Source: a virus
Taxonomy: Duplodnaviria; Heunggongvirae; Uroviricota; Caudoviricetes
Direction: 5' to 3' (one strand)
DNA length: 64,000 nt
IMG/VR virus record: IMGVR_UViG_3300029983_000009
Coordinates: 64,001 to 128,000 of that record
Shown: piece after piece, positions 1-64,000 of the stretch
How the letters are laid out: every line of letters starts with the position of its first letter
How positions within the stretch are numbered: the first letter of the stretch is position 1
Program-made: the position numbers and the translations under genes
Notes under the pieces: generated by a model
What the model was told of the DNA's origin: nothing
The model's database searches: none
Seen by the model: the letters and a program-made list of their open reading frames with translations, nothing else

Positions 1-261
1 ATTTATTATCTTAGAAATAATTGGGTGGTTCTAAATTATTTGGCTGGTGAATATGGTCAGATAAAATATGATCCAGATTCATTCTATCAAAGAAATGAAC
101 TTAATGATTGTATTGTAAATATGAAAGAGAGTGACATTCCAAACATAGAAAGTTTAATGAAAGAAAATAAGCATTGGACTGATGAAGAACAGACTGATTT
201 TATTTATATTCTTAAAAAATCCATAGTAAGAAATAGTGTTTTAATACACATTAGTTATTAA
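1..261 (+). CDS. hypothetical protein, 5'-truncated by window edge
   Basis: Frame is open from base 1 to TAA at 259-261; composition like neighbouring genes. Confidence 0.7.
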   Translation: MYYLRNNWVVLNYLAGEYGQIKYDPDSFYQRNELNDCIVNMKESDIPNIESLMKENKHWTDEEQTDFIYILKKSIVRNSVLIHISY

Positions 262-308
262 TAATATTATTTAACTTTTGATATACCACATATATAAATT
301 ATATGTGG

Positions 309-316
309 TATCTTTG
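309..316 (+). promoter_or_regulatory. Bacteroidota-type -7 promoter element (TAnnTTTG)
   Basis: TATCTTTG ~35 nt upstream of ORF 352. Confidence 0.6.
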
Positions 317-351
317 CATTGTATTAAGTCAAACAATAAAACAATATAATT

Positions 352-738
352 ATGTCAGTATCAGTTTATCCTCCAGAAGAAGAATTAACAATAGACACTC
401 ATCAAATTGAGTTTAATGATATTGTTCATAATATAGTTAATAGAAAACTTCGTGAATATGCTTTAAAGGAAGTTAGTGAGATTAATAATACGTACTTGCA
501 GCCTGATTTGAGAACACATTTCAGTCTTATTAATATTTCTACTATATCTAGTAGTATTTTTAATAATTTTAATAATTTTAAAGTACCAAGGACTAAATAT
601 AAATTAGAAGAATTTGATGGTATAGAAATCGGTATTGAAGAATTATATAAGAATAGATTGTCTTTCATTAATTTAATAAAAGATTCAGAAGACATTTTAA
701 ATTTCATTTTTTTTAATTTTAATTTTTATTGTGTATAA
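352..738 (+). CDS. hypothetical protein
   Basis: 128-aa ORF behind promoter motif. Confidence 0.7.
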   Translation: MSVSVYPPEEELTIDTHQIEFNDIVHNIVNRKLREYALKEVSEINNTYLQPDLRTHFSLINISTISSSIFNNFNNFKVPRTKYKLEEFDGIEIGIEELYKNRLSFINLIKDSEDILNFIFFNFNFYCV

Positions 739-773
739 AAAAATTCAATTCAAACAATTTAAATAATATTATT

Positions 774-1100
774 ATGATAGCATTATTATTATCCTCAGTT
801 ATTATTGGCGTTTTGTCTATTATCTGTTTAGAATTTGTTTTCATATCTAATAAGAACAAATCTAATTATTATTTGCTTCTTGTTTTTTATTTTATTCTTA
901 TTTTTTCTATTTCAATTTATCATGAATATAAAAAAAATGAGACTATTGACACACATTTTAATTCATATCTGATGCCATATAAGTCATCTAATAAATGTTA
1001 TAAGGTTAATTTTGAAAAAATAGTAAGTGAAAAAATTTCTAAAATGTCACCAGAAGAATTAGATGAATTTTTTAAACATTATAAGTCATCTAATAAATAA
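774..1100 (+). CDS. hypothetical membrane protein (2 TM)
   Basis: ATG at 774 preferred over GTG 729; two hydrophobic stretches; abuts next ATG. Confidence 0.7.
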   Translation: MIALLLSSVIIGVLSIICLEFVFISNKNKSNYYLLLVFYFILIFSISIYHEYKKNETIDTHFNSYLMPYKSSNKCYKVNFEKIVSEKISKMSPEELDEFFKHYKSSNK

Positions 1101-1393
1101 TGGAAGAATTTGAATATATTGATAGAAACAGAGACTACAAAACAGGAACAAAAACTGTGTTGATAGATCAATTTGAACTTATTACTGTTGAAAAAATATT
1201 AAAAAAAGGTGATAGATTTATATGTCCTATTACAAAAGATAATAATCGAGGTATTGTAGATAGCAAAACTATGTTACCAATTTTATTGTTTGTAAAAGAA
1301 GTAAGACATATTCACATAATATATTCATATTACGAGGAATTAAACGGTAATCCTGCTGTTGCCTTTGATATGTGCTATAAATTGGTTCAATAA
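1100..1393 (+). CDS. hypothetical protein
   Basis: 97-aa ORF, TAATG coupling. Confidence 0.7.
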   Translation: MEEFEYIDRNRDYKTGTKTVLIDQFELITVEKILKKGDRFICPITKDNNRGIVDSKTMLPILLFVKEVRHIHIIYSYYEELNGNPAVAFDMCYKLVQ

Positions 1394-1653
1394 GATTAAA
1401 TATAAATTATTAGAGTATTATTATTACAAAGTCATGTTATTCATTTTGTTGAAATGACAACAAGCGATATCATACAGTCTTGGTGATTTTTTGATATAAT
1501 ATTCGTAAGCCGAAGTGGAACTACGATGCCACTGAAAAAAGTTAGCAAGTTCGGTGCAGGGCTAAAAAAAATAATAGGTCTAAGTTACAGAGGGATCCAA
1601 AAAAGAACTGAAGTATGCCATTTTATAAATAAATTCCTGTATTAATTTATAAA

Positions 1654-1685
1654 AAAAGATTGAATGAGTAATCATTCAATCTTTT
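1654..1685. terminator. bidirectional intrinsic terminator
   Basis: Perfect inverted repeat AAAAGATTGAATGA-gtaa-TCATTCAATCTTTT between convergent genes. Confidence 0.85.
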
Positions 1686-1712
1686 GTTTTTATTCTCTTA
1701 ATGCGTGATTAA

Positions 1713-1928
1713 TCATTCATTTTTTCCTGTAATATTTATCAATTCTTCTGTAAATTCAAAACATCTACCACCATTCCATCTGATGTCAACTTCATCGTCA
1801 TTCATGTAAAATGGCGGCTCAACTACAACTCCTACACCAATTCCTCTTCCCCAACCATCAAAATCATTAGTTATCCAAGTTTCTTCATTCTTAATTACTT
1901 TATCACCAATATTAAATTTTTCCATCAC
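1713..1928 (-). CDS. small KOW/SH3-like hypothetical protein
   Basis: FNIGDKV start, G.GVVV, V.I.W pattern. Confidence 0.7.
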   Translation of the reverse strand: MMEKFNIGDKVIKNEETWITNDFDGWGRGIGVGVVVEPPFYMNDDEVDIRWNGGRCFEFTEELINITGKNE

Positions 1929-2109
1929 ATTTATTATTTATATAATCTTCTAATAATTCTGAACTTTCAATATATTGTCTTCTTAGTTCATGAAATTCAT
2001 CATCTTTAATTTCTTTGAAGTTGCTATAATGTCTAAAGCAATAATCAAATCCCTCATTTTCCATTTTAGATTTTATATATCTACAATCTTCTATCTCTTC
2101 TTCTGTCAT
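1912..2109 (-). CDS. hypothetical protein
   Basis: 65-aa ORF in operon with radical SAM gene. Confidence 0.7.
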   Translation of the reverse strand: MTEEEIEDCRYIKSKMENEGFDYCFRHYSNFKEIKDDEFHELRRQYIESSELLEDYINNKCDGKI

Positions 2110-2113
2110 AATA

Positions 2114-3007
2114 TTAATCTTTTATTTTAATATACTCATTTATGGATAGTAACCCACAAGAACTTCCAATTTCTAGTCCAGGAGGTATGTAATATTCATG
2201 TTTAATTCCAACAAGACTAAATATATCTGAAAATACTTTAATTTTAGAAATGTTTGATGGTTCAGCGTCTATATTATCTTTCTTGTTATAGAATAAAAAT
2301 TTAACATCAAATCCTTTGTCTTTAATAAGATTAGTTAATCTCATAGCATCTTCTGATTTATCATTTACATTCTCTATTAGAGCATAATGTATTTCAACAC
2401 TATTTCCTGTCATAGATTTATAATAATCTACTGCTGCAATGGTCGGTTCAATTTTCATTGATCTTGGCATCCACTGAACTCTCTGCTCATTTGTAGTATA
2501 ATGTAAAGATAGATGCAACTTAACAGGCAAATTGTTTTTAGCTATTTTATTTGTTAATTTGAAAAATTCAATACTGTGAGATTCAGGTAAAGATGTTGCA
2601 AATGCGAATCTAACGTATATATCTTTCAGATAAGTATTTTGAATATTTATCATTGATTCTACAACTTCATCAACATTTGTTACAATTTCACCAATACCCA
2701 TGAAACTTATTAATAAAGTTTTTGGGTTTTCAGATAATTTTAAATCATTATAAATATAATTAACTCCATTAGAAATTTCAAATGATGTTAGATTTCTATT
2801 TTTAATTTTACCAACATATTCTGCTGTATGACAAAATTTGCATCCTATTGAGCAAAATGTTGAAACTGGACAGCAAATAATATTTTTACCATCATTCTTA
2901 TTGATATAAGAAAATTCAATTATTAATTTATCCTCTGTATAAAAAATATACTTGATTGTGTTGTCAATAGTTGAATGTACTAATTTTTTTAATTCTAAAT
3001 CTTTCAT
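2114..3007 (-). CDS. RlmN/Cfr-like radical SAM RNA methyltransferase
   Basis: CSIGCKFCHT (CxxxCxxC), FMGIGE (cf. MGMGEP), LSLH, C-terminal SCGLL (cf. ACGQL), upstream CPVS cysteine. Confidence 0.85.
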   Translation of the reverse strand: MKDLELKKLVHSTIDNTIKYIFYTEDKLIIEFSYINKNDGKNIICCPVSTFCSIGCKFCHTAEYVGKIKNRNLTSFEISNGVNYIYNDLKLSENPKTLLISFMGIGEIVTNVDEVVESMINIQNTYLKDIYVRFAFATSLPESHSIEFFKLTNKIAKNNLPVKLHLSLHYTTNEQRVQWMPRSMKIEPTIAAVDYYKSMTGNSVEIHYALIENVNDKSEDAMRLTNLIKDKGFDVKFLFYNKKDNIDAEPSNISKIKVFSDIFSLVGIKHEYYIPPGLEIGSSCGLLSINEYIKIKD

Positions 3008-3078
3008 AGTTTATTTTATTGTATCATTTTTAATATGAAAGTTTATATTTAAATAGTTATTTAACCAAAAATAATTTG

Positions 3079-3086
3079 TATCTTTG
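3079..3086 (+). promoter_or_regulatory. Bacteroidota-type -7 element
   Basis: TATCTTTG upstream of ORF 3109. Confidence 0.6.
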
Positions 3087-3108
3087 TTTAATATAAAATT
3101 AAATATAA

Positions 3109-3387
3109 ATGAATAAGCTTAATTTAAGCATAGGTGAGATGTTAACATCATTAGATGATTGGTTAAAATATGATCTTGGTACTCAAAATCACTCATTTAT
3201 AAAAGGCAATAAATATAAATTTACATATTATTGTCCTGAATATAATTGTTATTCAGTAGAATCTGAAATATATATCTATGCAAATTCAAATTGCAATTTG
3301 TCATTATTAACTGAAGAAGAAATAATAAAACATTTTGATTATAAATCAATTCAAAGAAGAAAAAAATTAAAAAAACTAAATGAATAA
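3109..3387 (+). CDS. hypothetical protein, paralog 1 of tandem triplet, RKxKL tail
   Basis: Shares LDDW.KY, F.KG.KY, HFDY.SIQR motifs with 3380 and 3630. Confidence 0.8.
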   Translation: MNKLNLSIGEMLTSLDDWLKYDLGTQNHSFIKGNKYKFTYYCPEYNCYSVESEIYIYANSNCNLSLLTEEEIIKHFDYKSIQRRKKLKKLNE

Positions 3388-3637
3388 ATTATATAGGAAA
3401 GATGTATTAATTTCTTTATAACATTGGGTTAAATTTACTCTTAACGGAAATTCTTATATATTTTTAAAAGGTGGCAAATATGAAGTTTCATATATAAATA
3501 TGTATGGACTATATGTTATAGAAATGAGATCAAATGACTCTTTTAGATATGTTTCATTGACTTATGATGAAATAATGAAACATTTTGATTATAAGTCAAT
3601 TCAAAGAATTAAAAAATTAAAAAAACTAAATGATTAA
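3380..3637 (+). pseudogene. paralog 2 of triplet, in-frame TAA at codon 14
   Basis: Hand translation MNKLYRKDVLISL*HWVKFTLNG...HFDYKSIQRIKKLKKLND; TAA 3419-3421 where the paralog has Asp. Confidence 0.8.
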
Positions 3638-3914
3638 ATTATATAGAGAAGATGTATTAATTGCATTAGATGATTGGGTTAAATATTCAATTAATGGTAT
3701 GTCTTATCATTTTAATAAAGGTTCTAAATATAAAATTTTATCTATATTTATTGACTGTGAATACCCATATTATATTGAATCAGAAAAAACTAACAGAAAA
3801 TATGAAGTTAAATTTTGTAGTGATTGCTCATTAGATGATGTTGAAATAACTCAGAACTTTGATTATATAACATATCAAAGAAAGAATAAATTGATAAAAT
3901 TGAATAAATTATAA
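3630..3914 (+). CDS. hypothetical protein, paralog 3 of triplet, RKxKL tail
   Basis: Paralogy with 3109 and 3380. Confidence 0.8.
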   Translation: MIKLYREDVLIALDDWVKYSINGMSYHFNKGSKYKILSIFIDCEYPYYIESEKTNRKYEVKFCSDCSLDDVEITQNFDYITYQRKNKLIKLNKL

Positions 3915-4208
3915 GTTGAATTTATTTATATTATTTTTATATTTAACAACATTCTTATCTTTATCAAATGCCAATATATCTTCTATATAAACATTCCATC
4001 CATTAGGATGATTTTCATCATAAAAATCAATCATGTATGCTGAGCCACTATAATAATTTATTATTTTATATGCATTATCAGTGAATATTTTTCTATAATG
4101 ATCACCTATCTCTGGATCACTAAAATTTAAATTTTTTGTGTTCAGAACAACATAATCGCCAATTCTTGGTTCATCATTATTATTTTCAAATTTTTTTAAG
4201 TATTTCAT
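3909..4208 (-). CDS. cassette protein, GDYV/SH3-like
   Basis: MKYLKKFE...IGDYVV...NKFNL; close paralog of 4205. Confidence 0.85.
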   Translation of the reverse strand: MKYLKKFENNNDEPRIGDYVVLNTKNLNFSDPEIGDHYRKIFTDNAYKIINYYSGSAYMIDFYDENHPNGWNVYIEDILAFDKDKNVVKYKNNINKFNL

Positions 4209-4543
4209 AAGTTAAATTTATTTGCTATATTTTTATATTTAACAACTTCTTCATCTTTATCATAAAATAGTATATCCTCATAATAGATATCCCATCCATC
4301 AGGATGAGTTTTATCATAAAAATTAATTGTATATACTGAAGATGGGAATTTACTTGTATATTTTGGAGAGTATTCACTATTATCACCAATTATTTTATAT
4401 ACATTATTAGTAAATATTCTTATATAATTTTTATTTTTATATGAGTTAGGATCACTAAATTTTAAATTTTTTACATTCAGTATAACATAATCACCAATTT
4501 CTGGTATTGTTTCTTTATTTTCAAATGTCTTTATATATTTCAT
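4205..4543 (-). CDS. cassette protein, GDYV/SH3-like
   Basis: MKYIKTFE...IGDYVI...NKFNL. Confidence 0.85.
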   Translation of the reverse strand: MKYIKTFENKETIPEIGDYVILNVKNLKFSDPNSYKNKNYIRIFTNNVYKIIGDNSEYSPKYTSKFPSSVYTINFYDKTHPDGWDIYYEDILFYDKDEEVVKYKNIANKFNL

Positions 4544-4866
4544 AAGTTAAATTTTTTTGCTGATAGTATTTTTTCCATTTCATTTTTATCTCCAAAATAT
4601 AAAATATCATTCATTTCAAATCTCAGCATATCATTATCAACACCGTCATAAAATAATTTTTTCAAATTTGAAGGAATTTTGTTATATTTTACAAAAACAC
4701 CTCCATTGTATATATCATAAATTTTACCAATTGAATTGTTTATATATTCATTTAATAATTCATCTAAATCAGAATGAAAATATTTCATCTTTTTAATATT
4801 CATAATAACATAATCACCAACAATTGGGTTATTTTCAGTAGCTTCAAATTGTTTCAAATGTTTCAT
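4540..4866 (-). CDS. cassette protein, GDYV/SH3-like
   Basis: MKHLKQFE...VGDYVI...KKFNL. Confidence 0.85.
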   Translation of the reverse strand: MKHLKQFEATENNPIVGDYVIMNIKKMKYFHSDLDELLNEYINNSIGKIYDIYNGGVFVKYNKIPSNLKKLFYDGVDNDMLRFEMNDILYFGDKNEMEKILSAKKFNL

Positions 4867-5156
4867 ATGTTATATTTTTTTGATTGTAATAATATTTCTA
4901 ATTCTTCTTTATTTTTTGAAATATGTTTTATCTCAGATACATCTAAATACCAATTATCATCAATATGGTTTTCTAATTTAAATTTAATGATATATAAAAT
5001 CTTCCCTATTTTTCTTTGTCTCGTTCCAATTATTTGAAATATATTATTATTAATTTTATCATTAATAACAGCATTAAGAGTTTCTACATTAGGAATTATA
5101 TAGTCACCTACGTCTGGAGTATTTTCTATATCTTCAAATTTTTTCAAGTACTTCAT
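4863..5156 (-). CDS. cassette protein, GDYV/SH3-like
   Basis: MKYLKKFE...VGDYII...KKYNI. Confidence 0.85.
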   Translation of the reverse strand: MKYLKKFEDIENTPDVGDYIIPNVETLNAVINDKINNNIFQIIGTRQRKIGKILYIIKFKLENHIDDNWYLDVSEIKHISKNKEELEILLQSKKYNI

Positions 5157-5464
5157 AAGTTAAATTTATTTGTTTCTGATTTAGTCTTACAATAATCTAT
5201 TTCTGATTTAGTCATTTTTCTTGAAATAAAATATATATTACCAGTTATTTTTTGCTTAGTGATTAATGTTTCAAATGTAATAACTATGTTATCTTTATCT
5301 TCATTATTATGATTCTCCAATAGAGTTATTTCTATTATTTTGACAAATAAATTATCTGGTATTTTTTCTACTCTCTCCACATAATCAGGAATTATTTTTA
5401 TTTTAACATAATCTCCTATATTAATATTTAGTTTGTTAATTTCAAATGATTTTATATACTTCAT
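5153..5464 (-). CDS. cassette protein, GDYV/SH3-like
   Basis: MKYIKSFE...IGDYVK...NKFNL. Confidence 0.85.
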   Translation of the reverse strand: MKYIKSFEINKLNINIGDYVKIKIIPDYVERVEKIPDNLFVKIIEITLLENHNNEDKDNIVITFETLITKQKITGNIYFISRKMTKSEIDYCKTKSETNKFNL

Positions 5465-5826
5465 AGGTTGAATTTATTTGAATTATTTTGAATTTCTATT
5501 TTATTTTTCAATTCATCTTTTGTTTTTGCTAATAAGTTTATATCTTCTAAATAAAATATTTGATTGTAGCCATAATTTTTATCATATTGAAAAAATTCTC
5601 TTACATTTTTTGGAATATCAAAACCATATATAACCTTTATTTTGTTGTTATTAAAAGTAGTATATATTTGTCCAGGACAATTAAGAAAAAAATCTTTTAA
5701 CAAATCAAGATATTTTTCATCGTAGTGATTTTTCAAATGATTAATATAATTTTTACTTACTATTGACACATAATCTCCTACTTCAGTCTCATTAGTATCA
5801 TTTTCAAATTTCTTTATATATTTCAT
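5461..5826 (-). CDS. cassette protein, GDYV/SH3-like
   Basis: MKYIKKFE...VGDYVS...NKFNL. Confidence 0.85.
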   Translation of the reverse strand: MKYIKKFENDTNETEVGDYVSIVSKNYINHLKNHYDEKYLDLLKDFFLNCPGQIYTTFNNNKIKVIYGFDIPKNVREFFQYDKNYGYNQIFYLEDINLLAKTKDELKNKIEIQNNSNKFNL

Positions 5827-6128
5827 ATGTTAAATTTGTTTGCATCAATTTCATAATCTTCAACAGTTATTTCTATTACAGTTTTATTTACATTTATTTT
5901 ATCTGACCAACTCCAACTGTTATAGATTAATGAGTGATTTAAATATATAAATTTAAAATGTGGGTTATTCCAATATTGAGAGTGCGTATTATTACTCCAA
6001 CTTGATATTTCATCTGTTGACATACCTATTTTAGTTAGTGCAATAAAATATACTTCTAACGGGTATGATGGAATTTTATATTGAATTTTTTTAATATTTA
6101 TCTTTTCAAATTTTTTTATATATTTCAT
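5823..6128 (-). CDS. cassette protein, YFIALTKIGM family
   Basis: MKYIKKFE...NKFNI; near-duplicate of 6125. Confidence 0.85.
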   Translation of the reverse strand: MKYIKKFEKINIKKIQYKIPSYPLEVYFIALTKIGMSTDEISSWSNNTHSQYWNNPHFKFIYLNHSLIYNSWSWSDKINVNKTVIEITVEDYEIDANKFNI

Positions 6129-6439
6129 ATGTTAAATTTCTTTGCATCAATTTCATAATCGTCAACAGTTATTTCTCTTACAGTTTGATTTACATTTATT
6201 CTATTTGACCAACTCCATTGATATTTTTTAGTATAATCATTGTATATGTGATCTAAATATATAAATTTAAAATTTGAATTATTCCAATATTGAGCTAATT
6301 TATTACTACTCCAATTTGATATTTCATCTTGTGACATACCAATTTTAGTTAGTGCAATAAAATATGCTTCTAACGGATATGCTGGAATTTTATAATGAAT
6401 TGTATTATTTATTTTTTCAAAATTTTTTATATATTTCAT
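6125..6439 (-). CDS. cassette protein, YFIALTKIGM family
   Basis: MKYIKNFE...KKFNI. Confidence 0.85.
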   Translation of the reverse strand: MKYIKNFEKINNTIHYKIPAYPLEAYFIALTKIGMSQDEISNWSSNKLAQYWNNSNFKFIYLDHIYNDYTKKYQWSWSNRINVNQTVREITVDDYEIDAKKFNI

Positions 6440-6771
6440 AGGTTAAATTTATTTGTATTAATAGAAATTTCTAATTCTGATTTATCTTTTGAATATCTAA
6501 CTATATCTGCTCCTTTCATAGTAAATGCAGATTCATTTTTATATCTCTTGAAATTATTTAAATTATCTGGAATATGATCATATTCAACTATATAATATGT
6601 AGCACCTGGTATTAATTTATAATCAATATCAATAAGTTTTCCTACCTTATTTTTAATGAAATCATTAAATTCTTTATATGTATTATTATATTTACCATCA
6701 TACCATTCACATATTACATAATCACCAATTTCTAATTTATTATTTATTTCAAATGTTTTTAAATATTTCAT
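6436..6771 (-). CDS. cassette protein, GDYV/SH3-like (array head)
   Basis: MKYLKTFE...IGDYVI...NKFNL; TAATATATA just upstream. Confidence 0.85.
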   Translation of the reverse strand: MKYLKTFEINNKLEIGDYVICEWYDGKYNNTYKEFNDFIKNKVGKLIDIDYKLIPGATYYIVEYDHIPDNLNNFKRYKNESAFTMKGADIVRYSKDKSELEISINTNKFNL

Positions 6772-6823
6772 ACTTTATATATTAAAAAAACATAATTAAA
6801 TTCTTCAATTGAAATAATTATAT

Positions 6824-6831
6824 TATTTTTG
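6824..6831 (+). promoter_or_regulatory. Bacteroidota-type -7 element
   Basis: TATTTTTG upstream of ORF 6857. Confidence 0.5.
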
Positions 6832-6856
6832 CATATAATATAAAAAAATAAAAACT

Positions 6857-7381
6857 ATGGAATTTAAAGTTGTTGATTATAAAATATATAAAATTCATAC
6901 TACACGTGAAAAATATCGTGAGGCCGCAATTAAATATGATTATGCATCAAAAAATAAAAATTGGGCTGATGATTTTGAAGGAATGATTGAAAAAAAATAT
7001 TCTGGTTACAGTGATCAAATAGATTCATTTAGTTCTAATAAATATCTAATGAAAATTGTATTTGTTGGTGATAAATTTGATATAAATAAAGACTTTTATG
7101 ATAATTGTAAACTTCCTTATTATAGTCACTTGCATAGTGATTTTAAAGAATATGGAGATAATCTAACAGATGAAATTATACAATCTCATTTTGAAGTTGT
7201 TAAACCAAATAAACCAACTACATATCCTAAATATAACAATGAAGTTAAATTCAATTATGATAAAAAAAATGTTATAATTGAGAAAATCTACTTTGATGGT
7301 TATGATTGGCAATATAAATTGAAAAATATTGGTCATGTTTATGATTATATTTCTGAAACTAATATCAATAAATATAATTGA
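6857..7381 (+). CDS. hypothetical protein
   Basis: 174-aa ORF. Confidence 0.8.
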   Translation: MEFKVVDYKIYKIHTTREKYREAAIKYDYASKNKNWADDFEGMIEKKYSGYSDQIDSFSSNKYLMKIVFVGDKFDINKDFYDNCKLPYYSHLHSDFKEYGDNLTDEIIQSHFEVVKPNKPTTYPKYNNEVKFNYDKKNVIIEKIYFDGYDWQYKLKNIGHVYDYISETNINKYN

Positions 7382-7464
7382 AAGGTGAAAAATGTATAAA
7401 TGTTATTTTATTTTTTGGTTAGTAACAAAAAATTTAGTATTTTTGTCAAATAATTAAAATTAGT

Positions 7465-7656
7465 ATGACAAAAATTGAAGAAACAGATAATAAAATATTA
7501 CTTTCTTATTATTATAAAAGAGTATTAGATGTATTTAATTCAGATTTTATTAATAAAGATTTTATTGATAGGGCAATTAAATTAAGAGATGCAATAGAAA
7601 ATGACATAGGAATAGTACACACAGAAGAGTATTATGAGATTATGAAAAATATATAA
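7465..7656 (+). CDS. hypothetical protein
   Basis: 63-aa ORF after TATTTTTG at 7438-7445. Confidence 0.65.
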   Translation: MTKIEETDNKILLSYYYKRVLDVFNSDFINKDFIDRAIKLRDAIENDIGIVHTEEYYEIMKNI

Positions 7657-7665
7657 AAATAAAAT

Positions 7666-8289
7666 ATGTTACCAGAATATATCATACAAATATTAGCTTC
7701 ACTATTCGCTGGATCTATATTAGGAATAGAACGTGGATTTCATGGAAAACCTGCAGGATTTAAGACAATGATATTAATTTGTGTTAGTTCATGTGTATTT
7801 ACCATATTATCAGTTAATTTGGTGAGTGGAGATAGAATAGCATCAAACATAGTTACTGGAATTGGTTTTATTGGTGCTGGGGTTGTTTTTAAAGAAGGTG
7901 GAAATATTCGTGGTATAACTTCTGCTGCAATCATTTGGATGGCATCCGCAATAGGTATGTGCATAGGGTTTCAAAATTATACATTAGCAGCCTTTGTTCT
8001 ATTGGTCGTATTATTAGTTATGATTGTATTTTTTAAGTTTGAGAATATATTTGATACTTTTCATCATTCAAAAATTTATAATATTCATTTCATATCATCT
8101 GAGTATTCTTTAGAAGAATTAGAGAAAGAAATGTCAATTCTAAATATTGAATACAAAAGAAATAAAATAGGAAAAAGAAACAATGTTATTAATGTTGATT
8201 ATAATATATTAATTTATCCTATTGAAAATTTAAATAAAATTGATAACTTTTTGATTAATAATATCTATATAAATGGATTTGAAGTATAA
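7666..8289 (+). CDS. MgtC/SapB family membrane protein
   Basis: G.ER...KPAGFKT, DRIASNIVTGIGFIGAGVVF, GITSAAIIW.ASAIGM..G. Confidence 0.92.
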   Translation: MLPEYIIQILASLFAGSILGIERGFHGKPAGFKTMILICVSSCVFTILSVNLVSGDRIASNIVTGIGFIGAGVVFKEGGNIRGITSAAIIWMASAIGMCIGFQNYTLAAFVLLVVLLVMIVFFKFENIFDTFHHSKIYNIHFISSEYSLEELEKEMSILNIEYKRNKIGKRNNVINVDYNILIYPIENLNKIDNFLINNIYINGFEV

Positions 8290-8303
8290 TAAAATTAAAT
8301 AAT

Positions 8304-8981
8304 ATGTGGGAAATTTTTAAAAGTAATGCACGTAAAGAACGTGATAGAATTGAATCTGAAAGAGTTAAACAAGAAGGTATTGATAAAACACTTGAAGAAG
8401 AAAGGGTGTATTCTATTTATGAACTTGAAAGTAAACGTCTAAATGATAAATTAGATGAAGAAAGATCTAAGTATAATGAAAAAGAAAAAATAAATTTTGA
8501 AAAATCAAATGGAACATGTCCAAAATGTTCATCTACTAAAGTAGTTGATAAAATAAGCCAATTGAAAGGCGAAATTAATGGTTCATCATCAATTAGTGGT
8601 AGTCTTGGAGGTATGTTTGGATCAGGTTCAATTCATGGTAGTATAGACACACTTGAAATAAATAAATGTACTGAATGTAGTAATGAATGGAAAAAAGTAC
8701 CATATAATAGTAATGGCGCACAATCATGGGAAAATAAAATCCGATATTTAAGACTGTCAATAAATAATTTAGTTGAGAAACCAGATGGAAAAGAGCCTTA
8801 TTATATTAATTGTGCTAGGGATTTTTGGTCTGGTACTAAGTTAGATACTCTATTATTATTAATTAAAAATGAACATATTGGTACATGTTTTTGGTCAGAT
8901 AGTTATCTTAAAGAAATTATGATTGAATTAATTAAAGGTAAAGAAGATATCTTAATTAATAAACTTGGATTCATAAAATAA
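8304..8981 (+). CDS. hypothetical coiled-coil/zinc-ribbon protein
   Basis: CPKC and CTEC pairs; Gly/Ser-rich segment. Confidence 0.75.
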   Translation: MWEIFKSNARKERDRIESERVKQEGIDKTLEEERVYSIYELESKRLNDKLDEERSKYNEKEKINFEKSNGTCPKCSSTKVVDKISQLKGEINGSSSISGSLGGMFGSGSIHGSIDTLEINKCTECSNEWKKVPYNSNGAQSWENKIRYLRLSINNLVEKPDGKEPYYINCARDFWSGTKLDTLLLLIKNEHIGTCFWSDSYLKEIMIELIKGKEDILINKLGFIK

Positions 8982-9039
8982 ATATTATATTTTTTTGTTA
9001 AATATTGTAAATATAATTTTTTGTATAAATAATTATAAT

Positions 9040-9047
9040 TATCTTTG
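9040..9047 (+). promoter_or_regulatory. Bacteroidota-type -7 element
   Basis: TATCTTTG upstream of ORF 9071. Confidence 0.6.
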
Positions 9048-9070
9048 CACATAATTTAAAAATAATAAAA

Positions 9071-9304
9071 ATGAAAACCAAAATAATCATCTCTGAAATC
9101 TTGAAATCTAAGGGTATTACACCTACTTCAAAGTATCATGATTATGATTATCTGTATAAAACAATTATAGAGGTAATTAAAACTGCTTGTGATGATACAG
9201 TTGAATTATGTAATAATAGTTCTGAAGTAGAAGTATTAGGATATAATGATTATAAGGTTAATGAACAATCAATTTTAAATGTAAAAAACAAAATCACAAA
9301 ATAA
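9071..9304 (+). CDS. hypothetical protein
   Basis: 77-aa ORF. Confidence 0.7.
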   Translation: MKTKIIISEILKSKGITPTSKYHDYDYLYKTIIEVIKTACDDTVELCNNSSEVEVLGYNDYKVNEQSILNVKNKITK

Positions 9305-9310
9305 AAAATC

Positions 9311-9643
9311 ATGAATATATTTAAATTGTTTAAATCTGTACCAAGTCTTGATAATAACTTGATGAATACAGCTAAAGATTTCTTGTCTAGATTAGATATA
9401 AAAAGTATTGATACTGTACAGGGATATATTTTAAAAAATGATAAAATAGTTATGCTAAATTATTATTTTTCTTCTGAATGGTGCAGCGGAGTTAAACTAA
9501 TATTCAAAGTCGTTGATAACAAATTGAAATTTAGTAAAATTGGTAAATTTGGGTGGAGAGATGAAAAATATCATACAGAAGATAATCAAAAAAAATTAGA
9601 TGATTTTATATTAGATATTCAAAAACATGATTTCGAAATTTAA
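9311..9643 (+). CDS. hypothetical protein
   Basis: 110-aa ORF. Confidence 0.75.
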   Translation: MNIFKLFKSVPSLDNNLMNTAKDFLSRLDIKSIDTVQGYILKNDKIVMLNYYFSSEWCSGVKLIFKVVDNKLKFSKIGKFGWRDEKYHTEDNQKKLDDFILDIQKHDFEI

Positions 9644-9689
9644 ACACAAATAAATATTAATACTAAAACAATTAAAAATTTTTAAAAAA

Positions 9690-10229
9690 ATGAAGAAAAT
9701 TATTATTCTCACTGTTGTAGGAATTGCTGCACTAATCGCAATTTCAGTATTTTTTACTTATGTATCAGTTAATAACAGCTCTATTCAGAAGTATAAAGCT
9801 TGTGAAGCACAGAACGGTAACATTGAAGCAGTTCATAATGAAATGTGGACAATTCTTAAAGATCAAGCAAAAATACCTGCAGCATATGCAGACAAGTTTG
9901 ATAAGATTTATACTGATATGATTGGTGGTCGTTATTCAAAAGGAGATGGTACATTAATGAAATGGATTCAAGAATCTAATCCTAAATTTGATAATACTTT
10001 ATATGTAACTTTAATGAATAGTGTTGAAATTCAACGTACCAACTTCGCTAATCAGCAAAAACGAATGATAGATATGAAACGTGATTATGATACATATATA
10101 ACTCAAATTCCAGCAAAATGGTTTGTGACAAAAGAAAACTCTAAACAATTTGTTTATATACCAATTTCTTGTACAGAAACAAAAGATGTTATGAAAACTC
10201 GAGTCGATGATAATGAGATTTCACTATAA
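9690..10229 (+). CDS. LemA-like N-anchored membrane protein
   Basis: N-terminal TM, helical body, C-terminal YDTYITQIPAKWF resembling LemA YN..i..fP..lf. Confidence 0.6.
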   Translation: MKKIIILTVVGIAALIAISVFFTYVSVNNSSIQKYKACEAQNGNIEAVHNEMWTILKDQAKIPAAYADKFDKIYTDMIGGRYSKGDGTLMKWIQESNPKFDNTLYVTLMNSVEIQRTNFANQQKRMIDMKRDYDTYITQIPAKWFVTKENSKQFVYIPISCTETKDVMKTRVDDNEISL

Positions 10230-10249
10230 TAAAAAATAAGAAATTTAAT

Positions 10250-10282
10250 AAAAGCTGTATATGTTATATACAGCTTTTTTTT
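10250..10282 (+). terminator. intrinsic terminator
   Basis: AAAGCTGTATA-tgt-TATACAGCTTT followed by T run. Confidence 0.8.
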
Positions 10283-10326
10283 GTTAAAAATTATTAATCA
10301 TATTTTATTATATGACTAATTAGTTG

Positions 10327-10334
10327 TATCTTTG
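10327..10334 (+). promoter_or_regulatory. Bacteroidota-type -7 element
   Basis: TATCTTTG upstream of ORF 10358. Confidence 0.6.
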
Positions 10335-10357
10335 TACATAATTTAAAAATAAATAAT

Positions 10358-10777
10358 ATGGATAAATCTGGATTTTTAACTGTAGATTATGATGATTCAT
10401 TACAATCATCATATGTAGCTCTTATCTTATATTATGGAGATAAGAAAGAAATGAGATTTGACACTGGTAATCCTTTGATTGATTGGTATGACTTTTGTAA
10501 AATTGTATTTGATGGTGAGGAATCAGAAAAATATAATATGTCAGGAGTTGGGTATTCATCTTCTGTTGATCACTGGTTTATGGATGGTAATGAATATATC
10601 GAAAAGTATTTGAAATTAAATGATAATGATGAATATGATTTTATTTTAACTGAAGAATTAAATAATTTGTCATTATCAGAATTAAATTCTCTTAAAAGAT
10701 GCGTAATACAAAAAGATATGAAATCTTTTCAAGAGTTAAAAAAATATTATTCAGAACATAAAAATAAATATATTTAA
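10358..10777 (+). CDS. hypothetical protein
   Basis: 139-aa ORF. Confidence 0.8.
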   Translation: MDKSGFLTVDYDDSLQSSYVALILYYGDKKEMRFDTGNPLIDWYDFCKIVFDGEESEKYNMSGVGYSSSVDHWFMDGNEYIEKYLKLNDNDEYDFILTEELNNLSLSELNSLKRCVIQKDMKSFQELKKYYSEHKNKYI

Positions 10778-10795
10778 TACTAAAAATCTAAAAAT

Positions 10796-12010
10796 ATGAC
10801 GACAATCATTTATTTTATTCCAATTGTAATTGCTATTTTTATCTTTATTTTTTTCAGAACAAAAGTTGTTTGGTGGGAATATCTAATAGTTATTGTACCA
10901 ACCTTATTGCTAACACTAATTATTAGTACAGTGATGATTCATAGTAGAACGCAAGCAACAGAGTACTTTGGTGATTATGTTACTGAGGCACATGATTATG
11001 AATTTTGGGACGAATGGATTACAGAAACTTGCTCAAGAACAGTAGATGATGGTAATGGTAAATCTCATAGTGAATCATATGATTGTTCTCATAGAGATGA
11101 CCATCCTGAACATTGGACACAAGTATTATCAAATGGTAAGGAACAAGAAATATCAAAAGATGAATATTATAAATTATTAAAATCCTGGAATGCTCGTAAA
11201 ATATTTGTAGATATGAACAGAGATTTTTATAATAATGATGGTAATATGTATAATATTAAATGGGACAATAATATTTATAGCTCAAAAACTATCACAACCG
11301 AACACTCATATACAAATAAAATTAATAGTTCATATTCTATATTTGGATTCTCAAAAATATCAAAGAAAGTAGCAAAAGAAGATGGATTATATGATTATCC
11401 AAATTTATATTCAAATAATGATGGTTCTAATGGTATGTTCTCAAGTGGAAGTGGTACTAATGATCAATCACCATTTTTAGGCTACAAACCAACTTTAAAA
11501 GAATTAAAATCTTGGCAATATATTAATGGATATTATGGTCAAAAAAATCAAATAAGAGTATTTTTAATGTTCTATTATAATAAATCTCGTTCAATAGTAA
11601 AAGAGCAACAAAGTTATTGGTTAGGTGGTAATAAGAATGAACTTGTTCTGTGTTTTGGACTTGATTCTATATCTAAAAATATACAATGGGTAGATGCATT
11701 CTCTTGGAGTGATAAACCAACATTTGAAGTTAATTTTAGAAGTTACTATAATGGTAAAACTAAATTGAATTTAGAAGAATTAGCTAATTGGACAGAAAGT
11801 AATATACCAAAATATTGGCAACGAAAACAATTTAAAGATTTTGAATATATTGATGTTGATTTGAGTAGCGCACAGCAAATTTGGTTGTTTATAATTATAC
11901 TTATTGTATCATTAGGATTATCTGTATATGTAATATTAAATAACTATTATTATGATAAAAACGGCCGTGTTGTAGATGAAAATAATAAATGGAACAATTA
12001 TAGGTATTAA
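10796..12010 (+). CDS. membrane protein (2 N-terminal TM, 1 C-terminal TM) with large soluble domain
   Basis: Hydrophobic segments; WLGGNKNELV motif. Confidence 0.8.
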   Translation: MTTIIYFIPIVIAIFIFIFFRTKVVWWEYLIVIVPTLLLTLIISTVMIHSRTQATEYFGDYVTEAHDYEFWDEWITETCSRTVDDGNGKSHSESYDCSHRDDHPEHWTQVLSNGKEQEISKDEYYKLLKSWNARKIFVDMNRDFYNNDGNMYNIKWDNNIYSSKTITTEHSYTNKINSSYSIFGFSKISKKVAKEDGLYDYPNLYSNNDGSNGMFSSGSGTNDQSPFLGYKPTLKELKSWQYINGYYGQKNQIRVFLMFYYNKSRSIVKEQQSYWLGGNKNELVLCFGLDSISKNIQWVDAFSWSDKPTFEVNFRSYYNGKTKLNLEELANWTESNIPKYWQRKQFKDFEYIDVDLSSAQQIWLFIIILIVSLGLSVYVILNNYYYDKNGRVVDENNKWNNYRY

Positions 12011-12013
12011 AAA

Positions 12014-12952
12014 ATGAAAGAAGAAAAAAGATTAGTTATGACTTGTGGATTACCTGCTGCAGGTAAATCAGGTATTGTTGAATCTTATGTTGATTATAAT
12101 TACACCTTATTATCAAGAGATATTGAAGGTGGTACATTAATTTCACTTAATAAGAAACTTGAAGCACTGATGATAGATGGTGTTGATATTGTATTAGATG
12201 GTACATATACAACTAAGTTATCTCGTTCTGAAGTTATTGAATTAGCAAAAAAATATGACTACTATATAATTTGCCTTTATTTCACCACAAAGATTGAAGA
12301 TTGTATGTTCAATCAGGTAACAAGAATGATAAGAAAATATGATAGATTATTTACAGAATTAAGTGATTATTCTAAAGTTAATGATCCACATATGTTTCCT
12401 GTAGCTGCACTTTATAAAATGAATAAACATTTTGAAACACCAGAATTATCAGAAGGTATTGATGATATAGAAAAAATAGATTTCAAAAGATATCCATCAG
12501 AGTATAAAAATAAAGCAATCTTCTTTGATTATGACGGCACTTTGAGATTAACGAAAAGTGGAGGACATTATCCAACAGATATTAGTGATATTGAAATAAT
12601 TCCTGGTAGAACAGAAAAACTTTTAGAATTACAGAGTCAAGGTTATATATTACTTGGTGTTTCAAATCAAAGTGGTATAGCAAAAGGATTATTAACTCAT
12701 GAGACTGCAATAGAATGTTTTGAAAAGACAAATGAAATGTTAGGAGTTAATATTGATTATAAATATTGCGGGCACTCTGTTCCTCCAATCACTTGCTATT
12801 GTAGAAAGCCAGGAGTTGGCTTTGGAGTTGAATTCATTGAGAAATATAAACTTGATCCATCACAATGTATAATGGTTGGAGATTTGACAAGTGATAAAAC
12901 ATTCGCTAAACGATGTGGCTTTAAATATGTTGATGCCTCTAATTTTTTCTAA
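12014..12952 (+). CDS. P-loop kinase (AAA_33/PNK-like) fused to HAD-IIIA phosphatase (GmhB/PNKP-like)
   Basis: Walker A GLPAAGKS, IVLDGT, DYDGT, SNQSGIAKG, CGHS...CYCRKP, MVGD..SD. Confidence 0.88.
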   Translation: MKEEKRLVMTCGLPAAGKSGIVESYVDYNYTLLSRDIEGGTLISLNKKLEALMIDGVDIVLDGTYTTKLSRSEVIELAKKYDYYIICLYFTTKIEDCMFNQVTRMIRKYDRLFTELSDYSKVNDPHMFPVAALYKMNKHFETPELSEGIDDIEKIDFKRYPSEYKNKAIFFDYDGTLRLTKSGGHYPTDISDIEIIPGRTEKLLELQSQGYILLGVSNQSGIAKGLLTHETAIECFEKTNEMLGVNIDYKYCGHSVPPITCYCRKPGVGFGVEFIEKYKLDPSQCIMVGDLTSDKTFAKRCGFKYVDASNFF

Positions 12953-12975
12953 TTTTTATTAAAATATATTAAATT

Positions 12976-13006
12976 AAGCCTTGAATATTTTATATTCAAG
13001 GCTTTT
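12976..13006 (+). terminator. intrinsic terminator
   Basis: AAGCCTTGAATA-ttt-TATTCAAGGCTT plus T run. Confidence 0.8.
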
Positions 13007-13010
13007 TATA

Positions 13011-13018
13011 TACCTTTG
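13011..13018 (+). promoter_or_regulatory. Bacteroidota-type -7 element
   Basis: TACCTTTG upstream of ORF 13046. Confidence 0.6.
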
Positions 13019-13045
13019 TATTGTAATTAAAAAATAAACAGCAAT

Positions 13046-13312
13046 ATGAAAGAGCCTAACGATATTATTAATATTCCTACAATTGATAATTATGATATGT
13101 TTGATTCTAATAGAGATAGAGCAGATTATATGAATATGGAGCATTGTCCATGTTGTGGTAAAGCATTAAAAACACCAAAATATTTCATTAATTCAATATA
13201 CGGCGGCGCAATGTATAAAGCTGATGATAAAGAATCATATCCTGATGCATGGGTTATGGGAGTTGGTTCAGAATGTAGAAAAAAGTTTCCAGAAGGATAT
13301 ATTTTTAAATAA
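13046..13312 (+). CDS. hypothetical zinc-binding protein
   Basis: CPCCGKAL and VGSECRKK. Confidence 0.75.
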   Translation: MKEPNDIINIPTIDNYDMFDSNRDRADYMNMEHCPCCGKALKTPKYFINSIYGGAMYKADDKESYPDAWVMGVGSECRKKFPEGYIFK

Positions 13313-13320
13313 TTCATATT

Positions 13321-13563
13321 ATGAAAGAAAAAATTTTTAAATTATTTTTTAATTTTTTATTATTTATCATGTATGGATATATGTTTTCATGTATGATTGG
13401 TGGAATTAAAATTACTCATGATTTATATAATATACATTATTATTCAACTTATAAGTGTATTGAGAATTATGTGGTTTTTGGATTAGGAACATTTTTTACT
13501 TTTTTTGTTCTAATTACAATAATAATAATTTCTTATAATTTATTAAAAAATAAAAAAAATTGA
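13321..13563 (+). CDS. hypothetical membrane protein
   Basis: Two hydrophobic stretches. Confidence 0.65.
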   Translation: MKEKIFKLFFNFLLFIMYGYMFSCMIGGIKITHDLYNIHYYSTYKCIENYVVFGLGTFFTFFVLITIIIISYNLLKNKKN

Positions 13564-13564
13564 A

Positions 13565-13720
13565 ATGAGATTTATAATAGTATTATTAAGATTATTTTCT
13601 TTGTTATTAGGATTTATTGGAATTTTTACTTGCGTTATATTAGTAGGATTCTTACTTATAGCATTGGCTCAGGATATTAATGAATTTTCAGATAAACTAG
13701 AATTTAAATATATTAAATAA
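13565..13720 (+). CDS. small membrane protein (51 aa, not in ORF track)
   Basis: Hand translation MRFIIVLLRLFSLLLGFIGIFTCVILVGFLLIALAQDINEFSDKLEFKYIK*. Confidence 0.55.
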   Translation: MRFIIVLLRLFSLLLGFIGIFTCVILVGFLLIALAQDINEFSDKLEFKYIK

Positions 13721-13730
13721 AAATAAAATT

Positions 13731-14453
13731 ATGCCAAAAATTTATGAAGTAGGTGGAGCGGTCAGAGACCGTATCTTAGGAGTTGATTGTAAGGACATTG
13801 ACTTTACTTTTGTATTGGATGATAAGAATCAATCTGTTGAATCTGGATTCATGGATATGGAGTTATGGCTACGTAAAAATGGTTATACTATTTATAATTC
13901 AACGCCAAGATGTTTTACAATTAAAGCAAAATTTCCAAAGGGTCATAAACATGACGGTTTGACTGCAGACTTTGTAATGGCAAGAAAGGAAATTGGTTAT
14001 TATGAAGGTACAAGACGTCCAATTTTAGAACTTGGTACTCTTGAAGATGATTTAATCAGACGTGATTTCACATTAAATGCGATGGCACTTGATGAAAATG
14101 GTACATTGATTGATTTGTTTGATGGAGTTAAAGACCTTAAAATGGGAATTCTTAGAACACCAAGACCTTGTGAGCTTACATTTGATGAGGATTCCCTAAG
14201 AATCTTAAGATGTGTGAGATTTTGTATTACAAAAGGATTCAGAATGACTGATGAAATTGAAATTGCTATCAAAAATTATGATTATGAATCAAAAATGAAA
14301 GTAGTTTCAAGTGAAAGAATTCAAGATGAACTTACTAAGTGTTTCAAATTTGATACATTGAAAACAATATTAGTATTAAATGAATTTCCTACTTTGAGAG
14401 ATTATGTATTTAATCATACTAAGATGTGGCTGAAACCTTCATTTCAAAAATAA
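13731..14453 (+). CDS. class II tRNA nucleotidyltransferase/poly(A) polymerase (CCA-adding-type head domain, no HD domain)
   Basis: VGGAVRD, DIDF, RRDFTLNAMA, EDSLRILR, VSSERI. Confidence 0.9.
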   Translation: MPKIYEVGGAVRDRILGVDCKDIDFTFVLDDKNQSVESGFMDMELWLRKNGYTIYNSTPRCFTIKAKFPKGHKHDGLTADFVMARKEIGYYEGTRRPILELGTLEDDLIRRDFTLNAMALDENGTLIDLFDGVKDLKMGILRTPRPCELTFDEDSLRILRCVRFCITKGFRMTDEIEIAIKNYDYESKMKVVSSERIQDELTKCFKFDTLKTILVLNEFPTLRDYVFNHTKMWLKPSFQK

Positions 14454-14457
14454 ATAA

Positions 14458-14495
14458 AAAAAAAGAGTTGTGATTTAAGTCACAACTCTTTTTTT
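14458..14495. terminator. bidirectional intrinsic terminator
   Basis: AAAAGAGTTGTGA-tttaag-TCACAACTCTTTT between convergent genes. Confidence 0.85.
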
Positions 14496-14694
14496 ATTTA
14501 TTCTTTAAACGTTTATTTAAAATTTCACTTATAACATAATTAATATCATTATTTGTTGGCTTATAGCCTTCAATTGTAGTGGATTTAAAATTTTTAACTG
14601 CACTATTTATTGCAACTAAAATTTGAAGTTTTAATTCTTCTCTTATCCTCCAATTTTCAAATTCCTTTATTTCTTTTTCTTTATCTGTTTTCAT
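14494..14694 (-). CDS. hypothetical protein
   Basis: 66-aa ORF. Confidence 0.65.
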   Translation of the reverse strand: MKTDKEKEIKEFENWRIREELKLQILVAINSAVKNFKSTTIEGYKPTNNDINYVISEILNKRLKNK

Positions 14695-14701
14695 AATATT
14701 A

Positions 14702-15040
14702 TTAATAACAATGCTTCATGTAATTCTTTAAATAGCAATCAATATTTTCTCGACCTACTGTATTAGCTGATTGCATAGCATATAAAGGTATCTTTAAACT
14801 TTTGTTGTCACAGTATCTACATAGCCATTTGGCACATTCATATCCATCCCCATTGCCTGTACCTAAGTCATGATCAAAACATATACCATCAGGTAATCCA
14901 TTAATCATTATCCAATCTTCAAATTCCATTTGGGTTGTCACCCAATTCACATCAACATCTCTTCCTATTGGGCTAAAAACTAGCCAATCATTTTCTAATG
15001 GATCACGAGAATCATCTAGCCACAGTAATGTTTTTTTCAT
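14702..15040 (-). CDS. cyclic-phosphate-processing receiver-like domain protein
   Basis: LWLDD.R.P, FDHDLG, GYECAKWL, QSANTVG motifs typical of this phage-common family. Confidence 0.7.
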   Translation of the reverse strand: MKKTLLWLDDSRDPLENDWLVFSPIGRDVDVNWVTTQMEFEDWIMINGLPDGICFDHDLGTGNGDGYECAKWLCRYCDNKSLKIPLYAMQSANTVGRENIDCYLKNYMKHCY

Positions 15041-15194
15041 TTTTTGATTTAAATTTATTCTTAATTGAGTTATATGTTATTTTTAAAAAAGTTTTAATTA
15101 ATGATAATAAAATTATTACGCATAATGATAACGCTAACCAAATCAAAGCGAAAAATAAAATTGTTTTATTTATTATATCTAATGTTTTATACAT
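15012..15194 (-). CDS. small membrane protein
   Basis: One hydrophobic helix; TATATTTG at 15218-15225 on minus strand upstream. Confidence 0.5.
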   Translation of the reverse strand: MYKTLDIINKTILFFALIWLALSLCVIILLSLIKTFLKITYNSIKNKFKSKNEKNITVAR

Positions 15195-15268
15195 TTTTTG
15201 TCTATTAATTTTTTATTCAAATATAATCAAAAAAAATGAATTATGAACTTAATAATTCATTTTTATTG

Positions 15269-15487
15269 TTAATCATTTTTATTATATATCATATTAGGTA
15301 AATTATTATCACACGCATATTTTTTACCTATACTTATTATTTCTTCTTCTGATGCATCTTTGAAATTATATTCTACTTCATTTTCATCACACCATCTTTT
15401 ATAATAAATATAATATTTATCTAATGATGTACCTGGAATCTGATTGGTATCAGCTTCATTTAGTTCTTTGAATTTTTTTATTTTCAT
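15269..15487 (-). CDS. hypothetical protein with CTS-like N-terminus only
   Basis: ATG at 15487 gives MKIKKFKELNE. Confidence 0.7.
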   Translation of the reverse strand: MKIKKFKELNEADTNQIPGTSLDKYYIYYKRWCDENEVEYNFKDASEEEIISIGKKYACDNNLPNMIYNKND

Positions 15488-15503
15488 TTGTTTATATGTT
15501 ATT

Positions 15504-15866
15504 TTATAAATTGAATTTTTGAACATTCAACATTTGTTCTAAATAATCTTTATTTTTGTGATAAAATTTAACTTGAGAATATTTAAAATCTTTTGAATGT
15601 ATGAATTTATCTCCATCTTTATAATAGCCAAACCATGTTCCAATTTCTTTATCTTCTTTATATGTCATATCTTCATAAATTACTCTAATATCATTATGAT
15701 CATAATCCCATGTTTTAGAAACTACTTTACCTATATGATTATTTATATAATTTATAAATTCATTAACTTTAAATCCAGTGTAAATATCACTTGTTGCATT
15801 AATTAATACATAATCACCCTCTTTTGGTACGTCTTTATTATTTTCAAATGTTTTTATGTGCTTCAT
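15504..15866 (-). CDS. cassette protein, GDYV/SH3-like
   Basis: MKHIKTFE...EGDYVL...QKFNL. Confidence 0.85.
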   Translation of the reverse strand: MKHIKTFENNKDVPKEGDYVLINATSDIYTGFKVNEFINYINNHIGKVVSKTWDYDHNDIRVIYEDMTYKEDKEIGTWFGYYKDGDKFIHSKDFKYSQVKFYHKNKDYLEQMLNVQKFNL

Positions 15867-16354
15867 ATGTTGAATTTATTTGCGGTTTTTTTCATTAAAT
15901 ATTCTTTATATCTTTCAGGATAGGTTTCTATTATATGTTGTAATATTATAGGATTTGATGTATCAATTTTACTAAATATATCTTCACCCTTTAAATTTTC
16001 AATTTTCATATCAATTCCAGATTTCATTAATAAATCAATAATATTATCAATATTTTTTTTTAATATTTTATATGTATAATTACCATTATGAGTAATAAAA
16101 AATAAGCAAGTTTCATTAAATCTATTTGTTAAATTAACATCAGCATTATTTTCAATTAATAATTTAATTATACTGTAATTTAATTTTAATACTGCTTTAA
16201 TTAACGGTGTCCTACTTTTACTAGCATCAAAACAATTTACATCAGCACCATCTAATATCAATTCTCTTACTTTCTGTGTTGATGCTTTATTTTCTGAATA
16301 TTCCAATAATTCAGAATTTAATTCTTTCTGAGTATATGTAACTATATGTTTCAT
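15863..16354 (-). CDS. cassette protein, ankyrin repeats
   Basis: GADVN..RTPLIKAV, NADVNLTN; NKFNI. Confidence 0.85.
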   Translation of the reverse strand: MKHIVTYTQKELNSELLEYSENKASTQKVRELILDGADVNCFDASKSRTPLIKAVLKLNYSIIKLLIENNADVNLTNRFNETCLFFITHNGNYTYKILKKNIDNIIDLLMKSGIDMKIENLKGEDIFSKIDTSNPIILQHIIETYPERYKEYLMKKTANKFNI

Positions 16355-16869
16355 AAGTTAAATTTATTAGCTATTTTTTTAGTAGTATATAATTCACTTT
16401 TATCAGGATATTTATTCATGATTTTTTTTGATTCATCATTTGTTAAATATTCATGAAATTCATAATGATATATATCACGAATATTCCAATTTGCTCCTTC
16501 TTCAATTAATAATTCCATCACATCAAAATGTTTTCTTGATGCTGCCCATATCAATGCACTTCTACCATCATGATCAACTAAATCTATATTTGCTCCTGCA
16601 TCTATTAATTCTTTTGCTATTTGTTTATATATATGAATATAATTAGAACTTTTATTATTTATATGACACTCTGAAATCGAACACACGATTAAAGGTGTTC
16701 TATCAAGCCAATGAACATTTATATCATCAATAACACAATCATTATCAATAGCGTATCTCACCTTTTCTAATAATTTTATAGCATCAGAATCTGAATATAC
16801 TTCGCTATCTAATATATAATTCAAATCTAAAGATGCATCATATTTTTCATATTTTTTTAAGTATTTCAT
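16351..16869 (-). CDS. cassette protein, ankyrin repeats
   Basis: RTPLI, GANIDLVDHDGRSALIWAA; NKFNL. Confidence 0.85.
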   Translation of the reverse strand: MKYLKKYEKYDASLDLNYILDSEVYSDSDAIKLLEKVRYAIDNDCVIDDINVHWLDRTPLIVCSISECHINNKSSNYIHIYKQIAKELIDAGANIDLVDHDGRSALIWAASRKHFDVMELLIEEGANWNIRDIYHYEFHEYLTNDESKKIMNKYPDKSELYTTKKIANKFNL

Positions 16870-17249
16870 ATATTAAATTTATTTGCAGTGATTTCAGTTT
16901 CAATATCATTTTTATTATTAATATGAGTCCAATCTGTTAACTCATTTAAATAGTTTTTCATAATATTTGCATCTGATGTGTTAATATGGGATTTTAATGT
17001 ATCATAACGTATATAACCATAATAATGCATAGATTTACTCATTGTATACTCATTAGATTTAATAAATACTATAATATTGAATATGTATTTTTCATCTACT
17101 CTATAATATAATTCAAAATCAAATTTATAATTAGTTAGAGTTTTAATTTCATCATATAAATCAGTAAAATCGTTATTTGATACATATATTTTTTTTAAAT
17201 ATGGATCTATTGATATCTCTCTACTTTCAAACTTTTTTAAGTATTTCAT
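16866..17249 (-). CDS. cassette protein, unknown payload
   Basis: MKYLKKFE...NKFNI. Confidence 0.85.
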   Translation of the reverse strand: MKYLKKFESREISIDPYLKKIYVSNNDFTDLYDEIKTLTNYKFDFELYYRVDEKYIFNIIVFIKSNEYTMSKSMHYYGYIRYDTLKSHINTSDANIMKNYLNELTDWTHINNKNDIETEITANKFNI

Positions 17250-17605
17250 AAATTAAATTTATTTGTATCTGATAGATATGGTAATTCTTCTTTACTTGTT
17301 GGTGTCCAAACTTTATCTGATTTTACAATACTTCTAATATTATCAAGTGACATATTTGGATTTATTAGTTCTTGTGACTTTTTATTTATTTTGAACTCAA
17401 TTGAGATAAGAAAATTATATTCACTTACCGTATATGCATAAGCATCTATTTTAATGAATTTATTATGATAAGATATATCATAATCTATTCTATTTTTATC
17501 TAATATATCAAGATGGTTATAGATATTTTCAAGTTTAAAATATACTTTGAAAAATACAGTACAACCAACATTACTCATTTCATTAAATTGTATAAATGTT
17601 TTCAT
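17246..17605 (-). CDS. cassette protein, unknown payload
   Basis: MKTFIQFNE...NKFNL. Confidence 0.85.
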   Translation of the reverse strand: MKTFIQFNEMSNVGCTVFFKVYFKLENIYNHLDILDKNRIDYDISYHNKFIKIDAYAYTVSEYNFLISIEFKINKKSQELINPNMSLDNIRSIVKSDKVWTPTSKEELPYLSDTNKFNL

Positions 17606-17988
17606 ATATTAAATTTTTTAGAGCTTATTATTAAATTTACATCTTCTAAATTTATAATATTAGCATTTTTATTATTTTTTATTAATTCTATATTTTCTTC
17701 TTTTTTTAAATCTACATTAGTTATACTTGATATATTAAACATACCAATTAACTCAGAACTAATAATTTTATATTCATATTCATTACATGGAAATAAATAT
17801 AAGTAAAAAAACTCATCTCCTTTAGTGGTATTATTAAATAGAACATATTCAATGTTATATCTATTTGCTTGTTCAATGTCGTAATATATATCTGATATAT
17901 TATGTCTACCTGATTCATAATATCTTCTGAAATATATAGAAAAATATTTGTTTTTTATAGATTCATAGAATTGATTGAATGTTTTCAT
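17602..17988 (-). CDS. cassette protein, unknown payload
   Basis: MKTFNQFYES...KKFNI. Confidence 0.85.
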   Translation of the reverse strand: MKTFNQFYESIKNKYFSIYFRRYYESGRHNISDIYYDIEQANRYNIEYVLFNNTTKGDEFFYLYLFPCNEYEYKIISSELIGMFNISSITNVDLKKEENIELIKNNKNANIINLEDVNLIISSKKFNI

Positions 17989-18413
17989 ATATTGAATTTA
18001 TTTGTCATATTATTTAACTCCCATTGATAACAAGTAGTTTTTTTCAATTCTTCAAATTTATCTTGAGCAGTTTTTAATGATGATGATAAAAAAACTCTTT
18101 CAAATGTGTCACTGTTAATATTTAAATATTTTATTCCTATATTTATTCTTTCTGAGTTTTTCAAGTCTATTTCATCTATTTCGCATACATATGAAATTAT
18201 ATCAATTTTTAATCTTATTCCATCATCAAATTCTGTTGGCTCCAGAATTCTACACAAAGCTAAATAGTTATTCATTTTACCATATTTCCAATGATAAATA
18301 TTAGATTTGTATATCATATAAAAGCCTGGAATATAATTATTTATCATATCATTGAACTTATTCTTTGACTTCATTTTATCTTTATAATTCTCATAAATTT
18401 TTAAATGTTTCAT
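17985..18413 (-). CDS. cassette protein, unknown payload
   Basis: MKHLKIYE...NKFNI. Confidence 0.85.
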   Translation of the reverse strand: MKHLKIYENYKDKMKSKNKFNDMINNYIPGFYMIYKSNIYHWKYGKMNNYLALCRILEPTEFDDGIRLKIDIISYVCEIDEIDLKNSERINIGIKYLNINSDTFERVFLSSSLKTAQDKFEELKKTTCYQWELNNMTNKFNI

Positions 18414-18754
18414 AAATTATATTTGTTTGTAGCTTCTTTTTTTAATAAATATTCAGAATATTCATTTGGGTATTTTTTCTTGATTATTTCAAGTTGCTTG
18501 TCACTCAACAAATATGTAAAATCATATCCTTTGTTGTTTATAATATTCCAATCTGCTCCTGCTTTAATAAGAATCTCAACAATTGACATAAAATCATGAT
18601 TAGCAGCATAAAATATTGGTGTACGACCTTCCATATCCTGAATATTTATGTCTACATTAAACCTAATTAATTTTTTAACTAATTTTTCATCGTCATTTAT
18701 GATAGCCTTGAATAAATCTATTCCTTTAGATTCAAACGTTTTTATATATTTCAT
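18410..18754 (-). CDS. cassette protein, ankyrin repeats
   Basis: DINIQDMEGRTPIFYAA, GADWNI; NKYNL. Confidence 0.88.
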   Translation of the reverse strand: MKYIKTFESKGIDLFKAIINDDEKLVKKLIRFNVDINIQDMEGRTPIFYAANHDFMSIVEILIKAGADWNIINNKGYDFTYLLSDKQLEIIKKKYPNEYSEYLLKKEATNKYNL

Positions 18755-19155
18755 ATGTTAAATTTATTTGATTCTCTTTTTAAATAAAAATCTTCTTTTG
18801 TTATCTGACTCATTACATCATATATATTTCCTTTTATTTCAAAGTTGTATGTACGAGATTCAAATGTTATTAAATTTAATCCATAAATAGTTTCTAAATA
18901 TTCTTCAATAATATTAAACATCTCATTATATATACTAATGAATAAATCATCTCCTTCTATCTCAGTACTAATTGATAATTTTTTTGATCTTTCAGATTTT
19001 GAACTGTAGTAATAAAAATCATATTCTAAATTTGAACTTGAATGATTTGATTTCATATTATAATCTAATGATGTTATAAAACTATTTAGAAAAATAATGA
19101 ATATCTTATTATCTGATGAAGTTTCAATACTTTCATATGTTTTTATATATCTCAT
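18751..19155 (-). CDS. cassette protein, unknown payload (family with 58995, 61593, 62021)
   Basis: MRYIKTYE...ITKEDFYL..NKFNI. Confidence 0.85.
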   Translation of the reverse strand: MRYIKTYESIETSSDNKIFIIFLNSFITSLDYNMKSNHSSSNLEYDFYYYSSKSERSKKLSISTEIEGDDLFISIYNEMFNIIEEYLETIYGLNLITFESRTYNFEIKGNIYDVMSQITKEDFYLKRESNKFNI

Positions 19156-19159
19156 AATA

Positions 19160-20803
19160 TTACTTGGTATTTAATTTTTCAATAGCTTCATCAACAATAC
19201 TATCTGTTATACCTAATTCATGAGTAGTTTTAACAATATGTTTTTTACTGAACACATCATATAAGTCATGCTTATTATCGTCAATAATTATAAAATTGCT
19301 AACAAATTTGTTGTTCTTCAACCAATCTTTTATATCAGAACCACGTTTTTTTGATTTGTCATTTGGAACAACATCATAAATTTTATATTTAAACCCTGCA
19401 TCTTTCATCATTTTTTCAATCTCACTTAAAGGTTTATCATCTCTATATGAAGATGATAATACAACTTTTGCATCTGTTTTTTCTATTATTTTGTTTAAAT
19501 TGCTCATTGCAGTTTTACTCCATTTTTCTGGATCATTAAAAAATTTATGATAATCAGTATCAGATGTTTTATCATAAGGAATAAGAGGTCCATCAATATC
19601 TTCAAATACAACTTTTATTCCGCCTTCTTTAGTATTATCTTTATCTTTTTCAATAGTTTTTATTATACTGTTAAATGATTCTAATCTTGAATAATTCTCA
19701 TCGTCAGCATCTATTATTATCCAAGGTGATTCTTTTGTATTTGTTTTTTTGAAAATGTCATTTATGTATTTAGTGAACTCATCCCACTTATCTAACGTTT
19801 GCTCATCATTCTTACTAAATTTCCAATATTTCAATGGATTGGATTTTCTTAATTCAAATCTCATTTTTTGAACATCCTGAGATATAGAGAACCATATTTT
19901 TATAAGTATAATATCATCATCAATTAATTTATCCTCAAAGTTATTAACTTCTTTCATGAATTTATTGTATTTATCATCTGTTGAATATTTCATCACTGGT
20001 TCAACGTAACCTCTTGTATACCAAGATCTATCAAAGAAAACAATTTCACCATTTTTTGGTAAAACTTTTTCATATCTTTCAAACCAATTATCACTTTCTT
20101 CTTCTGACGGAATACCAAATGTTTGTACTCTATAATGTTTTGGATCAAGAAACCTAGTAATATTTCTAATTGCAGATCCTTTTCCTGCAGCATCTCTACC
20201 TTCAAATATTATTAATACCTTTTTGTTATTGTATGTAATCCATTCCTGTAATTTTAATAACTCTATTTGATATTTATATTTAGTTTTTTGATATTCATCA
20301 AGAGGAACTTTATTTATTTTTATATCTATCTTATTATAAGGCTCATATGATTTGTCAGTCTCTATTTTGTCATAAAAAAATTCATATGTACTGTCTATAT
20401 ATCGATCTACGTTATCAGCATATGCTTTAAAAACACTATCTACATTCTTTATATTAATATCAAATGAATTGTTAATTGAATATATTTTTAATATATCATT
20501 CGCAAATTTATTTAATCTCATGTGCCTAATTATATCGTTATCAACATTATTTAAAAAATCTTTGAATAAATCCTTAAATTTAATAATTGTTGTTTTATTA
20601 TAATTGTTCAATAGACTTTTCTTATATGATTCTAAATCTTCTTTGATTTGATTTTTATAGAAATCTAAAGTATATTTTTTGTCTATTGATTGTTTTAAAT
20701 TTATAATCAAACTTTTAAAAGAATGTATGAGGTTTTCTAACTCATCTTTACTTCGATGAAAGAAAGCCTCATTTAATTTATTATAATCATCATATCTTAA
20801 CAT
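19160..20803 (-). CDS. ppk2: polyphosphate kinase 2 with N-terminal extension and C-terminal HAD-like domain
   Basis: FEGRDAAGKGS, FDRSWY.R..VEPVM, KIWFSIS, WKFS..D, PWIII.ADD; C-terminal DIDGPL...LSSSYR...IIIDD. Confidence 0.92.
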   Translation of the reverse strand: MLRYDDYNKLNEAFFHRSKDELENLIHSFKSLIINLKQSIDKKYTLDFYKNQIKEDLESYKKSLLNNYNKTTIIKFKDLFKDFLNNVDNDIIRHMRLNKFANDILKIYSINNSFDINIKNVDSVFKAYADNVDRYIDSTYEFFYDKIETDKSYEPYNKIDIKINKVPLDEYQKTKYKYQIELLKLQEWITYNNKKVLIIFEGRDAAGKGSAIRNITRFLDPKHYRVQTFGIPSEEESDNWFERYEKVLPKNGEIVFFDRSWYTRGYVEPVMKYSTDDKYNKFMKEVNNFEDKLIDDDIILIKIWFSISQDVQKMRFELRKSNPLKYWKFSKNDEQTLDKWDEFTKYINDIFKKTNTKESPWIIIDADDENYSRLESFNSIIKTIEKDKDNTKEGGIKVVFEDIDGPLIPYDKTSDTDYHKFFNDPEKWSKTAMSNLNKIIEKTDAKVVLSSSYRDDKPLSEIEKMMKDAGFKYKIYDVVPNDKSKKRGSDIKDWLKNNKFVSNFIIIDDNKHDLYDVFSKKHIVKTTHELGITDSIVDEAIEKLNTK

Positions 20804-20869
20804 ATATAATTGTAGTGTTTTGTTGTTTATATTATATATAAAAAAATAAGATTGTTATTTTATTTATAT

Positions 20870-20901
20870 AAAAAGTCCAAGTAAATTACTTGGACTTTTT
20901 T
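20870..20901. terminator. intrinsic terminator
   Basis: AAAAAGTCCAAGTAA-a-TTACTTGGACTTTTT. Confidence 0.8.
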
Positions 20902-20905
20902 GTTT

Positions 20906-21505
20906 TTATATTTTTATATTTTTTATTCTATAAAAATAAAAATCATGAGGTAGAACAGAGTTAGGAAAATAATATGTTAATGTATCATTTGTGGGAGTAA
21001 TTATTTGTTTGTAAAATCCATTAGGTACATGAGCACCAGATTTAAGTATAATAATTTTACCAGAAAAATCTAAAACTACTTTTACTGTCAATTTTTTATA
21101 AGTTTTAAATAATATAGTTCTTTCATAATTCTCTAAATGTTCCCAAGTTACTCTATTTAATGAATCACGTTGTAACGAACAATTAAGGTATGAAAAAGTT
21201 TCATATAAATGATTTTTTGTATCAGAAAATGTTGCAGCAGGAGCTAAATGTCCTTTATCCCATACGTTATGAACATAATCAGCATTCGTTGATGTGATTA
21301 TACCTGGTACTTCATAAAAATTCATTCCTGCTCTTGATACATTTTTTGATTCATTAGTTATATAGTAAATGACCCAATTAGGCTGTTTATACACTTCATT
21401 ATATGATACTGTATAGATATCATTTTTAACTATAACATTTGTCCTTTGAGAAAAAGATAATATTGATAAAAACAAAAAGACTAATAATATTGATAAGTTT
21501 TTCAT
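20906..21505 (-). CDS. DNA/RNA non-specific endonuclease (NucA/EndA-type) with signal peptide
   Basis: WDKGHLAPA, TFSYLNCSLQ..LNR..WE.LE, VP..FYK; hydrophobic N-terminus from ATG 21505. Confidence 0.9.
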   Translation of the reverse strand: MKNLSILLVFLFLSILSFSQRTNVIVKNDIYTVSYNEVYKQPNWVIYYITNESKNVSRAGMNFYEVPGIITSTNADYVHNVWDKGHLAPAATFSDTKNHLYETFSYLNCSLQRDSLNRVTWEHLENYERTILFKTYKKLTVKVVLDFSGKIIILKSGAHVPNGFYKQIITPTNDTLTYYFPNSVLPHDFYFYRIKNIKI

Positions 21506-21564
21506 GATAATTTTTTTCAAATATATATTAATATATATGGTGTTAAAAAATATAAATATAAATT

Positions 21565-21864
21565 ATGAAATATATAAAAACATTTGAATTCGTTGTTAAA
21601 GATATTGAAATACCTATTGGATATTACGTTATACCTGTTCTTAAAGGTATAAATTATGATATTCAATATAAAACAAAAATAAGTAATAATATTTTTCAAA
21701 TAATAAACAAAAGCAAAACTCAATATAAAATTGATTTTAAAGATTATTATCATGAAGATGGTTTTTGGATTGATAAAAAAGATGTATTTAAATATTCATC
21801 TGTTAAAAAAATATTAGAAGACAAATTGGAATTAATTAAGCAAACAAATAAATTCAATGTATGA
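21565..21864 (+). CDS. cassette protein (array 3), SH3-like
   Basis: MKYIKTFE...IGYYVI...NKFNV. Confidence 0.85.
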   Translation: MKYIKTFEFVVKDIEIPIGYYVIPVLKGINYDIQYKTKISNNIFQIINKSKTQYKIDFKDYYHEDGFWIDKKDVFKYSSVKKILEDKLELIKQTNKFNV

Positions 21865-22238
21865 TAACTAAATTTAAACTATATGAAACAATAAAAAAAT
21901 CGCCAAAAACTAAAAAAATATTAGTTAAAGATTATAAAATAGGAGATTACGTTATTTGTGAAAGTGAATCATTTCCTATGTTAAGTGATTTTACATCATC
22001 TAATGTTGGACAGATAATAGATATTCTAAATATAAGAGAACGTTTTGATAATTATGTTATTCAATATGATTATATTCCAGATAATTTAAAACATTCATTT
22101 CAAATACAATGTCACGATAATGATCCAAATAAAAAATATGAAAATTCAGTAACTGTAACCAGGACAGAAATAAAATTTCTATCTGATAAAAAATCAGATT
22201 TGGAATATTTATCAAATTCAAAAAAATTCAATATATGA
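21861..22238 (+). CDS. cassette protein (array 3), GDYV/SH3-like
   Basis: MITKFKLYE...IGDYVI...KKFNI. Confidence 0.85.
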   Translation: MITKFKLYETIKKSPKTKKILVKDYKIGDYVICESESFPMLSDFTSSNVGQIIDILNIRERFDNYVIQYDYIPDNLKHSFQIQCHDNDPNKKYENSVTVTRTEIKFLSDKKSDLEYLSNSKKFNI

Positions 22239-22582
22239 TAACAAAATTTAAAATATTTGAAATAAAAAATTATACTCCTGAATATTTAAATGATTTAAAA
22301 ATAGGAGATAAAATTATATATGTAGGTCACCAGTCTAACTATTTAAAAGAAGGTGATATATTTATTATAAATTCTATTGTGAAGTATTCAGAAAATAATG
22401 GACATAGATATTATTTAGATGTTGATACAATAGGAAAAGGTGATTTAATTTCAATTAAAACTGAAAATGGATATGTTATTAATGATAAAGATGACGGATC
22501 TGATAAACTTTTTTTTCCAAACAAATTTACTACTCCTGAGATTTATAATATAACTAATGATTCTAAAAAATTCAATTTATAA
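22235..22582 (+). CDS. cassette protein (array 3), SH3-like
   Basis: MITKFKIFE...IGDKII...KKFNL. Confidence 0.85.
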   Translation: MITKFKIFEIKNYTPEYLNDLKIGDKIIYVGHQSNYLKEGDIFIINSIVKYSENNGHRYYLDVDTIGKGDLISIKTENGYVINDKDDGSDKLFFPNKFTTPEIYNITNDSKKFNL

Positions 22583-22583
22583 C

Positions 22584-23123
22584 TCATTTATATAAAATTT
22601 TCTTCATATTATTAGAGTTAACTGATTCTCCATCAAATGCTTCTATTTCCCAAGGTCTTTGATTATAATCAATGTCTGATATATCAATAGATTCATTCAA
22701 CCAATAATAAACTCCTGTTCTACTAATAAATAAAGTTTTATCATAATATTGTTTTAAATGAATCAATTCATGAGATAATATGCGAATATTTTCACTTCTA
22801 TTATAATCACCAATAAATATGTAATATATTCCATTAGAATCAACTATATATGCTTTTAGTTCAATGTCCTCATTATTAATTACTGTTGATTTCAATTCGA
22901 TATTTTTTATTATAACTGTAACGGTATCAATTTTTAGAGATAGTAATCCTGATTCTACTATTGTATCTAAATATGGTTTGTTTGTTAAGTTATATATGTG
23001 ATGATAATTAGTAATTTCAATTTTACTAAATGACTTATCTTTAATAGTTGCAATTTTATAAACTATAAATATTAAAGACAAAACAGCCAAAATTATTAAT
23101 ATTATTTTAATTGTTTTATTCAT
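22584..23123 (-). CDS. membrane-anchored putative zinc metallopeptidase
   Basis: N-terminal TM; HELIH (HExxH) and PWEIEA. Confidence 0.75.
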   Translation of the reverse strand: MNKTIKIILIILAVLSLIFIVYKIATIKDKSFSKIEITNYHHIYNLTNKPYLDTIVESGLLSLKIDTVTVIIKNIELKSTVINNEDIELKAYIVDSNGIYYIFIGDYNRSENIRILSHELIHLKQYYDKTLFISRTGVYYWLNESIDISDIDYNQRPWEIEAFDGESVNSNNMKKILYK

Positions 23124-23647
23124 TTGTGTGTTATTTTTTTTAATGATTCAATTGTTAAATTTATATTACTATTAATCCAACCACATAGCTGATTAGATAT
23201 TTTATTTTCAGTTTCTCTATCCTTTTTTGCCATATTCAACCAAAATGATAATGGCTTTACTATTAAATCATATTTTTTCCCTCCTAACCATAACGAATTT
23301 ATTGTTGCTGAGTATTTATTTGTAGATCTATTTATACCATTTGGATTAACTTCAATATTTTTTATAACATTGAATATTGTATCTGTAGGATCTGATTTTT
23401 TTAATTGAGTTATCATTGCATTATCATCAATAATTTCGTCATTAATTATTCTATTTAGTGAATTTATTGAATCAATTGACTTAGTAACAACTTGTTCTGT
23501 TAATTTTCCTATTGGCAACAATAAATTTTTAAGATTATCTATTATTTTATTTGCTTTTATTCCTGCATTATATCTTGCATTTTCTGGTGTAAATCCATCA
23601 GTTAGTACATTTTCATTAAATCTATCAAAACTTTTTATATTTTTCAT
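23120..23647 (-). CDS. hypothetical protein with CTS-like N-terminus only
   Basis: MKNIKSFDRFNE; TAATATATA upstream. Confidence 0.8.
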   Translation of the reverse strand: MKNIKSFDRFNENVLTDGFTPENARYNAGIKANKIIDNLKNLLLPIGKLTEQVVTKSIDSINSLNRIINDEIIDDNAMITQLKKSDPTDTIFNVIKNIEVNPNGINRSTNKYSATINSLWLGGKKYDLIVKPLSFWLNMAKKDRETENKISNQLCGWINSNINLTIESLKKITHK

Positions 23648-23681
23648 GATACCATATATATTAAAAAAAAGAAATAAAAAT

Positions 23682-24098
23682 ATGATTAAAGTTTATATAG
23701 CTTCACCATATACAAAAGGTGATGTTGCAGTTAATGTAAAAACACAAATGGATACTGCAGATGAATTGATGAATAAAGGATTTGTACCATTTACTCCATT
23801 ATATTCACATTTTCAGCATATGGCTCATCCAAGACCATATGAAGATTGGTTAAAATTGGACTTTGAATGGATTCCAGTGTGTGATTGCATTTTAAGATTA
23901 CCAGGAGATTCAAGTGGAGCAGACAATGAAGTAGAATTTGCTATTACTAATAATATACTAGTGTTCTATTCATTGAATGATTTATGTAAATATTATAATG
24001 GGTTTGAAGATTTAGATGAATCTGAAAAAATTATAAAACATAAAACAAAAAGTGATAGAAATATAGGTCGTCCTTGGAATAGAAATATTCAAATTTGA
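23682..24098 (+). CDS. nucleoside 2-deoxyribosyltransferase-like fold protein (DUF4406/DUF1937-like)
   Basis: VYIASPY, W...D...I..CD..L.LPG.S.GA..E..FA; ATG 23682. Confidence 0.75.
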   Translation: MIKVYIASPYTKGDVAVNVKTQMDTADELMNKGFVPFTPLYSHFQHMAHPRPYEDWLKLDFEWIPVCDCILRLPGDSSGADNEVEFAITNNILVFYSLNDLCKYYNGFEDLDESEKIIKHKTKSDRNIGRPWNRNIQI

Positions 24099-24380
24099 AA
24101 ATATTTTAAAATTTATCTATAAATGTTTGGTAGTTTCAAAAACTTTTTATACTTTTGTACTACAAACAAAACAAAAACATCAAGTAAGAGTACTTGAAAA
24201 TAAAGTTCAAAACTTTAACATTAAATATTTGGTAAAACAAAAAACTTTTTGTAATTTTGCACTACAATATCAAATGAAAAGTGATTGTAAAAAATCATAA
24301 TTTAAAATGATAAAAAAAGTTCAAAACTTTAACATTAAATATTTGGTAAAACAAAAAACTTTTTGTAATTTTGAACTACA

Positions 24381-24628
24381 ATAAAAACAAATCAAATTTC
24401 AGATTGAAAAAAATCTAATGGTATAGAAACCACCTTAAAGCTTGCAAGAGGATGATAGTGCAAATGAACACACTTAGATTAATTAAATTTTGTAATAAAA
24501 AACTCACTATTTTTAAGTAATTTTTTATAGTGAAAAATAAAATACAGAATTTAAAAAGTAAATATAATAAATGAAAATTTATTGTTTCTAATCTGTGAAG
24601 ATAAAAGAACTGAAAATGATTTGATTTT
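24381..24628 (+). ncRNA. candidate structured small RNA, copy I (~250 nt)
   Basis: Starts after promoter 24366; 5' AAATCAAAT/TTTCAG/CAGATT complementary to 3' AATCTG/CTGAAA/ATTTGATTT; holds one pseudoknot module; no ORF. Confidence 0.5.
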
Positions 24629-25079
24629 AAAAAAATCTCTTGTAAAAGTACTTGAGAAAATGTATAAAAAATAACAAAAATATTTGGCAAAACAGAAAAC
24701 TTTTTGTAATTTTGAACTACAATAATTTAAATCAAAAAATCAGATTTAAACAAGAAATATCAGCATTAGTAACTTATCTAATAATATATTTATAAGAAGA
24801 TGTATTAAAAAAGATGAATCTGAAAGTGTGAATGGTGAATTAATGATAAGATTGTAATCTTATACAATAAAAAAACTATCAAAGATAAATATCCGTTGAA
24901 GTAGATATATAAGTTATGTAGAACTTATCTTGTTATAAATGTAAATAGTAACTACACCGTGGAAATACAATATTTGAATTAAATTTGGAATATTATAAAT
25001 CCTAATGTTAGATGATATGTGACTGACTGCTATTACTTTCACTACAAGAACTGACTATTGATTAAATTATAAAAAATGA

Positions 25080-25167
25080 TGAAGATAAGCACACAGGGTG
25101 CAGCACGATTCAAATTGTGCAGAAGGCAAGTGTTACTGACACTGGGTTCAACTCCATCTATCTTCAC
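25080..25167 (+). tRNA. tRNA-Sec-like element (anticodon TCA), atypical
   Basis: 8-bp acceptor TGAAGATA/TATCTTCA, GCAC/GTGC D-arm, GCACG-attcaaat-TGTGC arm (TCA 25110-25112), long variable arm AGTGT/ACACT, GGTTCAACTCC; loop sizes non-canonical, no CCA. Confidence 0.55.
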
Positions 25168-25459
25168 TATGAATATTGATTTCAACACTGAAAAACAAAC
25201 TTCGGTTTTAAGTAAGTTCCACTATTGATATTCATAACCAAAACAAGAGAGTTTTGATTATCTTATAAAATTTGATAATTGTAAAAAAATTAATTTAAAT
25301 CTCTTGAAAAAGAGTAGTTAATTTTAATATGATATTTAAAAAAATTGTTTAATTAAAATTCCTTGAATAAAAAATCAAGTAGGAGTACTTGAAAATAGTT
25401 TGAAACTTTAACATTAAATATTTGGTAAAACAAAAAACTTTTTGTAATTTCACACTATA

Positions 25460-25671
25460 ATAAAAAAGAAAATCACAATTCATATTTAATGGATAATCTA
25501 ATGGTATAAAAACCACCTTGAAGCTTGCAAAAGGAGATAGTGCAAATGAACACTCTTAGATTTATAATAATACATTTCGCAGATTTGTAAAGTTACAAGA
25601 ATAAATATGATTTAAAGTTTATTTTTTCTAATCTGAGAAGATAAAAGAACTTATAAATGATTTTATTTTTT
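25460..25671 (+). ncRNA. candidate structured small RNA, copy II
   Basis: Same module order as copy I (leader, pseudoknot module, TTTTCTAATCTG.GAAGATAAAAGAAC trailer). Confidence 0.45.
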
Positions 25672-25768
25672 AATACTCATTCAAGTAAGAGTACTTGATA
25701 AAAAAAGTTCAAAACTTTAACATTAAATATTTGGTAAAACAAAAAACTTTTTGTAATTTTGAACTACA

Positions 25769-26358
25769 ATAATGAAACAAATCAAATTTCAGATTGAAGC
25801 AATGAAAATATAATGGTACAAAAACCACCTTGAAGCTTGCAAGAGGATGATAGTGCAAATGAACACAACTTATATATTAATTATCTTGCTTATACAATTT
25901 AATATCTAATTAGATAAAAACCACCTTGAAGCTTGCAAAAGGATTAAGTGTAATTGATCATACTTAGATATTAATAATTGAAAAAGTGAAAAATAATCTA
26001 TGATAACCAACTTTATTGATGGTATGAGTAATTATTAATATCATGACAGTAAATGTTGTATAACCAACTAAAAATCTAATGGTACAGAAACCACCTTGAA
26101 GCTTGCAAAAGGAGATAGTGCAAATAAACACACTTAGACATTAATAATTGAAAAAGCAATAAAAATAATCAAAGGCAAAAGCCAACTTGAAGCTTGCAAA
26201 AGTGTATGATTAATATTGCAGAAGTAAATATTGCAGAAGTAATAAAGATTCAAGGATTGATATTACAAAAGTAAATATAATGAACATAATAATGTTTATT
26301 GTTCCACTGAAAAAAGTTCTGTGAAGAACAAAAGGACTGAAATAGATTTGTGTCATTT
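25769..26358 (+). ncRNA. candidate structured RNA, expanded copy III with four pseudoknot modules
   Basis: 5' AATGAAACAAATC..TTTCAG pairs with 3' CTGAAA..GATTTGTGTCATT. Confidence 0.5.
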
Positions 26359-26569
26359 TCAAGTAAAAGTACTTGAAAAACAACAAGAAACAATACATTT
26401 AGATTTATTAGTAAATATAACTATGAAAATGGTTAATTTACAAGTTTAAGAGGTTAGTTCCTTTTATTAGATCTAAATTCTTTTAGTTAAGAAATGATAG
26501 TATAAAAATTTACTATAATCTAAATGTTTGTTTTTTATTTAAAAGCGTTCTTTGTAAAATTGAAAATAT

Positions 26570-27540
26570 TTGGCTGTCTGTAGTCATTAAATAAACTACG
26601 AAAGTAGGATAAAGTGAATATGTAGTTGTTTCTATATATTTGCGACATCAAATGATTTATTATTTAACAGATTATTAGGCTAATAGTTTGACATATAATT
26701 GTTCGTAAATAAACTTACTTCGGTGAGTTTATATAAAACATTCAATTATGTGAATAATAGTTATTAGTTATAAAAATTTGTTAGTAATATTCATTTAGTG
26801 TTCGAGCAGACAATCAGGATATCATTAAACCTTAATTATCGAGGGTAACACTATAGAGAAAGTGGTTTAATGCAAGGGCTATGTGGGTAGTCTAAGTGAG
26901 ATGGGAACATCAATAAGAATAACCTGAAGGATTATTGCAAGAAACACGATTTCCAGTTGTGTAATTGCGTTATCCAATATAAAAGTTGGCTTAAAACCGA
27001 AAGGTAAATAAGATTGTAATCCAATGTACAGGTGGTGCTGTTATTAAGGTTACCCTATCTTTACCAAAGGATATGAGAGTGTCTTAGTTAACTTAAAATA
27101 TGGAGGTAGGGATATCTCAGAGAGTAGTTTAGTATAGCTCCGTTCAAAAGATGGAGAATCTGGTTGTCGAACCACTACTTTCATCATCCACAAAACAAAC
27201 TTTAACTGCAAATTTAATGCAAAATTAAAATAAACAAATAAAGGAAAAGAGTTCGACTGTTGTTGGAGATAGGTGACTACTAGTTATGAGAAGAAATTCG
27301 TTATAGCCGTGAAAGACCCCAAGTCTAACATGATTTTTAAGAAAGTTCTCTAAATCCGCAAGATTTAATCTGGAAGGCATTCTAGATGAGTAATGATTAT
27401 TAAGAGAGTATCTAACAACAAAAGGAGTGGTGAATCTAATTGACCGTCATTGGAGGAGTACCAATTCAAAAGATTGGTGGAAAAGAAGCAGAAAAAATAA
27501 TAGTTTCTAAAGTTCTTCTCTATAATGCTGTATTCTCAAG
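26570..27540 (+). ncRNA. large (~1 kb) structured non-coding RNA, GOLLD/ROOL-class candidate
   Basis: No ORF of 60 aa or more, visibly higher GC, GNRA/UUCG hairpins (26596, 26711, 26996), multi-branch helices, long-range pairings, terminator directly after. Confidence 0.65.
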
Positions 27541-27546
27541 CAATAT

Positions 27547-27589
27547 AAAAAAAATCCTATCTAATTGAAAAATCAGATAGGATTTTTTT
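27547..27589. terminator. bidirectional intrinsic terminator
   Basis: AAAAAAATCCTATCT...AGATAGGATTTTTTT. Confidence 0.85.
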
Positions 27590-27590
27590 G

Positions 27591-27643
27591 TTATAAGCTA
27601 TTTCACTTATAAATACGCATTATAAGCTATTTCACTTATAAAT
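27591..27643. repeat. 24-bp direct repeat
   Basis: TTATAAGCTATTTCACTTATAAAT at 27591-27614 and 27620-27643. Confidence 0.9.
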
Positions 27644-27947
27644 TGAATTTTTTTATATCTGTTTTAAATGTATTATCTTTCATATATTCTTCAACATCAT
27701 CATCAATTACTATATATTCTCTATTTTTTAAGCACAATCTATCATCCACATACTTTCCTTTTTGATCTAAATACACTCCAACATCACCATTACAATAACC
27801 AAATGGATGTGTCAAAGTGCCAGTTAAGTATTCACCTTCATCTTTAAATTTGATTTTAGTGCCTACTGGATATTTAGATTTACCTGCTAATAACATTTCT
27901 CCATTAAATGTAGTAAAATGATGCTCATCGAATTTTTGAATTTTCAT
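27636..27947 (-). CDS. cassette protein, SH3-like
   Basis: MKIQKFDE...YPVGTKI...KKFNL. Confidence 0.85.
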   Translation of the reverse strand: MKIQKFDEHHFTTFNGEMLLAGKSKYPVGTKIKFKDEGEYLTGTLTHPFGYCNGDVGVYLDQKGKYVDDRLCLKNREYIVIDDDVEEYMKDNTFKTDIKKFNL

Positions 27948-27949
27948 AA

Positions 27950-28330
27950 TTATAAATTAAATTTTTCTATGTTTTTTTTCATTAAATACTCTTCATATTT
28001 TTCTGAATATTTTTTTCTTATTTTTTCTATTACTTTATCTCCATATAAATGTTCCTCTATCAATTGAATAAAATCTGTTTTACTATCATCTTTTACATAC
28101 CAATCAGGATTATATTTTAATAATAGATATAAAATACTCCAATATCCTTTATACGAAGCATATAATAATGCATTATTTTTTTCTCCAACTACTGTACTAT
28201 TAATATCAAATCCAGAATCTAATAATCTTTTAACTTTAGAATACTGATTATTATATACAGCATCAATTAATTCATTTTCAATAGTATAATATTTTTTCTT
28301 TTTATATTCAAAAGTTTTTATGTATTTCAT
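27950..28330 (-). CDS. cassette protein, ankyrin repeats
   Basis: Start corrected to MKYIKTFE at 28330; GFDINS, NALLYAS; EKFNL. Confidence 0.85.
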   Translation of the reverse strand: MKYIKTFEYKKKKYYTIENELIDAVYNNQYSKVKRLLDSGFDINSTVVGEKNNALLYASYKGYWSILYLLLKYNPDWYVKDDSKTDFIQLIEEHLYGDKVIEKIRKKYSEKYEEYLMKKNIEKFNL

Positions 28331-28331
28331 A

Positions 28332-28778
28332 TTATAAGTTGAATTTTTTAGACATCGAAACATCAGGCATATTTATTTCTTGCCATTTTTTGTATTCATA
28401 CAAATTATTATAGGGTAATTTATTTCCAGTGCATACTAATAGTGTTAGTGACTCTGGAAGAATTGGTAACTCAGTTAAATTATTATCACAACAATTCAAA
28501 ATTTCTAATGAATAAGGTAATACTGGCAATTCAGATAAATTATTTGAATAACAAAATATTTTTTTTATTGTATATGGTAAAGTAGGTAGTTCACGCAAAT
28601 CATTACCAAAACATGACAATATTTCTAATGAACTTGGTAATTTTGGTAACCTGACCAAGTGATTATGATAACAATATAATTCTTTTGCTGTATCTGGTAA
28701 CTCTGGTAGTAAGCTAAGTCCTTTATCATTATACTTTAGTACTTCTACTATACTTTCAAACCGTTTTAAGTATTTCAT
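28332..28778 (-). CDS. cassette protein, short bacterial-type leucine-rich repeats
   Basis: LP.LP..L..L.C..N.L repeated about five times; KKFNL. Confidence 0.9.
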   Translation of the reverse strand: MKYLKRFESIVEVLKYNDKGLSLLPELPDTAKELYCYHNHLVRLPKLPSSLEILSCFGNDLRELPTLPYTIKKIFCYSNNLSELPVLPYSLEILNCCDNNLTELPILPESLTLLVCTGNKLPYNNLYEYKKWQEINMPDVSMSKKFNL

Positions 28779-29248
28779 AAGTTAAATTTATTTGTCATTT
28801 TAAACAATTCGAAATTTGTATCATTTATTTTATTTATTATTTCAGGTAATTTATCTAATGGAATCCAATATCTATTATCATTCTTTACCGATATATCTTC
28901 ACATGAACTATTGCGTATAATATCAGATAAAAAATTTTGAATATTTTCCATGAAATTCATTTTTGGATGATAACAATAAAGAATTGCATTTCTACTAAGA
29001 TTATAATGTAACTCTACAACTTCTGCTGCGTCATCTAAATCATGTGGATCAACAAAAATACTTATTATATCGTAATACTTTTTATTATTAATTCCATATA
29101 TATTTGAATAAACATCCCAATCATTATCTATAGCTTTTTCTATAGTTTTAGTTAATATTTCACTAAAATTAATAACCTCAATAGGTAATTTTTTTCTTTT
29201 TTTAAATATGTCAGTAAAATTATTTTCAAATGATTTTATATATTTCAT
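28775..29248 (-). CDS. cassette protein, unknown payload
   Basis: MKYIKSFE...NKFNL. Confidence 0.85.
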   Translation of the reverse strand: MKYIKSFENNFTDIFKKRKKLPIEVINFSEILTKTIEKAIDNDWDVYSNIYGINNKKYYDIISIFVDPHDLDDAAEVVELHYNLSRNAILYCYHPKMNFMENIQNFLSDIIRNSSCEDISVKNDNRYWIPLDKLPEIINKINDTNFELFKMTNKFNL

Positions 29249-29646
29249 AAGTTAAATTTATTTACATTTTTTAGTGAAGGCAGGCAATCTAATAATTCTT
29301 GTAAATCATCCGAATCTTTCATTATATAACTAAGACTAGTTTCTGATAAATTATAATACATTCCTTGTTTTTTATTATTTTTTAATTTATCTGTATTTAA
29401 ATTATATGTATATAATTTCTTTGTTACTATAAAAAGATTTGTGTGATCATAGCAAGCTTCTATTCTATCTTTTTCTAATATGAAATATATACCAGATTCA
29501 ATAAATTTCTTCACATCATGAAATAATATATATTTCTTCATGACCTTATATGCTTTTTTTATATCGTTATCAGCCTTTTTTTGAATATTTCTAACATCTC
29601 TTATATAATCGTCTCTTTCACTTTCAAATTTCTTTATGTATTTCAT
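29245..29646 (-). CDS. cassette protein, unknown payload
   Basis: MKYIKKFE...NKFNL. Confidence 0.85.
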   Translation of the reverse strand: MKYIKKFESERDDYIRDVRNIQKKADNDIKKAYKVMKKYILFHDVKKFIESGIYFILEKDRIEACYDHTNLFIVTKKLYTYNLNTDKLKNNKKQGMYYNLSETSLSYIMKDSDDLQELLDCLPSLKNVNKFNL

Positions 29647-30023
29647 ATGTTAAATTTTTTTGAAGAACGTGTCACAGGATTAAGAATATCTAAATCTTCA
29701 TCTACATTTTTTTGTTGATTGTCATATATTTTTATCAATTCTTTCCATAATTTATTAGAAAACTCATGATTTGATATAGGATGTCCAGTTATAATTCCTT
29801 TATATTCACCTGATATTATTCTCTGTGATTTATTATATTTACCAACAGAGTAAATGCCTATATGTGAAAAAGAATATATATAATCATCTATTTCTATTGT
29901 ATATCCTCCGTTATGTGAAATTTTAATATTTTCTTCTTTTACAATATCAAAAATTCTTGAAACTATTGAATCTCCTTCTTTTGATTTATTAAACCAAGTA
30001 TTCATTTCTTTTATATATTTCAT
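29643..30023 (-). CDS. cassette protein, unknown payload
   Basis: MKYIKE...KKFNI. Confidence 0.85.
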   Translation of the reverse strand: MKYIKEMNTWFNKSKEGDSIVSRIFDIVKEENIKISHNGGYTIEIDDYIYSFSHIGIYSVGKYNKSQRIISGEYKGIITGHPISNHEFSNKLWKELIKIYDNQQKNVDEDLDILNPVTRSSKKFNI

Positions 30024-30586
30024 ATGTTAAATTTATTTGCATTTTTAATCATTAAAAAATTACTATATTTATCAGGATATTTTTCTATGATTTCTTTTTT
30101 ATACAAAGGATATAAATATTCAATAAATGTATTACCTAAATCATCAGATACATTCCAATCAGCGTCATTTTCAATCAGCATTTTAATTATTTTAAATGCC
30201 TTTTTATCTTTATAGTTAGAACACATAATTAATACTGTTTCACCATCATTATTTCTGATATCTAAATCAGCGCCTGATTCAATTAAATATTGTGTCATTT
30301 CTTCTTTTTTATTTCTTCCAGCTAGTATTAGTGGTGTATTTCCAAATGTATCAGTATAATTAATATCTGCTCCTGATTCAATTAAAAATTTAAATATTGT
30401 AAATAAACTAAATCTTATAGAATATATCAAAGGAGTATCGCCATTTTTATCTTTAATATTAAGATTAATATTAGGTATCTCAGATACTAATTCTTTTATT
30501 TTTGGTAAATCTGAGTGATAAAGATATCTAAATATGTCTTTTTCATCATAAAAATTTATCAATTCAAATTGTTTTAAATATTTCAT
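30020..30586 (-). CDS. cassette protein, ankyrin repeats
   Basis: NGDTPLIYS, GADINYTDTFGNTPLILA, GADLDIRN; NKFNI. Confidence 0.9.
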   Translation of the reverse strand: MKYLKQFELINFYDEKDIFRYLYHSDLPKIKELVSEIPNINLNIKDKNGDTPLIYSIRFSLFTIFKFLIESGADINYTDTFGNTPLILAGRNKKEEMTQYLIESGADLDIRNNDGETVLIMCSNYKDKKAFKIIKMLIENDADWNVSDDLGNTFIEYLYPLYKKEIIEKYPDKYSNFLMIKNANKFNI

Positions 30587-30906
30587 AAATTAAATTTTTT
30601 TGTTGATAATTTTAGTTCTAAATCTTCAATTGTTCTAGCATAATCTACTACATCATCAGTACTCAATTGTATATGATATACATAATATTTACCTTGCTTA
30701 TTAAAAAATTCTACAAGTTCATCTGGTATGTATTGAAATCCAAATTTAAACCATATTGGACTATATCCATTTGTTTCAATAATTTTACAAAAATTATTTC
30801 TAAAAAAACTATTTAATTCTGAATTAAGTGTTTGAAAATTTAACTTAGCATAATCTCCTTTTTTTATATCTCTATTTGTTTTTTCAAATTTTTTTATATA
30901 TTTCAT
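30583..30906 (-). CDS. cassette protein, GDYV/SH3-like
   Basis: MKYIKKFE...KGDYA...KKFNL. Confidence 0.85.
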   Translation of the reverse strand: MKYIKKFEKTNRDIKKGDYAKLNFQTLNSELNSFFRNNFCKIIETNGYSPIWFKFGFQYIPDELVEFFNKQGKYYVYHIQLSTDDVVDYARTIEDLELKLSTKKFNL

Positions 30907-31337
30907 AAATTAAATTTATTTGCATTTTTATTTAAATTAAGTTCTTTTACTATTTCTGGATATTTTTTATCAAACCATTTTTTTAATTTTTCATCAATCA
31001 TAAAATCATAAAATGTTTTACCTTCAAACTTAAAATTATAATCAATTCCGTTATCTAACAATAATTCAATCATCTTCTTTTGTTCATATAAATCAACATC
31101 TTCTATTATAACCTTAATTAATATATTTTGTCCATCATAAATATCATTTATTTTATCTAGATATTTTGGTAATAAATATTCAAATCTTTTAAGATTTCCA
31201 ATATGTACAGATTGAAAAAGTTTACTAAATCTATGATCATTTTCCAATTCGTTTTCTAAATATTCATCCCACATATTCACATCAGAAGATTTAAATATGT
31301 TAGTAAATCTATTTTCAAATTTTTTGATATATTTCAT
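30903..31337 (-). CDS. cassette protein, degenerate ankyrin-like
   Basis: LLDNGIDYN..GKTFYDF..KYP; NKFNL. Confidence 0.8.
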   Translation of the reverse strand: MKYIKKFENRFTNIFKSSDVNMWDEYLENELENDHRFSKLFQSVHIGNLKRFEYLLPKYLDKINDIYDGQNILIKVIIEDVDLYEQKKMIELLLDNGIDYNFKFEGKTFYDFMIDEKLKKWFDKKYPEIVKELNLNKNANKFNL

Positions 31338-31678
31338 ATGTTATATTTTAATGCATCTTTTTTTCTATTAAAAACTTCTATCTCACTTGAGTTTAGTTTT
31401 CTTATTATTTCATCTGATTGAACTCCATATGAATTATTTATTTCTTTATTATAATTATAAAATATGACATTATATAGAAATTGACCATTATTCAATTCAA
31501 CTGTAATTTCATTTATTAATGCATATTTATCAAATGGCGTAGGATCACCATTTTCATCTACATCTACGTCACCACTCTCATTATTATTATATCTAATTTT
31601 ATCTAAATCTAATAAAACATAATCACCTTTCTTATAATCACTATTTGATAAATCTTCAAAGCATTTCAAGTATTTCAT
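31334..31678 (-). CDS. cassette protein, GDYV/SH3-like (array head)
   Basis: MKYLKCFE...KGDYVL...LKYNI; paralog of 60854. Confidence 0.85.
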   Translation of the reverse strand: MKYLKCFEDLSNSDYKKGDYVLLDLDKIRYNNNESGDVDVDENGDPTPFDKYALINEITVELNNGQFLYNVIFYNYNKEINNSYGVQSDEIIRKLNSSEIEVFNRKKDALKYNI

Positions 31679-31784
31679 ATGACTATATATATTAAATTGA
31701 TTTTCTAAAAATTAATACTATATTAGGCTACATCATTTTAAATAACTATCTTTGTATTCTTATAATTTTAAAATATTATATATT

Positions 31785-32126
31785 ATGAATGTAACAGATG
31801 TAATGTTAAACTCTATTGCTTTATTTGATAAAGAAGAAAAAGTCAATTCAGAATATTATCATAATGGTAGTGAAACTGGACCAATATTGGAATATGATGT
31901 GATATATGATAATATTATTGAAGCAACATATGGATGGAATGATTATGAAGAAGGTGAGACTACACAAATAAAAATTATTTTTACATCAGATGATATAAAA
32001 ATAGAAAAAAATATCTCTGGCTCAAGTGTTATGTGTGATTTTCCTTATGATGAGAATTCCATTTTAGTTTTTTTAACTGAGTTAGATTTTATGAATTGGC
32101 TAATTTCAGAAATATCAGAATCATGA
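31785..32126 (+). CDS. hypothetical protein
   Basis: ATG 31785 after TATCTTTG at 31747-31754. Confidence 0.75.
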   Translation: MNVTDVMLNSIALFDKEEKVNSEYYHNGSETGPILEYDVIYDNIIEATYGWNDYEEGETTQIKIIFTSDDIKIEKNISGSSVMCDFPYDENSILVFLTELDFMNWLISEISES

Positions 32127-32416
32127 TTTATGACGTAATATACAAAAAAAGAGAAGTTTTAATAGATAAAGCTGATTCTATCACAGAACAATATTTAGAA
32201 TTAGCTACAGAATTATTAGATAAATATAGTAATTTTGGTAATTATTCAGTTATTACTCATACTGATATTTACGATGATGGTATAACATTTGAATATTGGA
32301 TTGATTGTTGTGATTATACTCAAGGTAAAGGTAGTATTTTAGTAAGTAAAGAAAAACTTGATAAAAATATTGAAAATTTTTTGAGAAAGAAAAAATTAAA
32401 ATTATTAAAAAAATAA
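32123..32416 (+). CDS. hypothetical protein, RKxKL tail
   Basis: ATGA overlap at 32123; ends LRKKKLKLLKK. Confidence 0.75.
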   Translation: MIYDVIYKKREVLIDKADSITEQYLELATELLDKYSNFGNYSVITHTDIYDDGITFEYWIDCCDYTQGKGSILVSKEKLDKNIENFLRKKKLKLLKK

Positions 32417-32417
32417 A

Positions 32418-32753
32418 ATGAAAAAGCCAGACAAAAATGAATATTATAAACTTTTCAGTCATGTCATAGTAGGCTATACAGGGAAAGGTTCAACATTATG
32501 TAATAACTGCAAAGTAAATAATCAAGAATTTTCAGTTTTTCTTGGAGATGATACTAGAATGAGTACATTGTGGAGCTATTGTTGTGGTGAATGCTTACAA
32601 TCTGTTGTTAAAGATGCAAATGAGAAAGGACAGCAGAACGTAGAAACTTATTATAATCGTGATTGTAAAAGATATTATGATGAGTGTGTTCAATATGTTA
32701 GAAAAACAAAATTAGATAATTTAGGTAATATAATAGAAGATGATAGCATTTGA
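32418..32753 (+). CDS. hypothetical zinc-binding protein, RKxKL tail
   Basis: CNNC, CCGEC; VRKTKLDNL. Confidence 0.75.
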   Translation: MKKPDKNEYYKLFSHVIVGYTGKGSTLCNNCKVNNQEFSVFLGDDTRMSTLWSYCCGECLQSVVKDANEKGQQNVETYYNRDCKRYYDECVQYVRKTKLDNLGNIIEDDSI

Positions 32754-33204
32754 AAATTTTTTGATTGAAAAAGGTTATAAGAAATTTCTGATGAATTGTA
32801 AGACAATGAAATATGAGGCAACAGATAAAGATGTTATATCAACTATGGTTAATATTTTTCATATTTATGTTCATGAAAATGATAAAGAATTTTTATCTAA
32901 AATAAATGATGGTATTTCAGTTATGAATGATGAAATATTTACTGATAAAATAAGATCAAGAGAGATAGTTGTCGGATTACATGAATATAAAAAACCGGAA
33001 ACTCTTATTTATCCACGTCCTAAAATTGAAGTTAAAAAAATTGGAAAAAATAAATTAGGAGAAGATATTATAGTAAAAGATAATGAATTATCTGATGATA
33101 GTATGAATATTTGCCTAATGAATTTTTCACATGAGGAAATATTTAATGCTATGTATAATAAAAAAATCAAATTAAAAATTGATTTAACAAAAGAAAAAAA
33201 TTAA
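32740..33204 (+). CDS. hypothetical protein
   Basis: 154-aa ORF. Confidence 0.75.
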   Translation: MIAFENFLIEKGYKKFLMNCKTMKYEATDKDVISTMVNIFHIYVHENDKEFLSKINDGISVMNDEIFTDKIRSREIVVGLHEYKKPETLIYPRPKIEVKKIGKNKLGEDIIVKDNELSDDSMNICLMNFSHEEIFNAMYNKKIKLKIDLTKEKN

Positions 33205-33209
33205 ATATA

Positions 33210-33241
33210 TTTGGTATAATGAATAATTATTTGTACTTTTG
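33210..33241 (+). promoter_or_regulatory. Bacteroidota-type promoter
   Basis: TTTG (33210)-N20-TACTTTTG (33234). Confidence 0.75.
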
Positions 33242-33274
33242 TAGTACAAATTAATCATTAAAATTTATAAAGAT

Positions 33275-33661
33275 ATGAGAATCTTCAATAATGAAAATTT
33301 AAAACAAATTGATGCGATTGAATTTTTACGTAAAGAATTAACTGATAAGGTAGAATATCTTAATGTATCAAATGCTTGCATGGGAAATGATACTATTATA
33401 TTGACTATATCATTTGATAAAAATGAAAATTGGCATTATGGATATCTTCAAAATTCCAATTATTTAAGATTTAATATTGAACAATCTGGTGAAGTCGAAG
33501 TATTTGAATGCTCTTTACATCAAAAAGATTCATCAAACAGAGAAAGATTAAATTCTAAATTTCGTAAATGTAATGTAAAATCAATGAATAAAGTAGTTGA
33601 AAAAATTCTTATTTTTGTTGAAAAGGTAAATTCTGAATTAAATATATGTGAAATTAATTAA
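33275..33661 (+). CDS. hypothetical protein
   Basis: 128-aa ORF. Confidence 0.75.
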   Translation: MRIFNNENLKQIDAIEFLRKELTDKVEYLNVSNACMGNDTIILTISFDKNENWHYGYLQNSNYLRFNIEQSGEVEVFECSLHQKDSSNRERLNSKFRKCNVKSMNKVVEKILIFVEKVNSELNICEIN

Positions 33662-33926
33662 TATTATTATGGCAATAGAAATTCATAAAATAGTTACAAA
33701 TAGTGGATATTTATCTTCATTTTACGATAATTTAAACTTTTTAAATGAAGAAGAAAGAAAAGAATTTAACCTTATTGGCTATACAGGTAAAAATTCAAAA
33801 GGTAGTGAATCAAATTTTCATAAATACTTAAATTCTTTGAATAAAGGAGAATTTGAAGTTGAAAAAACTAAACATGATAACGGAGATTTTTCTGAGAAAT
33901 ATACAATTGTTAGAGTAACTAAATAA
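33648..33926 (+). CDS. hypothetical protein
   Basis: 92-aa ORF; start uncertain. Confidence 0.65.
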   Translation: MKLINIIMAIEIHKIVTNSGYLSSFYDNLNFLNEEERKEFNLIGYTGKNSKGSESNFHKYLNSLNKGEFEVEKTKHDNGDFSEKYTIVRVTK

Positions 33927-33929
33927 TAA

Positions 33930-34160
33930 TTGAAAATAATGGAAAATAATTCAAACAAAAATGTATCAGAAACGTATAGTTCTGATTATTATTCTCTAAT
34001 TGATAGACTAAAACGTCATTCAGAATGGAAATATCCAGATAGACTATGGAATTTAGCATTCTACAATGAAGTGTCATTTATGTGGAAAGATAAAAAAGAA
34101 GCTCTTGAAGAAAGAATTTTAAAATTAGAAGATGATATGAAATCAGAAGGTGCATTATAA
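33930..34160 (+). CDS. hypothetical protein
   Basis: 76-aa ORF before terminator. Confidence 0.65.
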   Translation: MKIMENNSNKNVSETYSSDYYSLIDRLKRHSEWKYPDRLWNLAFYNEVSFMWKDKKEALEERILKLEDDMKSEGAL

Positions 34161-34191
34161 CAAAAAGAGAGATTTTTAATCTCTCTTTTTG
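34161..34191. terminator. bidirectional intrinsic terminator
   Basis: CAAAAAGAGAGATT-ttt-AATCTCTCTTTTTG. Confidence 0.85.
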
Positions 34192-35045
34192 TTTTTTATT
34201 AATTCTATCCAATCTTCTAATTTATGTTCTGGTATCCATTTTAATTCACTTTCAGTATCATTCTCAAATTCTTCTGATGTATATCTCTCACCTTTTCTTT
34301 TAGATACAAATTTAAATTCTCCAAACATTTTAGCGACATCAATAATGTTAGTATTTATTCCAGACCTTAAATACCATTCATGATTCATATTTGTAAATGA
34401 TGATAATACTACTCCTCTAACAATGTCCTCAATGTGTGTAAAGTCTCTGCTCTGAGTACCTGGTTCAACAACTGTACATTTGCTACCTTCTATATATTGA
34501 TGCTCAAATATACCTATTACAGTAGCATAATCACCTGTCATTATTTGACATTCACCATACACGTTAAAAAAATAGCAAATTTCATATTGTAAATTATACC
34601 AATTATTATAATTTTTGATAAGTTCAACAATCTTTGATTTCATCCATGAATATGGAGCTAAATTTTCATTTTCTCCATTATTTCCAAATTTTGATGATGA
34701 AGCAGAATATATTAATTTTGCATTCCATTCTCTACATAATTCCATTATTATTGGAGTGCCATATAAAATTGTTTTTTCTACATATTTAATATCATCAAAT
34801 GATTTTACAATTCTTGAATATTCTCCAAAATGAAATACTGTATCAAATTTTTTATCTTTAAATATTTCAGGTGCATTCCATGTATTACCTTCGTAATATA
34901 TGACTTCATCTACATGGTTTTCTTTTTTTCCTGTGAAGTAATTATCTAATGATGATATTTCTATGTCTTTATAATTTTTCTTTAAATATTTAATAAGATT
35001 AGTTCCTACAAATCCAGCACCTCCTGTTATTAATACTTTATGCAT
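34176..35045 (-). CDS. NAD-dependent nucleotide-sugar epimerase/dehydratase (extended SDR)
   Basis: TGGAGFVG, YSASSS, YxxxK (YSWMK), FNVYG, RDFTHIEDI. Confidence 0.92.
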   Translation of the reverse strand: MHKVLITGGAGFVGTNLIKYLKKNYKDIEISSLDNYFTGKKENHVDEVIYYEGNTWNAPEIFKDKKFDTVFHFGEYSRIVKSFDDIKYVEKTILYGTPIIMELCREWNAKLIYSASSSKFGNNGENENLAPYSWMKSKIVELIKNYNNWYNLQYEICYFFNVYGECQIMTGDYATVIGIFEHQYIEGSKCTVVEPGTQSRDFTHIEDIVRGVVLSSFTNMNHEWYLRSGINTNIIDVAKMFGEFKFVSKRKGERYTSEEFENDTESELKWIPEHKLEDWIELIKNKKRD

Positions 35046-35200
35046 TTTTTATTTTTATATATTATTATTTAATTATACAAAAACAAAAAAGATAATACAT
35101 AAGTATTATCTTTTTCTAAATATGCCTGATTTTACAGGACCTCTTGAGTTTAATTGTTTATCCTTTTTTGGGTATCAAGCGTGCTATTTTGCACTACATA

Positions 35201-35953
35201 TTATATCTTAAATGTTTCAATGTATTTAATAGCATCATCTTCAGTCCATTCACCTGATTTTATTTTTTCATCAGTTACTTTCTTTATATCTCCAACCATT
35301 CTACCAGTAGTTATTCCTAACATTTTCATTATTATAATTCCTGTTATTGGAGAACGCCATTTAGATTCATTGTCTTTGTTACGAACTTCTAATATTCTTT
35401 TTTTTATTTCATCTAATCCTGAAACAATACGTTGTCTTTTATCTTCATATTTAGTGGTTATGTCACACTTACAGAACTCAATCAACTCTAATACTATATC
35501 AGGTCCAACTTCCACGTCAAGCCTTCTTATAGCTGATTCTGTTACATCTCTGTGCATTTTTACTCTACCATGATATTTAACCATTCTGTAAACATAATCA
35601 ATAGTTTTCTTATTGGTTATATTAAATCTTTTCAAGATTTTTTTAACCATTTTTGCTCCTACATTTTCATGATCATGAAATGTCCAATTTCCATCATCAT
35701 TTTTAGATCTAACAGAAATCTTTCCAATATCATGTAATAATGCAACAATTTTCATTTTTAAGTTATCATTGTCATATTTAATTACATTATTAAGTACTCC
35801 TAATGTGTGGTAATAATTATTTTTATGACCATCATTAGTTGTGTATAAGTTATATAATTCTGGTAAAATTATAGCTAAATCACCATCATCATATAACATG
35901 TTAATAGTGTCTACTAATGCTTTTGACTGCAATAAACTTAATGCATTTTTCAT
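35201..35953 (-). CDS. stand-alone HD-domain protein resembling the C-terminal half of CCA-adding enzymes
   Basis: ILPEL, HKNNYYHTL, LLHDIGK, WTFHDHE.VGAKM, TESAIRRL, CDITTK, ITG..IM..LG. Confidence 0.85.
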   Translation of the reverse strand: MKNALSLLQSKALVDTINMLYDDGDLAIILPELYNLYTTNDGHKNNYYHTLGVLNNVIKYDNDNLKMKIVALLHDIGKISVRSKNDDGNWTFHDHENVGAKMVKKILKRFNITNKKTIDYVYRMVKYHGRVKMHRDVTESAIRRLDVEVGPDIVLELIEFCKCDITTKYEDKRQRIVSGLDEIKKRILEVRNKDNESKWRSPITGIIIMKMLGITTGRMVGDIKKVTDEKIKSGEWTEDDAIKYIETFKI

Positions 35954-35962
35954 AATATTAAA

Positions 35963-36763
35963 TTAAATTAAATTATAATCACTAAAAACATTTTTGAAAA
36001 TTTCATAATTATTACCTACTGAGTTATTGTCATTGATAATCGCAAATATTACTTTTTCAAAATATTTAGAATATCCTTCATTTACTAATAATTTCTTGAA
36101 TATTTTAGCCATTTTTTCAGGATCATTTTTGAAAACTCCACATCCGAATGAGCCTAAAATTATAATATCAACATCATTTTTAATTGCAAGTGATAACATC
36201 AATCTTATTTTTTCCTTAGTAAGTTGTTCATAATCCCAATTTGATATTGTTATTCCATCAGAATTTATTGATGATATATTTTCACTTGTTATTGTATCAG
36301 AATGACTATTAATATCAACATTTCTAAGATTTAATGCTGCAATAGTTACAACATCAGATTGAACGTCATTCATATAATTATAATATACATCCTTGAAAAA
36401 TGTGGCATCTTTAGTGTATAATGCGTTATCATCATTCAATGGATAATTATCAGTATTAATTAAATGAATCAAATTTGAGCATCTAAATAAGCATTCTTCC
36501 TGTGCTTTGGACCCTTTTGCAACTCCTCCACCTGGACGTTTAAATGATGCCATATTAAGAACACAAGTTTTTCCTAATTTACTATATTCTGTAACTGCAG
36601 ATACACTATCAGAATTTATAACTTGTATGTTTTCATGACAAGGAATGCTAATATCTGGCATTAATCTATCATCAAATGAATGTATAGTAGTTTCTGATTT
36701 CAACATACATTCACTGTGTAATTTTGTGTCTTCAAACACTTGTATTAATTCTTCTTTATTCAT
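35963..36763 (-). CDS. microbial PARG-like macrodomain protein (TIGR02452/DUF2263-type)
   Basis: LNMAS..RPGGG...G..AQEE.LFR.S, ILGSFGCGVFKNDP. Confidence 0.9.
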   Translation of the reverse strand: MNKEELIQVFEDTKLHSECMLKSETTIHSFDDRLMPDISIPCHENIQVINSDSVSAVTEYSKLGKTCVLNMASFKRPGGGVAKGSKAQEECLFRCSNLIHLINTDNYPLNDDNALYTKDATFFKDVYYNYMNDVQSDVVTIAALNLRNVDINSHSDTITSENISSINSDGITISNWDYEQLTKEKIRLMLSLAIKNDVDIIILGSFGCGVFKNDPEKMAKIFKKLLVNEGYSKYFEKVIFAIINDNNSVGNNYEIFKNVFSDYNLI

Positions 36764-36774
36764 TTTATATTTTT

Positions 36775-37005
36775 TTATTCATCATAAAACATATCAATAT
36801 CATTTTCCCAAATTCTAAGAAAATATTCAGGACAATCATTCGCCTTTCCTTTTATAGGATAATACCATATATTATATTGTTCATAAAACCATGGATTATC
36901 TGAAATTGTCATATCATAATCAAGAATAGATAAAAATTTATCATCTTCTAAAATTCGATATACATATATACATTTATCACCTTTTTTAAATTTAGGATCA
37001 TTCAT
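36775..37005 (-). CDS. hypothetical protein, SH3-like
   Basis: PKFKKGDK motif. Confidence 0.7.
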   Translation of the reverse strand: MNDPKFKKGDKCIYVYRILEDDKFLSILDYDMTISDNPWFYEQYNIWYYPIKGKANDCPEYFLRIWENDIDMFYDE

Positions 37006-37249
37006 CGTATTTTTTTACTATTCTAAATTGATGAAAATTTTCAATACCTTCATATTTAATAAGATCGCTAAGAAAACTTTCAGTTACTTTTACGTTTATA
37101 AGTTCATTTCCAAATCTTTTACTGTTAGAAACATAAGCAACTGTATCGCCTACATGGATATTATATGGAAATATAATATCATTTATTTTTTCATATTCTC
37201 TAATTGATTCTTTTGCTTCAATATATTCCTCTTCATTATTAATTTTCAT
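36998..37249 (-). CDS. hypothetical protein
   Basis: 83-aa ORF. Confidence 0.7.
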   Translation of the reverse strand: MKINNEEEYIEAKESIREYEKINDIIFPYNIHVGDTVAYVSNSKRFGNELINVKVTESFLSDLIKYEGIENFHQFRIVKKYDE

Positions 37250-37508
37250 AATGATTATTATTTTTTATATTCTGTATTTTTTTGTTTAATGTTTCTTTTT
37301 GCTGATTACTTATTTGTTCTTGAATATCTTTAAATTCATTAATCTGTTCATTTGTGAAATAATGCATATTCACAGTATGAGTATATTTGTCGTTTTTATA
37401 ACATTTATATTCATAATATTGTTCATCAGGAACATCAGTTACCACTTGAGTATACACTGGTTTAAATTCTCTGATAATATTTTTTATTACTTTTTTAATT
37501 ATATTCAT
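37239..37508 (-). CDS. hypothetical protein
   Basis: 89-aa ORF. Confidence 0.7.
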   Translation of the reverse strand: MNIIKKVIKNIIREFKPVYTQVVTDVPDEQYYEYKCYKNDKYTHTVNMHYFTNEQINEFKDIQEQISNQQKETLNKKIQNIKNNNHYEN

Positions 37509-38270
37509 TTATATATTTTTTACTGATTTAAGGCTTAATACTTTAAAATATTTATAGTCAAGTTCATCATTTTCTACTGTAACAACCTCCATTTCAAGAA
37601 CTTTGTTTTTAATTCTTTTAGCCTTACCATTCATTAAAGGTAATCCAAAATTATATCCAGAATAATATTGTTCAGAATATTCATTGAAATGAAAATCAAA
37701 TGAAGCATCTGCATAATTTCCTTCACTGTTTAAAGAATGATTAAAATCATATGAAAAAATACCAGGTGTTTTATATTTATCATAAGTTTCACAAATAATC
37801 TTTGAAAGTTCCGCTTGTTTAGTTATTCTTTCAGTATACTGATTAAGTAATTCTATAGATGAAAATATCATATCATCATAAAAACCACATCCTAATTCAA
37901 CTAATCTATTTTTTGTTATAGTAAGACGTTCATCATACAAACCATTTTCATAGTACCAAATCAGATAAGATTGGTCTTTACACTCACTGATAAGTTGTCC
38001 CTGGTATTTACCAAAATGAAAACATTCAGCAGGGTATTCAAATTTTGGCTCTGTTGTCCAACTTGCACTTTTACCTTTTAATTCATCATCAATTACAACA
38101 TCAGGATAAAGTTCTTTAACTTTATCTAAATCAAAAGATATATTCTTAATGTAATTATATATCTGTCTGATACCATATTGATATGATTGATTATTAACTG
38201 TGCTATACAAAGGTTCTTCTGAATAACTCCAAAGAGTGTAAAATTTATTTGCAAATCCAATTAATTCCAT
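37509..38270 (-). CDS. hypothetical protein with FGKY (DUF3820-like) motif
   Basis: FHFGKYQGQLI....DQSYL.W; TACTTTTG on minus strand at 38299-38306. Confidence 0.75.
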   Translation of the reverse strand: MELIGFANKFYTLWSYSEEPLYSTVNNQSYQYGIRQIYNYIKNISFDLDKVKELYPDVVIDDELKGKSASWTTEPKFEYPAECFHFGKYQGQLISECKDQSYLIWYYENGLYDERLTITKNRLVELGCGFYDDMIFSSIELLNQYTERITKQAELSKIICETYDKYKTPGIFSYDFNHSLNSEGNYADASFDFHFNEYSEQYYSGYNFGLPLMNGKAKRIKNKVLEMEVVTVENDELDYKYFKVLSLKSVKNI

Positions 38271-38422
38271 ATTGTTTATATTTTAAATTAATGATATACA
38301 AAAGTACAACAAAAATCTGATATACAAAAATATATAAGAATTAATATCATTATATTGTAGTTAAATATTATTAAATATCAAACATAATAAATTAATAATT
38401 ATATAAAATAAAAATAAAAATC

Positions 38423-38626
38423 ATGGGATTCAACAAAAGATATATATCAAAAGATTCACTTAAAAATATTGCAAATAGTGGAGATTATTTAAGTTTTTTT
38501 AAATATTTTAAAAGTGATGTAGTATTATTTGATGATACATTCTCTTTTAATATTATGAAAGATTTGAAGAAATATAATATTACTGATAAAGATGAAATTA
38601 CAACAATAATGAATAAGTGCAAATGA
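38423..38626 (+). CDS. hypothetical protein
   Basis: MGFNKRYISK start; 67 aa. Confidence 0.7.
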   Translation: MGFNKRYISKDSLKNIANSGDYLSFFKYFKSDVVLFDDTFSFNIMKDLKKYNITDKDEITTIMNKCK

Positions 38627-38838
38627 AATATTTATGTAAAAGAACATATTCAAAAGAAATTATTTCTGGTGAATATTATAATAGTTATTTAACAAATAAT
38701 AAAGATTATGTTAAAATTGAAAAATTATTTTTTGTTATGAATACAAATAATCCATCAGAACCAAAAATATATAAATATTTTTATACTGTAAAAGAAATTA
38801 GAAAAATAAAATTAAAAAAATTGCTTGATATTAAATAA
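38623..38838 (+). CDS. hypothetical protein, RKxKL tail
   Basis: MKYLCK...IRKIKLKKL; paralog of 38874. Confidence 0.75.
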   Translation: MKYLCKRTYSKEIISGEYYNSYLTNNKDYVKIEKLFFVMNTNNPSEPKIYKYFYTVKEIRKIKLKKLLDIK

Positions 38839-38873
38839 TTTATTGTATCTTTGCCTCATATAAAAAATTCATA

Positions 38874-39098
38874 ATGAAATATCTATGTAAAAAGGCAAAA
38901 AATGATTATTTTATTGTAGGTAAATACTATAATACTGAAAATGATGATAACTATGTAAATGATGGATTTATTAAAATTAATGGACATATGTTTTATGATT
39001 TTCCTGAAATAAAAATGTCTAATATAAATGATTATTTTGATACAACAAAAGAAATTAGAAGAAAAAAATTAGATAAATTAAAATATACAAACATATGA
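38874..39098 (+). CDS. hypothetical protein, RKxKL tail
   Basis: MKYLCK...IRRKKLDKL; TATCTTTG at 38846. Confidence 0.75.
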   Translation: MKYLCKKAKNDYFIVGKYYNTENDDNYVNDGFIKINGHMFYDFPEIKMSNINDYFDTTKEIRRKKLDKLKYTNI

Positions 39099-39784
39099 AA
39101 GTAAGAATGTCAAGCAGTAATGAATATGATTCTAAGTATGATTGGAATTGTTTTTGTCAAGGAGGAGAATCTGGAATTGTTTTACCATCAGGTAGTTTTG
39201 ATAAAGTATTTTCTGGTGATCCTTTAAAAGAATTATCAGAAGGAATGTCAAGCAAGAAATGTTATGAAACAGCATTTTTTGAAGCATTTCCAAAAAATCC
39301 AGAATGCTTTATTAGAGGTGAAGGAAAAACAATGGAAGAATCTGAAGAAAATGCTTGGAAAAAATATCAAAAAATTTTAACTTGTAATCATGAAATGGAA
39401 CGTAGAAATAGAACTGATGGATATGCATACTGTAAACATTGTTCATATTCATCTACGGTATTTGAACCTTTGACAAAATGCTGTAAATGTGGTAAGCCTA
39501 CTTCATATACTACTGATTATAAGGATAATTATTATTGTAAAAAACATTCTTATACAAAACCAAAAAATCCAAATCCTTCTCATTGGGAAATGATTAGAAA
39601 AAGATTACCAAGAAAACGTAAGAAAATATTAAAAATATGTGCAAAAAAAATGTTTGAGTCAGAAGGACATTACAAAAATGTTATTTTTAGGTATTCAGTT
39701 GGAAAAATACTTAGCTGTGATGGATATAGACTAGATATATTATTTAGAAAATCTGAAATTGATTTCATAAAAAAATGGAAATAA
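39095..39784 (+). CDS. hypothetical Cys-rich protein
   Basis: CNH, CKHC, CCKCGK, CKKH; FFEAFP motif. Confidence 0.8.
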   Translation: MKVRMSSSNEYDSKYDWNCFCQGGESGIVLPSGSFDKVFSGDPLKELSEGMSSKKCYETAFFEAFPKNPECFIRGEGKTMEESEENAWKKYQKILTCNHEMERRNRTDGYAYCKHCSYSSTVFEPLTKCCKCGKPTSYTTDYKDNYYCKKHSYTKPKNPNPSHWEMIRKRLPRKRKKILKICAKKMFESEGHYKNVIFRYSVGKILSCDGYRLDILFRKSEIDFIKKWK

Positions 39785-39786
39785 AT

Positions 39787-39814
39787 AAAAGCATCAATTT
39801 AATTGATGCTTTTT
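39787..39814. terminator. bidirectional intrinsic terminator
   Basis: AAAAGCATCAA..TTGATGCTTTT. Confidence 0.8.
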
Positions 39815-40323
39815 TATAAGTTAAATTTTGAACCAATTATATACATAGGCAATTTTTCAGTTATATCATCATATAAAATTTTAAAAGAATCAATTATATC
39901 TCCAATTGTTTCAGATTTTTTTATGACATCTTCTATTAGAGGCAAATAAAATTCACTTAACTCAGAATATACTTTATCTGGTAATTTAGAAACTTCAACT
40001 TTTGATGCATCTCCTATAAATCCATTAATTACAGATGAATGATATTTAAGCTTATTTTTAAAATATTGTGGATCTAATGATAGCATAGCAAAAGATTTTT
40101 CATAACCAGTTAATTTAATTCTTCTTAACTCTGTATCATTTAAAAAAATTGATTTTTCTCTTATTTGATCTATCATACCATAAATAGGAGAACATGATCT
40201 ATAATTTGTGTAATATGTCATATTATCATTTTTATTATTTATTATAATTGTAAAATCCTTATTTTTGTATAATATAGTATCTTCTTTTTCTTTACTCTTT
40301 TCAAAAGTTTTTAAATATTTCAT
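39814..40323 (-). CDS. cassette-type protein, unknown payload
   Basis: MKYLKTFE...SKFNL. Confidence 0.85.
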   Translation of the reverse strand: MKYLKTFEKSKEKEDTILYKNKDFTIIINNKNDNMTYYTNYRSCSPIYGMIDQIREKSIFLNDTELRRIKLTGYEKSFAMLSLDPQYFKNKLKYHSSVINGFIGDASKVEVSKLPDKVYSELSEFYLPLIEDVIKKSETIGDIIDSFKILYDDITEKLPMYIIGSKFNL

Positions 40324-40325
40324 AT

Positions 40326-40538
40326 TTATAATAATTTTTTAGATTGACTAGCTGTGATAAATAATATATAATCACCTGCAGTTGTTGATATATTATAAAC
40401 AATCATTCCATCCTTTATAGCAGATAATATATCAAGATATTCATCTATTTGATCTAAATCTAATGTGTTTGATTCAGAAAGTTTTTCTAATACTACTTCT
40501 TTAGTAATTTGGCTTAAATCTAATACTTTAACTTTCAT
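40326..40538 (-). CDS. hypothetical protein
   Basis: 70-aa ORF; TAATATATA upstream near 40605. Confidence 0.65.
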   Translation of the reverse strand: MKVKVLDLSQITKEVVLEKLSESNTLDLDQIDEYLDILSAIKDGMIVYNISTTAGDYILFITASQSKKLL

Positions 40539-40628
40539 AATTATATCATTATTTATTATATCAATAATTAATTATTGATAATCAGTTGATACGACTGTTA
40601 TTATATATTAAATTTTAAATTTTACTTT

Positions 40629-40970
40629 TTATAAATTAAATTTATCAGCATTTATCTCAAAATCCTGAAGTTTAATTCTTCCCATAAATTTTGAAATGTC
40701 TCTATTATCCTTTTCTGTTTGTAATCTCCATTGAGTCATAATATCATAGTCATCACGTAACCTATCATATAGTTTAACATCTTCTTTATATACATACACA
40801 ATGTGATCTTCATCTACATATGTATCATTCCATTCGTCAATCAAATCAGTTGGTACTCCTATTTTTTTTAACGATAAATTAAAATATGGTCTTTTTAATA
40901 TAACTTCCCAATACATATTTTTATCCTCTTCCCAAGAGTTGTATTTTTCAAATATTTTTATGTGTTTCAT
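40629..40970 (-). CDS. cassette protein, YF.L.L.KIG family
   Basis: MKHIKIFE...YFNLSLKKIGV...DKFNL; related to 5823/6125. Confidence 0.85.
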   Translation of the reverse strand: MKHIKIFEKYNSWEEDKNMYWEVILKRPYFNLSLKKIGVPTDLIDEWNDTYVDEDHIVYVYKEDVKLYDRLRDDYDIMTQWRLQTEKDNRDISKFMGRIKLQDFEINADKFNL

Positions 40971-41302
40971 AAGTTAAATTTTCTTGCATTAATTTTATAT
41001 TCTAAATCTATTTTATTTTCTGAATAATCAACAATACTGCTATATAAAAAATCTTTGAATCCTTTATTTTCATCAAATCCATAATTATTATATCCAAACA
41101 AGCTTGCTATTTCCATTGGAATATTTTCATATTCAACAGTCAATGATGCATAATTTCTATTGTTTTCTATTTTTAAAATTTTACCAATAGTATTATCAAT
41201 AAATTCATTCAGTTCAGGATTCATCATTGATGATTTCATTAATACATAATAACCTTCTTTTGGATCATATTTTTTATCTTCAAATTTTTTGATATATTTC
41301 AT
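40967..41302 (-). CDS. cassette protein, GDYV/SH3-like
   Basis: MKYIKKFE...EGYYVL...NTIGKI...RKFNL. Confidence 0.85.
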   Translation of the reverse strand: MKYIKKFEDKKYDPKEGYYVLMKSSMMNPELNEFIDNTIGKILKIENNRNYASLTVEYENIPMEIASLFGYNNYGFDENKGFKDFLYSSIVDYSENKIDLEYKINARKFNL

Positions 41303-41625
41303 ATGTTAAATTTTTTTGCTTCAATTTTAAATTTTAAATGTTCTAAATCTTTATCAAATTCCACTATACTCTCAATATTAAATCTTTTAATATCATCATC
41401 AAAAAAATTTATTATATTTTTTGGTATGTTTTCATATTTTATATTAAAATAACAGCTATTTCTAATATGATCTAAACTATGAACAATTCCAATAGTATTA
41501 TTTATAAAGTTTTTCAAATTATTAATAGAAGTATTGAAGTCATTTTTACTGTTATATTTTGCTAATATATAATCTCCTACTTCTGGATTATCTTTAATTG
41601 ATTCAAAATTCTTTATATATTTCAT
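41299..41625 (-). CDS. cassette protein, GDYV/SH3-like
   Basis: MKYIKNFE...VGDYIL...KKFNI. Confidence 0.85.
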   Translation of the reverse strand: MKYIKNFESIKDNPEVGDYILAKYNSKNDFNTSINNLKNFINNTIGIVHSLDHIRNSCYFNIKYENIPKNIINFFDDDIKRFNIESIVEFDKDLEHLKFKIEAKKFNI

Positions 41626-41933
41626 AAGTTAAATTTGTTTGATTCTATTCTCATTTTTAATTCTTCTATTGTACTACCATAGGACACTAATAAATCAAGA
41701 TCAAATGTTCTTGTACCATCATGAAAAAACAAATCTATGTCTCCTGGTATATTTTCATATCTTACTATAATTTTTTGTTTAACAGATAGTTTATCAACAT
41801 AAGAATTAATAAATATTCCATAATTATTTGTTATGAATTCTACAACTTTAGGAATTCCATAACTATTCATTAATACATAATCTCCAACATCTGGTAAATC
41901 TATTTTTTTTTCAAATTTCTTTATATATTTCAT
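41622..41933 (-). CDS. cassette protein, GDYV/SH3-like
   Basis: MKYIKKFE...VGDYVL...NKFNL. Confidence 0.85.
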   Translation of the reverse strand: MKYIKKFEKKIDLPDVGDYVLMNSYGIPKVVEFITNNYGIFINSYVDKLSVKQKIIVRYENIPGDIDLFFHDGTRTFDLDLLVSYGSTIEELKMRIESNKFNL

Positions 41934-42184
41934 ATGTTAAATTTATTTGCAGCTAAAGATAATGTAAATTCTTCAATTTCTAAATCAGTTAGATATCTCA
42001 TAATTTGTTCTTTCACAATAGTTACAATGTGTCTATCATTTTGAACTAAATAAACTGAGTCATCCTTTTTAATTATTTTAGCATTGAATGTATAAAAATT
42101 CTGTCTATATCTTATATATTCATCTACCTTGCAATCATTTGGGTTAAATAATATTTTTTTTTCAAATTTCTTTATATATTTCAT
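41930..42184 (-). CDS. cassette protein, SH3-like
   Basis: MKYIKKFE...NKFNI. Confidence 0.85.
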   Translation of the reverse strand: MKYIKKFEKKILFNPNDCKVDEYIRYRQNFYTFNAKIIKKDDSVYLVQNDRHIVTIVKEQIMRYLTDLEIEEFTLSLAANKFNI

Positions 42185-42522
42185 ATGTTAAATTTATTTG
42201 TTCTTATATCAATTTGTATGTCTTCCTTGTTTTCTGAAAAATTATAAATCATAAAAGAAGGAAATGTTATTTTATATGATTTGTCTTTTTTATCTATTGT
42301 AAATAAATCAACTTCTTCGTCTGGGGGTACATCATAATACCTAATTTTAATGTTATCATAAAATTTAGTCTTTTTATCATCAGAATAAACTGGTGTTATA
42401 TTAATAATTTTTCCTATTGAATTATTAATATAAAGAGTGAAAGCTTCATCATTAGCATTTGATATACACAAAACATAATCACCAACTTTTGGTTCCCCTT
42501 TATATTTTTTTATGTATTTCAT
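42181..42522 (-). CDS. cassette protein, GDYV/SH3-like
   Basis: MKYIKKY...VGDYVL...NKFNI. Confidence 0.85.
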   Translation of the reverse strand: MKYIKKYKGEPKVGDYVLCISNANDEAFTLYINNSIGKIINITPVYSDDKKTKFYDNIKIRYYDVPPDEEVDLFTIDKKDKSYKITFPSFMIYNFSENKEDIQIDIRTNKFNI

Positions 42523-43013
42523 AAGTTAAATTTATCTATATTATTATATAATCCAGGCGTACTATAAAGTTTTTTAAAAAAATTTGGTTTATAAAATTTT
42601 TCCTTTTTACAATCATAAACAAAAACAACTTTTACTTGTTTACAATCTTTTAAAAATACATGAAGATTACCAAATTCTGCTGATTCACCATCATAATTAA
42701 CTCCTAATACAAAATCTGGACCTTCACTTGCATAATCAAATTCATTGACTGCATTAACACTATTTTTTATTGATTCTATTGTTCCATCAAACCATTCACA
42801 AGCATCTTCAGCTACCTCTTCATAATCTCTGTCTGTTGCGCCATCACTAGGTATTCCAAATGCATATTCTAATACTTGAGTATTTAATGGAATTGGATCA
42901 GTAGATGGTAACGGATTACCATTACAATAACTAAATGCGACTTCTGATGTAACTTCTAAATAAAAATCTGTATCAGTATTATTATTCATTTCAAATTTTT
43001 TTATATATTTCAT
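42519..43013 (-). CDS. cassette protein, acidic unknown payload
   Basis: MKYIKKFE...DKFNL. Confidence 0.85.
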   Translation of the reverse strand: MKYIKKFEMNNNTDTDFYLEVTSEVAFSYCNGNPLPSTDPIPLNTQVLEYAFGIPSDGATDRDYEEVAEDACEWFDGTIESIKNSVNAVNEFDYASEGPDFVLGVNYDGESAEFGNLHVFLKDCKQVKVVFVYDCKKEKFYKPNFFKKLYSTPGLYNNIDKFNL

Positions 43014-43498
43014 AAGTTAAATTTAATTGCTTGATTTACTTTTTCTGGATCTTTTAATATTCTATATAATTTTAACCAATTATTTATTTCTTCTTCTTCG
43101 TCGTCATCATATCTCCATTCATTTGGTAATGTTGGATCATGAGCTATTTCTTCATCATCATACAATATTTGAAAATCTTCTTCTATTAATACATTAAGTT
43201 CTTCTTTTGTGACTCTTATTATATTTCTGCTACCTAATGCATATATTTTTATCATACTTCTATATGACTTTAACCAATTTTTTATATCATCTTCTTCATC
43301 AGAATCATATCTCCATTCATCTGGATGGTTTGAATCATATCCTATTTCTTCATCATCATACAGAATTGTAAATTCTGATTCTATTAATTTGTCAAGTTCT
43401 TCTTGAGTAACTTTTATAATTTTAGAATCATTATCCAAATTAATAATATTAATCATATGTAATTTCTTATTCGATTCAAATGTCTTTATGTATTTCAT
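43010..43498 (-). CDS. cassette protein with internal tandem duplication
   Basis: II.VT.EEL..LIE..F.ILYDDEEI....P.EWRYD.DEE..I.NWLK.YR twice. Confidence 0.88.
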   Translation of the reverse strand: MKYIKTFESNKKLHMINIINLDNDSKIIKVTQEELDKLIESEFTILYDDEEIGYDSNHPDEWRYDSDEEDDIKNWLKSYRSMIKIYALGSRNIIRVTKEELNVLIEEDFQILYDDEEIAHDPTLPNEWRYDDDEEEEINNWLKLYRILKDPEKVNQAIKFNL

Positions 43499-43809
43499 AT
43501 ATTAAATTTATTTGTATTATTATTAAGTTCTATCCTTTTTTCCAAATCTTCAATTTTTACTTCAGCTCCAGATTCATCAACTAATTTATATGTATATTTG
43601 AATAATCCTTTATCATAAAGATAATGCTCAATAGTATAATTTATTAATGATTCTTTTTCATTTACACTTGATGAATGTAATTCATTGTTTAAATAATAGT
43701 CATCCGCAATCAATTCAATTAAATTTATTTGACGTTTATCTTCTGGTATAGTAACTATTGCATATATTCCTATATTATTTGAATTTTCATTGAATTTTTT
43801 TATTTCCAT
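43495..43809 (-). CDS. cassette protein (array head)
   Basis: MEIKKFNE...NKFNI. Confidence 0.85.
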   Translation of the reverse strand: MEIKKFNENSNNIGIYAIVTIPEDKRQINLIELIADDYYLNNELHSSSVNEKESLINYTIEHYLYDKGLFKYTYKLVDESGAEVKIEDLEKRIELNNNTNKFNI

Positions 43810-43904
43810 ACTAAAAAATTAATTTCAACTATATATAAAATCTATAAGGTATTTTTTTAACTTGATTAAAATAAATTAATATTAATTTATTAATATATAA
43901 ATAT

Positions 43905-44429
43905 ATGAAACATATCAAATTATACGAAGAATTAAAAATTAATGAAAATCAATATCATACTTATGATTTATTAAATCTTATAAGACAAAAAGATTTAAAT
44001 CAGAAAGGCCAAAATGAAATGATTAATATGATAAAATCTGGACAAATAGATTTAGATTTACCAAATCAATTAAATGGAAAACCTGCATTGCATTTCGCTA
44101 TTATAAATAGATATGAAAATGTGTTTGATGAATTAATAAAATCAGGAGCAAATTTAGATATTCAAGATGAAAATGGAACAACAGCTTTGATATTATCATC
44201 TATGGGACTTACTGGTTCAAGCATTAATTATTTCGTATCAATAATTCAAAAATTAATAAAAGCAGGTTCAGATTGGAACATTAAACAAAATTATGGTAAT
44301 AATATAATTCGTGATTTTATTTATTATTTAAATAAAAATGAAGAAATTAAAAAATTTATATTAAAGAAATATCCTAATCAATATGAAATATATTTAACTA
44401 AAAAAAACTCAGATAAATTTAACATATGA
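43905..44429 (+). CDS. cassette protein (array 6), ankyrin repeats
   Basis: GKPALHFAI, GANLDIQDENGTTALILS; DKFNI. Confidence 0.88.
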   Translation: MKHIKLYEELKINENQYHTYDLLNLIRQKDLNQKGQNEMINMIKSGQIDLDLPNQLNGKPALHFAIINRYENVFDELIKSGANLDIQDENGTTALILSSMGLTGSSINYFVSIIQKLIKAGSDWNIKQNYGNNIIRDFIYYLNKNEEIKKFILKKYPNQYEIYLTKKNSDKFNI

Positions 44430-44923
44430 AACATATAAAGAATTTTGAGCAGAATTCTAATCAACCAGATTTAAATGATCAATTAATTGCTGCTTGCTTA
44501 ACTAATGACTTTGAAAAAGTTAAAATCTTAGTTAATAAAGGCGCTGATGTGAATTTTTTTAATAAAGATGGATATACTCCTTTAATATATTCTATTAATA
44601 AAGAATCTGATATAAAAATTGTTAATTTTTTGATTAATAACGGAGCTGATGTAAATTTTCAAGATAATACTACTCAAGGTTGGACTCCATTATTATTATC
44701 AGGGTTCTATTCTTCCATTATTGAATTGAATGATGTTGAATATTATAATATTTTGAAATTGTTAATAGACTCAAATGCAAATTGGAATATTAAAGGCAGA
44801 ACAGTTAAAATTACATTTTTTGATTATTTAAAACCAGAAATTAAGAAAAAAATAATGAGAGATTATCCAGATAAATATAAAGATTATTTATTGTGTCAAA
44901 CTGCTGATAAATTTAACTTATAA
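44426..44923 (+). CDS. cassette protein (array 6), ankyrin repeats
   Basis: GADVNFFNKDGYTPLIYS, GADVNFQD..GWTPLL; DKFNL. Confidence 0.9.
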   Translation: MKHIKNFEQNSNQPDLNDQLIAACLTNDFEKVKILVNKGADVNFFNKDGYTPLIYSINKESDIKIVNFLINNGADVNFQDNTTQGWTPLLLSGFYSSIIELNDVEYYNILKLLIDSNANWNIKGRTVKITFFDYLKPEIKKKIMRDYPDKYKDYLLCQTADKFNL

Positions 44924-44928
44924 AGAAT

Positions 44929-45630
44929 TTATATATTATCTCTTTTAATATCTCTATTAATTTTACTGCATAACGGCTGCAAGTTTGTATAATGATTCAA
45001 TTTTATTATCTCATCTTCTGTTTTTGCTTTTGATGCTGGTATTATATGATCAATATCCCATCCAAAATTTAATTCTCCATTATATTTTCCATAATTGTCA
45101 TAATTCATCCAAGGCTCAAATTTCGATTCTAAATATATTTTAAATTCTAAATATGAACATCCTAATATTTTGTCAGTTTTAATAGTCTTTTTAAATCCCT
45201 TATTTTTAATTGTTCTTCTAATTGAACATCTTACACTTTCACGAATTTTAAATAATGGATCTTCTAATTTTTTTTTATATCTAATCTTTCTTTTTGGTTT
45301 GTCAACTTCTCTTAAATGCTTTTTATTTTTTTTAACATAATCACTGGTTTGCTTGGCTATTTTTTCTGAATTTAATTCCCTCCATTTAGCTCTATATTCT
45401 TTTCTTTCAGGTGTTGATTCATACCCCTTATTATTTTTTCTCCATTCTTTGCAATTATCATTTCTTTTTTGACTATCAGTATTAGCCCTATGTTCTTTAC
45501 TAATTTTATTAGAACATATTTTACATTTATTTGTACAACCAAGCGGAGCACCTTTCTTCTTGTGAAATTCAGTTATATTTTTAATTTCTTCACAAATTCC
45601 ACATTTTTTGTGTGATTCATCTATTATCAT
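44929..45630 (-). CDS. HNH endonuclease (possible homing endonuclease)
   Basis: N-terminal CxxC pairs; WDIDHIIP...NHYTNLQPLC..N. Confidence 0.85.
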   Translation of the reverse strand: MIIDESHKKCGICEEIKNITEFHKKKGAPLGCTNKCKICSNKISKEHRANTDSQKRNDNCKEWRKNNKGYESTPERKEYRAKWRELNSEKIAKQTSDYVKKNKKHLREVDKPKRKIRYKKKLEDPLFKIRESVRCSIRRTIKNKGFKKTIKTDKILGCSYLEFKIYLESKFEPWMNYDNYGKYNGELNFGWDIDHIIPASKAKTEDEIIKLNHYTNLQPLCSKINRDIKRDNI

Positions 45631-45703
45631 ATTTTATTATTATTTTTTACATAATTATATATAAAAATTAATAGATTTTATTCAATAATAAAAAATATGT
45701 GAC

Positions 45704-45737
45704 AAAAAAAGCTCTCAATAAAATTGAGAGCTTTTTT
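45704..45737 (-). terminator. intrinsic terminator
   Basis: AAAAAAGCTCTCAAT-aaa-ATTGAGAGCTTTTTT. Confidence 0.8.
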
Positions 45738-45757
45738 AAAATCTGTAAGAATATATG

Positions 45758-45958
45758 TTAACCTATAACTTCTACGTTTGAACATGCCAAACCTTTTTTA
45801 CCTTCAACTAAATCAAAACTCACTTCATCATTTTCATAGATTTTATCTACCAAAGATGTAGCGTGTACAAAATATTCTTTACCTGTTTCTTTTTCAGAGA
45901 CGAAACCAAATCCTTTTTCCGAATTATAAAATTTTACGGAACCCTTTAACTTACTCAT
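45758..45958 (-). CDS. cold-shock domain protein
   Basis: GSVKFYN.EKGFGF (RNP1), YFVH (RNP2), V.FDLVEGKKG. Confidence 0.95.
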   Translation of the reverse strand: MSKLKGSVKFYNSEKGFGFVSEKETGKEYFVHATSLVDKIYENDEVSFDLVEGKKGLACSNVEVIG

Positions 45959-46028
45959 TATCAACGTTATTTTTATTATTGTGGATAAATTTCCACATCT
46001 TATATAGTATGAAAAAACAATAAGTTTA

Positions 46029-46322
46029 TTATTTTTTTAATGTACCATCAATATTTATATATTTAAGAGTATAATTTTTTACTTCTTCAAATGGTAATCC
46101 AAGTAATTGTTCAGCATCATATTCTTTTTTATTATCATATTTTATGACAGGTTCTCCGTTAAAATTGAAAATATCACTACAAAGTATAACACCATATTCA
46201 TTATATCTTTTAACTATCTTACCAACATGTTCTGACGCAATTCCTTTGTATAATGGTTGTCCATTATTTTTATGAATAGCTTTCTCTTCTGATGTCCATT
46301 GTTTTTTATTATCAAATTTCAT
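46029..46322 (-). CDS. hypothetical protein
   Basis: 97-aa ORF. Confidence 0.75.
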   Translation of the reverse strand: MKFDNKKQWTSEEKAIHKNNGQPLYKGIASEHVGKIVKRYNEYGVILCSDIFNFNGEPVIKYDNKKEYDAEQLLGLPFEEVKNYTLKYINIDGTLKK

Positions 46323-46675
46323 AGGATAGTTATTTTATTCAATTCATTCAATTTAAACTTTCTTTCTAACTTTATAGGAATTTCATACTTAAATTCATAT
46401 CCTATACTTCTCAAATAGTCAATTGCTATTAATGGACAAATTTTTTCATAATTCATTCCACCCCAATTTCCATCATTTCTAGATAATGAAATAGTACCAT
46501 TATAATCTATTGCAATATATGAATCATAATTGCTATTGTTTATTGTTGATGTAGTTTCAATTTGAACTGCTAATCCATGAGTCCAACTACCAGCCATATA
46601 ACTTAGATATGGCTCACCATATATTTCACATATTATTTTAACTTCTTCTTCAGTGATATCTTTTAAATCTTTCAT
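46319..46675 (-). CDS. hypothetical protein, RKxKL tail
   Basis: Ends LERKFKLNELNKITIL. Confidence 0.75.
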   Translation of the reverse strand: MKDLKDITEEEVKIICEIYGEPYLSYMAGSWTHGLAVQIETTSTINNSNYDSYIAIDYNGTISLSRNDGNWGGMNYEKICPLIAIDYLRSIGYEFKYEIPIKLERKFKLNELNKITIL

Positions 46676-46686
46676 TTTTAAGATTT

Positions 46687-46983
46687 TTATAGTTTTAATT
46701 TTAATAGTGCTGTCATTTTTTCAGAATAAAATCTTCTCCACCAGATATCAGTTCTATTTTCCATGACTAATGAATAATCAACTAATGAATCTAAATTTAG
46801 TTTTAATAAATCATCATTAGATAGAATATAATAAAAATTCTCAATTATAGTTTCTTCTGTGCAATTTTTATGTATTTCATAAGATAAACCTTGCCTTGTT
46901 GTTTTTATCTGTATAATATTAAATCCAAGTTCTAAAACTACACTTTTCCAATCAATGTCTGTGTCAATAAAATAATTTTCCAT
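46687..46983 (-). CDS. hypothetical protein
   Basis: 98-aa ORF. Confidence 0.7.
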   Translation of the reverse strand: MENYFIDTDIDWKSVVLELGFNIIQIKTTRQGLSYEIHKNCTEETIIENFYYILSNDDLLKLNLDSLVDYSLVMENRTDIWWRRFYSEKMTALLKLKL

Positions 46984-47017
46984 AATATATTTTATGATAT
47001 TTTTAACTATTTAGCTT

Positions 47018-47206
47018 TTAAGATTTTAATTTTTTGTTTCTTATTTTTTTATTTATAACTGCTAAAATTAAAGCTGATATAATGGCAGATATTAAAACGA
47101 ATATCCACCATTCAAATGATACATATTCTATTTTTAGCCAAATTGCGACTTGTCCTATAATAAGTCCAATAATAAAACTTATAATGTATGTTTTGTAATT
47201 TTCCAT
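47018..47206 (-). CDS. small membrane protein (2 TM)
   Basis: Hydrophobic helices, basic tail. Confidence 0.65.
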   Translation of the reverse strand: MENYKTYIISFIIGLIIGQVAIWLKIEYVSFEWWIFVLISAIISALILAVINKKIRNKKLKS

Positions 47207-47475
47207 AATTTTTTTGTTTTTGTTTCCATTTCTATCAATTTTTTGTAAATCTCATGATATTCTTCGTCCGAAATTTTATCAACTTTACTTATTTCATTTT
47301 TTAAATGAATATCATCCAATTCAGACTTTAATGAATCAAGTTCAATTTGAGATTTCTCATAATTTTTCAATCTTAATTGAATAGAATCATATTCTTCTTG
47401 TTTTTTTAAAAGTCTTTTTTGATGATATCCAAGTGGTATAATCATATTATCAGGTGTAATTTTTTCTTTATACAT
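47179..47475 (-). CDS. hypothetical coiled-coil protein
   Basis: 98-aa ORF. Confidence 0.7.
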   Translation of the reverse strand: MYKEKITPDNMIIPLGYHQKRLLKKQEEYDSIQLRLKNYEKSQIELDSLKSELDDIHLKNEISKVDKISDEEYHEIYKKLIEMETKTKKLWKITKHTL

Positions 47476-47481
47476 AATTTT

Positions 47482-56948: not shown

Positions 56949-57506
56949 ATGATTAAAAAATTTAAAGAATTCGAAAACTATGATTTAAGAGGAGAATATG
57001 GTGATATTTTTGAACCTATGAAAGAAGAAGATATGCCTCAAGATGTACCAGGATTTGAAAGCGGTACAATAGATCCAGAGGATGATGAAGTATATCACAA
57101 TTTACATTCTGACTTCAATGAACTTAGTGAAAAAGAACTATATGAGAAATTCAAAATAGTAACAAAGGAAAGAAATTTCAAAGAAACAAAAAATGAAATA
57201 AAAATAAATATATCAAAATTGTATCATGATTTTATTATGTCAATATATAATCCTAATAAGCATTATTCAAAATTTCTAAGAGAAGAAATTATAGGCAAAT
57301 ATATATCAGATGGAGTAATTGATTTTATGACTGATATAAAATATTATGGTATAATAAAAGGATTAAACTTTCAATATGTTAATGAAAGTGCTCTTGTTTC
57401 TGCAGAATTAGTTGGAATAGATGAGTTAAAATACGAAAATTCAATGTGTAATAATATTATTACTATTGATAAACTAAAGTCTAATGCAAATAAATTTAAT
57501 TTATGA
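56949..57506 (+). CDS. cassette protein (array 8), acidic N-terminal part
   Basis: MIKKFKEFE...NKFNL. Confidence 0.85.
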   Translation: MIKKFKEFENYDLRGEYGDIFEPMKEEDMPQDVPGFESGTIDPEDDEVYHNLHSDFNELSEKELYEKFKIVTKERNFKETKNEIKINISKLYHDFIMSIYNPNKHYSKFLREEIIGKYISDGVIDFMTDIKYYGIIKGLNFQYVNESALVSAELVGIDELKYENSMCNNIITIDKLKSNANKFNL

Positions 57507-57796
57507 AACATATCAAGAAATTTGAAATAAATGACATATCAGATGATGAGATTCAAAAATATAGAAAAAATGATTATGTTAAATTAAAATCATCAGGATT
57601 TGTTGATAAATTACCAAGATATGCTAAAATAACATCTATTGATCCACCTACACTTAATAGCTGTATTTATTATTTTTGTGTGACTCCTGATAATAATAAG
57701 CTTTGGATGCCTGATGATAGAATTGAAAGAGAATTAGATAAATATGAAATAGAAAAATATGAATTTGATTTAATAGCAAATAAATTTAATTTATGA
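57503..57796 (+). CDS. cassette protein (array 8), SH3-like
   Basis: MKHIKKFE...YRKNDYVKL...NKFNL. Confidence 0.85.
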   Translation: MKHIKKFEINDISDDEIQKYRKNDYVKLKSSGFVDKLPRYAKITSIDPPTLNSCIYYFCVTPDNNKLWMPDDRIERELDKYEIEKYEFDLIANKFNL

Positions 57797-58131
57797 ATAA
57801 TCACAAGTCAGAAATAATAATTGAGAATGAAATTGAATATCATTCATTAAAATTCAATTATATAGATAAAAACGATTTTAAAATAATAGAAAAATTTATA
57901 AAGAATTATAAATATGTTAAAATTATACATAACAATTCTTGTGGATTATCTGGTATATCATATTATAAGAATAATTCAATACATAATGATTTTGGTCCAT
58001 CTATAATAAAAACATCAAAAAATGGAGAGATTAAAAATGAATATTATTATTTAAATGGAGTTGAATTAAATTATGAAAAATGGAAAAATAAATTTCGTAA
58101 TTATAAGTTATTAAAATTAAAAAATCTATAA
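57793..58131 (+). CDS. hypothetical protein with LHR.DGPA-like repeat, RxxKL tail
   Basis: IHNDFGPSII...EYYYLNG; ends FRNYKLLKLKNL. Confidence 0.75.
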   Translation: MNNHKSEIIIENEIEYHSLKFNYIDKNDFKIIEKFIKNYKYVKIIHNNSCGLSGISYYKNNSIHNDFGPSIIKTSKNGEIKNEYYYLNGVELNYEKWKNKFRNYKLLKLKNL

Positions 58132-58146
58132 TTAAATTATAGATTT

Positions 58147-58806
58147 TTATAAATTAAATTTGTTGATAGATTTTTTTATCTTTAAATAATCTTCAACTTC
58201 TTTTTTACTTTTAGAATATAATTTAATATCTTTAATTCTAAATTCATGTTTTCCTAAATCTTTAATAATAGGATTTGTATCATTATAAAACTGATTTATT
58301 TCTCCTATCATTTCTTTAGGTATATCTCTATATTCAATTACATATGCATTTTTCTCGTTTTGGCTAGTAACTCTTCCAATGTTATTATTTATATACTCAT
58401 CAAAAATATTGTCATCATCACTATATTTATTACTTTTTATTTCGCACAATACATAATCTCCTATCATTGGTTCATCTGGAATCTTCCATTCAGATTTCAA
58501 TGTAAACATATATGCTTTTTTCATAGTTATTATTTCATCAGTTTTAATATCTTGAACATCTACATAAGCATTATATAATAAATTAGTTGTTACATTCCTA
58601 TAACCTCTTCCACTCCAATATATTTGTATAACTTTATATTCTCTACCATATTTAATTTCTTTTTCATTACCATATTCTAATTCACCATCCTGAGTTATTC
58701 TACCTGTATAGTCACGATATGCGTCGAATTTTGTAGAACAAATCACAATATCATTTAATGAATAAACAATATAATCATTACTTTCAAATTTTTTTATATA
58801 TTTCAT
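58147..58806 (-). CDS. cassette protein with two SH3-like payloads
   Basis: YSLNDIVIC domain followed by EPMIGDYVLC domain; NKFNL. Confidence 0.85.
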   Translation of the reverse strand: MKYIKKFESNDYIVYSLNDIVICSTKFDAYRDYTGRITQDGELEYGNEKEIKYGREYKVIQIYWSGRGYRNVTTNLLYNAYVDVQDIKTDEIITMKKAYMFTLKSEWKIPDEPMIGDYVLCEIKSNKYSDDDNIFDEYINNNIGRVTSQNEKNAYVIEYRDIPKEMIGEINQFYNDTNPIIKDLGKHEFRIKDIKLYSKSKKEVEDYLKIKKSINKFNL

Positions 58807-58809
58807 ATT

Positions 58810-58998
58810 TTAAAATTTTGTTTGAAATGATACCATATCTTTAGTTTTATTAGACATTACATCAACTGGTTCAAGTGTTCCTCCACCATTTTTCTTTTTC
58901 TTTTTCTTTTTCTCCTCATTTTTATATGATTTGTGTTGTGGTTTATATGGCACATATTCAACTCCAACGTATTCTTCAAAAGTTTTTAAGTTTTTCAT
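58810..58998 (-). CDS. small basic protein with CTS-like N-terminus
   Basis: MKNLKTFEE...EEKKKKKKKNGGG. Confidence 0.75.
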   Translation of the reverse strand: MKNLKTFEEYVGVEYVPYKPQHKSYKNEEKKKKKKKNGGGTLEPVDVMSNKTKDMVSFQTKF

Positions 58999-59447
58999 AT
59001 ATTAAATTTATTTGTATTGTATTTTAATTCAAAATCATTTTTTGATATTTTTTTAATTAATATATTAATATCTTCATTTATAATATATCTTGAAAATTTT
59101 ATGAAATCGTCAATTATTTTCAATCCTTCTATTTCTTTAAAATAATCAATAACAAAATTTGACAACGAATCATAGTCATCAATTATCTTAATACTTATAA
59201 TATAACTAGTTGTAGAATAATCTATATTTTGAGTTAACTCTATTTCAAATAAATCTTGAAATCTTGAGCAACCATATTCATCAGTTATTAAATTTATTGA
59301 TCTACAACGTAATGTATATTCTTTAATTTTATTATATTCATTATATATAGTTGAACATCTTACTCCAATATCGCTGAACATTTTTGATAAATGTTCTATT
59401 AAATTTTTAAGTTCAGTTATATTTTCATACAACTTTAAATATTTCAT
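58995..59447 (-). CDS. cassette protein, unknown payload
   Basis: MKYLKLYE...NKFNI. Confidence 0.85.
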   Translation of the reverse strand: MKYLKLYENITELKNLIEHLSKMFSDIGVRCSTIYNEYNKIKEYTLRCRSINLITDEYGCSRFQDLFEIELTQNIDYSTTSYIISIKIIDDYDSLSNFVIDYFKEIEGLKIIDDFIKFSRYIINEDINILIKKISKNDFELKYNTNKFNI

Positions 59448-59746
59448 ATATTGAATTTTTTTGCATTATATTCTGTTTCAGATATAAAAACAGATGGATG
59501 CCAATTTACTGTTTCTTTTCCAGTTTCTACATTAACTACATTAACTTTATTTAAATTAATTTCTTTTACAATATATTTTTCTCCTTTTGTTATTAAATCA
59601 AGTAACATAGGATTGAATTTTTCATTATCTTTATTATGCATAGATGGTAAGCCTTTAACAGTTTCTACACAAATAACAGTATCTCCTACTTTATATTTGT
59701 ATTTTTTATCTATATCAATTTCCTCATATGATTTTAAAAATTTCAT
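59444..59746 (-). CDS. cassette protein, SH3-like
   Basis: Start corrected to MKFLKSYEE at 59746; YKVGDTVIC; KKFNI. Confidence 0.85.
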   Translation of the reverse strand: MKFLKSYEEIDIDKKYKYKVGDTVICVETVKGLPSMHNKDNEKFNPMLLDLITKGEKYIVKEINLNKVNVVNVETGKETVNWHPSVFISETEYNAKKFNI

Positions 59747-59747
59747 A

Positions 59748-60146
59748 TTATATGTTGAATTTTTTAGTTCTAATATAAAATAAAATATTTTCATCTTCAA
59801 TATTTACATTATAAAAATTTATTGTGACTCCTTTTACGTTTTGATCATTAGATGCTTTTAAATATCCATAACTAAAAACATAGTTACCTATTCTTAATGC
59901 AAAATCATCACCTTTATTAATATAAAATTCATCCTGTACAATTTTTTCACGCATTTCTATATTATCAGATTTTTTATAATAATGTTCATTTTGAGTTTCT
60001 GAAATAATAAATCCAATTGCATCAGAATTATCTTTCAAATCAATTAATTTTTGAATTGATTTGAACATACCAAAAAAATCACAGAATCCAAAAAGATCAA
60101 TTGATATTACTTGTTCTGTTGATTCATATTTTTTTAAATATTTCAT
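59748..60146 (-). CDS. cassette protein, unknown payload
   Basis: MKYLKKYE...KKFNI. Confidence 0.85.
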   Translation of the reverse strand: MKYLKKYESTEQVISIDLFGFCDFFGMFKSIQKLIDLKDNSDAIGFIISETQNEHYYKKSDNIEMREKIVQDEFYINKGDDFALRIGNYVFSYGYLKASNDQNVKGVTINFYNVNIEDENILFYIRTKKFNI

Positions 60147-60515
60147 TTATATATTGTATTTGTTTGATTTTGATTTCATTTTATAATCTTCTATGTGAGG
60201 AATTACTATATGACTAGCTATATATGTTTCACTAAATGAAATATCACCTACTTGTCCATGATCACCTTTTGTAACTTCATCAATTTCCTCAATTGTTATT
60301 TCATTATTTTCTAACGCTTTTAATAATGATTCACCATTTTTTATATATTTACTTGATAATAATTCTCTACCACCGAATTGTTCTATCCAGTTAAATGCTG
60401 TTTGAAATTCATTATGTCCTAATGAATCATCCAAATTAGAATTAGGATGATTTTCACTATCAGCCCAATCTTTTATTCTGGTACTATAATCAGTAAATTC
60501 TTTTAGATATTTCAT
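60147..60515 (-). CDS. cassette protein, unknown payload
   Basis: MKYLKEF...NKYNI. Confidence 0.85.
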   Translation of the reverse strand: MKYLKEFTDYSTRIKDWADSENHPNSNLDDSLGHNEFQTAFNWIEQFGGRELLSSKYIKNGESLLKALENNEITIEEIDEVTKGDHGQVGDISFSETYIASHIVIPHIEDYKMKSKSNKYNI

Positions 60516-60530
60516 CTTAATTTTTTGTTT

Positions 60531-60857
60531 TTATATATTAAATTTATTTGTTATATTATATAATTTATATTTTTTTATTTCTTCTTTTGTTGCTAATCTG
60601 ATATTCTCTGGATAAAAATCATGAATATCATTTTTAAATACCCATTTTAAATCTGAAGGAATATTTGTATATTTTACATTATATGCAGTATATGGTTTAT
60701 CATTATATCCAAAGTTTTTGCTTATGCCAATAATTTGACCTATGTTATTTTCCAAGAAATTCTTAATATCAGGCTTAAATGGAACATATTCTGATATTAC
60801 ATATTGTCCTACTTTAAAAACTTTTTTTCTACTTTCAAATGTTTTAATGTATTTCAT
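60531..60857 (-). CDS. cassette protein, GDYV/SH3-like
   Basis: MKYIKTFE...VGQYVI...NNIGQI...NKFNI. Confidence 0.85.
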   Translation of the reverse strand: MKYIKTFESRKKVFKVGQYVISEYVPFKPDIKNFLENNIGQIIGISKNFGYNDKPYTAYNVKYTNIPSDLKWVFKNDIHDFYPENIRLATKEEIKKYKLYNITNKFNI

Positions 60858-61174
60858 ATATTAAATTTATTTGCCTTTAGTTTCATATTAAAAAATTCAA
60901 TCTCTTCTGGAGTCATTAGTCTTTCTATCTCATCAAATTTAATGAATAATCCTTCATCATCTTCTCCAGGGGTATATGTTTTAACAATATAAGGGTATGG
61001 AAGATCATCATAATATTCTCTATTGGTGACAATTCCAAATTTGTTAGGTAATTCATCTATTTTATTATCTATTTTATTATTTTTTGTGAATTTTTCTATA
61101 TCTAATACAACATAATCTCCATCATTATATTTTAATGGCTCAAATTGTTTTTCAAATGTTTTTATATACTTCAT
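60854..61174 (-). CDS. cassette protein, GDYV/SH3-like
   Basis: MKYIKTFE...DGDYVVLD...NKFNI. Confidence 0.85.
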   Translation of the reverse strand: MKYIKTFEKQFEPLKYNDGDYVVLDIEKFTKNNKIDNKIDELPNKFGIVTNREYYDDLPYPYIVKTYTPGEDDEGLFIKFDEIERLMTPEEIEFFNMKLKANKFNI

Positions 61175-61596
61175 ACATTAAATTTATTTGTATTATCAAG
61201 AAATATTTTTTCAGAATCATCAAGAACTAATTTATTGATATCTATTTTTAGCTCACCTTTGAAATCATAAATATTTGCGTTTAACTGATTTTTATATATT
61301 CTGAATTTATCATCTTCATTATGTAATATCGAATAAGAAAATCCAAACAAACTAAAATATAAATATACTCCTATAATATCATCATTAATATCATCATTAA
61401 TATCTTTATCTCTAAATATTCTATTTATTGTTCTATTTAATTCTATCTCATGATCATTACTAGGAAAATATTTCTTAAATTTTGAAATAACTGACATTAT
61501 ATTAGAAACATCTCCATAAATTATCCAATATGATCCTGCTATAATTTCAATGTCATCAGAATTAGTTATTTTTTCGTATTTCTTTATATATTTCAT
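61171..61596 (-). CDS. cassette protein, unknown payload
   Basis: MKYIKKYE...NKFNV. Confidence 0.85.
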   Translation of the reverse strand: MKYIKKYEKITNSDDIEIIAGSYWIIYGDVSNIMSVISKFKKYFPSNDHEIELNRTINRIFRDKDINDDINDDIIGVYLYFSLFGFSYSILHNEDDKFRIYKNQLNANIYDFKGELKIDINKLVLDDSEKIFLDNTNKFNV

Positions 61597-62021
61597 ATGT
61601 TAAATTTATTTACATCAGTAATCAAATTATATTTAGAGTCAAAATCTTCATTTGATATTTGATTAATAATATCATCAATATTACCAATTATATCATATAC
61701 TATTTTAGTTGTACTTTCAAAATTATACTTTAATCCTTTTATAGTTTTGAAATATTGTAACATATATTTATAGAAAATTTCATTTTTAAATATATGAATA
61801 GATAAGTGCTTACCAAGAATTGTATCAACTGATATATCAAATAATGCTTCACCAGAAGTAGAAAATTCAGTTTCATATTTTCTATTGTCATAATAATTTG
61901 AATATTCTATACCATAATAAGAAAAAATCTTTGTTAAATGACTAATTAATTTTTTAACATCGGTTACATCACTATCATCAAAAAAATCAGTTATTTTTTC
62001 AAATGTTTTTATATGCTTCAT
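61593..62021 (-). CDS. cassette protein, unknown payload
   Basis: MKHIKTFE...YFKTIKGL...NKFNI. Confidence 0.85.
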   Translation of the reverse strand: MKHIKTFEKITDFFDDSDVTDVKKLISHLTKIFSYYGIEYSNYYDNRKYETEFSTSGEALFDISVDTILGKHLSIHIFKNEIFYKYMLQYFKTIKGLKYNFESTTKIVYDIIGNIDDIINQISNEDFDSKYNLITDVNKFNI

Positions 62022-62458
62022 TATACATTATATTTTTTTGCACTAGCAAACATAGTCAATTTATCTTTATCTATTTGATCAATAACGTCATTAATATCTC
62101 CTGTAATATAAAATTCATATTCATCTAATATTTGTTTATTAAATCTAATTCCTTTTATTGTTTTTAAATACTCAGGAATTTCTGATACCATAATATTATT
62201 ACTATTATTAAAAGAATCTAATACTATATATTCATCATCTCCTGTCATTATAGAAAATAATATTTTATCTGTATTCTTAACATAAAATGAAAACATGACA
62301 TCATCTCCTTCACTCATATCAGAACACTCGTATCCAAATTGAGTTATAAAATTTCTAATGAATTTTGCAAATATAGGTAATTTATTTTTAAATTCTTCTA
62401 GATCTTCTTCAGTATAATATTCTTCTTCGAATATTTTATAATCTTTAATGTATTTCAT
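62021..62458 (-). CDS. cassette protein, unknown payload
   Basis: MKYIKDYKIFEE...YLKTIKGI...KKYNV. Confidence 0.85.
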   Translation of the reverse strand: MKYIKDYKIFEEEYYTEEDLEEFKNKLPIFAKFIRNFITQFGYECSDMSEGDDVMFSFYVKNTDKILFSIMTGDDEYIVLDSFNNSNNIMVSEIPEYLKTIKGIRFNKQILDEYEFYITGDINDVIDQIDKDKLTMFASAKKYNV

Positions 62459-62787
62459 ATATTATATTTATTTGTCATCAATACTTTTTCTAAATCTTCT
62501 TTATTTTTAGACCAATATTTTATATCTTCAATATTTAATGATATCGCTTCTTCATCATATATCTTAAATTTATAAAAATCTAACTCTTTTGGTATATTAT
62601 CATATATTATTGTATATGATAAATCATCTGCATATAAAGGTTTAAATATATTATATAATTTACCAATTCTATTTTTAGTGAATTCATTTAAATCAGTAAG
62701 AAAATCATTTGATTCTGCTATCACATAATCACCAACTTCTGGATCATTCACATTCATTTTTTCATATATTCTAAATTTTGTAATCAT
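62455..62787 (-). CDS. cassette protein, GDYV/SH3-like
   Basis: MITKFRIYE...VGDYVI...NKYNI. Confidence 0.85.
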   Translation of the reverse strand: MITKFRIYEKMNVNDPEVGDYVIAESNDFLTDLNEFTKNRIGKLYNIFKPLYADDLSYTIIYDNIPKELDFYKFKIYDEEAISLNIEDIKYWSKNKEDLEKVLMTNKYNI

Positions 62788-63116
62788 AAGTTAAATTTAT
62801 TTGCTTGTAAAATAGTTTCTAATTCTTCTTTGTTTTTAGTCCATTTTATCAAATCCTCTTTTTTGAATCTAAAAGATGTATCATTATTCATAGACTTATA
62901 TAATTTTAACTCATCTGGTATATTATTATATTTTACTAAAAAAGATGTTTCATCGTATTTATCAGTTTCAATTTTAATTAATTCTCCTATATTATTTGTA
63001 GCAAAAATATTAGCAGGATGTTCATCCTCAGCATGTTTCCATTTTGCAAATATGTAATCACCAACTTCTGGTTCAATTGAATTTTCATATTCCTCATACA
63101 ATTTTAAATGTGTCAC
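62784..63116 (-). CDS. cassette protein, GDYV/SH3-like
   Basis: MTHLKLYEE...VGDYIF...NKFNL. Confidence 0.85.
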   Translation of the reverse strand: MTHLKLYEEYENSIEPEVGDYIFAKWKHAEDEHPANIFATNNIGELIKIETDKYDETSFLVKYNNIPDELKLYKSMNNDTSFRFKKEDLIKWTKNKEELETILQANKFNL

Positions 63117-63697
63117 ATTGATTCAATTCTTTTTAATAATTTTGTTATTAGACATTTAGTAACTAAATCATTATTTACTATTTGATTAACATCTGCAATG
63201 GAAACTCTTATACATTTAGACAATTTTTCGTTTTTTGAGCCATCTGTTGGAGGCTTCATTTGACGGTAAGTATTTACTGGCAATTCTAAAAAACATATAT
63301 ATAACTGATTTGTACTATACTTGTCAGTGAAGAAAGGTCCTTCAATTTCAAATGGATATAAATTATTTAATACTATTCCACCTTCTTCATATAATTCTCT
63401 TCTTATTGTTTGCTCTGGTGTTTCACTTTTTTCTATACCTCCAGTTATTACTGTTAAATAATTTGTAACATTTCTTAGATTTGGCGCTTCTCTATTTTTA
63501 TATTGATATGCAGGAAGATATTCTAATCTCATAAGAAATGTTGCCTCATCCCTAAAATATGGTAATATAGCAACACAATCATGTCCTTTTAGTATTTCAG
63601 TTTCTTTATATTCAACCACATCTAAATATTTACCATTAAATAAAATTTCTTCATCTGGTATAACTGGCTTATCTTTTATCTGTGTAAATTTTTCCAT
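63113..63697 (-). CDS. NUDIX hydrolase (ADP-ribose pyrophosphatase-like)
   Basis: Nudix box GGIEKSETPEQTIRRELYEEGG; ATG 63697 preferred. Confidence 0.9.
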   Translation of the reverse strand: MEKFTQIKDKPVIPDEEILFNGKYLDVVEYKETEILKGHDCVAILPYFRDEATFLMRLEYLPAYQYKNREAPNLRNVTNYLTVITGGIEKSETPEQTIRRELYEEGGIVLNNLYPFEIEGPFFTDKYSTNQLYICFLELPVNTYRQMKPPTDGSKNEKLSKCIRVSIADVNQIVNNDLVTKCLITKLLKRIESM

Positions 63698-63773
63698 TAA
63701 AATTCTTTTTTCTTTATATATTAAAAAACTAAAATCTTTTTTTAATCTATAAAAATAAAAATAATTTTTTAAA

Positions 63774-64000
63774 ATGAATACTGACATATCAATAAACAAT
63801 ATCAAATTAACAACAAAATTAGAAAGATATGCAAAAACTATGAATGATAATTTTAATTTGATTCAATATGGATTATCTCAATTAGATTATTGTAATATGA
63901 TACAATTTTTTAATTATGTAATAATTATGGGAGATATTGGATCTATTAATTATTCAAAATATTTATTAACTATAACAGAAGAATCAAAAAAAGGAAAAAT
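63774..64000 (+). CDS. hypothetical protein, 3'-truncated by window edge
   Basis: Hand translation from ATG 63774 stays open to the window end. Confidence 0.6.
   Translation, partial: MNTDISINNIKLTTKLERYAKTMNDNFNLIQYGLSQLDYCNMIQFFNYVIIMGDIGSINYSKYLLTITEESKKGK

Follow-up and report, generated by a model that had tools for sequence, protein, structure and literature searches.

Two common terminal peptides on a variable repertoire of small proteins encoded in coupled gene arrays of a T4-related huge phage from peat

In a stretch of 64,000 nucleotides (the window) from an uncultivated, very AT-rich, T4-related huge phage, 65 small genes with varied payloads carry the same two short terminal peptides, and selection acts on these peptides rather than on the DNA that encodes them. 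It is very probable that the two tags serve as address or docking labels. Their destination may well be the assembling prohead, although we propose this tentatively, and the library would then consist of packaged, possibly injected, host-directed binders. The window belongs to a contig of 168 kb, about a quarter of a genome of the ~700-kb class, and the sequencing runs containing the sequence are all peat DNA, with no RNA runs listed among them. A tblastn search of the GenBank phages with one cassette as query gave no match, and no description of a dual-tag system was found in the literature that could be searched.

The original prediction spoke of about 65 dual-tagged ORFs, most of them overlapping the next by ATGA, and a stop-to-stop scan of the window bears this out. 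Exactly 65 frames have the ending K[FY]N[LIVM], and every one lies within 3909-63116. The main leader, M[KR][YHF][ILVM][KERV], starts 55 of them, and the other ten have mostly close variants (MITKF[KR][IL][YF]E, MKTF.QF, MKIQKF, MEIKKF, MIKKF) or an uncertain start (TTG for 49918-50322 and GTG for 62784-63116). The ATGA overlap is found in 44 of the 65 cassettes and a TAATG overlap in one, while the remaining cassettes have TAA and 0-16 nt before the next gene, or stand at the end of an array. Joining neighbours with gaps of at most 40 nt gives 12 runs of 9, 9, 3, 10, 1, 9, 2, 2, 6, 2, 1, and 11 genes, and the cassettes cover 26,340 bp, or 44%, of the 59-kb span 3909-63116. The runs and some of their members are as follows.

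3909..6771, minus strand: array of 9 cassettes, mostly GDYV SH3-like, found in the scan; the sister lineage lacks 5823-6439 (2 cassettes)
15504..19155, minus strand: array of 9 cassettes, 4 nt downstream of the PPK2-HAD gene
19160-20803: PPK2-HAD gene, heading the same operon as the array 15504..19155
21565..22582, plus strand: array of 3 cassettes; 22235-22582 is missing in the sister lineage
27636..31678, minus strand: array of 10 cassettes; the sister lineage lacks 27950-28330, 28775-30023 (3 genes) and 31334-31678
39814..40323, minus strand: single tagged gene, with the C-tag present and no downstream gene; terminator-like hairpin at 39770-39813
40629..43809, minus strand: array of 9 cassettes, including the 84-aa cassette 41930-42184, missing in relative L001
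41285..41325, minus strand: example junction, with K-K-F-N-I codons, ATGA stop/start overlap and M-K-Y-I-K codons
43905..44923, plus strand: two ankyrin cassettes, the second (44426-44923) modelled by AlphaFold
49512..50322, minus strand: two tagged genes; terminator-like hairpin after 49512-49913
50593..54521, minus strand: array of 6 tagged genes with short TAA spacers, including a 459-aa protein and a 255-aa ankyrin protein
51463-52842, minus strand: the 459-aa tagged protein of the array 50593..54521, fold unassigned
56949..57796, plus strand: two cassettes, from the stop-to-stop scan
58147..58806, minus strand: single tagged gene for a 219-aa SH3-like protein, followed by a terminator-like hairpin
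58995..63116, minus strand: array of 11 cassettes; the sister lineage lacks ~59068-59693 and has a 297-bp insert at 62046

The whole contig holds 81 tagged ORFs, with none in its first 64 kb, and KFNL (36), KFNI (33), and KYNI (6) are by far the commonest ORF endings on it, the next occurring four times. The cassette proteins have a median length of 126 aa and a median pI of 5.8, 44 of the 81 being acidic (pI below 6) and 15 basic. With a matrix of the last 14 residues the cassettes scored +22 bits at the median, whereas none of 464 non-cassette proteins of the phage and its relatives exceeded -0.1, and since the scores separate the two groups in this way the C-tag is all-or-none and not a product of chance. 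In the N-tag, MK[YH][IL]Kx[FY]E, position 8 is E in 57 of the 81 tagged ORFs; the main form ends in x-[FY]-E, with P3 variable and mostly K, T, or S. The tags can occur separately, since in a complete 640-kb relative about 15 sampled ORFs carry the N-tag alone.

The original prediction held the middles of these proteins to be unrelated, which is only partly the case. Among 82 tag-trimmed middles there are ankyrin payloads (9), one confirmed LRR match, and about 40 without detectable kin, but 24 form a single GDYV SH3-like family and the set includes a few small families. The ankyrin, LRR, and barrel folds are not related to each other, so a single diverged paralogue family was rejected as the whole explanation. 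Ankyrin repeat models (Pfam Ank_2 and related) match 8 of 64 window cassettes, with a best E of 2.9e-24, and a PHROGs search gave matches to the ankyrin payloads only; in the ESM Atlas no usable family was obtained for three tagged proteins of 459, 169, and 185 aa. The SH3-like family comprises 2631 clusters in metagenomes, and the C-tag was present in 148 and the N-tag in 138 of 154 family sequences inspected, mostly top matches.

AlphaFold modelled one SH3-like cassette with an overall pLDDT of 82.6, and in Foldseek its best PDB matches, which are weak (E 0.05, TM 0.42-0.6), were chromo/Tudor barrels. The ankyrin cassette 44426-44923 was predicted to be all-helical (pLDDT 88) with a terminal helix at residues 148-163. 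N-tag residues 1-10 and 1-12, respectively, fall below a pLDDT of 50, and in each model the C-tag forms the end of a terminal helix. Both tags are thus predicted to be exposed, the N-tag as a disordered leader. Pairing of the two tags in cis as a clasp was also considered and is absent from both models.

A promoter-like motif, T[TA]ATATATA[AT], stands at seven of the eight clear array heads in the window and is rare in the first 64 kb of the contig. The sites are as follows.

6775..6784, minus strand: promoter-like core, 4 nt before the first gene of the first array
20832-20841, minus strand: promoter-like core
21529-21538, plus strand: promoter-like core
31685-31694, minus strand: promoter-like core
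43891-43900, plus strand: promoter-like core
54547-54556, minus strand: promoter-like core
56935-56944, plus strand: promoter-like core

The same motif lies upstream of portal, protease, capsid, and core genes in four lineages, while in relative G011 the UvsX-like, DnaB-like, and RNR genes lack it. Terminator-like hairpins are found 3' of several array-last genes, and motif and hairpins are confined to array ends. The motif core is palindromic and AT-rich, and some of its matches are not independent of the tags, because K-F-N-I-TAA codons also spell the core. The extra upstream element of the strongest head promoters (protease, capsid) was not found at the arrays.

The head module of the phage's own lineage is seen in relatives only, and not on the contig. 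Tag-bearing relatives G011 and L198 have a T4 portal (E 1e-62), a protease-scaffold fusion (Peptidase_S80/S77), and a Gp23-like capsid protein, and the T4-type set of prohead protease, scaffold, portal, and Gp23 capsid protein was located in tag-bearing G011, L193, and L198. The scaffold part of the fusion contains 9-14 repeats with [FY][IL]AE, which is the T4 cleavage context (PMC8442874). Pfam Peptidase_S77, Gp23, and PDZ_2 gave no match on the contig or on 10 large related fragments, which are partial genomes; the head module of the relatives lay on smaller contigs instead. The C-termini of the protease-scaffold proteins (...FDKL[NS]S) slightly resemble K-hydrophobic-N-x, but as mimics of the C-tag they were rejected, ranking 40th to 152nd of the 464 non-cassette proteins with negative scores in the 14-residue matrix.

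On these grounds the library is a hypervariable set of small, soluble, mostly acidic proteins, many of them built on protein-binding folds. The N-tag is a flexible leader of 10-12 residues, common to related huge phages and resembling T4 MKTYQEFIAE, whereas the C-tag, an amphipathic helix that closes with K-[FY]-N-[ILV]-COOH, is a lineage-specific addition. Each operon has a promoter-like start of the head/baseplate type, coupled translation through ATGA or very short spacers, and a hairpin at its end, and whole cassettes are gained and lost through recombination within the tag-coding junctions.

The closest parallel may be drawn with the T-even internal proteins IPI, IPII, IPIII, and Alt of T4, which carry the capsid-targeting sequence MKTYQEFIAE (PMC8442874, PMC3012670, PMC5694885). 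Both systems put a conserved leader of about 10 residues at the N-terminus of small, otherwise unrelated proteins in a T4-type phage; they also have in common loci that differ between relatives, a similar leader composition of MK followed by Tyr, Phe, and Glu, and, in the tag-bearing relatives, head assembly by portal, protease, scaffold, and a Gp23-type capsid protein. The virion packaging put forward in the original prediction stands up to the two refuting conditions named there, and it is favoured by the varying array content, by the head-type promoter motif on the arrays, and by the T4-type head genes of the relatives. It is weakened by the main N-tag, which unlike the T4 leader lacks the (L/I)-x-E cleavage site; this site of T4 gp21 is fitted only by the variants MITKF[KR]I[YF]E and ...KI[FY]E. 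Furthermore, the T4 internal proteins are highly basic (PMC8442874), whereas the cassette proteins are mostly acidic. The C-tag has no counterpart in T4 or any other known one. T4 has a handful of internal proteins against 65 genes in 59 kb here, and a cargo of over 80 different proteins, encoded in a quarter of a genome, would have no precedent.

In favour of packaging, the giant phage SPN3US has a comparable large set of small tandem genes, its paralog family B, with numbers that likewise vary between relatives; the 20 mostly tandem paralogues are all head proteins (PMC5694885). All its members have been found in heads, mostly at low copy number; it is, however, one homologous family without short terminal tags, while here unrelated folds carry the tags.

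Almost half of the 59-kb stretch, together with thousands of metagenomic relatives, forms one organised system, with a grammar that combines two portable peptide tags with binder-type payloads, head-type promoters, and fast turnover of the cassettes, in a class of phages that have hundreds of genes without an assigned use. Should the tags act as capsid-loading signals, no other known set of packaged or injected phage proteins would come close to this one in size, and it would also be a natural two-tag means of loading arbitrary proteins into a capsid. Short terminal peptides or amphipathic helices likewise direct unrelated cargo into shells in encapsulin cargo loading and in microcompartment encapsulation, and encapsulin shells have the HK97 capsid fold; the likeness to the tags is an analogy only, with no resemblance in sequence and with far more cargo types here. 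In its most specific form, in which a two-part address code loads well over a hundred small binders into the prohead at low copy, we regard the proposal as rather improbable. Were it true, each virion would be a random sample of a changing injected library of host-directed or counter-defence proteins, with diversity at the level of the single particle.

Instead of the prohead, the tags could dock the binder library on a common machine outside the virion, such as a host or phage protease, a chaperone, or another hub, a reading that we consider unlikely but not far-fetched. Each cassette would then bring a different host target, as do the poxvirus ankyrin/PRANC families with a variable binder and a constant handle, and the arrays would be a phage counterpart of such families in large eukaryotic viruses. 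Protein-binding folds (ankyrin, LRR, SH3/Tudor-like) predominate among the payloads, in the models both tags form exposed linear peptides, the strict very-C-terminal requirement suggests recognition of a free carboxyl end, and acidic, soluble cassettes fit action in the cytoplasm. However, no candidate hub was found, the PDZ_2 domain being absent from the contig, and the reading is at odds with the promoter-like motif that the arrays have in common with head genes and with the likeness of the N-tag to the T4 capsid-targeting sequence, the phage itself being T4-type. With either reading the tags offer a direct experimental handle on the purpose of a large share of huge-phage coding capacity.

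It is quite improbable that the tags instead control protein lifetime, as degrons or protective caps giving the library a common timed turnover. Among known protease recognition signals are hydrophobic C-terminal ends (ssrA- and Tsp-type), and both tags are short, terminal, and disordered or exposed; this reading nevertheless leaves unexplained why there are two separable tags, and likewise their link to the head-type promoter motif.

An AAA second codon is known to favour initiation, xTA precedes the stop in 79 of the 81 genes (TAA stops included), and K(-4) is encoded by AAA in all 81. Together with the 44 ATGA junctions, this would suit tags selected for expression, the N-terminal codons serving as an efficient ramp for initiation and the C-terminal ones providing a good termination/re-initiation context in the coupled arrays. 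We find this very hard to accept, since array-last genes retain K-F-N-L with no gene downstream (just as array-first genes retain the N-tag), conservation reaches F7/E8 at the N-terminus and the ~14 C-terminal residues that form the helix, the tags are missing from non-cassette genes of the same phage, and one relative has the N-tag with no C-tag. Within the tags, synonymous sites also vary freely: the tag residues are fixed, and their synonymous sites vary more than those of the gene bodies or the rest of the genome, with AAC at N(-2) in 42% of tag codons versus 12% elsewhere, TTC at F(-3) in 28% versus 17%, TAC at Y3 in 27% versus 10%, and CAC at H3 in 47% versus 16%. The last codon is ATA, TTA, CTA, or GTA, and thus aliphatic in every case. 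The tags are therefore features of the protein. The 35-40 bp junction of the original prediction does couple the tail of one gene to the head of the next, but it is no DNA element in its own right, as it results from two protein-level tags, codon bias, and the 4-nt overlap.

Relatives differ in array content, and cassettes have been gained and lost at the junctions, which is what the original prediction had proposed to look for. At least 11 of the window cassettes are missing from a sister lineage, about 80% identical in DNA, which has at least 6 inserts of its own, and the breakpoint of the cassette 41930-42184, missing in the 326-kb relative L001, lies within the junction repeat. With unrelated payloads, two common terminal peptides, coupled operons, and turnover at junctions, the modular variable repertoire that had been predicted is borne out. 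Promoter/stem-loop cassettes (PeSL) mediate modular shuffling in the hyperplastic regions of T4-type phages (PMC2839356, PMC4122927), where small accessory genes are likewise gained, lost, and replaced by crossover at short gene-boundary repeats. PeSLs are, however, non-coding promoter and terminator motifs between genes, whereas the repeats described here are coding, overlap stop and start, and are constrained as peptides, with promoters at array heads only and genes that abut by ATGA or 0-16 nt. Cassette indels between lineages show overlaps of 36-63 bp at their breakpoints, in the tag-coding junction repeats, but that the conserved ends are a mere by-product of such DNA repeats as recombination handles, the peptides being inert, is barely credible: conservation is not of DNA identity, as the third codon positions and the last codon's first base vary although the residues remain F/Y, N, and I/L/V, and the tags persist in thousands of diverged metagenomic relatives. 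Finally, the dN/dS values of the cassettes (0.21-0.42, versus 0.13-0.30 for neighbouring enzymes) indicate that these are real genes under purifying selection.

A stop-to-stop scan of the window returned exactly 65 frames ending in K[FY]N[LIVM], all of them inside 3909-63116, and 55 of these open with an MK[YH][IL]K-type leader, while the remainder have close variants of it or uncertain starts. Both the expectation of about 65 ORFs sharing two terminal peptides and that of ATGA overlaps between most neighbours are borne out, the overlap with the next gene being present in 44 of the 65 (otherwise the gene ends in TAA followed by 0-16 nt, or the array ends). The 65 genes fall into 12 runs, which together occupy 44% of the span. 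The whole contig holds 81 such ORFs, none of them in its first 64 kb, and KFNL and KFNI are its commonest ORF endings, about eight- to ninefold ahead. The conserved C-terminal unit comprises approximately 14 residues, [ED][ED][LYF][EK][LIM]x[LKI][ND][ATS][NK]-K-[FY]-N-[ILV], and a matrix of these residues scores the cassettes at a median of +22 bits against a maximum of -0.1 in 464 other proteins, with no overlap.

When the tags were trimmed from 82 cassette proteins, the middles fell into a GDYV family (24), ankyrins (9), a few small families and about 40 without detectable kin. Pfam matched eight window genes to ankyrin repeats and one to LRR, and a PHROGs search matched the ankyrin payloads and no others. 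The original description of the middles as unrelated is therefore partly right. The proteins lack hydrophobic segments and are soluble; their median length is 126 aa, and most of them are acidic. A structure model of a GDYV cassette is a small barrel (pLDDT 82.6) with weak chromo/Tudor/SH3-like matches, and an ankyrin cassette was modelled at pLDDT 88.4. In both models pLDDT is below 50 over the first 10-12 residues, and the C-tag forms the end of the terminal helix with its last residues at low confidence, so that both tags resemble exposed linear motifs carried by unrelated cores rather than one folded domain common to all or an N-C clasp.

The evidence points to the peptide, not the DNA, as the place where the tag signal resides. 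Synonymous sites of the fixed tag residues vary more than those in gene bodies, with tag versus gene-body codon shares of 42% and 12% for AAC, 28% and 17% for TTC, 27% and 10% for TAC, and 47% and 16% for CAC, and all four bases occur at the first position of the last codon while the residue is always Ile, Leu or Val. Array-first genes keep the N-tag with no gene upstream, and array-last genes keep K-F-N-L, several with terminator-like hairpins after them. The proposed junction of about 35-40 bp, encoding one tail and the next head, does exist as overlapping coding sequence, but it is the outcome of two peptides, codon bias and overlap rather than a separate element. Contig-wide, all 81 genes use AAA for K(-4) (88% expected), and 79 of the 81 have xTA as their last sense codon, also before TAA stops where no ATGA overlap forces xTA, and ATT is never used as the last Ile codon. 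At junctions with AAT-ATA-TAA, the F-N-I-stop codons TTT AAT ATA TAA reproduce the promoter-like core TTTAATATATAA, a string that is broken wherever a synonymous codon ending in C is used. Such codons are enriched in the tags, which could reflect selection against internal promoters.

Orthologous cassettes compared with the 326-kb relative L001 (about 80% DNA identity) have dN/dS values of 0.21-0.42, against 0.13-0.30 for neighbouring enzymes. A GDYV family profile found 2631 50%-identity clusters among 1.84 billion proteins; among 154 sequences inspected, mostly top matches, the C-tag was present in 148 and the N-tag in 138. In IMG/VR contigs, the junction DNA pattern matches at least 98 stretches. 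Array content was predicted to vary between relatives, and chained alignments to sister-lineage loci showed that it does, the differences being whole cassettes gained or lost. The window-only cassettes found by chained alignment are:
5823-6439 (two cassettes)
22235-22582
27950-28330
28775-30023 (three genes)
31334-31678
41930-42184
about 59068-59693
Sister-only inserts of 252-579 bp occur at six places. The breakpoints overlap by 36-63 bp, which locates the crossovers to the junction repeats. Homing-endonuclease-like genes (GIY-YIG, and a family starting MI..K..[IV]K.N) have differing insertion sites in head modules and arrays across lineages (L001:5735-6616, and, in other relatives, L198:8208-9845, L193:6985-8574, L200:3526-5112 and 6697-9878).

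No recognisable head genes were found on the contig or on ten large related fragments. They are present in G011, a relative of 96 kb in which 20 ORFs are K[FY]N-tagged. Its head genes are a T4-type portal (E 1e-62), a protease-scaffold fusion of 781 aa that scores above the cut-off for Peptidase_S80 and just under it for Peptidase_S77, and the beginning of a Gp23-like capsid gene. A version with 93% identity is found in L198, which comes from a sample that also contains G009, a fragment syntenic with the window at about 80% DNA identity. The protease-scaffold fusions are:
L107:17146-19491 (G011)
L198:10001-12373
L112:10001-12274
The long scaffold-like part contains 9-14 tandem copies of the 14-residue repeat YSEY[IL]AENLDKxIx, after which comes a low-complexity stretch rich in acidic residues. 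The repeat core [FY][IL]AE equals the gp21 cleavage end of the T4 capsid-targeting sequence MKTYQEFIAE (PMC8442874). More than 2300 members make up the fusion family, and their contigs reach 735 kb, the size class of the Mahaphage clade, for which Bacteroidetes hosts are predicted (PMC7162821). We infer that the phage belongs to this clade; its host may be a member of Bacteroidota. In two lineages (L198:7875-8213; L193:9604-9912) the portal gene is separated from the protease-scaffold gene by a C-tagged orthologue of 102-112 aa (MK[IV]..FNE...[DE]KYNL), which two other lineages do not have at this place.

The fusion is also present in four complete relatives of 476-676 kb, in which the GDYV/KFNI family was not found. 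Each of these has 21-30 matches to an MK[YH][IL]K coding pattern, against 0-3 in a reversed control, and about 15 of 20 sampled matches in the 640-kb genome prove to be genuine ORFs that begin MK[YH][IL]Kx[FY]E but have C-termini unrelated to the tag; on the contig, 59 of 60 N-tagged ORFs also carry the C-tag. Since the N-tag stands alone in the 640-kb relative, it is the older of the two and does not depend on the C-tag, which is a lineage addition.

In four lineages a motif T[TA]ATATATA[AT] is conserved upstream of the portal, protease-scaffold and capsid genes and of core-like genes. It is AT-rich and palindromic, and the K-F-N-I-TAA codons spell the same string; 36 of its 69 matches on the contig lie in the 12% that is non-coding. 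Among the 31 contig genes with the motif upstream, 28 are in the tag zone and only three in the first 64 kb, and in the window it is exact at seven of eight clear array heads, with one mismatch at the eighth. In G011, 54 of 62 matches are non-coding, and the motif precedes head genes, cassettes and the gene that opens the baseplate-hub operon, and is absent upstream of the UvsX-like, DnaB-like, RNR and AAA genes. This distribution fits expression of the arrays together with the virion genes, with the caveats that the motif is AT-rich and palindromic, that the K-F-N-I-TAA codons contain it and that the protease and capsid promoters have a further element. This 24-nt element, AAATAGAAAAAAATGACATTTTTT, is conserved directly 5' of the ATATATA core at these promoters and at two other sites (G011:C1:55942, 79700, 93407 and 95826); this extra element is absent from the contig's arrays.

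It is almost certain that the tags function as peptides and direct many unrelated proteins to one common fate; full-text literature searches returned no published description of such a dual-tag system. The best-supported fate is that the tagged proteins would be loaded into the prohead, because the N-tag resembles the T4 capsid-targeting sequence, the head machinery is T4-type, the promoter motif is of the head type, the loci are hypervariable, and phage SPN3US offers a precedent with 20 paralogous head proteins (PMC5694885). We nevertheless hold packaging to be tentative, at slightly under an even chance, since the canonical cleavage site of T4-type packaging is missing from the main N-tag, the proteins are mostly acidic, and such a number of cargo types would be without precedent. 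That the tags instead bind a docking hub outside the virion is unlikely, and three further readings rank below both packaging and the hub: control of protein lifetime, an effect of expression context, and tags that are purely a by-product of recombination.

The window spans bases 64001-128000 of a 168,159-bp IMG/VR record that is rated 24% complete by CheckV; GC content is 21-28%, and many peat metagenome runs contain this DNA. Upstream of the window (G000:C1:1-64000) a second small-protein family is concentrated, with a basic tail R-K-x-K-[LI]-x-K-[LI] and no member combining it with MKYIK or KFNI tags; just three copies of the ATATATA promoter-like motif occur in this region. Non-cassette genes of the window include a PPK2-HAD fusion, a polynucleotide kinase/phosphatase, a microbial PARG, an HD protein, an epimerase and a non-specific endonuclease. 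Further features of the window are:
8980-11978, a 3-kb block missing from the sister lineage
12014-12952, the kinase/phosphatase gene, lying with a 404-aa gene of no assigned family near the PPK2-HAD gene
19160-20803 (-), polyphosphate kinase 2 fused to a 'Swiss Army Knife' RNA-repair HAD domain, the operon head from which a 9-cassette array continues
27120-27542 (+), a full-length GOLLD RNA (Rfam RF02032, 274.8 bits, E 2.5e-77), with about 90 nt between it and the end of the cassette array at 27636-31678
24097-26400, 2.3 kb nearly free of ORFs and built of repeated modules
In the last of these, a unit of about 98 nt occurs six times, with an exact 34-nt core in four copies, and a second unit, of 26-63 nt around ACCACCTTGAAGCTTGCAA, occurs in five or six copies. 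The stretch resembles a series of small RNA genes that are each preceded by a separate promoter.

Follow-up and report, generated by a model that had tools for sequence, protein, structure and literature searches.

Small, variable proteins with a common N-terminal leader of ~10 residues that ends in Glu are known from phage T4, where they are called IPI, IPII and IPIII (PMC9958956, PMC12373910). T4 Ip1–3 have only this leader in common and are active in the host as soon as they are injected (PMC12373910), and the T4 CTS alone is enough to package foreign proteins (PMC9958956). How proteins are placed in the T4 prohead core is still called mysterious (PMC9958956); the choice of cargo for ejection is even less clear. 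The genes described here resemble those of the T4 internal proteins in size, variability and leader, and carry a second tag at the C-terminus.

A recurrent C-terminal motif

In the 64,000-nt stretch of DNA analysed here (the window), K[FY]N[LIV] followed by a stop codon closes 65 ORFs, and ~80 genes end in this way in the 168 kb contig; the chance expectations are 0.04 and 0.1, respectively. The recurrent tail reported in an earlier reading of the sequence alone (the sequence-only reading) is thus confirmed. The window tails comprise 32 KFNL, 23 KFNI, four KYNI, three KFNV, two KYNL and one KYNV, with TGA as the stop codon in 44 and TAA in 21. Phe is replaced only by Tyr, as had been claimed, and the proposed Asn or Lys at position −5 is a preference (74%) rather than a rule. 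Inside proteins, the motif occurs at chance level (11 observed versus 13.7 expected). Seventy copies of the tail DNA in the contig are in frame with a stop codon and five are located elsewhere; the tail DNA is missing upstream of array-first genes, yet present at array ends. A literature search for the tag motifs found no relevant paper, and a word search of PMC7162821 and PMC11165621 found no such motif.

The tail is coupled to a head, an N-terminal leader of ~10 residues with Glu at its end, which is found on unrelated bodies. The tail is carried by 68 of the 73 head genes (Fisher 5e-58), and nearly all tails come with this T4-CTS-like head.

Nine head-and-tail genes, mostly KOW/Tudor-like barrels, make up the array at 3909–6771 (minus strand), the last tail of which (3909) has no gene downstream. 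Nine more are located at 15504–19155 (minus), with ankyrin-repeat bodies at 15863–16354 and 18410–18754. Three genes at 21565–22582 (plus) and two ankyrin-repeat genes at 43905–44923 (plus), all with head and tail, have a convergent gene opposite their last tail. The array at 27636–31678 (minus) contains ten head-and-tail genes, some with ankyrin or leucine-rich repeats (LRR). A lone head-and-tail gene at 39814–40323 (minus) is followed by a terminator-like hairpin and has no coupled start codon, and an array of nine is found at 40629–43809 (minus). Two tail genes at 49512–50121 (minus), with a terminator-like hairpin after the last, are followed along the window by six head-and-tail genes at 50593–54521 (minus), including the largest (51463–52842, 459 aa), and by a pair at 56949–57796 (plus). 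The head-and-tail gene at 58147–58806 (minus) has a free tail and then a terminator-like hairpin, and 11 genes with both elements occupy 58995–63116 (minus), the first of which (62784–63116) has a GTG start. The gene at 19160–20803 (minus), which has a head-like start, a PPK2 and a HAD domain and no tail, represents a control class.

The sequence-only reading singled out seven tails that have a TAA stop and no ATGA overlap (27950 and 28332, both in the ten-gene array, 50593, 51115, 51463, 58147 and 60531). All seven are at the positions given, but five of them are only 1–15 nt from the next start codon and are therefore weak controls. Better controls are the tails at array ends (3909, 22582, 27636, 39814, 44923, 49512 and 58147).

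Selection on the tail peptide and its DNA overlay

Selection acts on the tail peptide. Among 78 pairs of homologues, picked by the similarity of their bodies alone, the tail Asn codon shows 28 silent changes and one replacement, whereas 116 of 173 Asn residues in the 18 positions upstream are lost (Fisher 2e-26); these counts are not fully independent, because the pairs are mostly from one peat clade and their loci were fetched with junction patterns. The only changes seen are F/Y at −3 and I/L/M/V at −1. The last four codons have a pS of 0.47 and a pN of 0.065, a ratio of 0.14 compared to 0.39–0.72 for the 20 codons upstream, and the silent sites of the tail turn over as fast as those of the body. 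The synonymous variation noted earlier (TTT/TTC, AAT/AAC) is real. A 501 kb relative (G011) keeps K-Y-N, but its tail Asn is AAC in only 6 of 54 cases, which is the background level (0.11); its Ile codons are likewise at background usage, and every Ile and Val codon is in use. The codon-level comparison, a check proposed in the sequence-only reading, and the relaxed codons of G011 both uphold the protein-level reading of the tail, which had nevertheless overlooked its lineage-specificity, described below, and an overlay at the DNA level.

Synonymous sites are not neutral in the window lineage. Tail Lys is encoded by AAA in 80 of 80 cases (background 0.91, p = 8e-4), tail Asn by AAC in 42% (background 11%, p = 2e-13) and terminal Ile by ATA in 13 of 14 TAA genes. 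The F-N-I-stop codons are identical to a putative late promoter, as in the tail at 51463–51477 (minus), TTTAATATATA, where the next start is 3 nt away. A late-type putative promoter is found upstream of arrays, including a control site at 6772–6790 (minus) that precedes an array-first gene and has no in-frame tail; tail-like DNA at 40601–40615 (minus), located between genes and not at an ORF end, is also read as a late promoter. About two thirds of the tails in the window overlap the start codon that follows. Where the coupling is by ATGA, A never occurs at −3 or −6 of that start, although it is the most frequent base at these positions in the genome as a whole and performs best in Flavobacterium reporters, in which C is better than U at −3 (PMC6847099). 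Tuning of the downstream start by this preference for C is insufficient as a source of the AAC excess, since AAC accounts for 24 of 72 codons even without a nearby start, and hairpin avoidance and promoter avoidance were considered without support. Contigs from four peat runs span the stretch with joints at junctions; being short-sided and of low stringency, they were set aside as evidence.

The identity with the putative promoter and the AAA, AAC and NTA biases are what one would expect if the peptide were a by-product of a late promoter, a translation-initiation region or a recombination junction. As the sole cause, such an element is largely refuted and, in our estimate, highly improbable. 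TATATA is kept in only 33 of 343 tails, the degeneracy tracks the genetic code, and silent sites change at the rate of the body. Moreover, the codon bias is gone in G011, and the variant found in LR756500 is encoded by different DNA. Conservation as DNA regardless of frame, together with presence before array-first genes, was not observed, the overlap being partial and confined to F-N-I-TAA tails. In the window lineage, ATGA coupling, an occasional late promoter and junction homology explain the codon bias, but not the conservation of residues.

The tag as a C-terminal helix

Upstream of the terminal residues, positions −12 and −10 are hydrophobic in ~80% of tails (32–41% in controls), acids are found at −14, −13 and −11, and A, S or T at −6 in 82%. 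The acidic/hydrophobic helix described earlier is thus real as a set of residue preferences, and AlphaFold models it as a helix: the product of gene 41299–41625 (minus) is predicted to be a barrel followed by a C-terminal helix (residues 94–106 of 108). Over ~13 residues, the tag forms a helix that ends in aromatic-[N/G]-hydrophobic; it has the pattern acid-acid-hydrophobic-acid-hydrophobic-x-x-x-small-x-K-[FY]-[NG]-hydrophobic and a near-neutral mean net charge of +0.7 over 14 residues. The bodies that carry it include ankyrin, LRR and KOW/Tudor-like folds and others without an assigned fold. Foldseek returned only weak Tudor/chromo/KOW-like matches (E 0.05 and above), an Atlas search returned unnamed viral clusters, and two tagged proteins searched among annotated phages had no relatives there. 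One body family alone forms 2,597 clusters at 50% identity. In P0007, a fusion of two units, the inner tail is lost and the terminal one is kept.

According to helix-capping rules, the invariant Asn, which is swapped only for Gly or, rarely, for Ser, would cap the C-terminal end of the helix in a left-handed conformation, and a single binding face would be formed by positions −10, −6 and −3. Helices are known to end in an Asn/Gly cap followed by a hydrophobic residue. This match, and the overlap of tails with downstream starts, would suit a role purely in cis, in which the cap guards the protein end from exopeptidases or the last residues tune ribosomal termination or re-initiation. We find such a role improbable: many sequences cap helices, yet a single one is fixed on unrelated folds, it is retained at the ends of arrays, where no start codon follows, and the other genes of the genome do not have it.

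Tag variants in related megaphages

The capsid protein of tag-bearing G007 shares 57% identity with that of a 735 kb Mahaphage genome and 47–51% with those of 634–642 kb genomes (PMC7162821), which suggests kinship to the Mahaphage group and, probably, a Bacteroidota host. Unlike the window lineage, these Mahaphage genomes do not have the tag. G007 encodes a T4-like portal, gp23 and a gp21 protease that has a long extension fused to it; these T4-type genes are absent from the contig, a fragment covering 24% of the genome.

The pattern A-x-x-[FY]-[NG]-hydrophobic, together with a hydrophobic residue nine positions upstream of the aromatic one, extends to G011 and to LR756500. The latter has the variant D-F-G-F, and its capsid protein shares only 35% identity with that of tag-bearing G007. 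In G000, G011 and LR756500, nearly all tagged genes begin with the head or a variant of it. Heads without the shared tail are found in the sister megaphages LR745206, LR756502 and LR756504, in G015 and in many other phages, so the tail is not required for packaging as such. The 735 kb phage has 109 copies of a different motif, DPYGEE. The genes bearing it have no body homology to the tagged genes and are mostly headless, so its equivalence to the tag is only a suggestion. No swap of tags on homologous bodies was detected between lineages.

The tag is fixed at the very C-terminus in the window lineage, but not in G011 or LR756500: relatives carry it 1–6 variable residues before the protein end. 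These extended tags, and D-F-G-F, indicate that the last residue does not in general have to carry a free carboxylate, and the case for a strict degron or PDZ ligand is weaker for it. A degron or unfoldase handle would time the clearance of cargo that was injected or left unpackaged, by handing it to a phage or host protease of the Clp or tail-specific type. A protease or degron signal had been put forward in the sequence-only reading, and it agrees with a tag that, in the window lineage, is strictly terminal and is basic and then hydrophobic, and with the ClpP and ClpB/C-type AAA+ protein encoded by tag-bearing G006, G008 and G009. Carboxylate-reading receptors, however, tolerate C-terminal extensions poorly; ClpP and AAA+ genes are also present in tagless LR745206 and LR756504; 11 phage records, mostly fragments, contain no PDZ domain; and a degron needs no link to the head. 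We consider this function unlikely.

Candidate readers and proposed function

A presence/absence screen of genes gave ~22 candidates, none of which uniquely tracks the tag, and no binding partner of the tag was found. One lead was the major vault protein (MVP), which might read the tag and sort cargo into a vault-like cage. MVP is encoded by G000, G011, LR756500 and LR756501, all with the terminal motif, it is missing in LR745206, LR756502 and LR756504, all without, and it adjoins tagged genes in loci L185 and L227. However, ~22 genes match this pattern, a single joint loss could account for the three negatives, MVP itself is headless, and G015 encodes MVP, yet in the 83% of its genome that was read, 62 genes have a head and no tail. 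Co-folding of the genome's own MVP (1–640) with a tagged protein scored 0.00, which is uninformative either way. The lead is not supported, and vault loading is very improbable.

We favour, with a probability of roughly 0.45, a tail that serves as a docking helix in the loading or ejection of virion cargo and is portable across the fast-turnover accessory proteins of a T4-like megaphage of ~700 kb. The tagged proteins are probably packaged into the virion. By analogy with T4, the head would direct them to the prohead core, and a gp21-type protease would cut it off after Glu. The tail would then be the sole common feature of the mature cargoes and hence most likely bind one shared phage partner (scaffold, inner capsid face, portal or AAA+ chaperone), which may hold, order or feed small proteins for ejection. 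A docking signal, as had also been suggested from the sequence alone, fits the features of the tag, but a partner was sought and none was found; overall, the earlier interpretation is partly supported.

Since the tag would outlast head cleavage, it might instead bring injected anti-defence proteins to one host structure, such as a membrane complex, the ribosome or RNA polymerase; the early action of T4 internal proteins (PMC12373910) and the existence of lineage-specific variants, which would suit different hosts, are compatible with this. At least 80 proteins would have to compete for one host site, and we regard this destination as quite unlikely.

Extending the docking-helix reading, Mahaphage-group megaphages might sort hundreds of accessory proteins by short address peptides at their termini. 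These would comprise the capsid leader at the N-terminus, lineage-specific [FY]-[NG] helix-cap tags (KFNI, KYNIL, DFGF and perhaps DPYGEE) and, on genes without a head, a distinct basic tag; a dedicated, co-evolving receptor, e.g. an ejection chaperone or a phage vault, would read each of them. This generalization is doubtful; if true, it would mean a type of protein sorting that has yet to be described in viruses. A second tag conserved on thousands of proteins is a ready bait for finding its reader. It also flags, in the largest phages known, many proteins that are candidates for injected anti-defence factors, and it could serve as a portable loading handle.

Comparison with known sorting signals

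C-terminal degrons and PDZ ligands include ssrA and the MuA tail, read by ClpX, and the ligands of DegS and Prc. The tag shares terminal basic and hydrophobic residues with them, and aromatic-x-hydrophobic fits the class II PDZ pattern. It differs in its invariant Asn/Gly at −2 and in the extended ends of relatives, and no PDZ gene or cognate protease that tracks the tag was found in the phage records. Ankyrin and LRR bodies are also found among Legionella effectors. As in the DotM-bound E-block of the Legionella Dot/Icm system, one terminal signal with acids upstream of the end serves very many unrelated cargoes, but DotM needs a net acidic tail (PMC5802825). The tag, in contrast, is phage-borne, has invariant residues and, with its acids offset to a mean charge of +0.7, is not a net acidic, Glu-rich stretch. 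Cargo-loading peptides of family 1 encapsulins are also short C-terminal peptides on unrelated cargoes, and their shell has the HK97 fold (PMC8346489). They have no sequence likeness to the tag, which is helical and paired with an N-terminal leader. A comparison of the T4 internal proteins found no shared C-terminal sequence, whereas at least 80 genes per quarter genome have one here. The tail is thus an addition to the system known from T4.

Tag structure and gene content

In the window, 65 ORFs terminate with K[FY]N[LIV]-stop (0.04 expected), as do about 80 in the whole contig (0.1 expected), and non-terminal copies of the 4-mer occur at chance level. This tail, or tag, is present in 68 of the 73 genes that encode a head, an N-terminal leader resembling the T4 capsid-targeting sequence (CTS) and ending in Glu; nearly all other tail genes have variant heads. 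Ankyrin repeats, leucine-rich repeats, a family of KOW/Tudor-like barrels and unknown types make up the mutually unrelated bodies of the tagged proteins (median 122 aa). The tag exceeds four residues, with hydrophobic positions at -12/-10, acidic ones at -14/-13/-11 and a small residue at -6, and in an AlphaFold model it lies on a helix terminating at the aromatic.

Tail remnants are found in a short head gene ending in T-K-F (58810-58998, minus strand; same end in relatives) and in a headless gene ending in K-Y-N (6857-7381, plus strand). P0007 is a fusion of two units whose inner tail has decayed, and in P0131 the tail is lengthened to end in W-N-I, which restores the aromatic-N-hydrophobic pattern.

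Selection on the peptide

The tag is real and selected as a peptide. The sequence-only reading had proposed selection at the protein level, and four tests bear it out, favouring protein over DNA. In the contig, the tail DNA occurs 70 times in frame at a stop and five times elsewhere, never before array-first genes, i.e. those opening a run of adjoining head-and-tail genes. In 86 homologue pairs, selected by body similarity with ends masked (many from a single peat clade, with loci retrieved via junction patterns), the last four codons have a pS of 0.47 and a pN of 0.065 (ratio 0.14), and the ratios of three upstream blocks are 0.72, 0.52 and 0.39. In the 78 tailed pairs, the Asn shows 28 silent changes versus one residue change, substitutions at the aromatic are limited to F/Y swaps, and those at the final position to I, L, M and V. 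Of Asn residues shortly before the tail, two thirds are lost.

The 28 pairs without an ATGA stop/start overlap behave in the same way as overlapping ones. The seven TAA-stop examples named in the sequence-only reading are correct, but as controls they are compromised, as five still adjoin the next start; better controls are array-end tails preceding terminator-like hairpins or convergent genes, and these keep the motif. A role in cis, stabilising or in termination, is quite unlikely. Where a tail is coupled to the following gene through ATGA, positions -3 and -6 of that gene's start fall on the third bases of the tail's Asn and aromatic codons; genome-wide, A is the commonest base at these positions, and it performs best in reporters (PMC6847099). 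A never occurs there in the tails; it would turn Asn to Lys and the aromatic to Leu or stop. In the 501 kb genome G011, Asn, Ile and Val codons follow background usage in 54 K-Y-N genes, a set chosen by the motif itself, of which 53 keep AAA for Lys.

Overlap with a putative late promoter

In the window's lineage AAA is the sole codon for the tail Lys, AAC encodes Asn at four times its background frequency, and NTA almost invariably closes the tail, even preceding TAA. The top enriched word before array-first head genes, TTAATATATA, is read as a putative late promoter, which translates in frame as F-N-I-stop; TATATA precedes 70% of these genes versus 14% of basic-tag genes. Some tails may also act as promoters, and the form that the tag takes in this lineage may owe something to the promoter sequence. 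The intact sequence is present in only 33 of 343 tails, and therefore cannot be what maintains them; an origin in DNA alone is highly improbable. The putative promoter, TT[TA]ATATATA (6772-6790, 31679-31700, 43885-43904, 56930-56948), often lies just 4-7 nt upstream of the ATG, which suggests leaderless or near-leaderless mRNAs; 17 of 19 array-first genes have T at -1.

Variants and other terminal motifs

Dozens of contigs from a wide range of metagenomes carry the tag, and F/Y and I/L preferences differ by genome. In one body family of 2,597 representatives, 149 of the top 150 end aromatic-N-hydrophobic. K at -4 can give way to N, Q, S or R and, very rarely, N at -2 to G or S. N/G interchange is expected of a left-handed helix C-cap residue. 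G011 carries one to three extra residues after the tag, and LR756500 has 14 head-bearing genes with an N-A-D-D-F-G-[FLM] variant (e.g. L296:11706-16000). Residue for residue, both agree with the tag (a hydrophobic nine places ahead of the aromatic, Ala three ahead, then the aromatic, N/G and a hydrophobic); a carboxylate right behind this last hydrophobic is therefore not a general requirement of the family. Heads without the tag occur in LR745206, LR756502, LR756504 and G015 (83% analysed), and also in many smaller phages.

In the 735 kb LR756501, DP[YF]GE[ED], usually DPYGEExW, occurs 109 times (control 0), C-terminally or directly behind the head (e.g. L275:29642-36309 and L276:12409-21896), in unrelated, often headless proteins including membrane proteins. 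It is absent from eight other genomes tested and appears to be a further address motif, likewise undescribed, carried by the largest of the PMC7162821 genomes. A second C-terminal class, R-[KDE]-x-K-[LI]-x-x-[LI], ends about 85 headless contig genes without the TATATA promoter (in the window, 3109-3914, 32123-32753, 38623-39098, 46319-46675 and 56402-56906); it is frequent in LR745206 and LR756504 and almost missing from LR756500 and LR756501.

Phage and host placement

The window spans bases 64,001-128,000 of a viral contig from peat, 168 kb long with 23% GC; the contig's CheckV completeness of 24% implies a whole genome of about 700 kb. The tag-bearing relative G007 encodes a T4-like portal, gp23 and a gp21-type protease that carries a fused extension of ~600 residues (L265:4886-7234); small separate genes in two megaphages match residues 331-409 of the fusion (L278:30435-30686, L379:14760-15383). 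The G007 capsid protein is nearest to those of the 735, 634, 642 and 636 kb genomes (57-47% identity) of the Mahaphage clade, with predicted Bacteroidetes hosts (PMC7162821). Start regions are rich in A, poor in G and devoid of a Shine-Dalgarno signal, consistent with a Bacteroidetes-type host. From these relatives we infer the contig's host and Mahaphage placement.

G007 also encodes a MoxR-like AAA ATPase and a VWA/metallopeptidase (L267:8202-11117); each has a head-like N-terminus, and together they may be a packaged pair of chaperones. Tag-bearing relatives encode a ClpB/C-type AAA+ protein and ClpP (L192:9776-12310; L283, L284). In the window, a PPK2 polyphosphate kinase-HAD fusion (19160-20803, minus strand) has a head-like N-terminus and no tail, and the otherwise dense genome has about 3.5 kb without long ORFs (24100-27600), in which ARAGORN found no tRNA.

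Proposed role and comparison with known systems

The T4 leader puts proteins into the core; these proteins are injected and block host defences (PMC9958956, PMC12373910). If the head acts likewise and is cut after Glu, the tail would be the sole common feature of mature cargo. The simplest reading, at a probability of about 0.45, is a docking helix for a single shared phage partner, which would retain, order or feed small cargoes for ejection. The tag sits on lineage-specific genes: one of 103 tagged genes (G000 and G011) has a homologue in other lineages versus nine of 46 untagged head genes, and it is missing from most head genes in the structural region. Docking on a host component is unlikely, and a degron rather unlikely. 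Vault loading was proposed because the phage major vault protein (MVP) tracks the tag in seven genomes; however, G015 has MVP yet no tags and about 22 genes show the same presence pattern, and this reading is very improbable.

A literature search found no paper describing the tag, which is undescribed in that literature. What this analysis adds is the test at codon level, a broader tag family that has an N/G cap and includes non-terminal forms, the overlap with the putative promoter, and DPYGEE in the 735 kb phage. T4 internal proteins, unlike the tagged phage proteins, have no common tail. In function the tag would resemble terminal address peptides, such as the T4 CTS, encapsulin targeting peptides and the Dot/Icm signal, while matching none of them in sequence.

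What the first reader, a model, noticed from the sequence alone, without database searches (positions are those of the whole stretch)
24416..26225. Six pseudoknot-like repeats with compensatory changes: candidate type III antitoxin mimics or protein decoys
Seen: core CCTT-gaagc-TTGCA-a-AAGG-N6-7-TGCAA has interleaved stems (CCTT/AAGG, TTGCA/TGCAA), i.e. H-type pseudoknot topology, flanked by A-rich tracts. Variants preserve pairing: GAGG (U-G) at 24433 and 25828, TGTAA (G-U) at 25949, and a double change ACTT/AAGT at 26185/26200. Established: ToxI/CptI/TenpI antitoxins are tandem ~35-50-nt pseudoknots cut in A-rich linkers, and phage phiTE escapes ToxIN with pseudo-ToxI repeats. Inference: phage-encoded RNA anti-defence decoys.
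Basis: partly seen in the sequence, partly recalled or inferred. Interest (0 to 1): 0.76.

Follow-up and report, generated by a model that had tools for sequence, protein, structure and literature searches.

The report
Modular phage RNAs with repeated arms
A huge bacterial virus carries six copies of an uncatalogued 66-base folded RNA domain, built one to four times into three predicted non-coding RNAs beside the cage-forming GOLLD RNA; it may soak up a host protein, but it does not look like the antitoxin mimic first proposed.

Summary
The six repeats are real and occur only here in the contig. Two sister genotypes bring the set to 20 distinct copies. The unit is not a free H-type pseudoknot. 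It is a 66-68 nt branched domain: a closing stem P1, hairpin P2, hairpin P3 with a near-invariant 11-nt loop, and usually hairpin P4. P1-P3 show true compensatory changes.

The units sit as arms (1, 1 and 4-6) inside three paralogous predicted RNAs. Each has a Bacteroidota-type promoter, paired 5'/3' ends, a covarying GNRA hairpin and a terminal hairpin, upstream of GOLLD in a peat megaphage.

Type III antitoxin mimicry is not supported. The ends are paired rather than free, and the period is 83-96 nt against 32-54 nt in 22 real ToxI arrays. No homolog was found in cellular genomes, and no ToxN in 401 Bacteroidota genomes.

Best guess: a multi-site protein decoy (0.4). Main rival: self-assembly through palindromic kissing loops (0.2). 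No expression data could be obtained. The scan had already found this family on sister genomes.

The parts
24413..24479 (+). Repeat copy 1 (four-stem domain P1-P4), the single intact arm of RNA-A
25496..25561 (+). Repeat copy 2, the single arm of RNA-C
25808..25875 (+). Repeat copy 3, first arm of RNA-D; P1 carries a C-G to A-U double change
25904..25969 (+).
26074..26139 (+). Repeat copy 5
26166..26212 (+). Repeat copy 6, short three-stem form (P1-P3); lacks P4 and the pseudoknot partner, as do the last copies in both sister genotypes
24342..24373 (+). Bacteroidota-type promoter (-33 TTTG, -7 TAnnTTTG) of RNA-A
   Evidence: consensus from PMC7366714; activity not shown
25421..25452 (+). Promoter copy of RNA-C (-7 box ends TTCA here, canonical in sister genotypes)
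25730..25761 (+). Promoter copy of RNA-D
24126..24259 (+). Two further promoter copies (24126, 24228) upstream of RNA-A
24380..24656 (+). Predicted RNA-A (~280 nt): 5'/3' closing stem, one arm, one decayed arm (recognisable in a sister genotype), GNRA hairpin, terminal hairpin
   Evidence: ends inferred
25459..25698 (+). Predicted RNA-C (~240 nt): weaker closing stem, one arm, GNRA hairpin, terminal hairpin
   Evidence: ends inferred
25768..26376 (+). Predicted RNA-D (~610 nt): closing stem (-17.7 kcal/mol), four arms (6 and 4 in sister genotypes), GNRA hairpin, terminal hairpin
   Evidence: ends inferred
24586..24612 (+). GNRA hairpin module of RNA-A (paralogs at 25626-25652 and 26302-26336); loops GUGA/GAGA/GAAA, three covarying pairs
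24634..24655 (+). Terminal hairpin/palindrome (GTA-N4-TAC core; copies at 24181, 25376, 25682, 26360), followed by an A run rather than a U run
27120..27542 (+). GOLLD RNA 3' domain (context; Rfam RF02032, 274.8 bits)

Best explanation
The repeats are a folded RNA domain used as a modular arm in three paralogous non-coding RNAs of a Bacteroidota-infecting megaphage. Host RNA polymerase transcribes them from near-consensus promoters (inferred). Each RNA closes on itself by pairing its first ~25 nt with its 3' end and presents 1, 1 or 4-6 arms. Each arm displays the near-invariant loop RAAGCUUGCRA on a stem whose sequence changes while pairing is kept (sequence evidence shown). The most likely function is a multi-site decoy that titrates a host RNA-binding protein, such as a defence sensor, nuclease or regulator, with copy number tuning the dose (inferred; partner unknown). 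A short loop-loop contact between the P3 loop and the P4 loop is possible but is not needed by every arm.
For: Shown: 20 distinct copies in three genotypes. P1, P2 and P3 have changes on both sides; 91% of cells pair against 30-44% for slid controls. The loop differs in 2% of positions, against 6-10% for P3 strands, 11-14% for the other loops and 32-36% for flanks. GNRA loops swap among GUGA/GAGA/GAAA over covarying stems, on the + strand only. The closing stems begin within about 2 nt of the predicted start; for RNA-A and RNA-D only 0.2% of island segments pair as well. Arm number in RNA-D varies 4/6/4. Promoters match the Bacteroidota consensus. The island has no credible ORF. Precedent for phage RNA decoys: pseudo-ToxI (PMC3475682) and Racrs (PMC10651486).
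Against: No binding partner and no host RNA that it mimics were found: Rfam, GTDB pattern scan, model search of 151 Bacteroidota genomes with only 30 candidates scored each, one rRNA locus. The three genotypes are close kin (86% column identity in the neighbouring RNA), so the double changes reflect roughly eight events by my hand count, and some conservation may be recent duplication or gene conversion. Folding z-scores do not favour the + strand. An invariant loop fits RNA-RNA pairing as well as protein binding.
Confidence: 0.4

Rival explanations
1. RNA-only self-assembly. The P3 loop contains two overlapping 6-nt palindromes (AAGCUU, UUGCAA), so arms on different molecules kiss. The 4-6-arm RNA would cross-link into a network, cage or condensate, with the one-arm RNAs as caps, possibly together with GOLLD.
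For: AAGCUU is invariant in 20/20 copies, and the one variant of the second palindrome still self-pairs through wobbles. In OLE and GOLLD, symmetric intermolecular kissing loops switch between GGCC, GAUC and AGCU palindromes (PMC12286853). The island lies directly upstream of GOLLD. Synthetic branched RNAs with kissing loops condense (PMC11567899, PMC11289419; abstracts only).
Against: The duplexes are weak (-4 to -7 kcal/mol). No palindrome-preserving change was seen. The loop could instead fold as a G(CUUG)C tetraloop (my own knowledge) or pair with P4. About 110 other GOLLD loci lack such arrays, so GOLLD does not need them.
Confidence: 0.2
2. Type III antitoxin mimic: the arms are cut out at A-rich sites, fold as H-type pseudoknots and neutralise a ToxN/CptN/TenpN-like toxin.
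For: H-type geometry is feasible, and the second stem can pair fully in 16 of 17 full-length copies. The copy number varies. GAAAAA-like tracts lie between arms. One real ToxI array gave a weak local alignment (p 0.005-0.3 depending on scoring).
Against: The flanks form a covarying closing stem, whereas antitoxins need free tails. The second stem has no double change and is absent from the terminal copies. The period is 83-96 nt against 32-54 nt in 22 ToxI arrays; none scores with the model and none of the viral ones has a Bacteroidota promoter. The weak alignment was one of 12 comparisons and maps onto different structural roles. ToxN was found in 0/401, TenpN in 0/401 and CptN in 0/301 Bacteroidota genomes over cut-off, against 5/151 for ToxN in the control phylum. 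Bacteroidota abiF RNAs are single hairpins with no match.
Confidence: 0.07
3. tRNA-sized decoy substrates: the long RNAs are processed into ~66-nt cloverleaves that distract tRNA-cutting or tRNA-binding host proteins, occupying the place where other GOLLD phages keep a tRNA.
For: Cloverleaf topology and size. Eleven other GOLLD loci have tRNA-Met about 850-910 nt upstream of the search motif. The window encodes a Pnkp-like kinase-phosphatase and a CCA/polyA-type nucleotidyltransferase.
Against: No T-loop or D-loop consensus, no 7-nt anticodon loop, no CCA end, and ARAGORN and Rfam are silent. P1 continues into longer helices instead of ending as an acceptor stem. The terminal copies have only three stems.
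Confidence: 0.12
4. Base-pairing small RNAs whose invariant loop is a seed for host transcripts.
For: An invariant exposed loop on a covarying stem is also typical of seed regions.
Against: No complementary target in the phage contig, and the host is unknown. Four to six identical seeds in one RNA are unusual, and a self-complementary seed would tend to pair with itself.
Confidence: 0.08
5. DNA-level element (origin iterons, recombination or protein-binding sites) or a neutral duplication by-product.
For: Palindromic core; repeated promoter boxes could serve as polymerase sinks or a transcription-primed origin; no expression was shown.
Against: G-U-preserving changes, GNRA loop exchange and long-range end pairing aligned with promoters point to single-stranded RNA. 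No clear skew switch at the island.
Confidence: 0.1

Closest known systems
Type III antitoxins ToxI/CptI/TenpI and phage phiTE pseudo-ToxI (PMC3475682, PMC5086642, PMC13682666)
   Same: Phage-encoded, repeated, structured RNA with variable copy number; an H-type pairing can be drawn in most copies.
   Different: Unit 66-68 nt and period 83-96 nt; ends paired; extra hairpins; no compensatory support for the pseudoknot stem; no matching host antitoxin, whereas pseudo-ToxI is mostly identical to ToxI.
GOLLD RNA (Rfam RF02032; PMC12286853) and its tRNA islands
   Same: Same island and strand; GNRA loops and palindromic AGCU-type loops are contacts used in such assemblies.
   Different: The repeats are not part of the GOLLD model, have their own promoters, and are absent from about 110 other GOLLD loci.
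CsrB/RsmZ-type multi-site protein sponges (from my own knowledge)
   Same: One RNA presenting several copies of a conserved loop; paralogs with different valency.
   Different: No invariant GGA motif; each site is a three- or four-way junction rather than a simple hairpin; phage-encoded; partner unknown.
RNA anti-CRISPRs, Racrs (PMC10651486)
   Same: Phage non-coding RNAs acting as decoys.
   Different: Racrs mimic CRISPR repeats; no CRISPR-repeat family in Rfam matches here.
AbiF RNA antitoxin (Rfam RF03085; bioRxiv 10.1101/2025.04.15.648962)
   Same: An RNA antitoxin class that does occur in Bacteroidota (2 of 151 genomes) and can be repeated in one transcript.
   Different: A 33-37 nt single hairpin; no Rfam or model match in either direction.

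Membership tests
Type III antitoxin (ToxI/CptI/TenpI) or mimic | Central H-type pseudoknot | tested here: inconclusive
   Second stem pairs fully in 16/17 full copies but has no double change, overlaps hairpin P4 and is absent in 3 terminal copies. P4 also has no true double change.
Type III antitoxin (ToxI/CptI/TenpI) or mimic | Single-stranded 5' and 3' tails that bind the toxin | tested here: not met
   Flanks form P1 (C-G/A-U/G-C at one pair) and longer helices.
Type III antitoxin (ToxI/CptI/TenpI) or mimic | Head-to-tail tandem repeats of about 32-60 nt | tested here: not met
   Period 83-96 nt where tandem; two copies solitary; real arrays 32-54 nt.
Type III antitoxin (ToxI/CptI/TenpI) or mimic | Sequence likeness to a host antitoxin upstream of a toxin gene | tested here: not met
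   Model R1 finds nothing in 41 ToxN loci and 2 abiF loci; no cellular homolog. The host itself is unknown.
Type III antitoxin (ToxI/CptI/TenpI) or mimic | Cognate toxin present in the host group | tested here: inconclusive
   Not found in 301-401 sampled Bacteroidota genomes; positive control only for ToxN; a divergent family cannot be excluded.
Type III antitoxin (ToxI/CptI/TenpI) or mimic | Cleavage by and neutralisation of a toxin | not testable with these tools
   Needs a bench assay.
tRNA or tRNA-like RNA | Acceptor stem with 3' NCCA, D- and T-loop consensus, 7-nt anticodon loop | tested here: not met
   ARAGORN and Rfam negative; loops are 6, 11 and 8 nt.
GOLLD RNA (RF02032) | Match to the family model | tested here: not met
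   The match is 27120-27542 only.
AbiF RNA antitoxin (RF03085) | Match to the abiF hairpin motif | tested here: not met
   No hit at E up to 10; host examples differ.
Multi-site protein sponge (CsrB-like mode) | Several copies of one conserved exposed motif in a non-coding transcript | tested here: met
   4-6 arms with a near-invariant loop in RNA-D; transcript predicted only.
Multi-site protein sponge (CsrB-like mode) | Specific binding and titration of a protein | not testable with these tools
   No partner identified.
Reverse-transcriptase- or Ro60-linked RNA systems | Adjacent or phage-encoded RT or TROVE protein | tested here: inconclusive
   None in 4-5 genome fragments of 24-46% completeness; none adjacent.

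The most novel reading that the evidence does not exclude
RNA-D is a natural multi-arm RNA whose self-complementary loops cross-link molecules into a protein-free network, cage or condensate. The one-arm paralogs would set its size, and it would work beside the GOLLD cage during infection. This would be a natural counterpart of engineered RNA nanostars.
Probability: 0.15. Interest if true: 0.85.

Novelty: new variant of a known kind. Interest (0 to 1): 0.52.

Why it matters
Phage RNA decoys known so far copy a recognisable host RNA (ToxI, CRISPR repeats). This family copies nothing catalogued, yet it is kept in several paralogs with tunable valency and strong host-type promoters. If it is a sponge, its partner would reveal an RNA-binding defence or regulatory protein in Bacteroidota. 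If it self-assembles, it would extend the GOLLD/ROOL story to modular multivalent RNAs. Both are cheap to test in vitro, because the unit is 66 nt. Its narrow range (three close genotypes) and the lack of expression data limit the present weight.

Tried and rejected
Rfam at E up to 10 and at gathering score: only GOLLD. ARAGORN: nothing in the island.

Pattern scans of viral and metagenome contigs returned only the two sister genotypes plus chance singletons, one of which was a capsid coding sequence. The GTDB scan gave 63 singletons, close to my estimate of about 50 by chance; the two best model scores lie inside coding genes. INPHARED and PLSDB gave no significant match.

Loci reached through the upstream DUF4406-like gene and about 110 other GOLLD loci have no homolog. 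RT and TROVE were not found in the genome fragments.

A local likeness to one 54-nt ToxI array was followed up and rejected. Remembered resemblances to SAM-I, SAM-II, ZTP and c-di-GMP riboswitches and to the Cas9 tracrRNA were dropped because Rfam gave no hit; they were not tested further.

The three 'both sides changed' cells for P4 come from mis-aligned terminal copies and were discounted.

Full report
Setting. The window is bases 64001-128000 of a 168-kb viral contig that CheckV rates 24% complete, which implies a genome of roughly 700 kb (the size is my inference). It is about 23% G+C. The repeats lie in a stretch from 24100 to 27600 with no credible ORF, which ends in a GOLLD RNA at 27120-27542. 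Six near-identical boxes in this stretch match the Bacteroidota housekeeping promoter, TTTG at -33 and TAnnTTTG at -7 (consensus from PMC7366714). This points to a Bacteroidota host by inference; the host is not identified.

Observation. Six copies exist, with 0.03 expected by chance, and none elsewhere in the contig. However, only five copies carry the TGCAA partner, and the spacings (1083, 312, 96, 170, 91) show that this is not one tandem array. The flanks are 52% A against 44% for the island.

Relatives. Scans of IMG/VR and metagenome contigs found two sister genotypes, with eight and six copies. That the samples are peat rests on my reading of the sample numbers and on earlier scan notes. 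Together they give 20 distinct copies (alignment A1). A ninth, decayed copy scores 36.5 bits in one sister. No other lineage was found. GTDB returned only chance singletons. 151 Bacteroidota genomes gave no model hit, cultured phages and plasmids gave none, and about 110 other GOLLD loci have no such array, although 11 have tRNA-Met just upstream.

Structure of the unit. The full unit is 66-68 nt: closing stem P1, hairpin P2, hairpin P3 with the loop RAAGCUUGCRA, a 5-7 nt joint, and hairpin P4. On A1 this model pairs 91% of cells, against 30-44% when slid. P1 has C-G, A-U and G-C at one pair, P2 has G-C to A-U, and P3 has double changes at two of four pairs. RNAalifold recovers P3 only. It shares two bases with P4 and is lost in one full copy and in all three terminal copies, which keep P1-P3 and the intact loop. 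P4 has no true double change either, so cloverleaf against pseudoknot is not settled for this corner. A 3-bp loop-loop contact is compatible with all 17 full copies. What is settled is that the loop is conserved even without its supposed partner (2% variation) and that the unit's ends are paired. The copies are close kin, so the double changes stand for about eight events by hand count.

The larger RNAs. Three promoters (24342, 25421, 25730) each lead into a homologous leader. Each run ends in a homologous 3' module: a GNRA hairpin and a terminal hairpin. The GNRA loop switches among GUGA, GAGA and GAAA over stems with three covarying pairs, which is an RNA signature on the + strand. Leader and 3' module pair with each other from about the predicted start (-14.3, -8.5 and -17.7 kcal/mol). 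For RNA-A and RNA-D, 0.2% of island segments do as well; for RNA-C, 6% do. The same layout holds in both sisters. The result is three predicted RNAs of about 280, 240 and 610 nt carrying 1, 1 and 4 arms (6 and 4 in the sisters). An earlier scan note (e1-5436682) suggested this layout, and I checked it here. No U-tailed terminator follows these RNAs, so their 3' ends may arise by processing.

Test of the type III idea. Type III antitoxins are H-type pseudoknots with two single-stranded tails, 34-36 nt for ToxI (PMC5086642; PMC13682666), and pseudo-ToxI is mostly identical to ToxI (PMC3475682). I collected 22 real ToxI arrays. Their periods are 32-54 nt, apart from one 73-nt doublet, and the model scores none. 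One array gave a weak local alignment, but it was one of 12 comparisons, it depends on gap penalties, and it pairs elements with different roles. ToxN was over cut-off in 0 of 401 Bacteroidota genomes against 5 of 151 in a control phylum. TenpN (0/401) and CptN (0/301) were also not found, but without a positive control. AbiF RNAs occur in Bacteroidota but are single hairpins unlike this unit. Membership fails on tails, period and likeness. The broader idea of a decoy survives.

Mechanism. Shown by sequence: a conserved exposed loop on covarying stems, repeated within promoter-led, end-paired RNAs of variable valency. Inferred: early transcription by host polymerase and titration of a host RNA-binding protein (0.4). 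The chief rival is intermolecular kissing through the palindromic loop (0.2). AGCU-type symmetric kissing loops occur in OLE and GOLLD assemblies (PMC12286853), but the predicted duplexes are weak and no palindrome-preserving change was seen. Processed tRNA-sized decoys (0.12), a DNA-level role (0.1), antisense seeds (0.08) and type III mimicry (0.07) follow.

Verdict. A real, uncatalogued modular phage RNA family, already noted by this scan on sister genomes. Interest 0.52; new variant of a known kind (phage non-coding RNA islands and RNA decoys).

Noticed in passing
window 24683-25068: A fourth promoter-led RNA (~350 nt) with the same kind of 5'/3' closing stem (-11.2 kcal/mol) but no repeat arm; conserved in all three genotypes; no Rfam match.
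   Followed up: partly
window 25080-25167: tRNA-like cloverleaf with a long variable arm and a T-loop, not called by ARAGORN. The anticodon-position loop differs among the three genotypes, so it is not a conserved UCA selenocysteine tRNA; it could be a synthetase or SmpB decoy.
   Followed up: partly
window 24181, 24634, 25376, 25682, 26360: The terminal hairpin is also a DNA palindrome about 25 nt before the next promoter's upstream element; its right half is invariant. It may double as a regulator-binding site.
   Followed up: no
window 26520-27120: Conserved non-coding sequence upstream of the Rfam GOLLD match, probably the variable 5' half of GOLLD.
   Followed up: no
G000:C1:31316-31387 (outside the window): ARAGORN calls a tRNA with anticodon CTA (amber-suppressor type), although the window's genes read normally in code 11.
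   Followed up: no
window 12014-14450 and 19160-20803: Pnkp-like kinase-phosphatase, CCA/polyA-type nucleotidyltransferase and a PPK2 fused to an RNA-repair-type HAD domain: an RNA end-healing kit near the RNA island.
   Followed up: partly
window 17985-31678: Long arrays of short genes that begin MKYIKxFE-like and end KFNL/KFNI-like, converging on the RNA island.
   Followed up: no
L513:1305-1440, L522 and L520: ToxI arrays with an extra hairpin inserted in the pseudoknot loop (54-nt period in L513 and L522), longer than the described 34-36 nt ToxI units.
   Followed up: partly

Follow-up and report, generated by a model that had tools for sequence, protein, structure and literature searches.

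A GOLLD RNA gene with a long P5 arm and no neighbouring tRNA genes in a phage contig from peat

The DNA analysed here, a window of 64 kb, belongs to a 168-kb contig found in peat metagenomes (23% GC; an IMG/VR virus record estimated to be 24% complete), and the host of this phage is probably a member of the Bacteroidota. GOLLD is a very large RNA of phages, copies of which assemble by themselves into a hollow cage. We scanned the whole window against Rfam with cmscan and obtained a single match, GOLLD (RF02032), on the plus strand at 27120-27542 (274.8 bits, with an Rfam cut-off of 150 bits; E = 2.5e-77; model positions 1-416 of 416); that it is phage-encoded follows from the virus-record status of the contig, in which no capsid or terminase gene was identified. 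A sequence-only reading had proposed a ~1-kb ornate non-coding RNA at 26570-27540, either a GOLLD- or ROOL-class member or a new class, with a cmscan search as the check. The region (26565-27545) folds with a z score of -6.5, its 5' 555 nt alone with -7.0 and the P5 arm with -6.4, and no shuffle was as good. Since the GOLLD match spans the whole model, the RNA is confirmed and the option of a new class falls, its novelty with it. The proposed boundaries were almost exact (Table 1).

Table 1. Features of the GOLLD locus in window coordinates; paired counts refer to the 60-sequence alignment described in the text.
Feature	Position	Strand	Details
Five consensus Bacteroidota sigma-A promoters (24126, 24228, 24342, 24683, 25730)	24126-25761	+	all facing GOLLD
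Six copies of a 70-90-nt repeat	24410-26225	+	H-type pseudoknot-compatible core; upstream of GOLLD, same strand
Near copy of Bacteroidota sigma-A promoter	about 25421	+	faces GOLLD
Nearest Bacteroidota-type -7 box TAGATTTG, then 18-bp spaced palindrome	26343-26376	+	candidate promoter and operator
boxA-like antitermination signal, core GTTCTTTG	26545-26554	+	23 nt before RNA
GOLLD RNA gene, env-38 type	26570-27542	+	973 nt; Rfam match and profile/alignment
P1 hairpin	26571-26586	+	342/360 (95%) paired; loop pairs with 26806-26811 as pseudoknot P2
A-rich joiner AAATAAA and P3 with GAAA loop (bridge B1 donor)	26589-26607	+	both invariant (60/60); P3 240/240 paired
P4 hairpin	26614-26643	+	base 300/300 paired
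Extended P5 rod	26644-26803	+	160 nt, about 61 bp, 21% GC, C(UUCG)G tetraloop cap
P6-P12, remainder of 5' domain	26804-27119	+	alignment; bridge list from PMC12286853 supplement
Bridge element B2	26841-26851	+	hairpin
Bridge element B3, loop GGAA	26904	+	within P6-P12 region
Bridge element B4	26952-26954/27110-27112	+	180/180 paired
L11a, GAAA	26999	+	within P6-P12 region
Bridge element B5	27033-27036/27063-27066	+	240/240 paired
Conserved 3' domain (Rfam GOLLD model)	27120-27542	+	cmscan and alignment
L14	27144	+	in 3' domain
Bridge element B7	27243-27244/27319-27320	+	120/120 paired; GG/CC to GC/GC switch
P15 long-range helix	27259-27267/27411-27419	+	98% paired; double changes in 8/9 pairs
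L21a; L21b	27356; 27376	+	in 3' domain
P27	27526-27542	+	in 3' domain
Bidirectional intrinsic terminator hairpin	27543-27594	.	between GOLLD and convergent gene 27636-27947 (-)

The Rfam model describes the conserved 3' domain only and leaves the 5' 550 nt without a model, so we compared the 5' domain across viral loci carrying the 3' GOLLD motif, of which at least 119 were taken. The segment 26570-27119 matched DNA upstream of other GOLLD loci in two blocks (approximately the first 60-80 nt, then 230-550) with a gap between them, and nhmmer recovered the 5' domain from almost every GOLLD locus whose flanking sequence was long enough (E = 1e-19 to 1e-85). By profile, the full RNA measures 790-842 nt in most loci, 873 nt in L015 and the six near-identical loci that make up a clade of peat phages with it, and 973 nt in the window, which is longer than usual because its stem P5 takes up 160 nt, not 16-34 nt. 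The 5' motifs agree with those of env-38, as compared by eye with a machine-read supplement that contains errors. The variable A-rich linker J13/15 is present (about 27183-27240), and one G-G and one U-U mismatch lie in P23 and beside P21. For this locus the analysis established that the RNA belongs to GOLLD, how its domains and helices are laid out, and that a leader and a terminator flank it; we conclude with high confidence that 26570-27542 is a full-length env-38-type GOLLD of a large peat phage. The RNA is one more member of a known family, carrying a rare long peripheral arm and having no adjacent tRNAs.

Helix support was counted over 60 distinct aligned GOLLD sequences (the window and 59 others), a related set chosen by one 3' motif among the matches listed, in which counts are not independent events. 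P3, P4, P12, P13, P19, P21b and P24 were paired in 100% of cells (360/360 each for P19 and P21b), ranking by MI-APC put 44 canonical pairs among the 60 best column pairs, and two covarying column pairs supported the base of P5. The hairpins picked out from sequence alone were all present: CTAC-GAAA-GTAG at 26596-26607, a TTCG hairpin at 26711-26730 that is the apex of the long P5 arm, and ACC-GAAA-GGT at 26996-27005, as was the loop TCAAAAG, used twice (27144 and 27466). A helix suggested between TGTCTG (26575) and CAGACA (26807) is real and corresponds to pseudoknot P2, formed from the P1 hairpin loop, with 26576-26581/26806-26811 as its best register (360/360 cells paired; double changes in 3 of 6 pairs). 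The second long-range helix, TGTTGTT..GATA/TATC..AACAACA, held in part, its TGTTGTT/AACAACA portion being P15, but the GATA/TATC portion paired in only 50% of cells and was rejected. We also rejected a three-way junction at 27122-27180, where Rfam and the alignment give one long P13/P14 stem with an internal bulge and where GGTT/AACC, the additional arm, is paired in 58% of cells and shows zero double changes.

Upstream of the RNA, the GTTCTTTG core is similar to the boxA consensus described for E. coli and B. subtilis (PMC13753749), and we read it as a putative NusB-S10 loading site. The core was found no more than 120 nt upstream in 58 of 60 GOLLDs, versus 12 matches in the next 600 nt further up; its usual place is 32-36 nt downstream of a TAnnTTTG box. 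It was also found in 71 of 103 16S leaders (mostly from Bacteroidota genomes), versus 15 matches in 87 x 900 nt of controls. As in the rrn leader, where boxA is the NusB-S10 site, the core in the window stands between promoter and long structured RNA; it differs in belonging to a phage RNA gene, in being followed by T and not the usual A, and in that no boxB-like hairpin was seen. Among GOLLD loci L001-L116, most have, 20-110 nt upstream, a leader between boxA and P1 in which variable hairpins are framed by conserved ends, TATCC...GATAA; this leader is absent in the window, L086 and L002. The terminator expected after the RNA is indeed there. A consensus scan listed it on the minus strand only, and it reads as bidirectional because an A-run precedes and a T-run follows the hairpin; the RNA contig of a relative ends nearby, at 27535. 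An exact 24-nt direct repeat (29-nt spacing) lies just past it, at 27591-27643.

With the Bacteroidota promoter consensus, a scan of the window returned 9 matches versus 3.5 expected, 5 of them within the 1.6 kb at 24126-25761, and a sigma-70 scan did no better than shuffles (27 versus 25.8). The window scan found no perfect promoter directly before boxA, and the consensus scan found no plus-strand terminator between the upstream promoters and GOLLD. Six consensus Bacteroidota sigma-A promoter copies lie on the same strand in L120/L121. A perfect spaced palindrome, TCAAGTA-N4-TACTTGA, occurs four times (24180, 25375, 25681 and 26359), is confined to this upstream island with no copy elsewhere in the 168-kb contig, and is a candidate repressor or activator operator.

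The 70-90-nt repeats include five full pseudoknot-compatible cores in the window and, in one L120 copy, a compensatory first stem; alternatively, they can fold into a cloverleaf of four arms, closed by a 7-bp stem that covaries. They occur in 5-8 copies in L015 and L120 and before no other GOLLDs, which limits them to this phage clade; they are covered by RNA contigs and gave no Rfam match. Within the island, a tRNA-like element at 25079-25170 has a long variable arm and a tmRNA-like 3' end, and it is probably not a decoding tRNA because the letters at the anticodon position differ among the window, L120 and L062. We rejected 24830-25170 as a tmRNA, since ARAGORN called it only at a lowered threshold, its tag was not identified and it had no Rfam match.

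RNA evidence came from metatranscriptome contigs, which give no strand, ends or level and may reflect DNA carry-over. In library X19, one 615-nt contig runs from 26592 to 27206, through the P5 arm, and differs from the window at 1 position; contigs of at least 99% identity also cover 27273-27495, with depths of 3-4 in this library and of 2-5 for the window's own type overall. In library X22, a relative with a short arm, having 88 letters across P4-P5 where the window has 186, yields a 1304-nt contig that spans 26115-27535 at a depth of 451, and the protein genes at 27666-28200 were not covered by RNA contigs. A DNA run covered all 30 bins of the region, and gaps in the low-depth RNA runs X19 and X20 were not counted as evidence. 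The RNA contigs are a weak hint of GOLLD expression and of read-through from the repeats.

The cryo-EM structure of env-38 GOLLD is a 14-mer (PDB 9MEE; Kretsch et al., 2025, PMC12286853), with a cage 380 angstrom across (PMC12286853; PMC12990946) and bridge contacts B1-B10 tabulated in the supplement of PMC12286853. The window keeps the B1, B3 and B6 donor loops (GAAA, GGAA and A-rich), the B2 hairpin, the B4, B5 and B7 kissing pairs and the GC loops of B8 and B9; for B10 the A-rich donor loop is present and the receptor is aligned only. Judged from sequence, most cage-forming contact motifs of the 14-mer are present. The two RNAs share their two-domain layout, 5' motifs, A-rich linker, bridges as far as mapped, and phage encoding. 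They differ in that env-38 is a marine RNA of 833 nt with a P5 of roughly 26 nt and tRNA-Met upstream, whereas the copy from peat has no tRNA-Met upstream and is preceded by the promoter array and the pseudoknot-like repeats. The Streptococcus agalactiae GOLLD, a 700-nt dodecamer (PDB 9L0R), has the conserved 3' domain and the cage-forming loops L14, L20 and L21 in common with the window but is without P9, P11a-c and P21b (reviewed in PMC12990946). Because the window keeps the L11a/P11 and P21b elements missing from that dodecameric RNA, it groups with env-38, and the 14-mer is its nearest model. By homology, the window RNA would probably self-assemble, needing no protein, and its product would be a hollow cage of dihedral symmetry, the 14-mer being most likely.

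The sole unusual feature of this GOLLD is its P5 arm, which exceeds that of most relatives five- to tenfold in length: P5 measures 16-34 nt in 50 relatives, 63 in L015, 157 in L120 and 160 in the window. Scans of viral and metagenome collections, which used exact motifs and gaps of 71-201 nt only and so give a lower bound, placed a long P5 elsewhere, among the scan matches, only in the L120/L121/L139/L149 phage, as one arm sequence. Five further matches (L124, L125, L127, L138 and L153) were ordinary GOLLDs caught via an upstream motif copy, and the remaining matches had no GOLLD match. A search of annotated phages returned one weak, unannotated 125-nt match and none for the arm. Between the window and L120 the arm is 69% identical, compared with 99% and 93% in its flanks and 90% in the upstream intergenic DNA. 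Pairing in the arm is nevertheless maintained: 51 of 60 window pairs are kept in L120 (null 41.1 ± 2.4; p = 2e-4), 4 double and 9 single compatible changes leave every pair of the consensus fold intact, and the folding energy of the L120 arm is -36.8 kcal/mol versus -21.7 ± 3.4 for randomly mutated arms. The L015 clade is 96-98% identical to the window in the 3' domain, yet its arm has 63 nt. Since the window is L120-like in 26570-26803 and L015-like in 27251-27530, arm alleles appear to have been exchanged between phages.

We infer that the 160-nt P5 is a peripheral, tolerated extension, because the P3-P4-P5 junction is preserved at its base, none of the ten known cage bridges (bridge table, PMC12286853) involves its tip, and 63 nt suffice in close relatives. 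There are only two long-arm sequences, so selection for function is not separable from hairpin-driven mutation. We somewhat favour growth and continued pairing for mutational reasons, through template switching in a long quasi-palindrome and recombination of co-occurring phages, with selection acting only against disruption of the fold. This agrees with the base composition (45 of 61 pairs are A-U), the high divergence with indels, the mosaic pattern and hairpin insertions at other 5' positions (L085, L124); the nearly equal lengths of two arms that differ at 30% of positions speak against it, and we adopt it largely as the default within the best explanation. It is unlikely, if worth stating, that the long P5 is a selected functional module, a dsRNA rod present 14 times per cage that docks a protein, decoys host proteins that bind or cut dsRNA, or fills the cavity and changes its cargo. 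The arm does diverge faster than its flanks with pairing kept, holds its length at 157-160 nt and is present in an RNA contig, but it is known from only two independent sequences, the 63-nt type of the L015 clade is found at high depth in RNA, and no loop motif is conserved besides the ancestral UUCG cap, with no similar sequence elsewhere. An intron or mobile insert, excised to leave an ordinary 810-nt GOLLD, would suit an arm placed exactly where relatives carry a short hairpin. That origin is very improbable given that the arm has no Rfam intron match, no ORF and no second copy in the genome, that the RNA-library contig runs unbroken through it with no zero-letter joint skipping the arm seen, and that its UUCG cap is also the commonest cap among short P5 stems.

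GOLLD often lies next to or inside tRNA arrays, a context that is typical of the family, not defining. ARAGORN called no tRNA genes in the 64-kb window and none within 26 kb of GOLLD, so the expected neighbourhood of tRNA genes fails here; three were called elsewhere in the contig, more than 50 kb away, and a tRNA gene lies within 3 kb in only 19 of 60 GOLLD loci, some of them incomplete. Their absence nearby, and the non-conserved anticodon position of the tRNA-like element, would fit a decaying pseudogene left after loss of a tRNA island. We regard such decay as highly improbable in an RNA with this Rfam score, every domain present, clade-specific compensatory changes (e.g. in P2 and P19), boxA and terminator intact, and existing RNA contigs. 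The chance that the RNA is a new ornate class, or ROOL or OLE, is practically nil: the lack of an Rfam model for the 5' 550 nt is its sole support, that model is confined to the 3' domain while the 5' part can be aligned to the 5' domains of further GOLLDs, and ROOL, OLE, group I/II introns, RNase P and tmRNA had no Rfam match at the gathering threshold or at E up to 10 (ROOL is, like GOLLD, a large phage RNA that forms a cage, but is unrelated in sequence and fold).

For the full-length env-38-type GOLLD that we favour, host RNA polymerase would, with good probability, start at the upstream Bacteroidota-type promoters, the boxA-like signal would load a NusB/S10 complex as on an rRNA leader, and the RNA would fold co-transcriptionally and end at the 27543-27594 hairpin. 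Most likely, the phage would thereby use host promoters and the rRNA antitermination complex to mass-produce a stable cage-forming RNA. Encapsulation of tRNAs, ribosomes or proteins has been proposed for the cage, citing a ribosome pull-down and higher expression during lysis (PMC12286853). We tentatively suggest, with more doubt than confidence, that the particle might help the phage to keep its grip on translation, either by storing or shielding tRNA or ribosomal cargo or by absorbing the RNA-cutting defences of the host in bulk; the neighbouring antitoxin-like repeats and a polynucleotide-kinase-like gene (12014-12952) would fit such a role. At 2.8 angstrom per pair the P5 rod would reach about 170-200 angstrom, half the cage diameter. 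It seems rather improbable that the cage carries fourteen such rods as multivalent decoys or docking arms and that an operon of rRNA style produces it, together with the antitoxin-like pseudoknot repeats, as part of an RNA island by which the phage counters host defence.

The natural pair of near-identical RNAs with P5 of 160 and 63 nt could reveal directly if P5 is directed inward or outward in the cage, and also what amount of cargo the P5 site tolerates, which would be useful for cage engineering. The window copy supports rRNA-style transcription of GOLLD without neighbouring tRNAs; alone, and from a phage whose host is uncultured, it does not settle the role of GOLLD.

Further features were noted in these genomes. 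In L085, L124, L127 and L138, extra hairpins lie between P1 and the AAATAAA joiner, marking a second insertion-tolerant site of the 5' domain. At about 2400-2050 of L120 (minus strand), a divergent GOLLD 3' end is followed first by ~200 nt of unrelated-looking DNA and then by a second, degenerate 3' end of the window type, which looks like a recombination replacement or insertion scar. Outside the window, a cluster of up to four tRNA-Gln-like genes lies at genome positions 159794-160126 (minus strand) and a tRNA with a CTA anticodon at 31316-31387. At 21565-31678 of the window and over the whole contig, the genes form a large cassette-like array with shared ends: among 358 ORFs longer than 70 aa, 80 have the C-terminal motif K[F/Y]N[L/I/V], and MKYIKxFE is the start of many.
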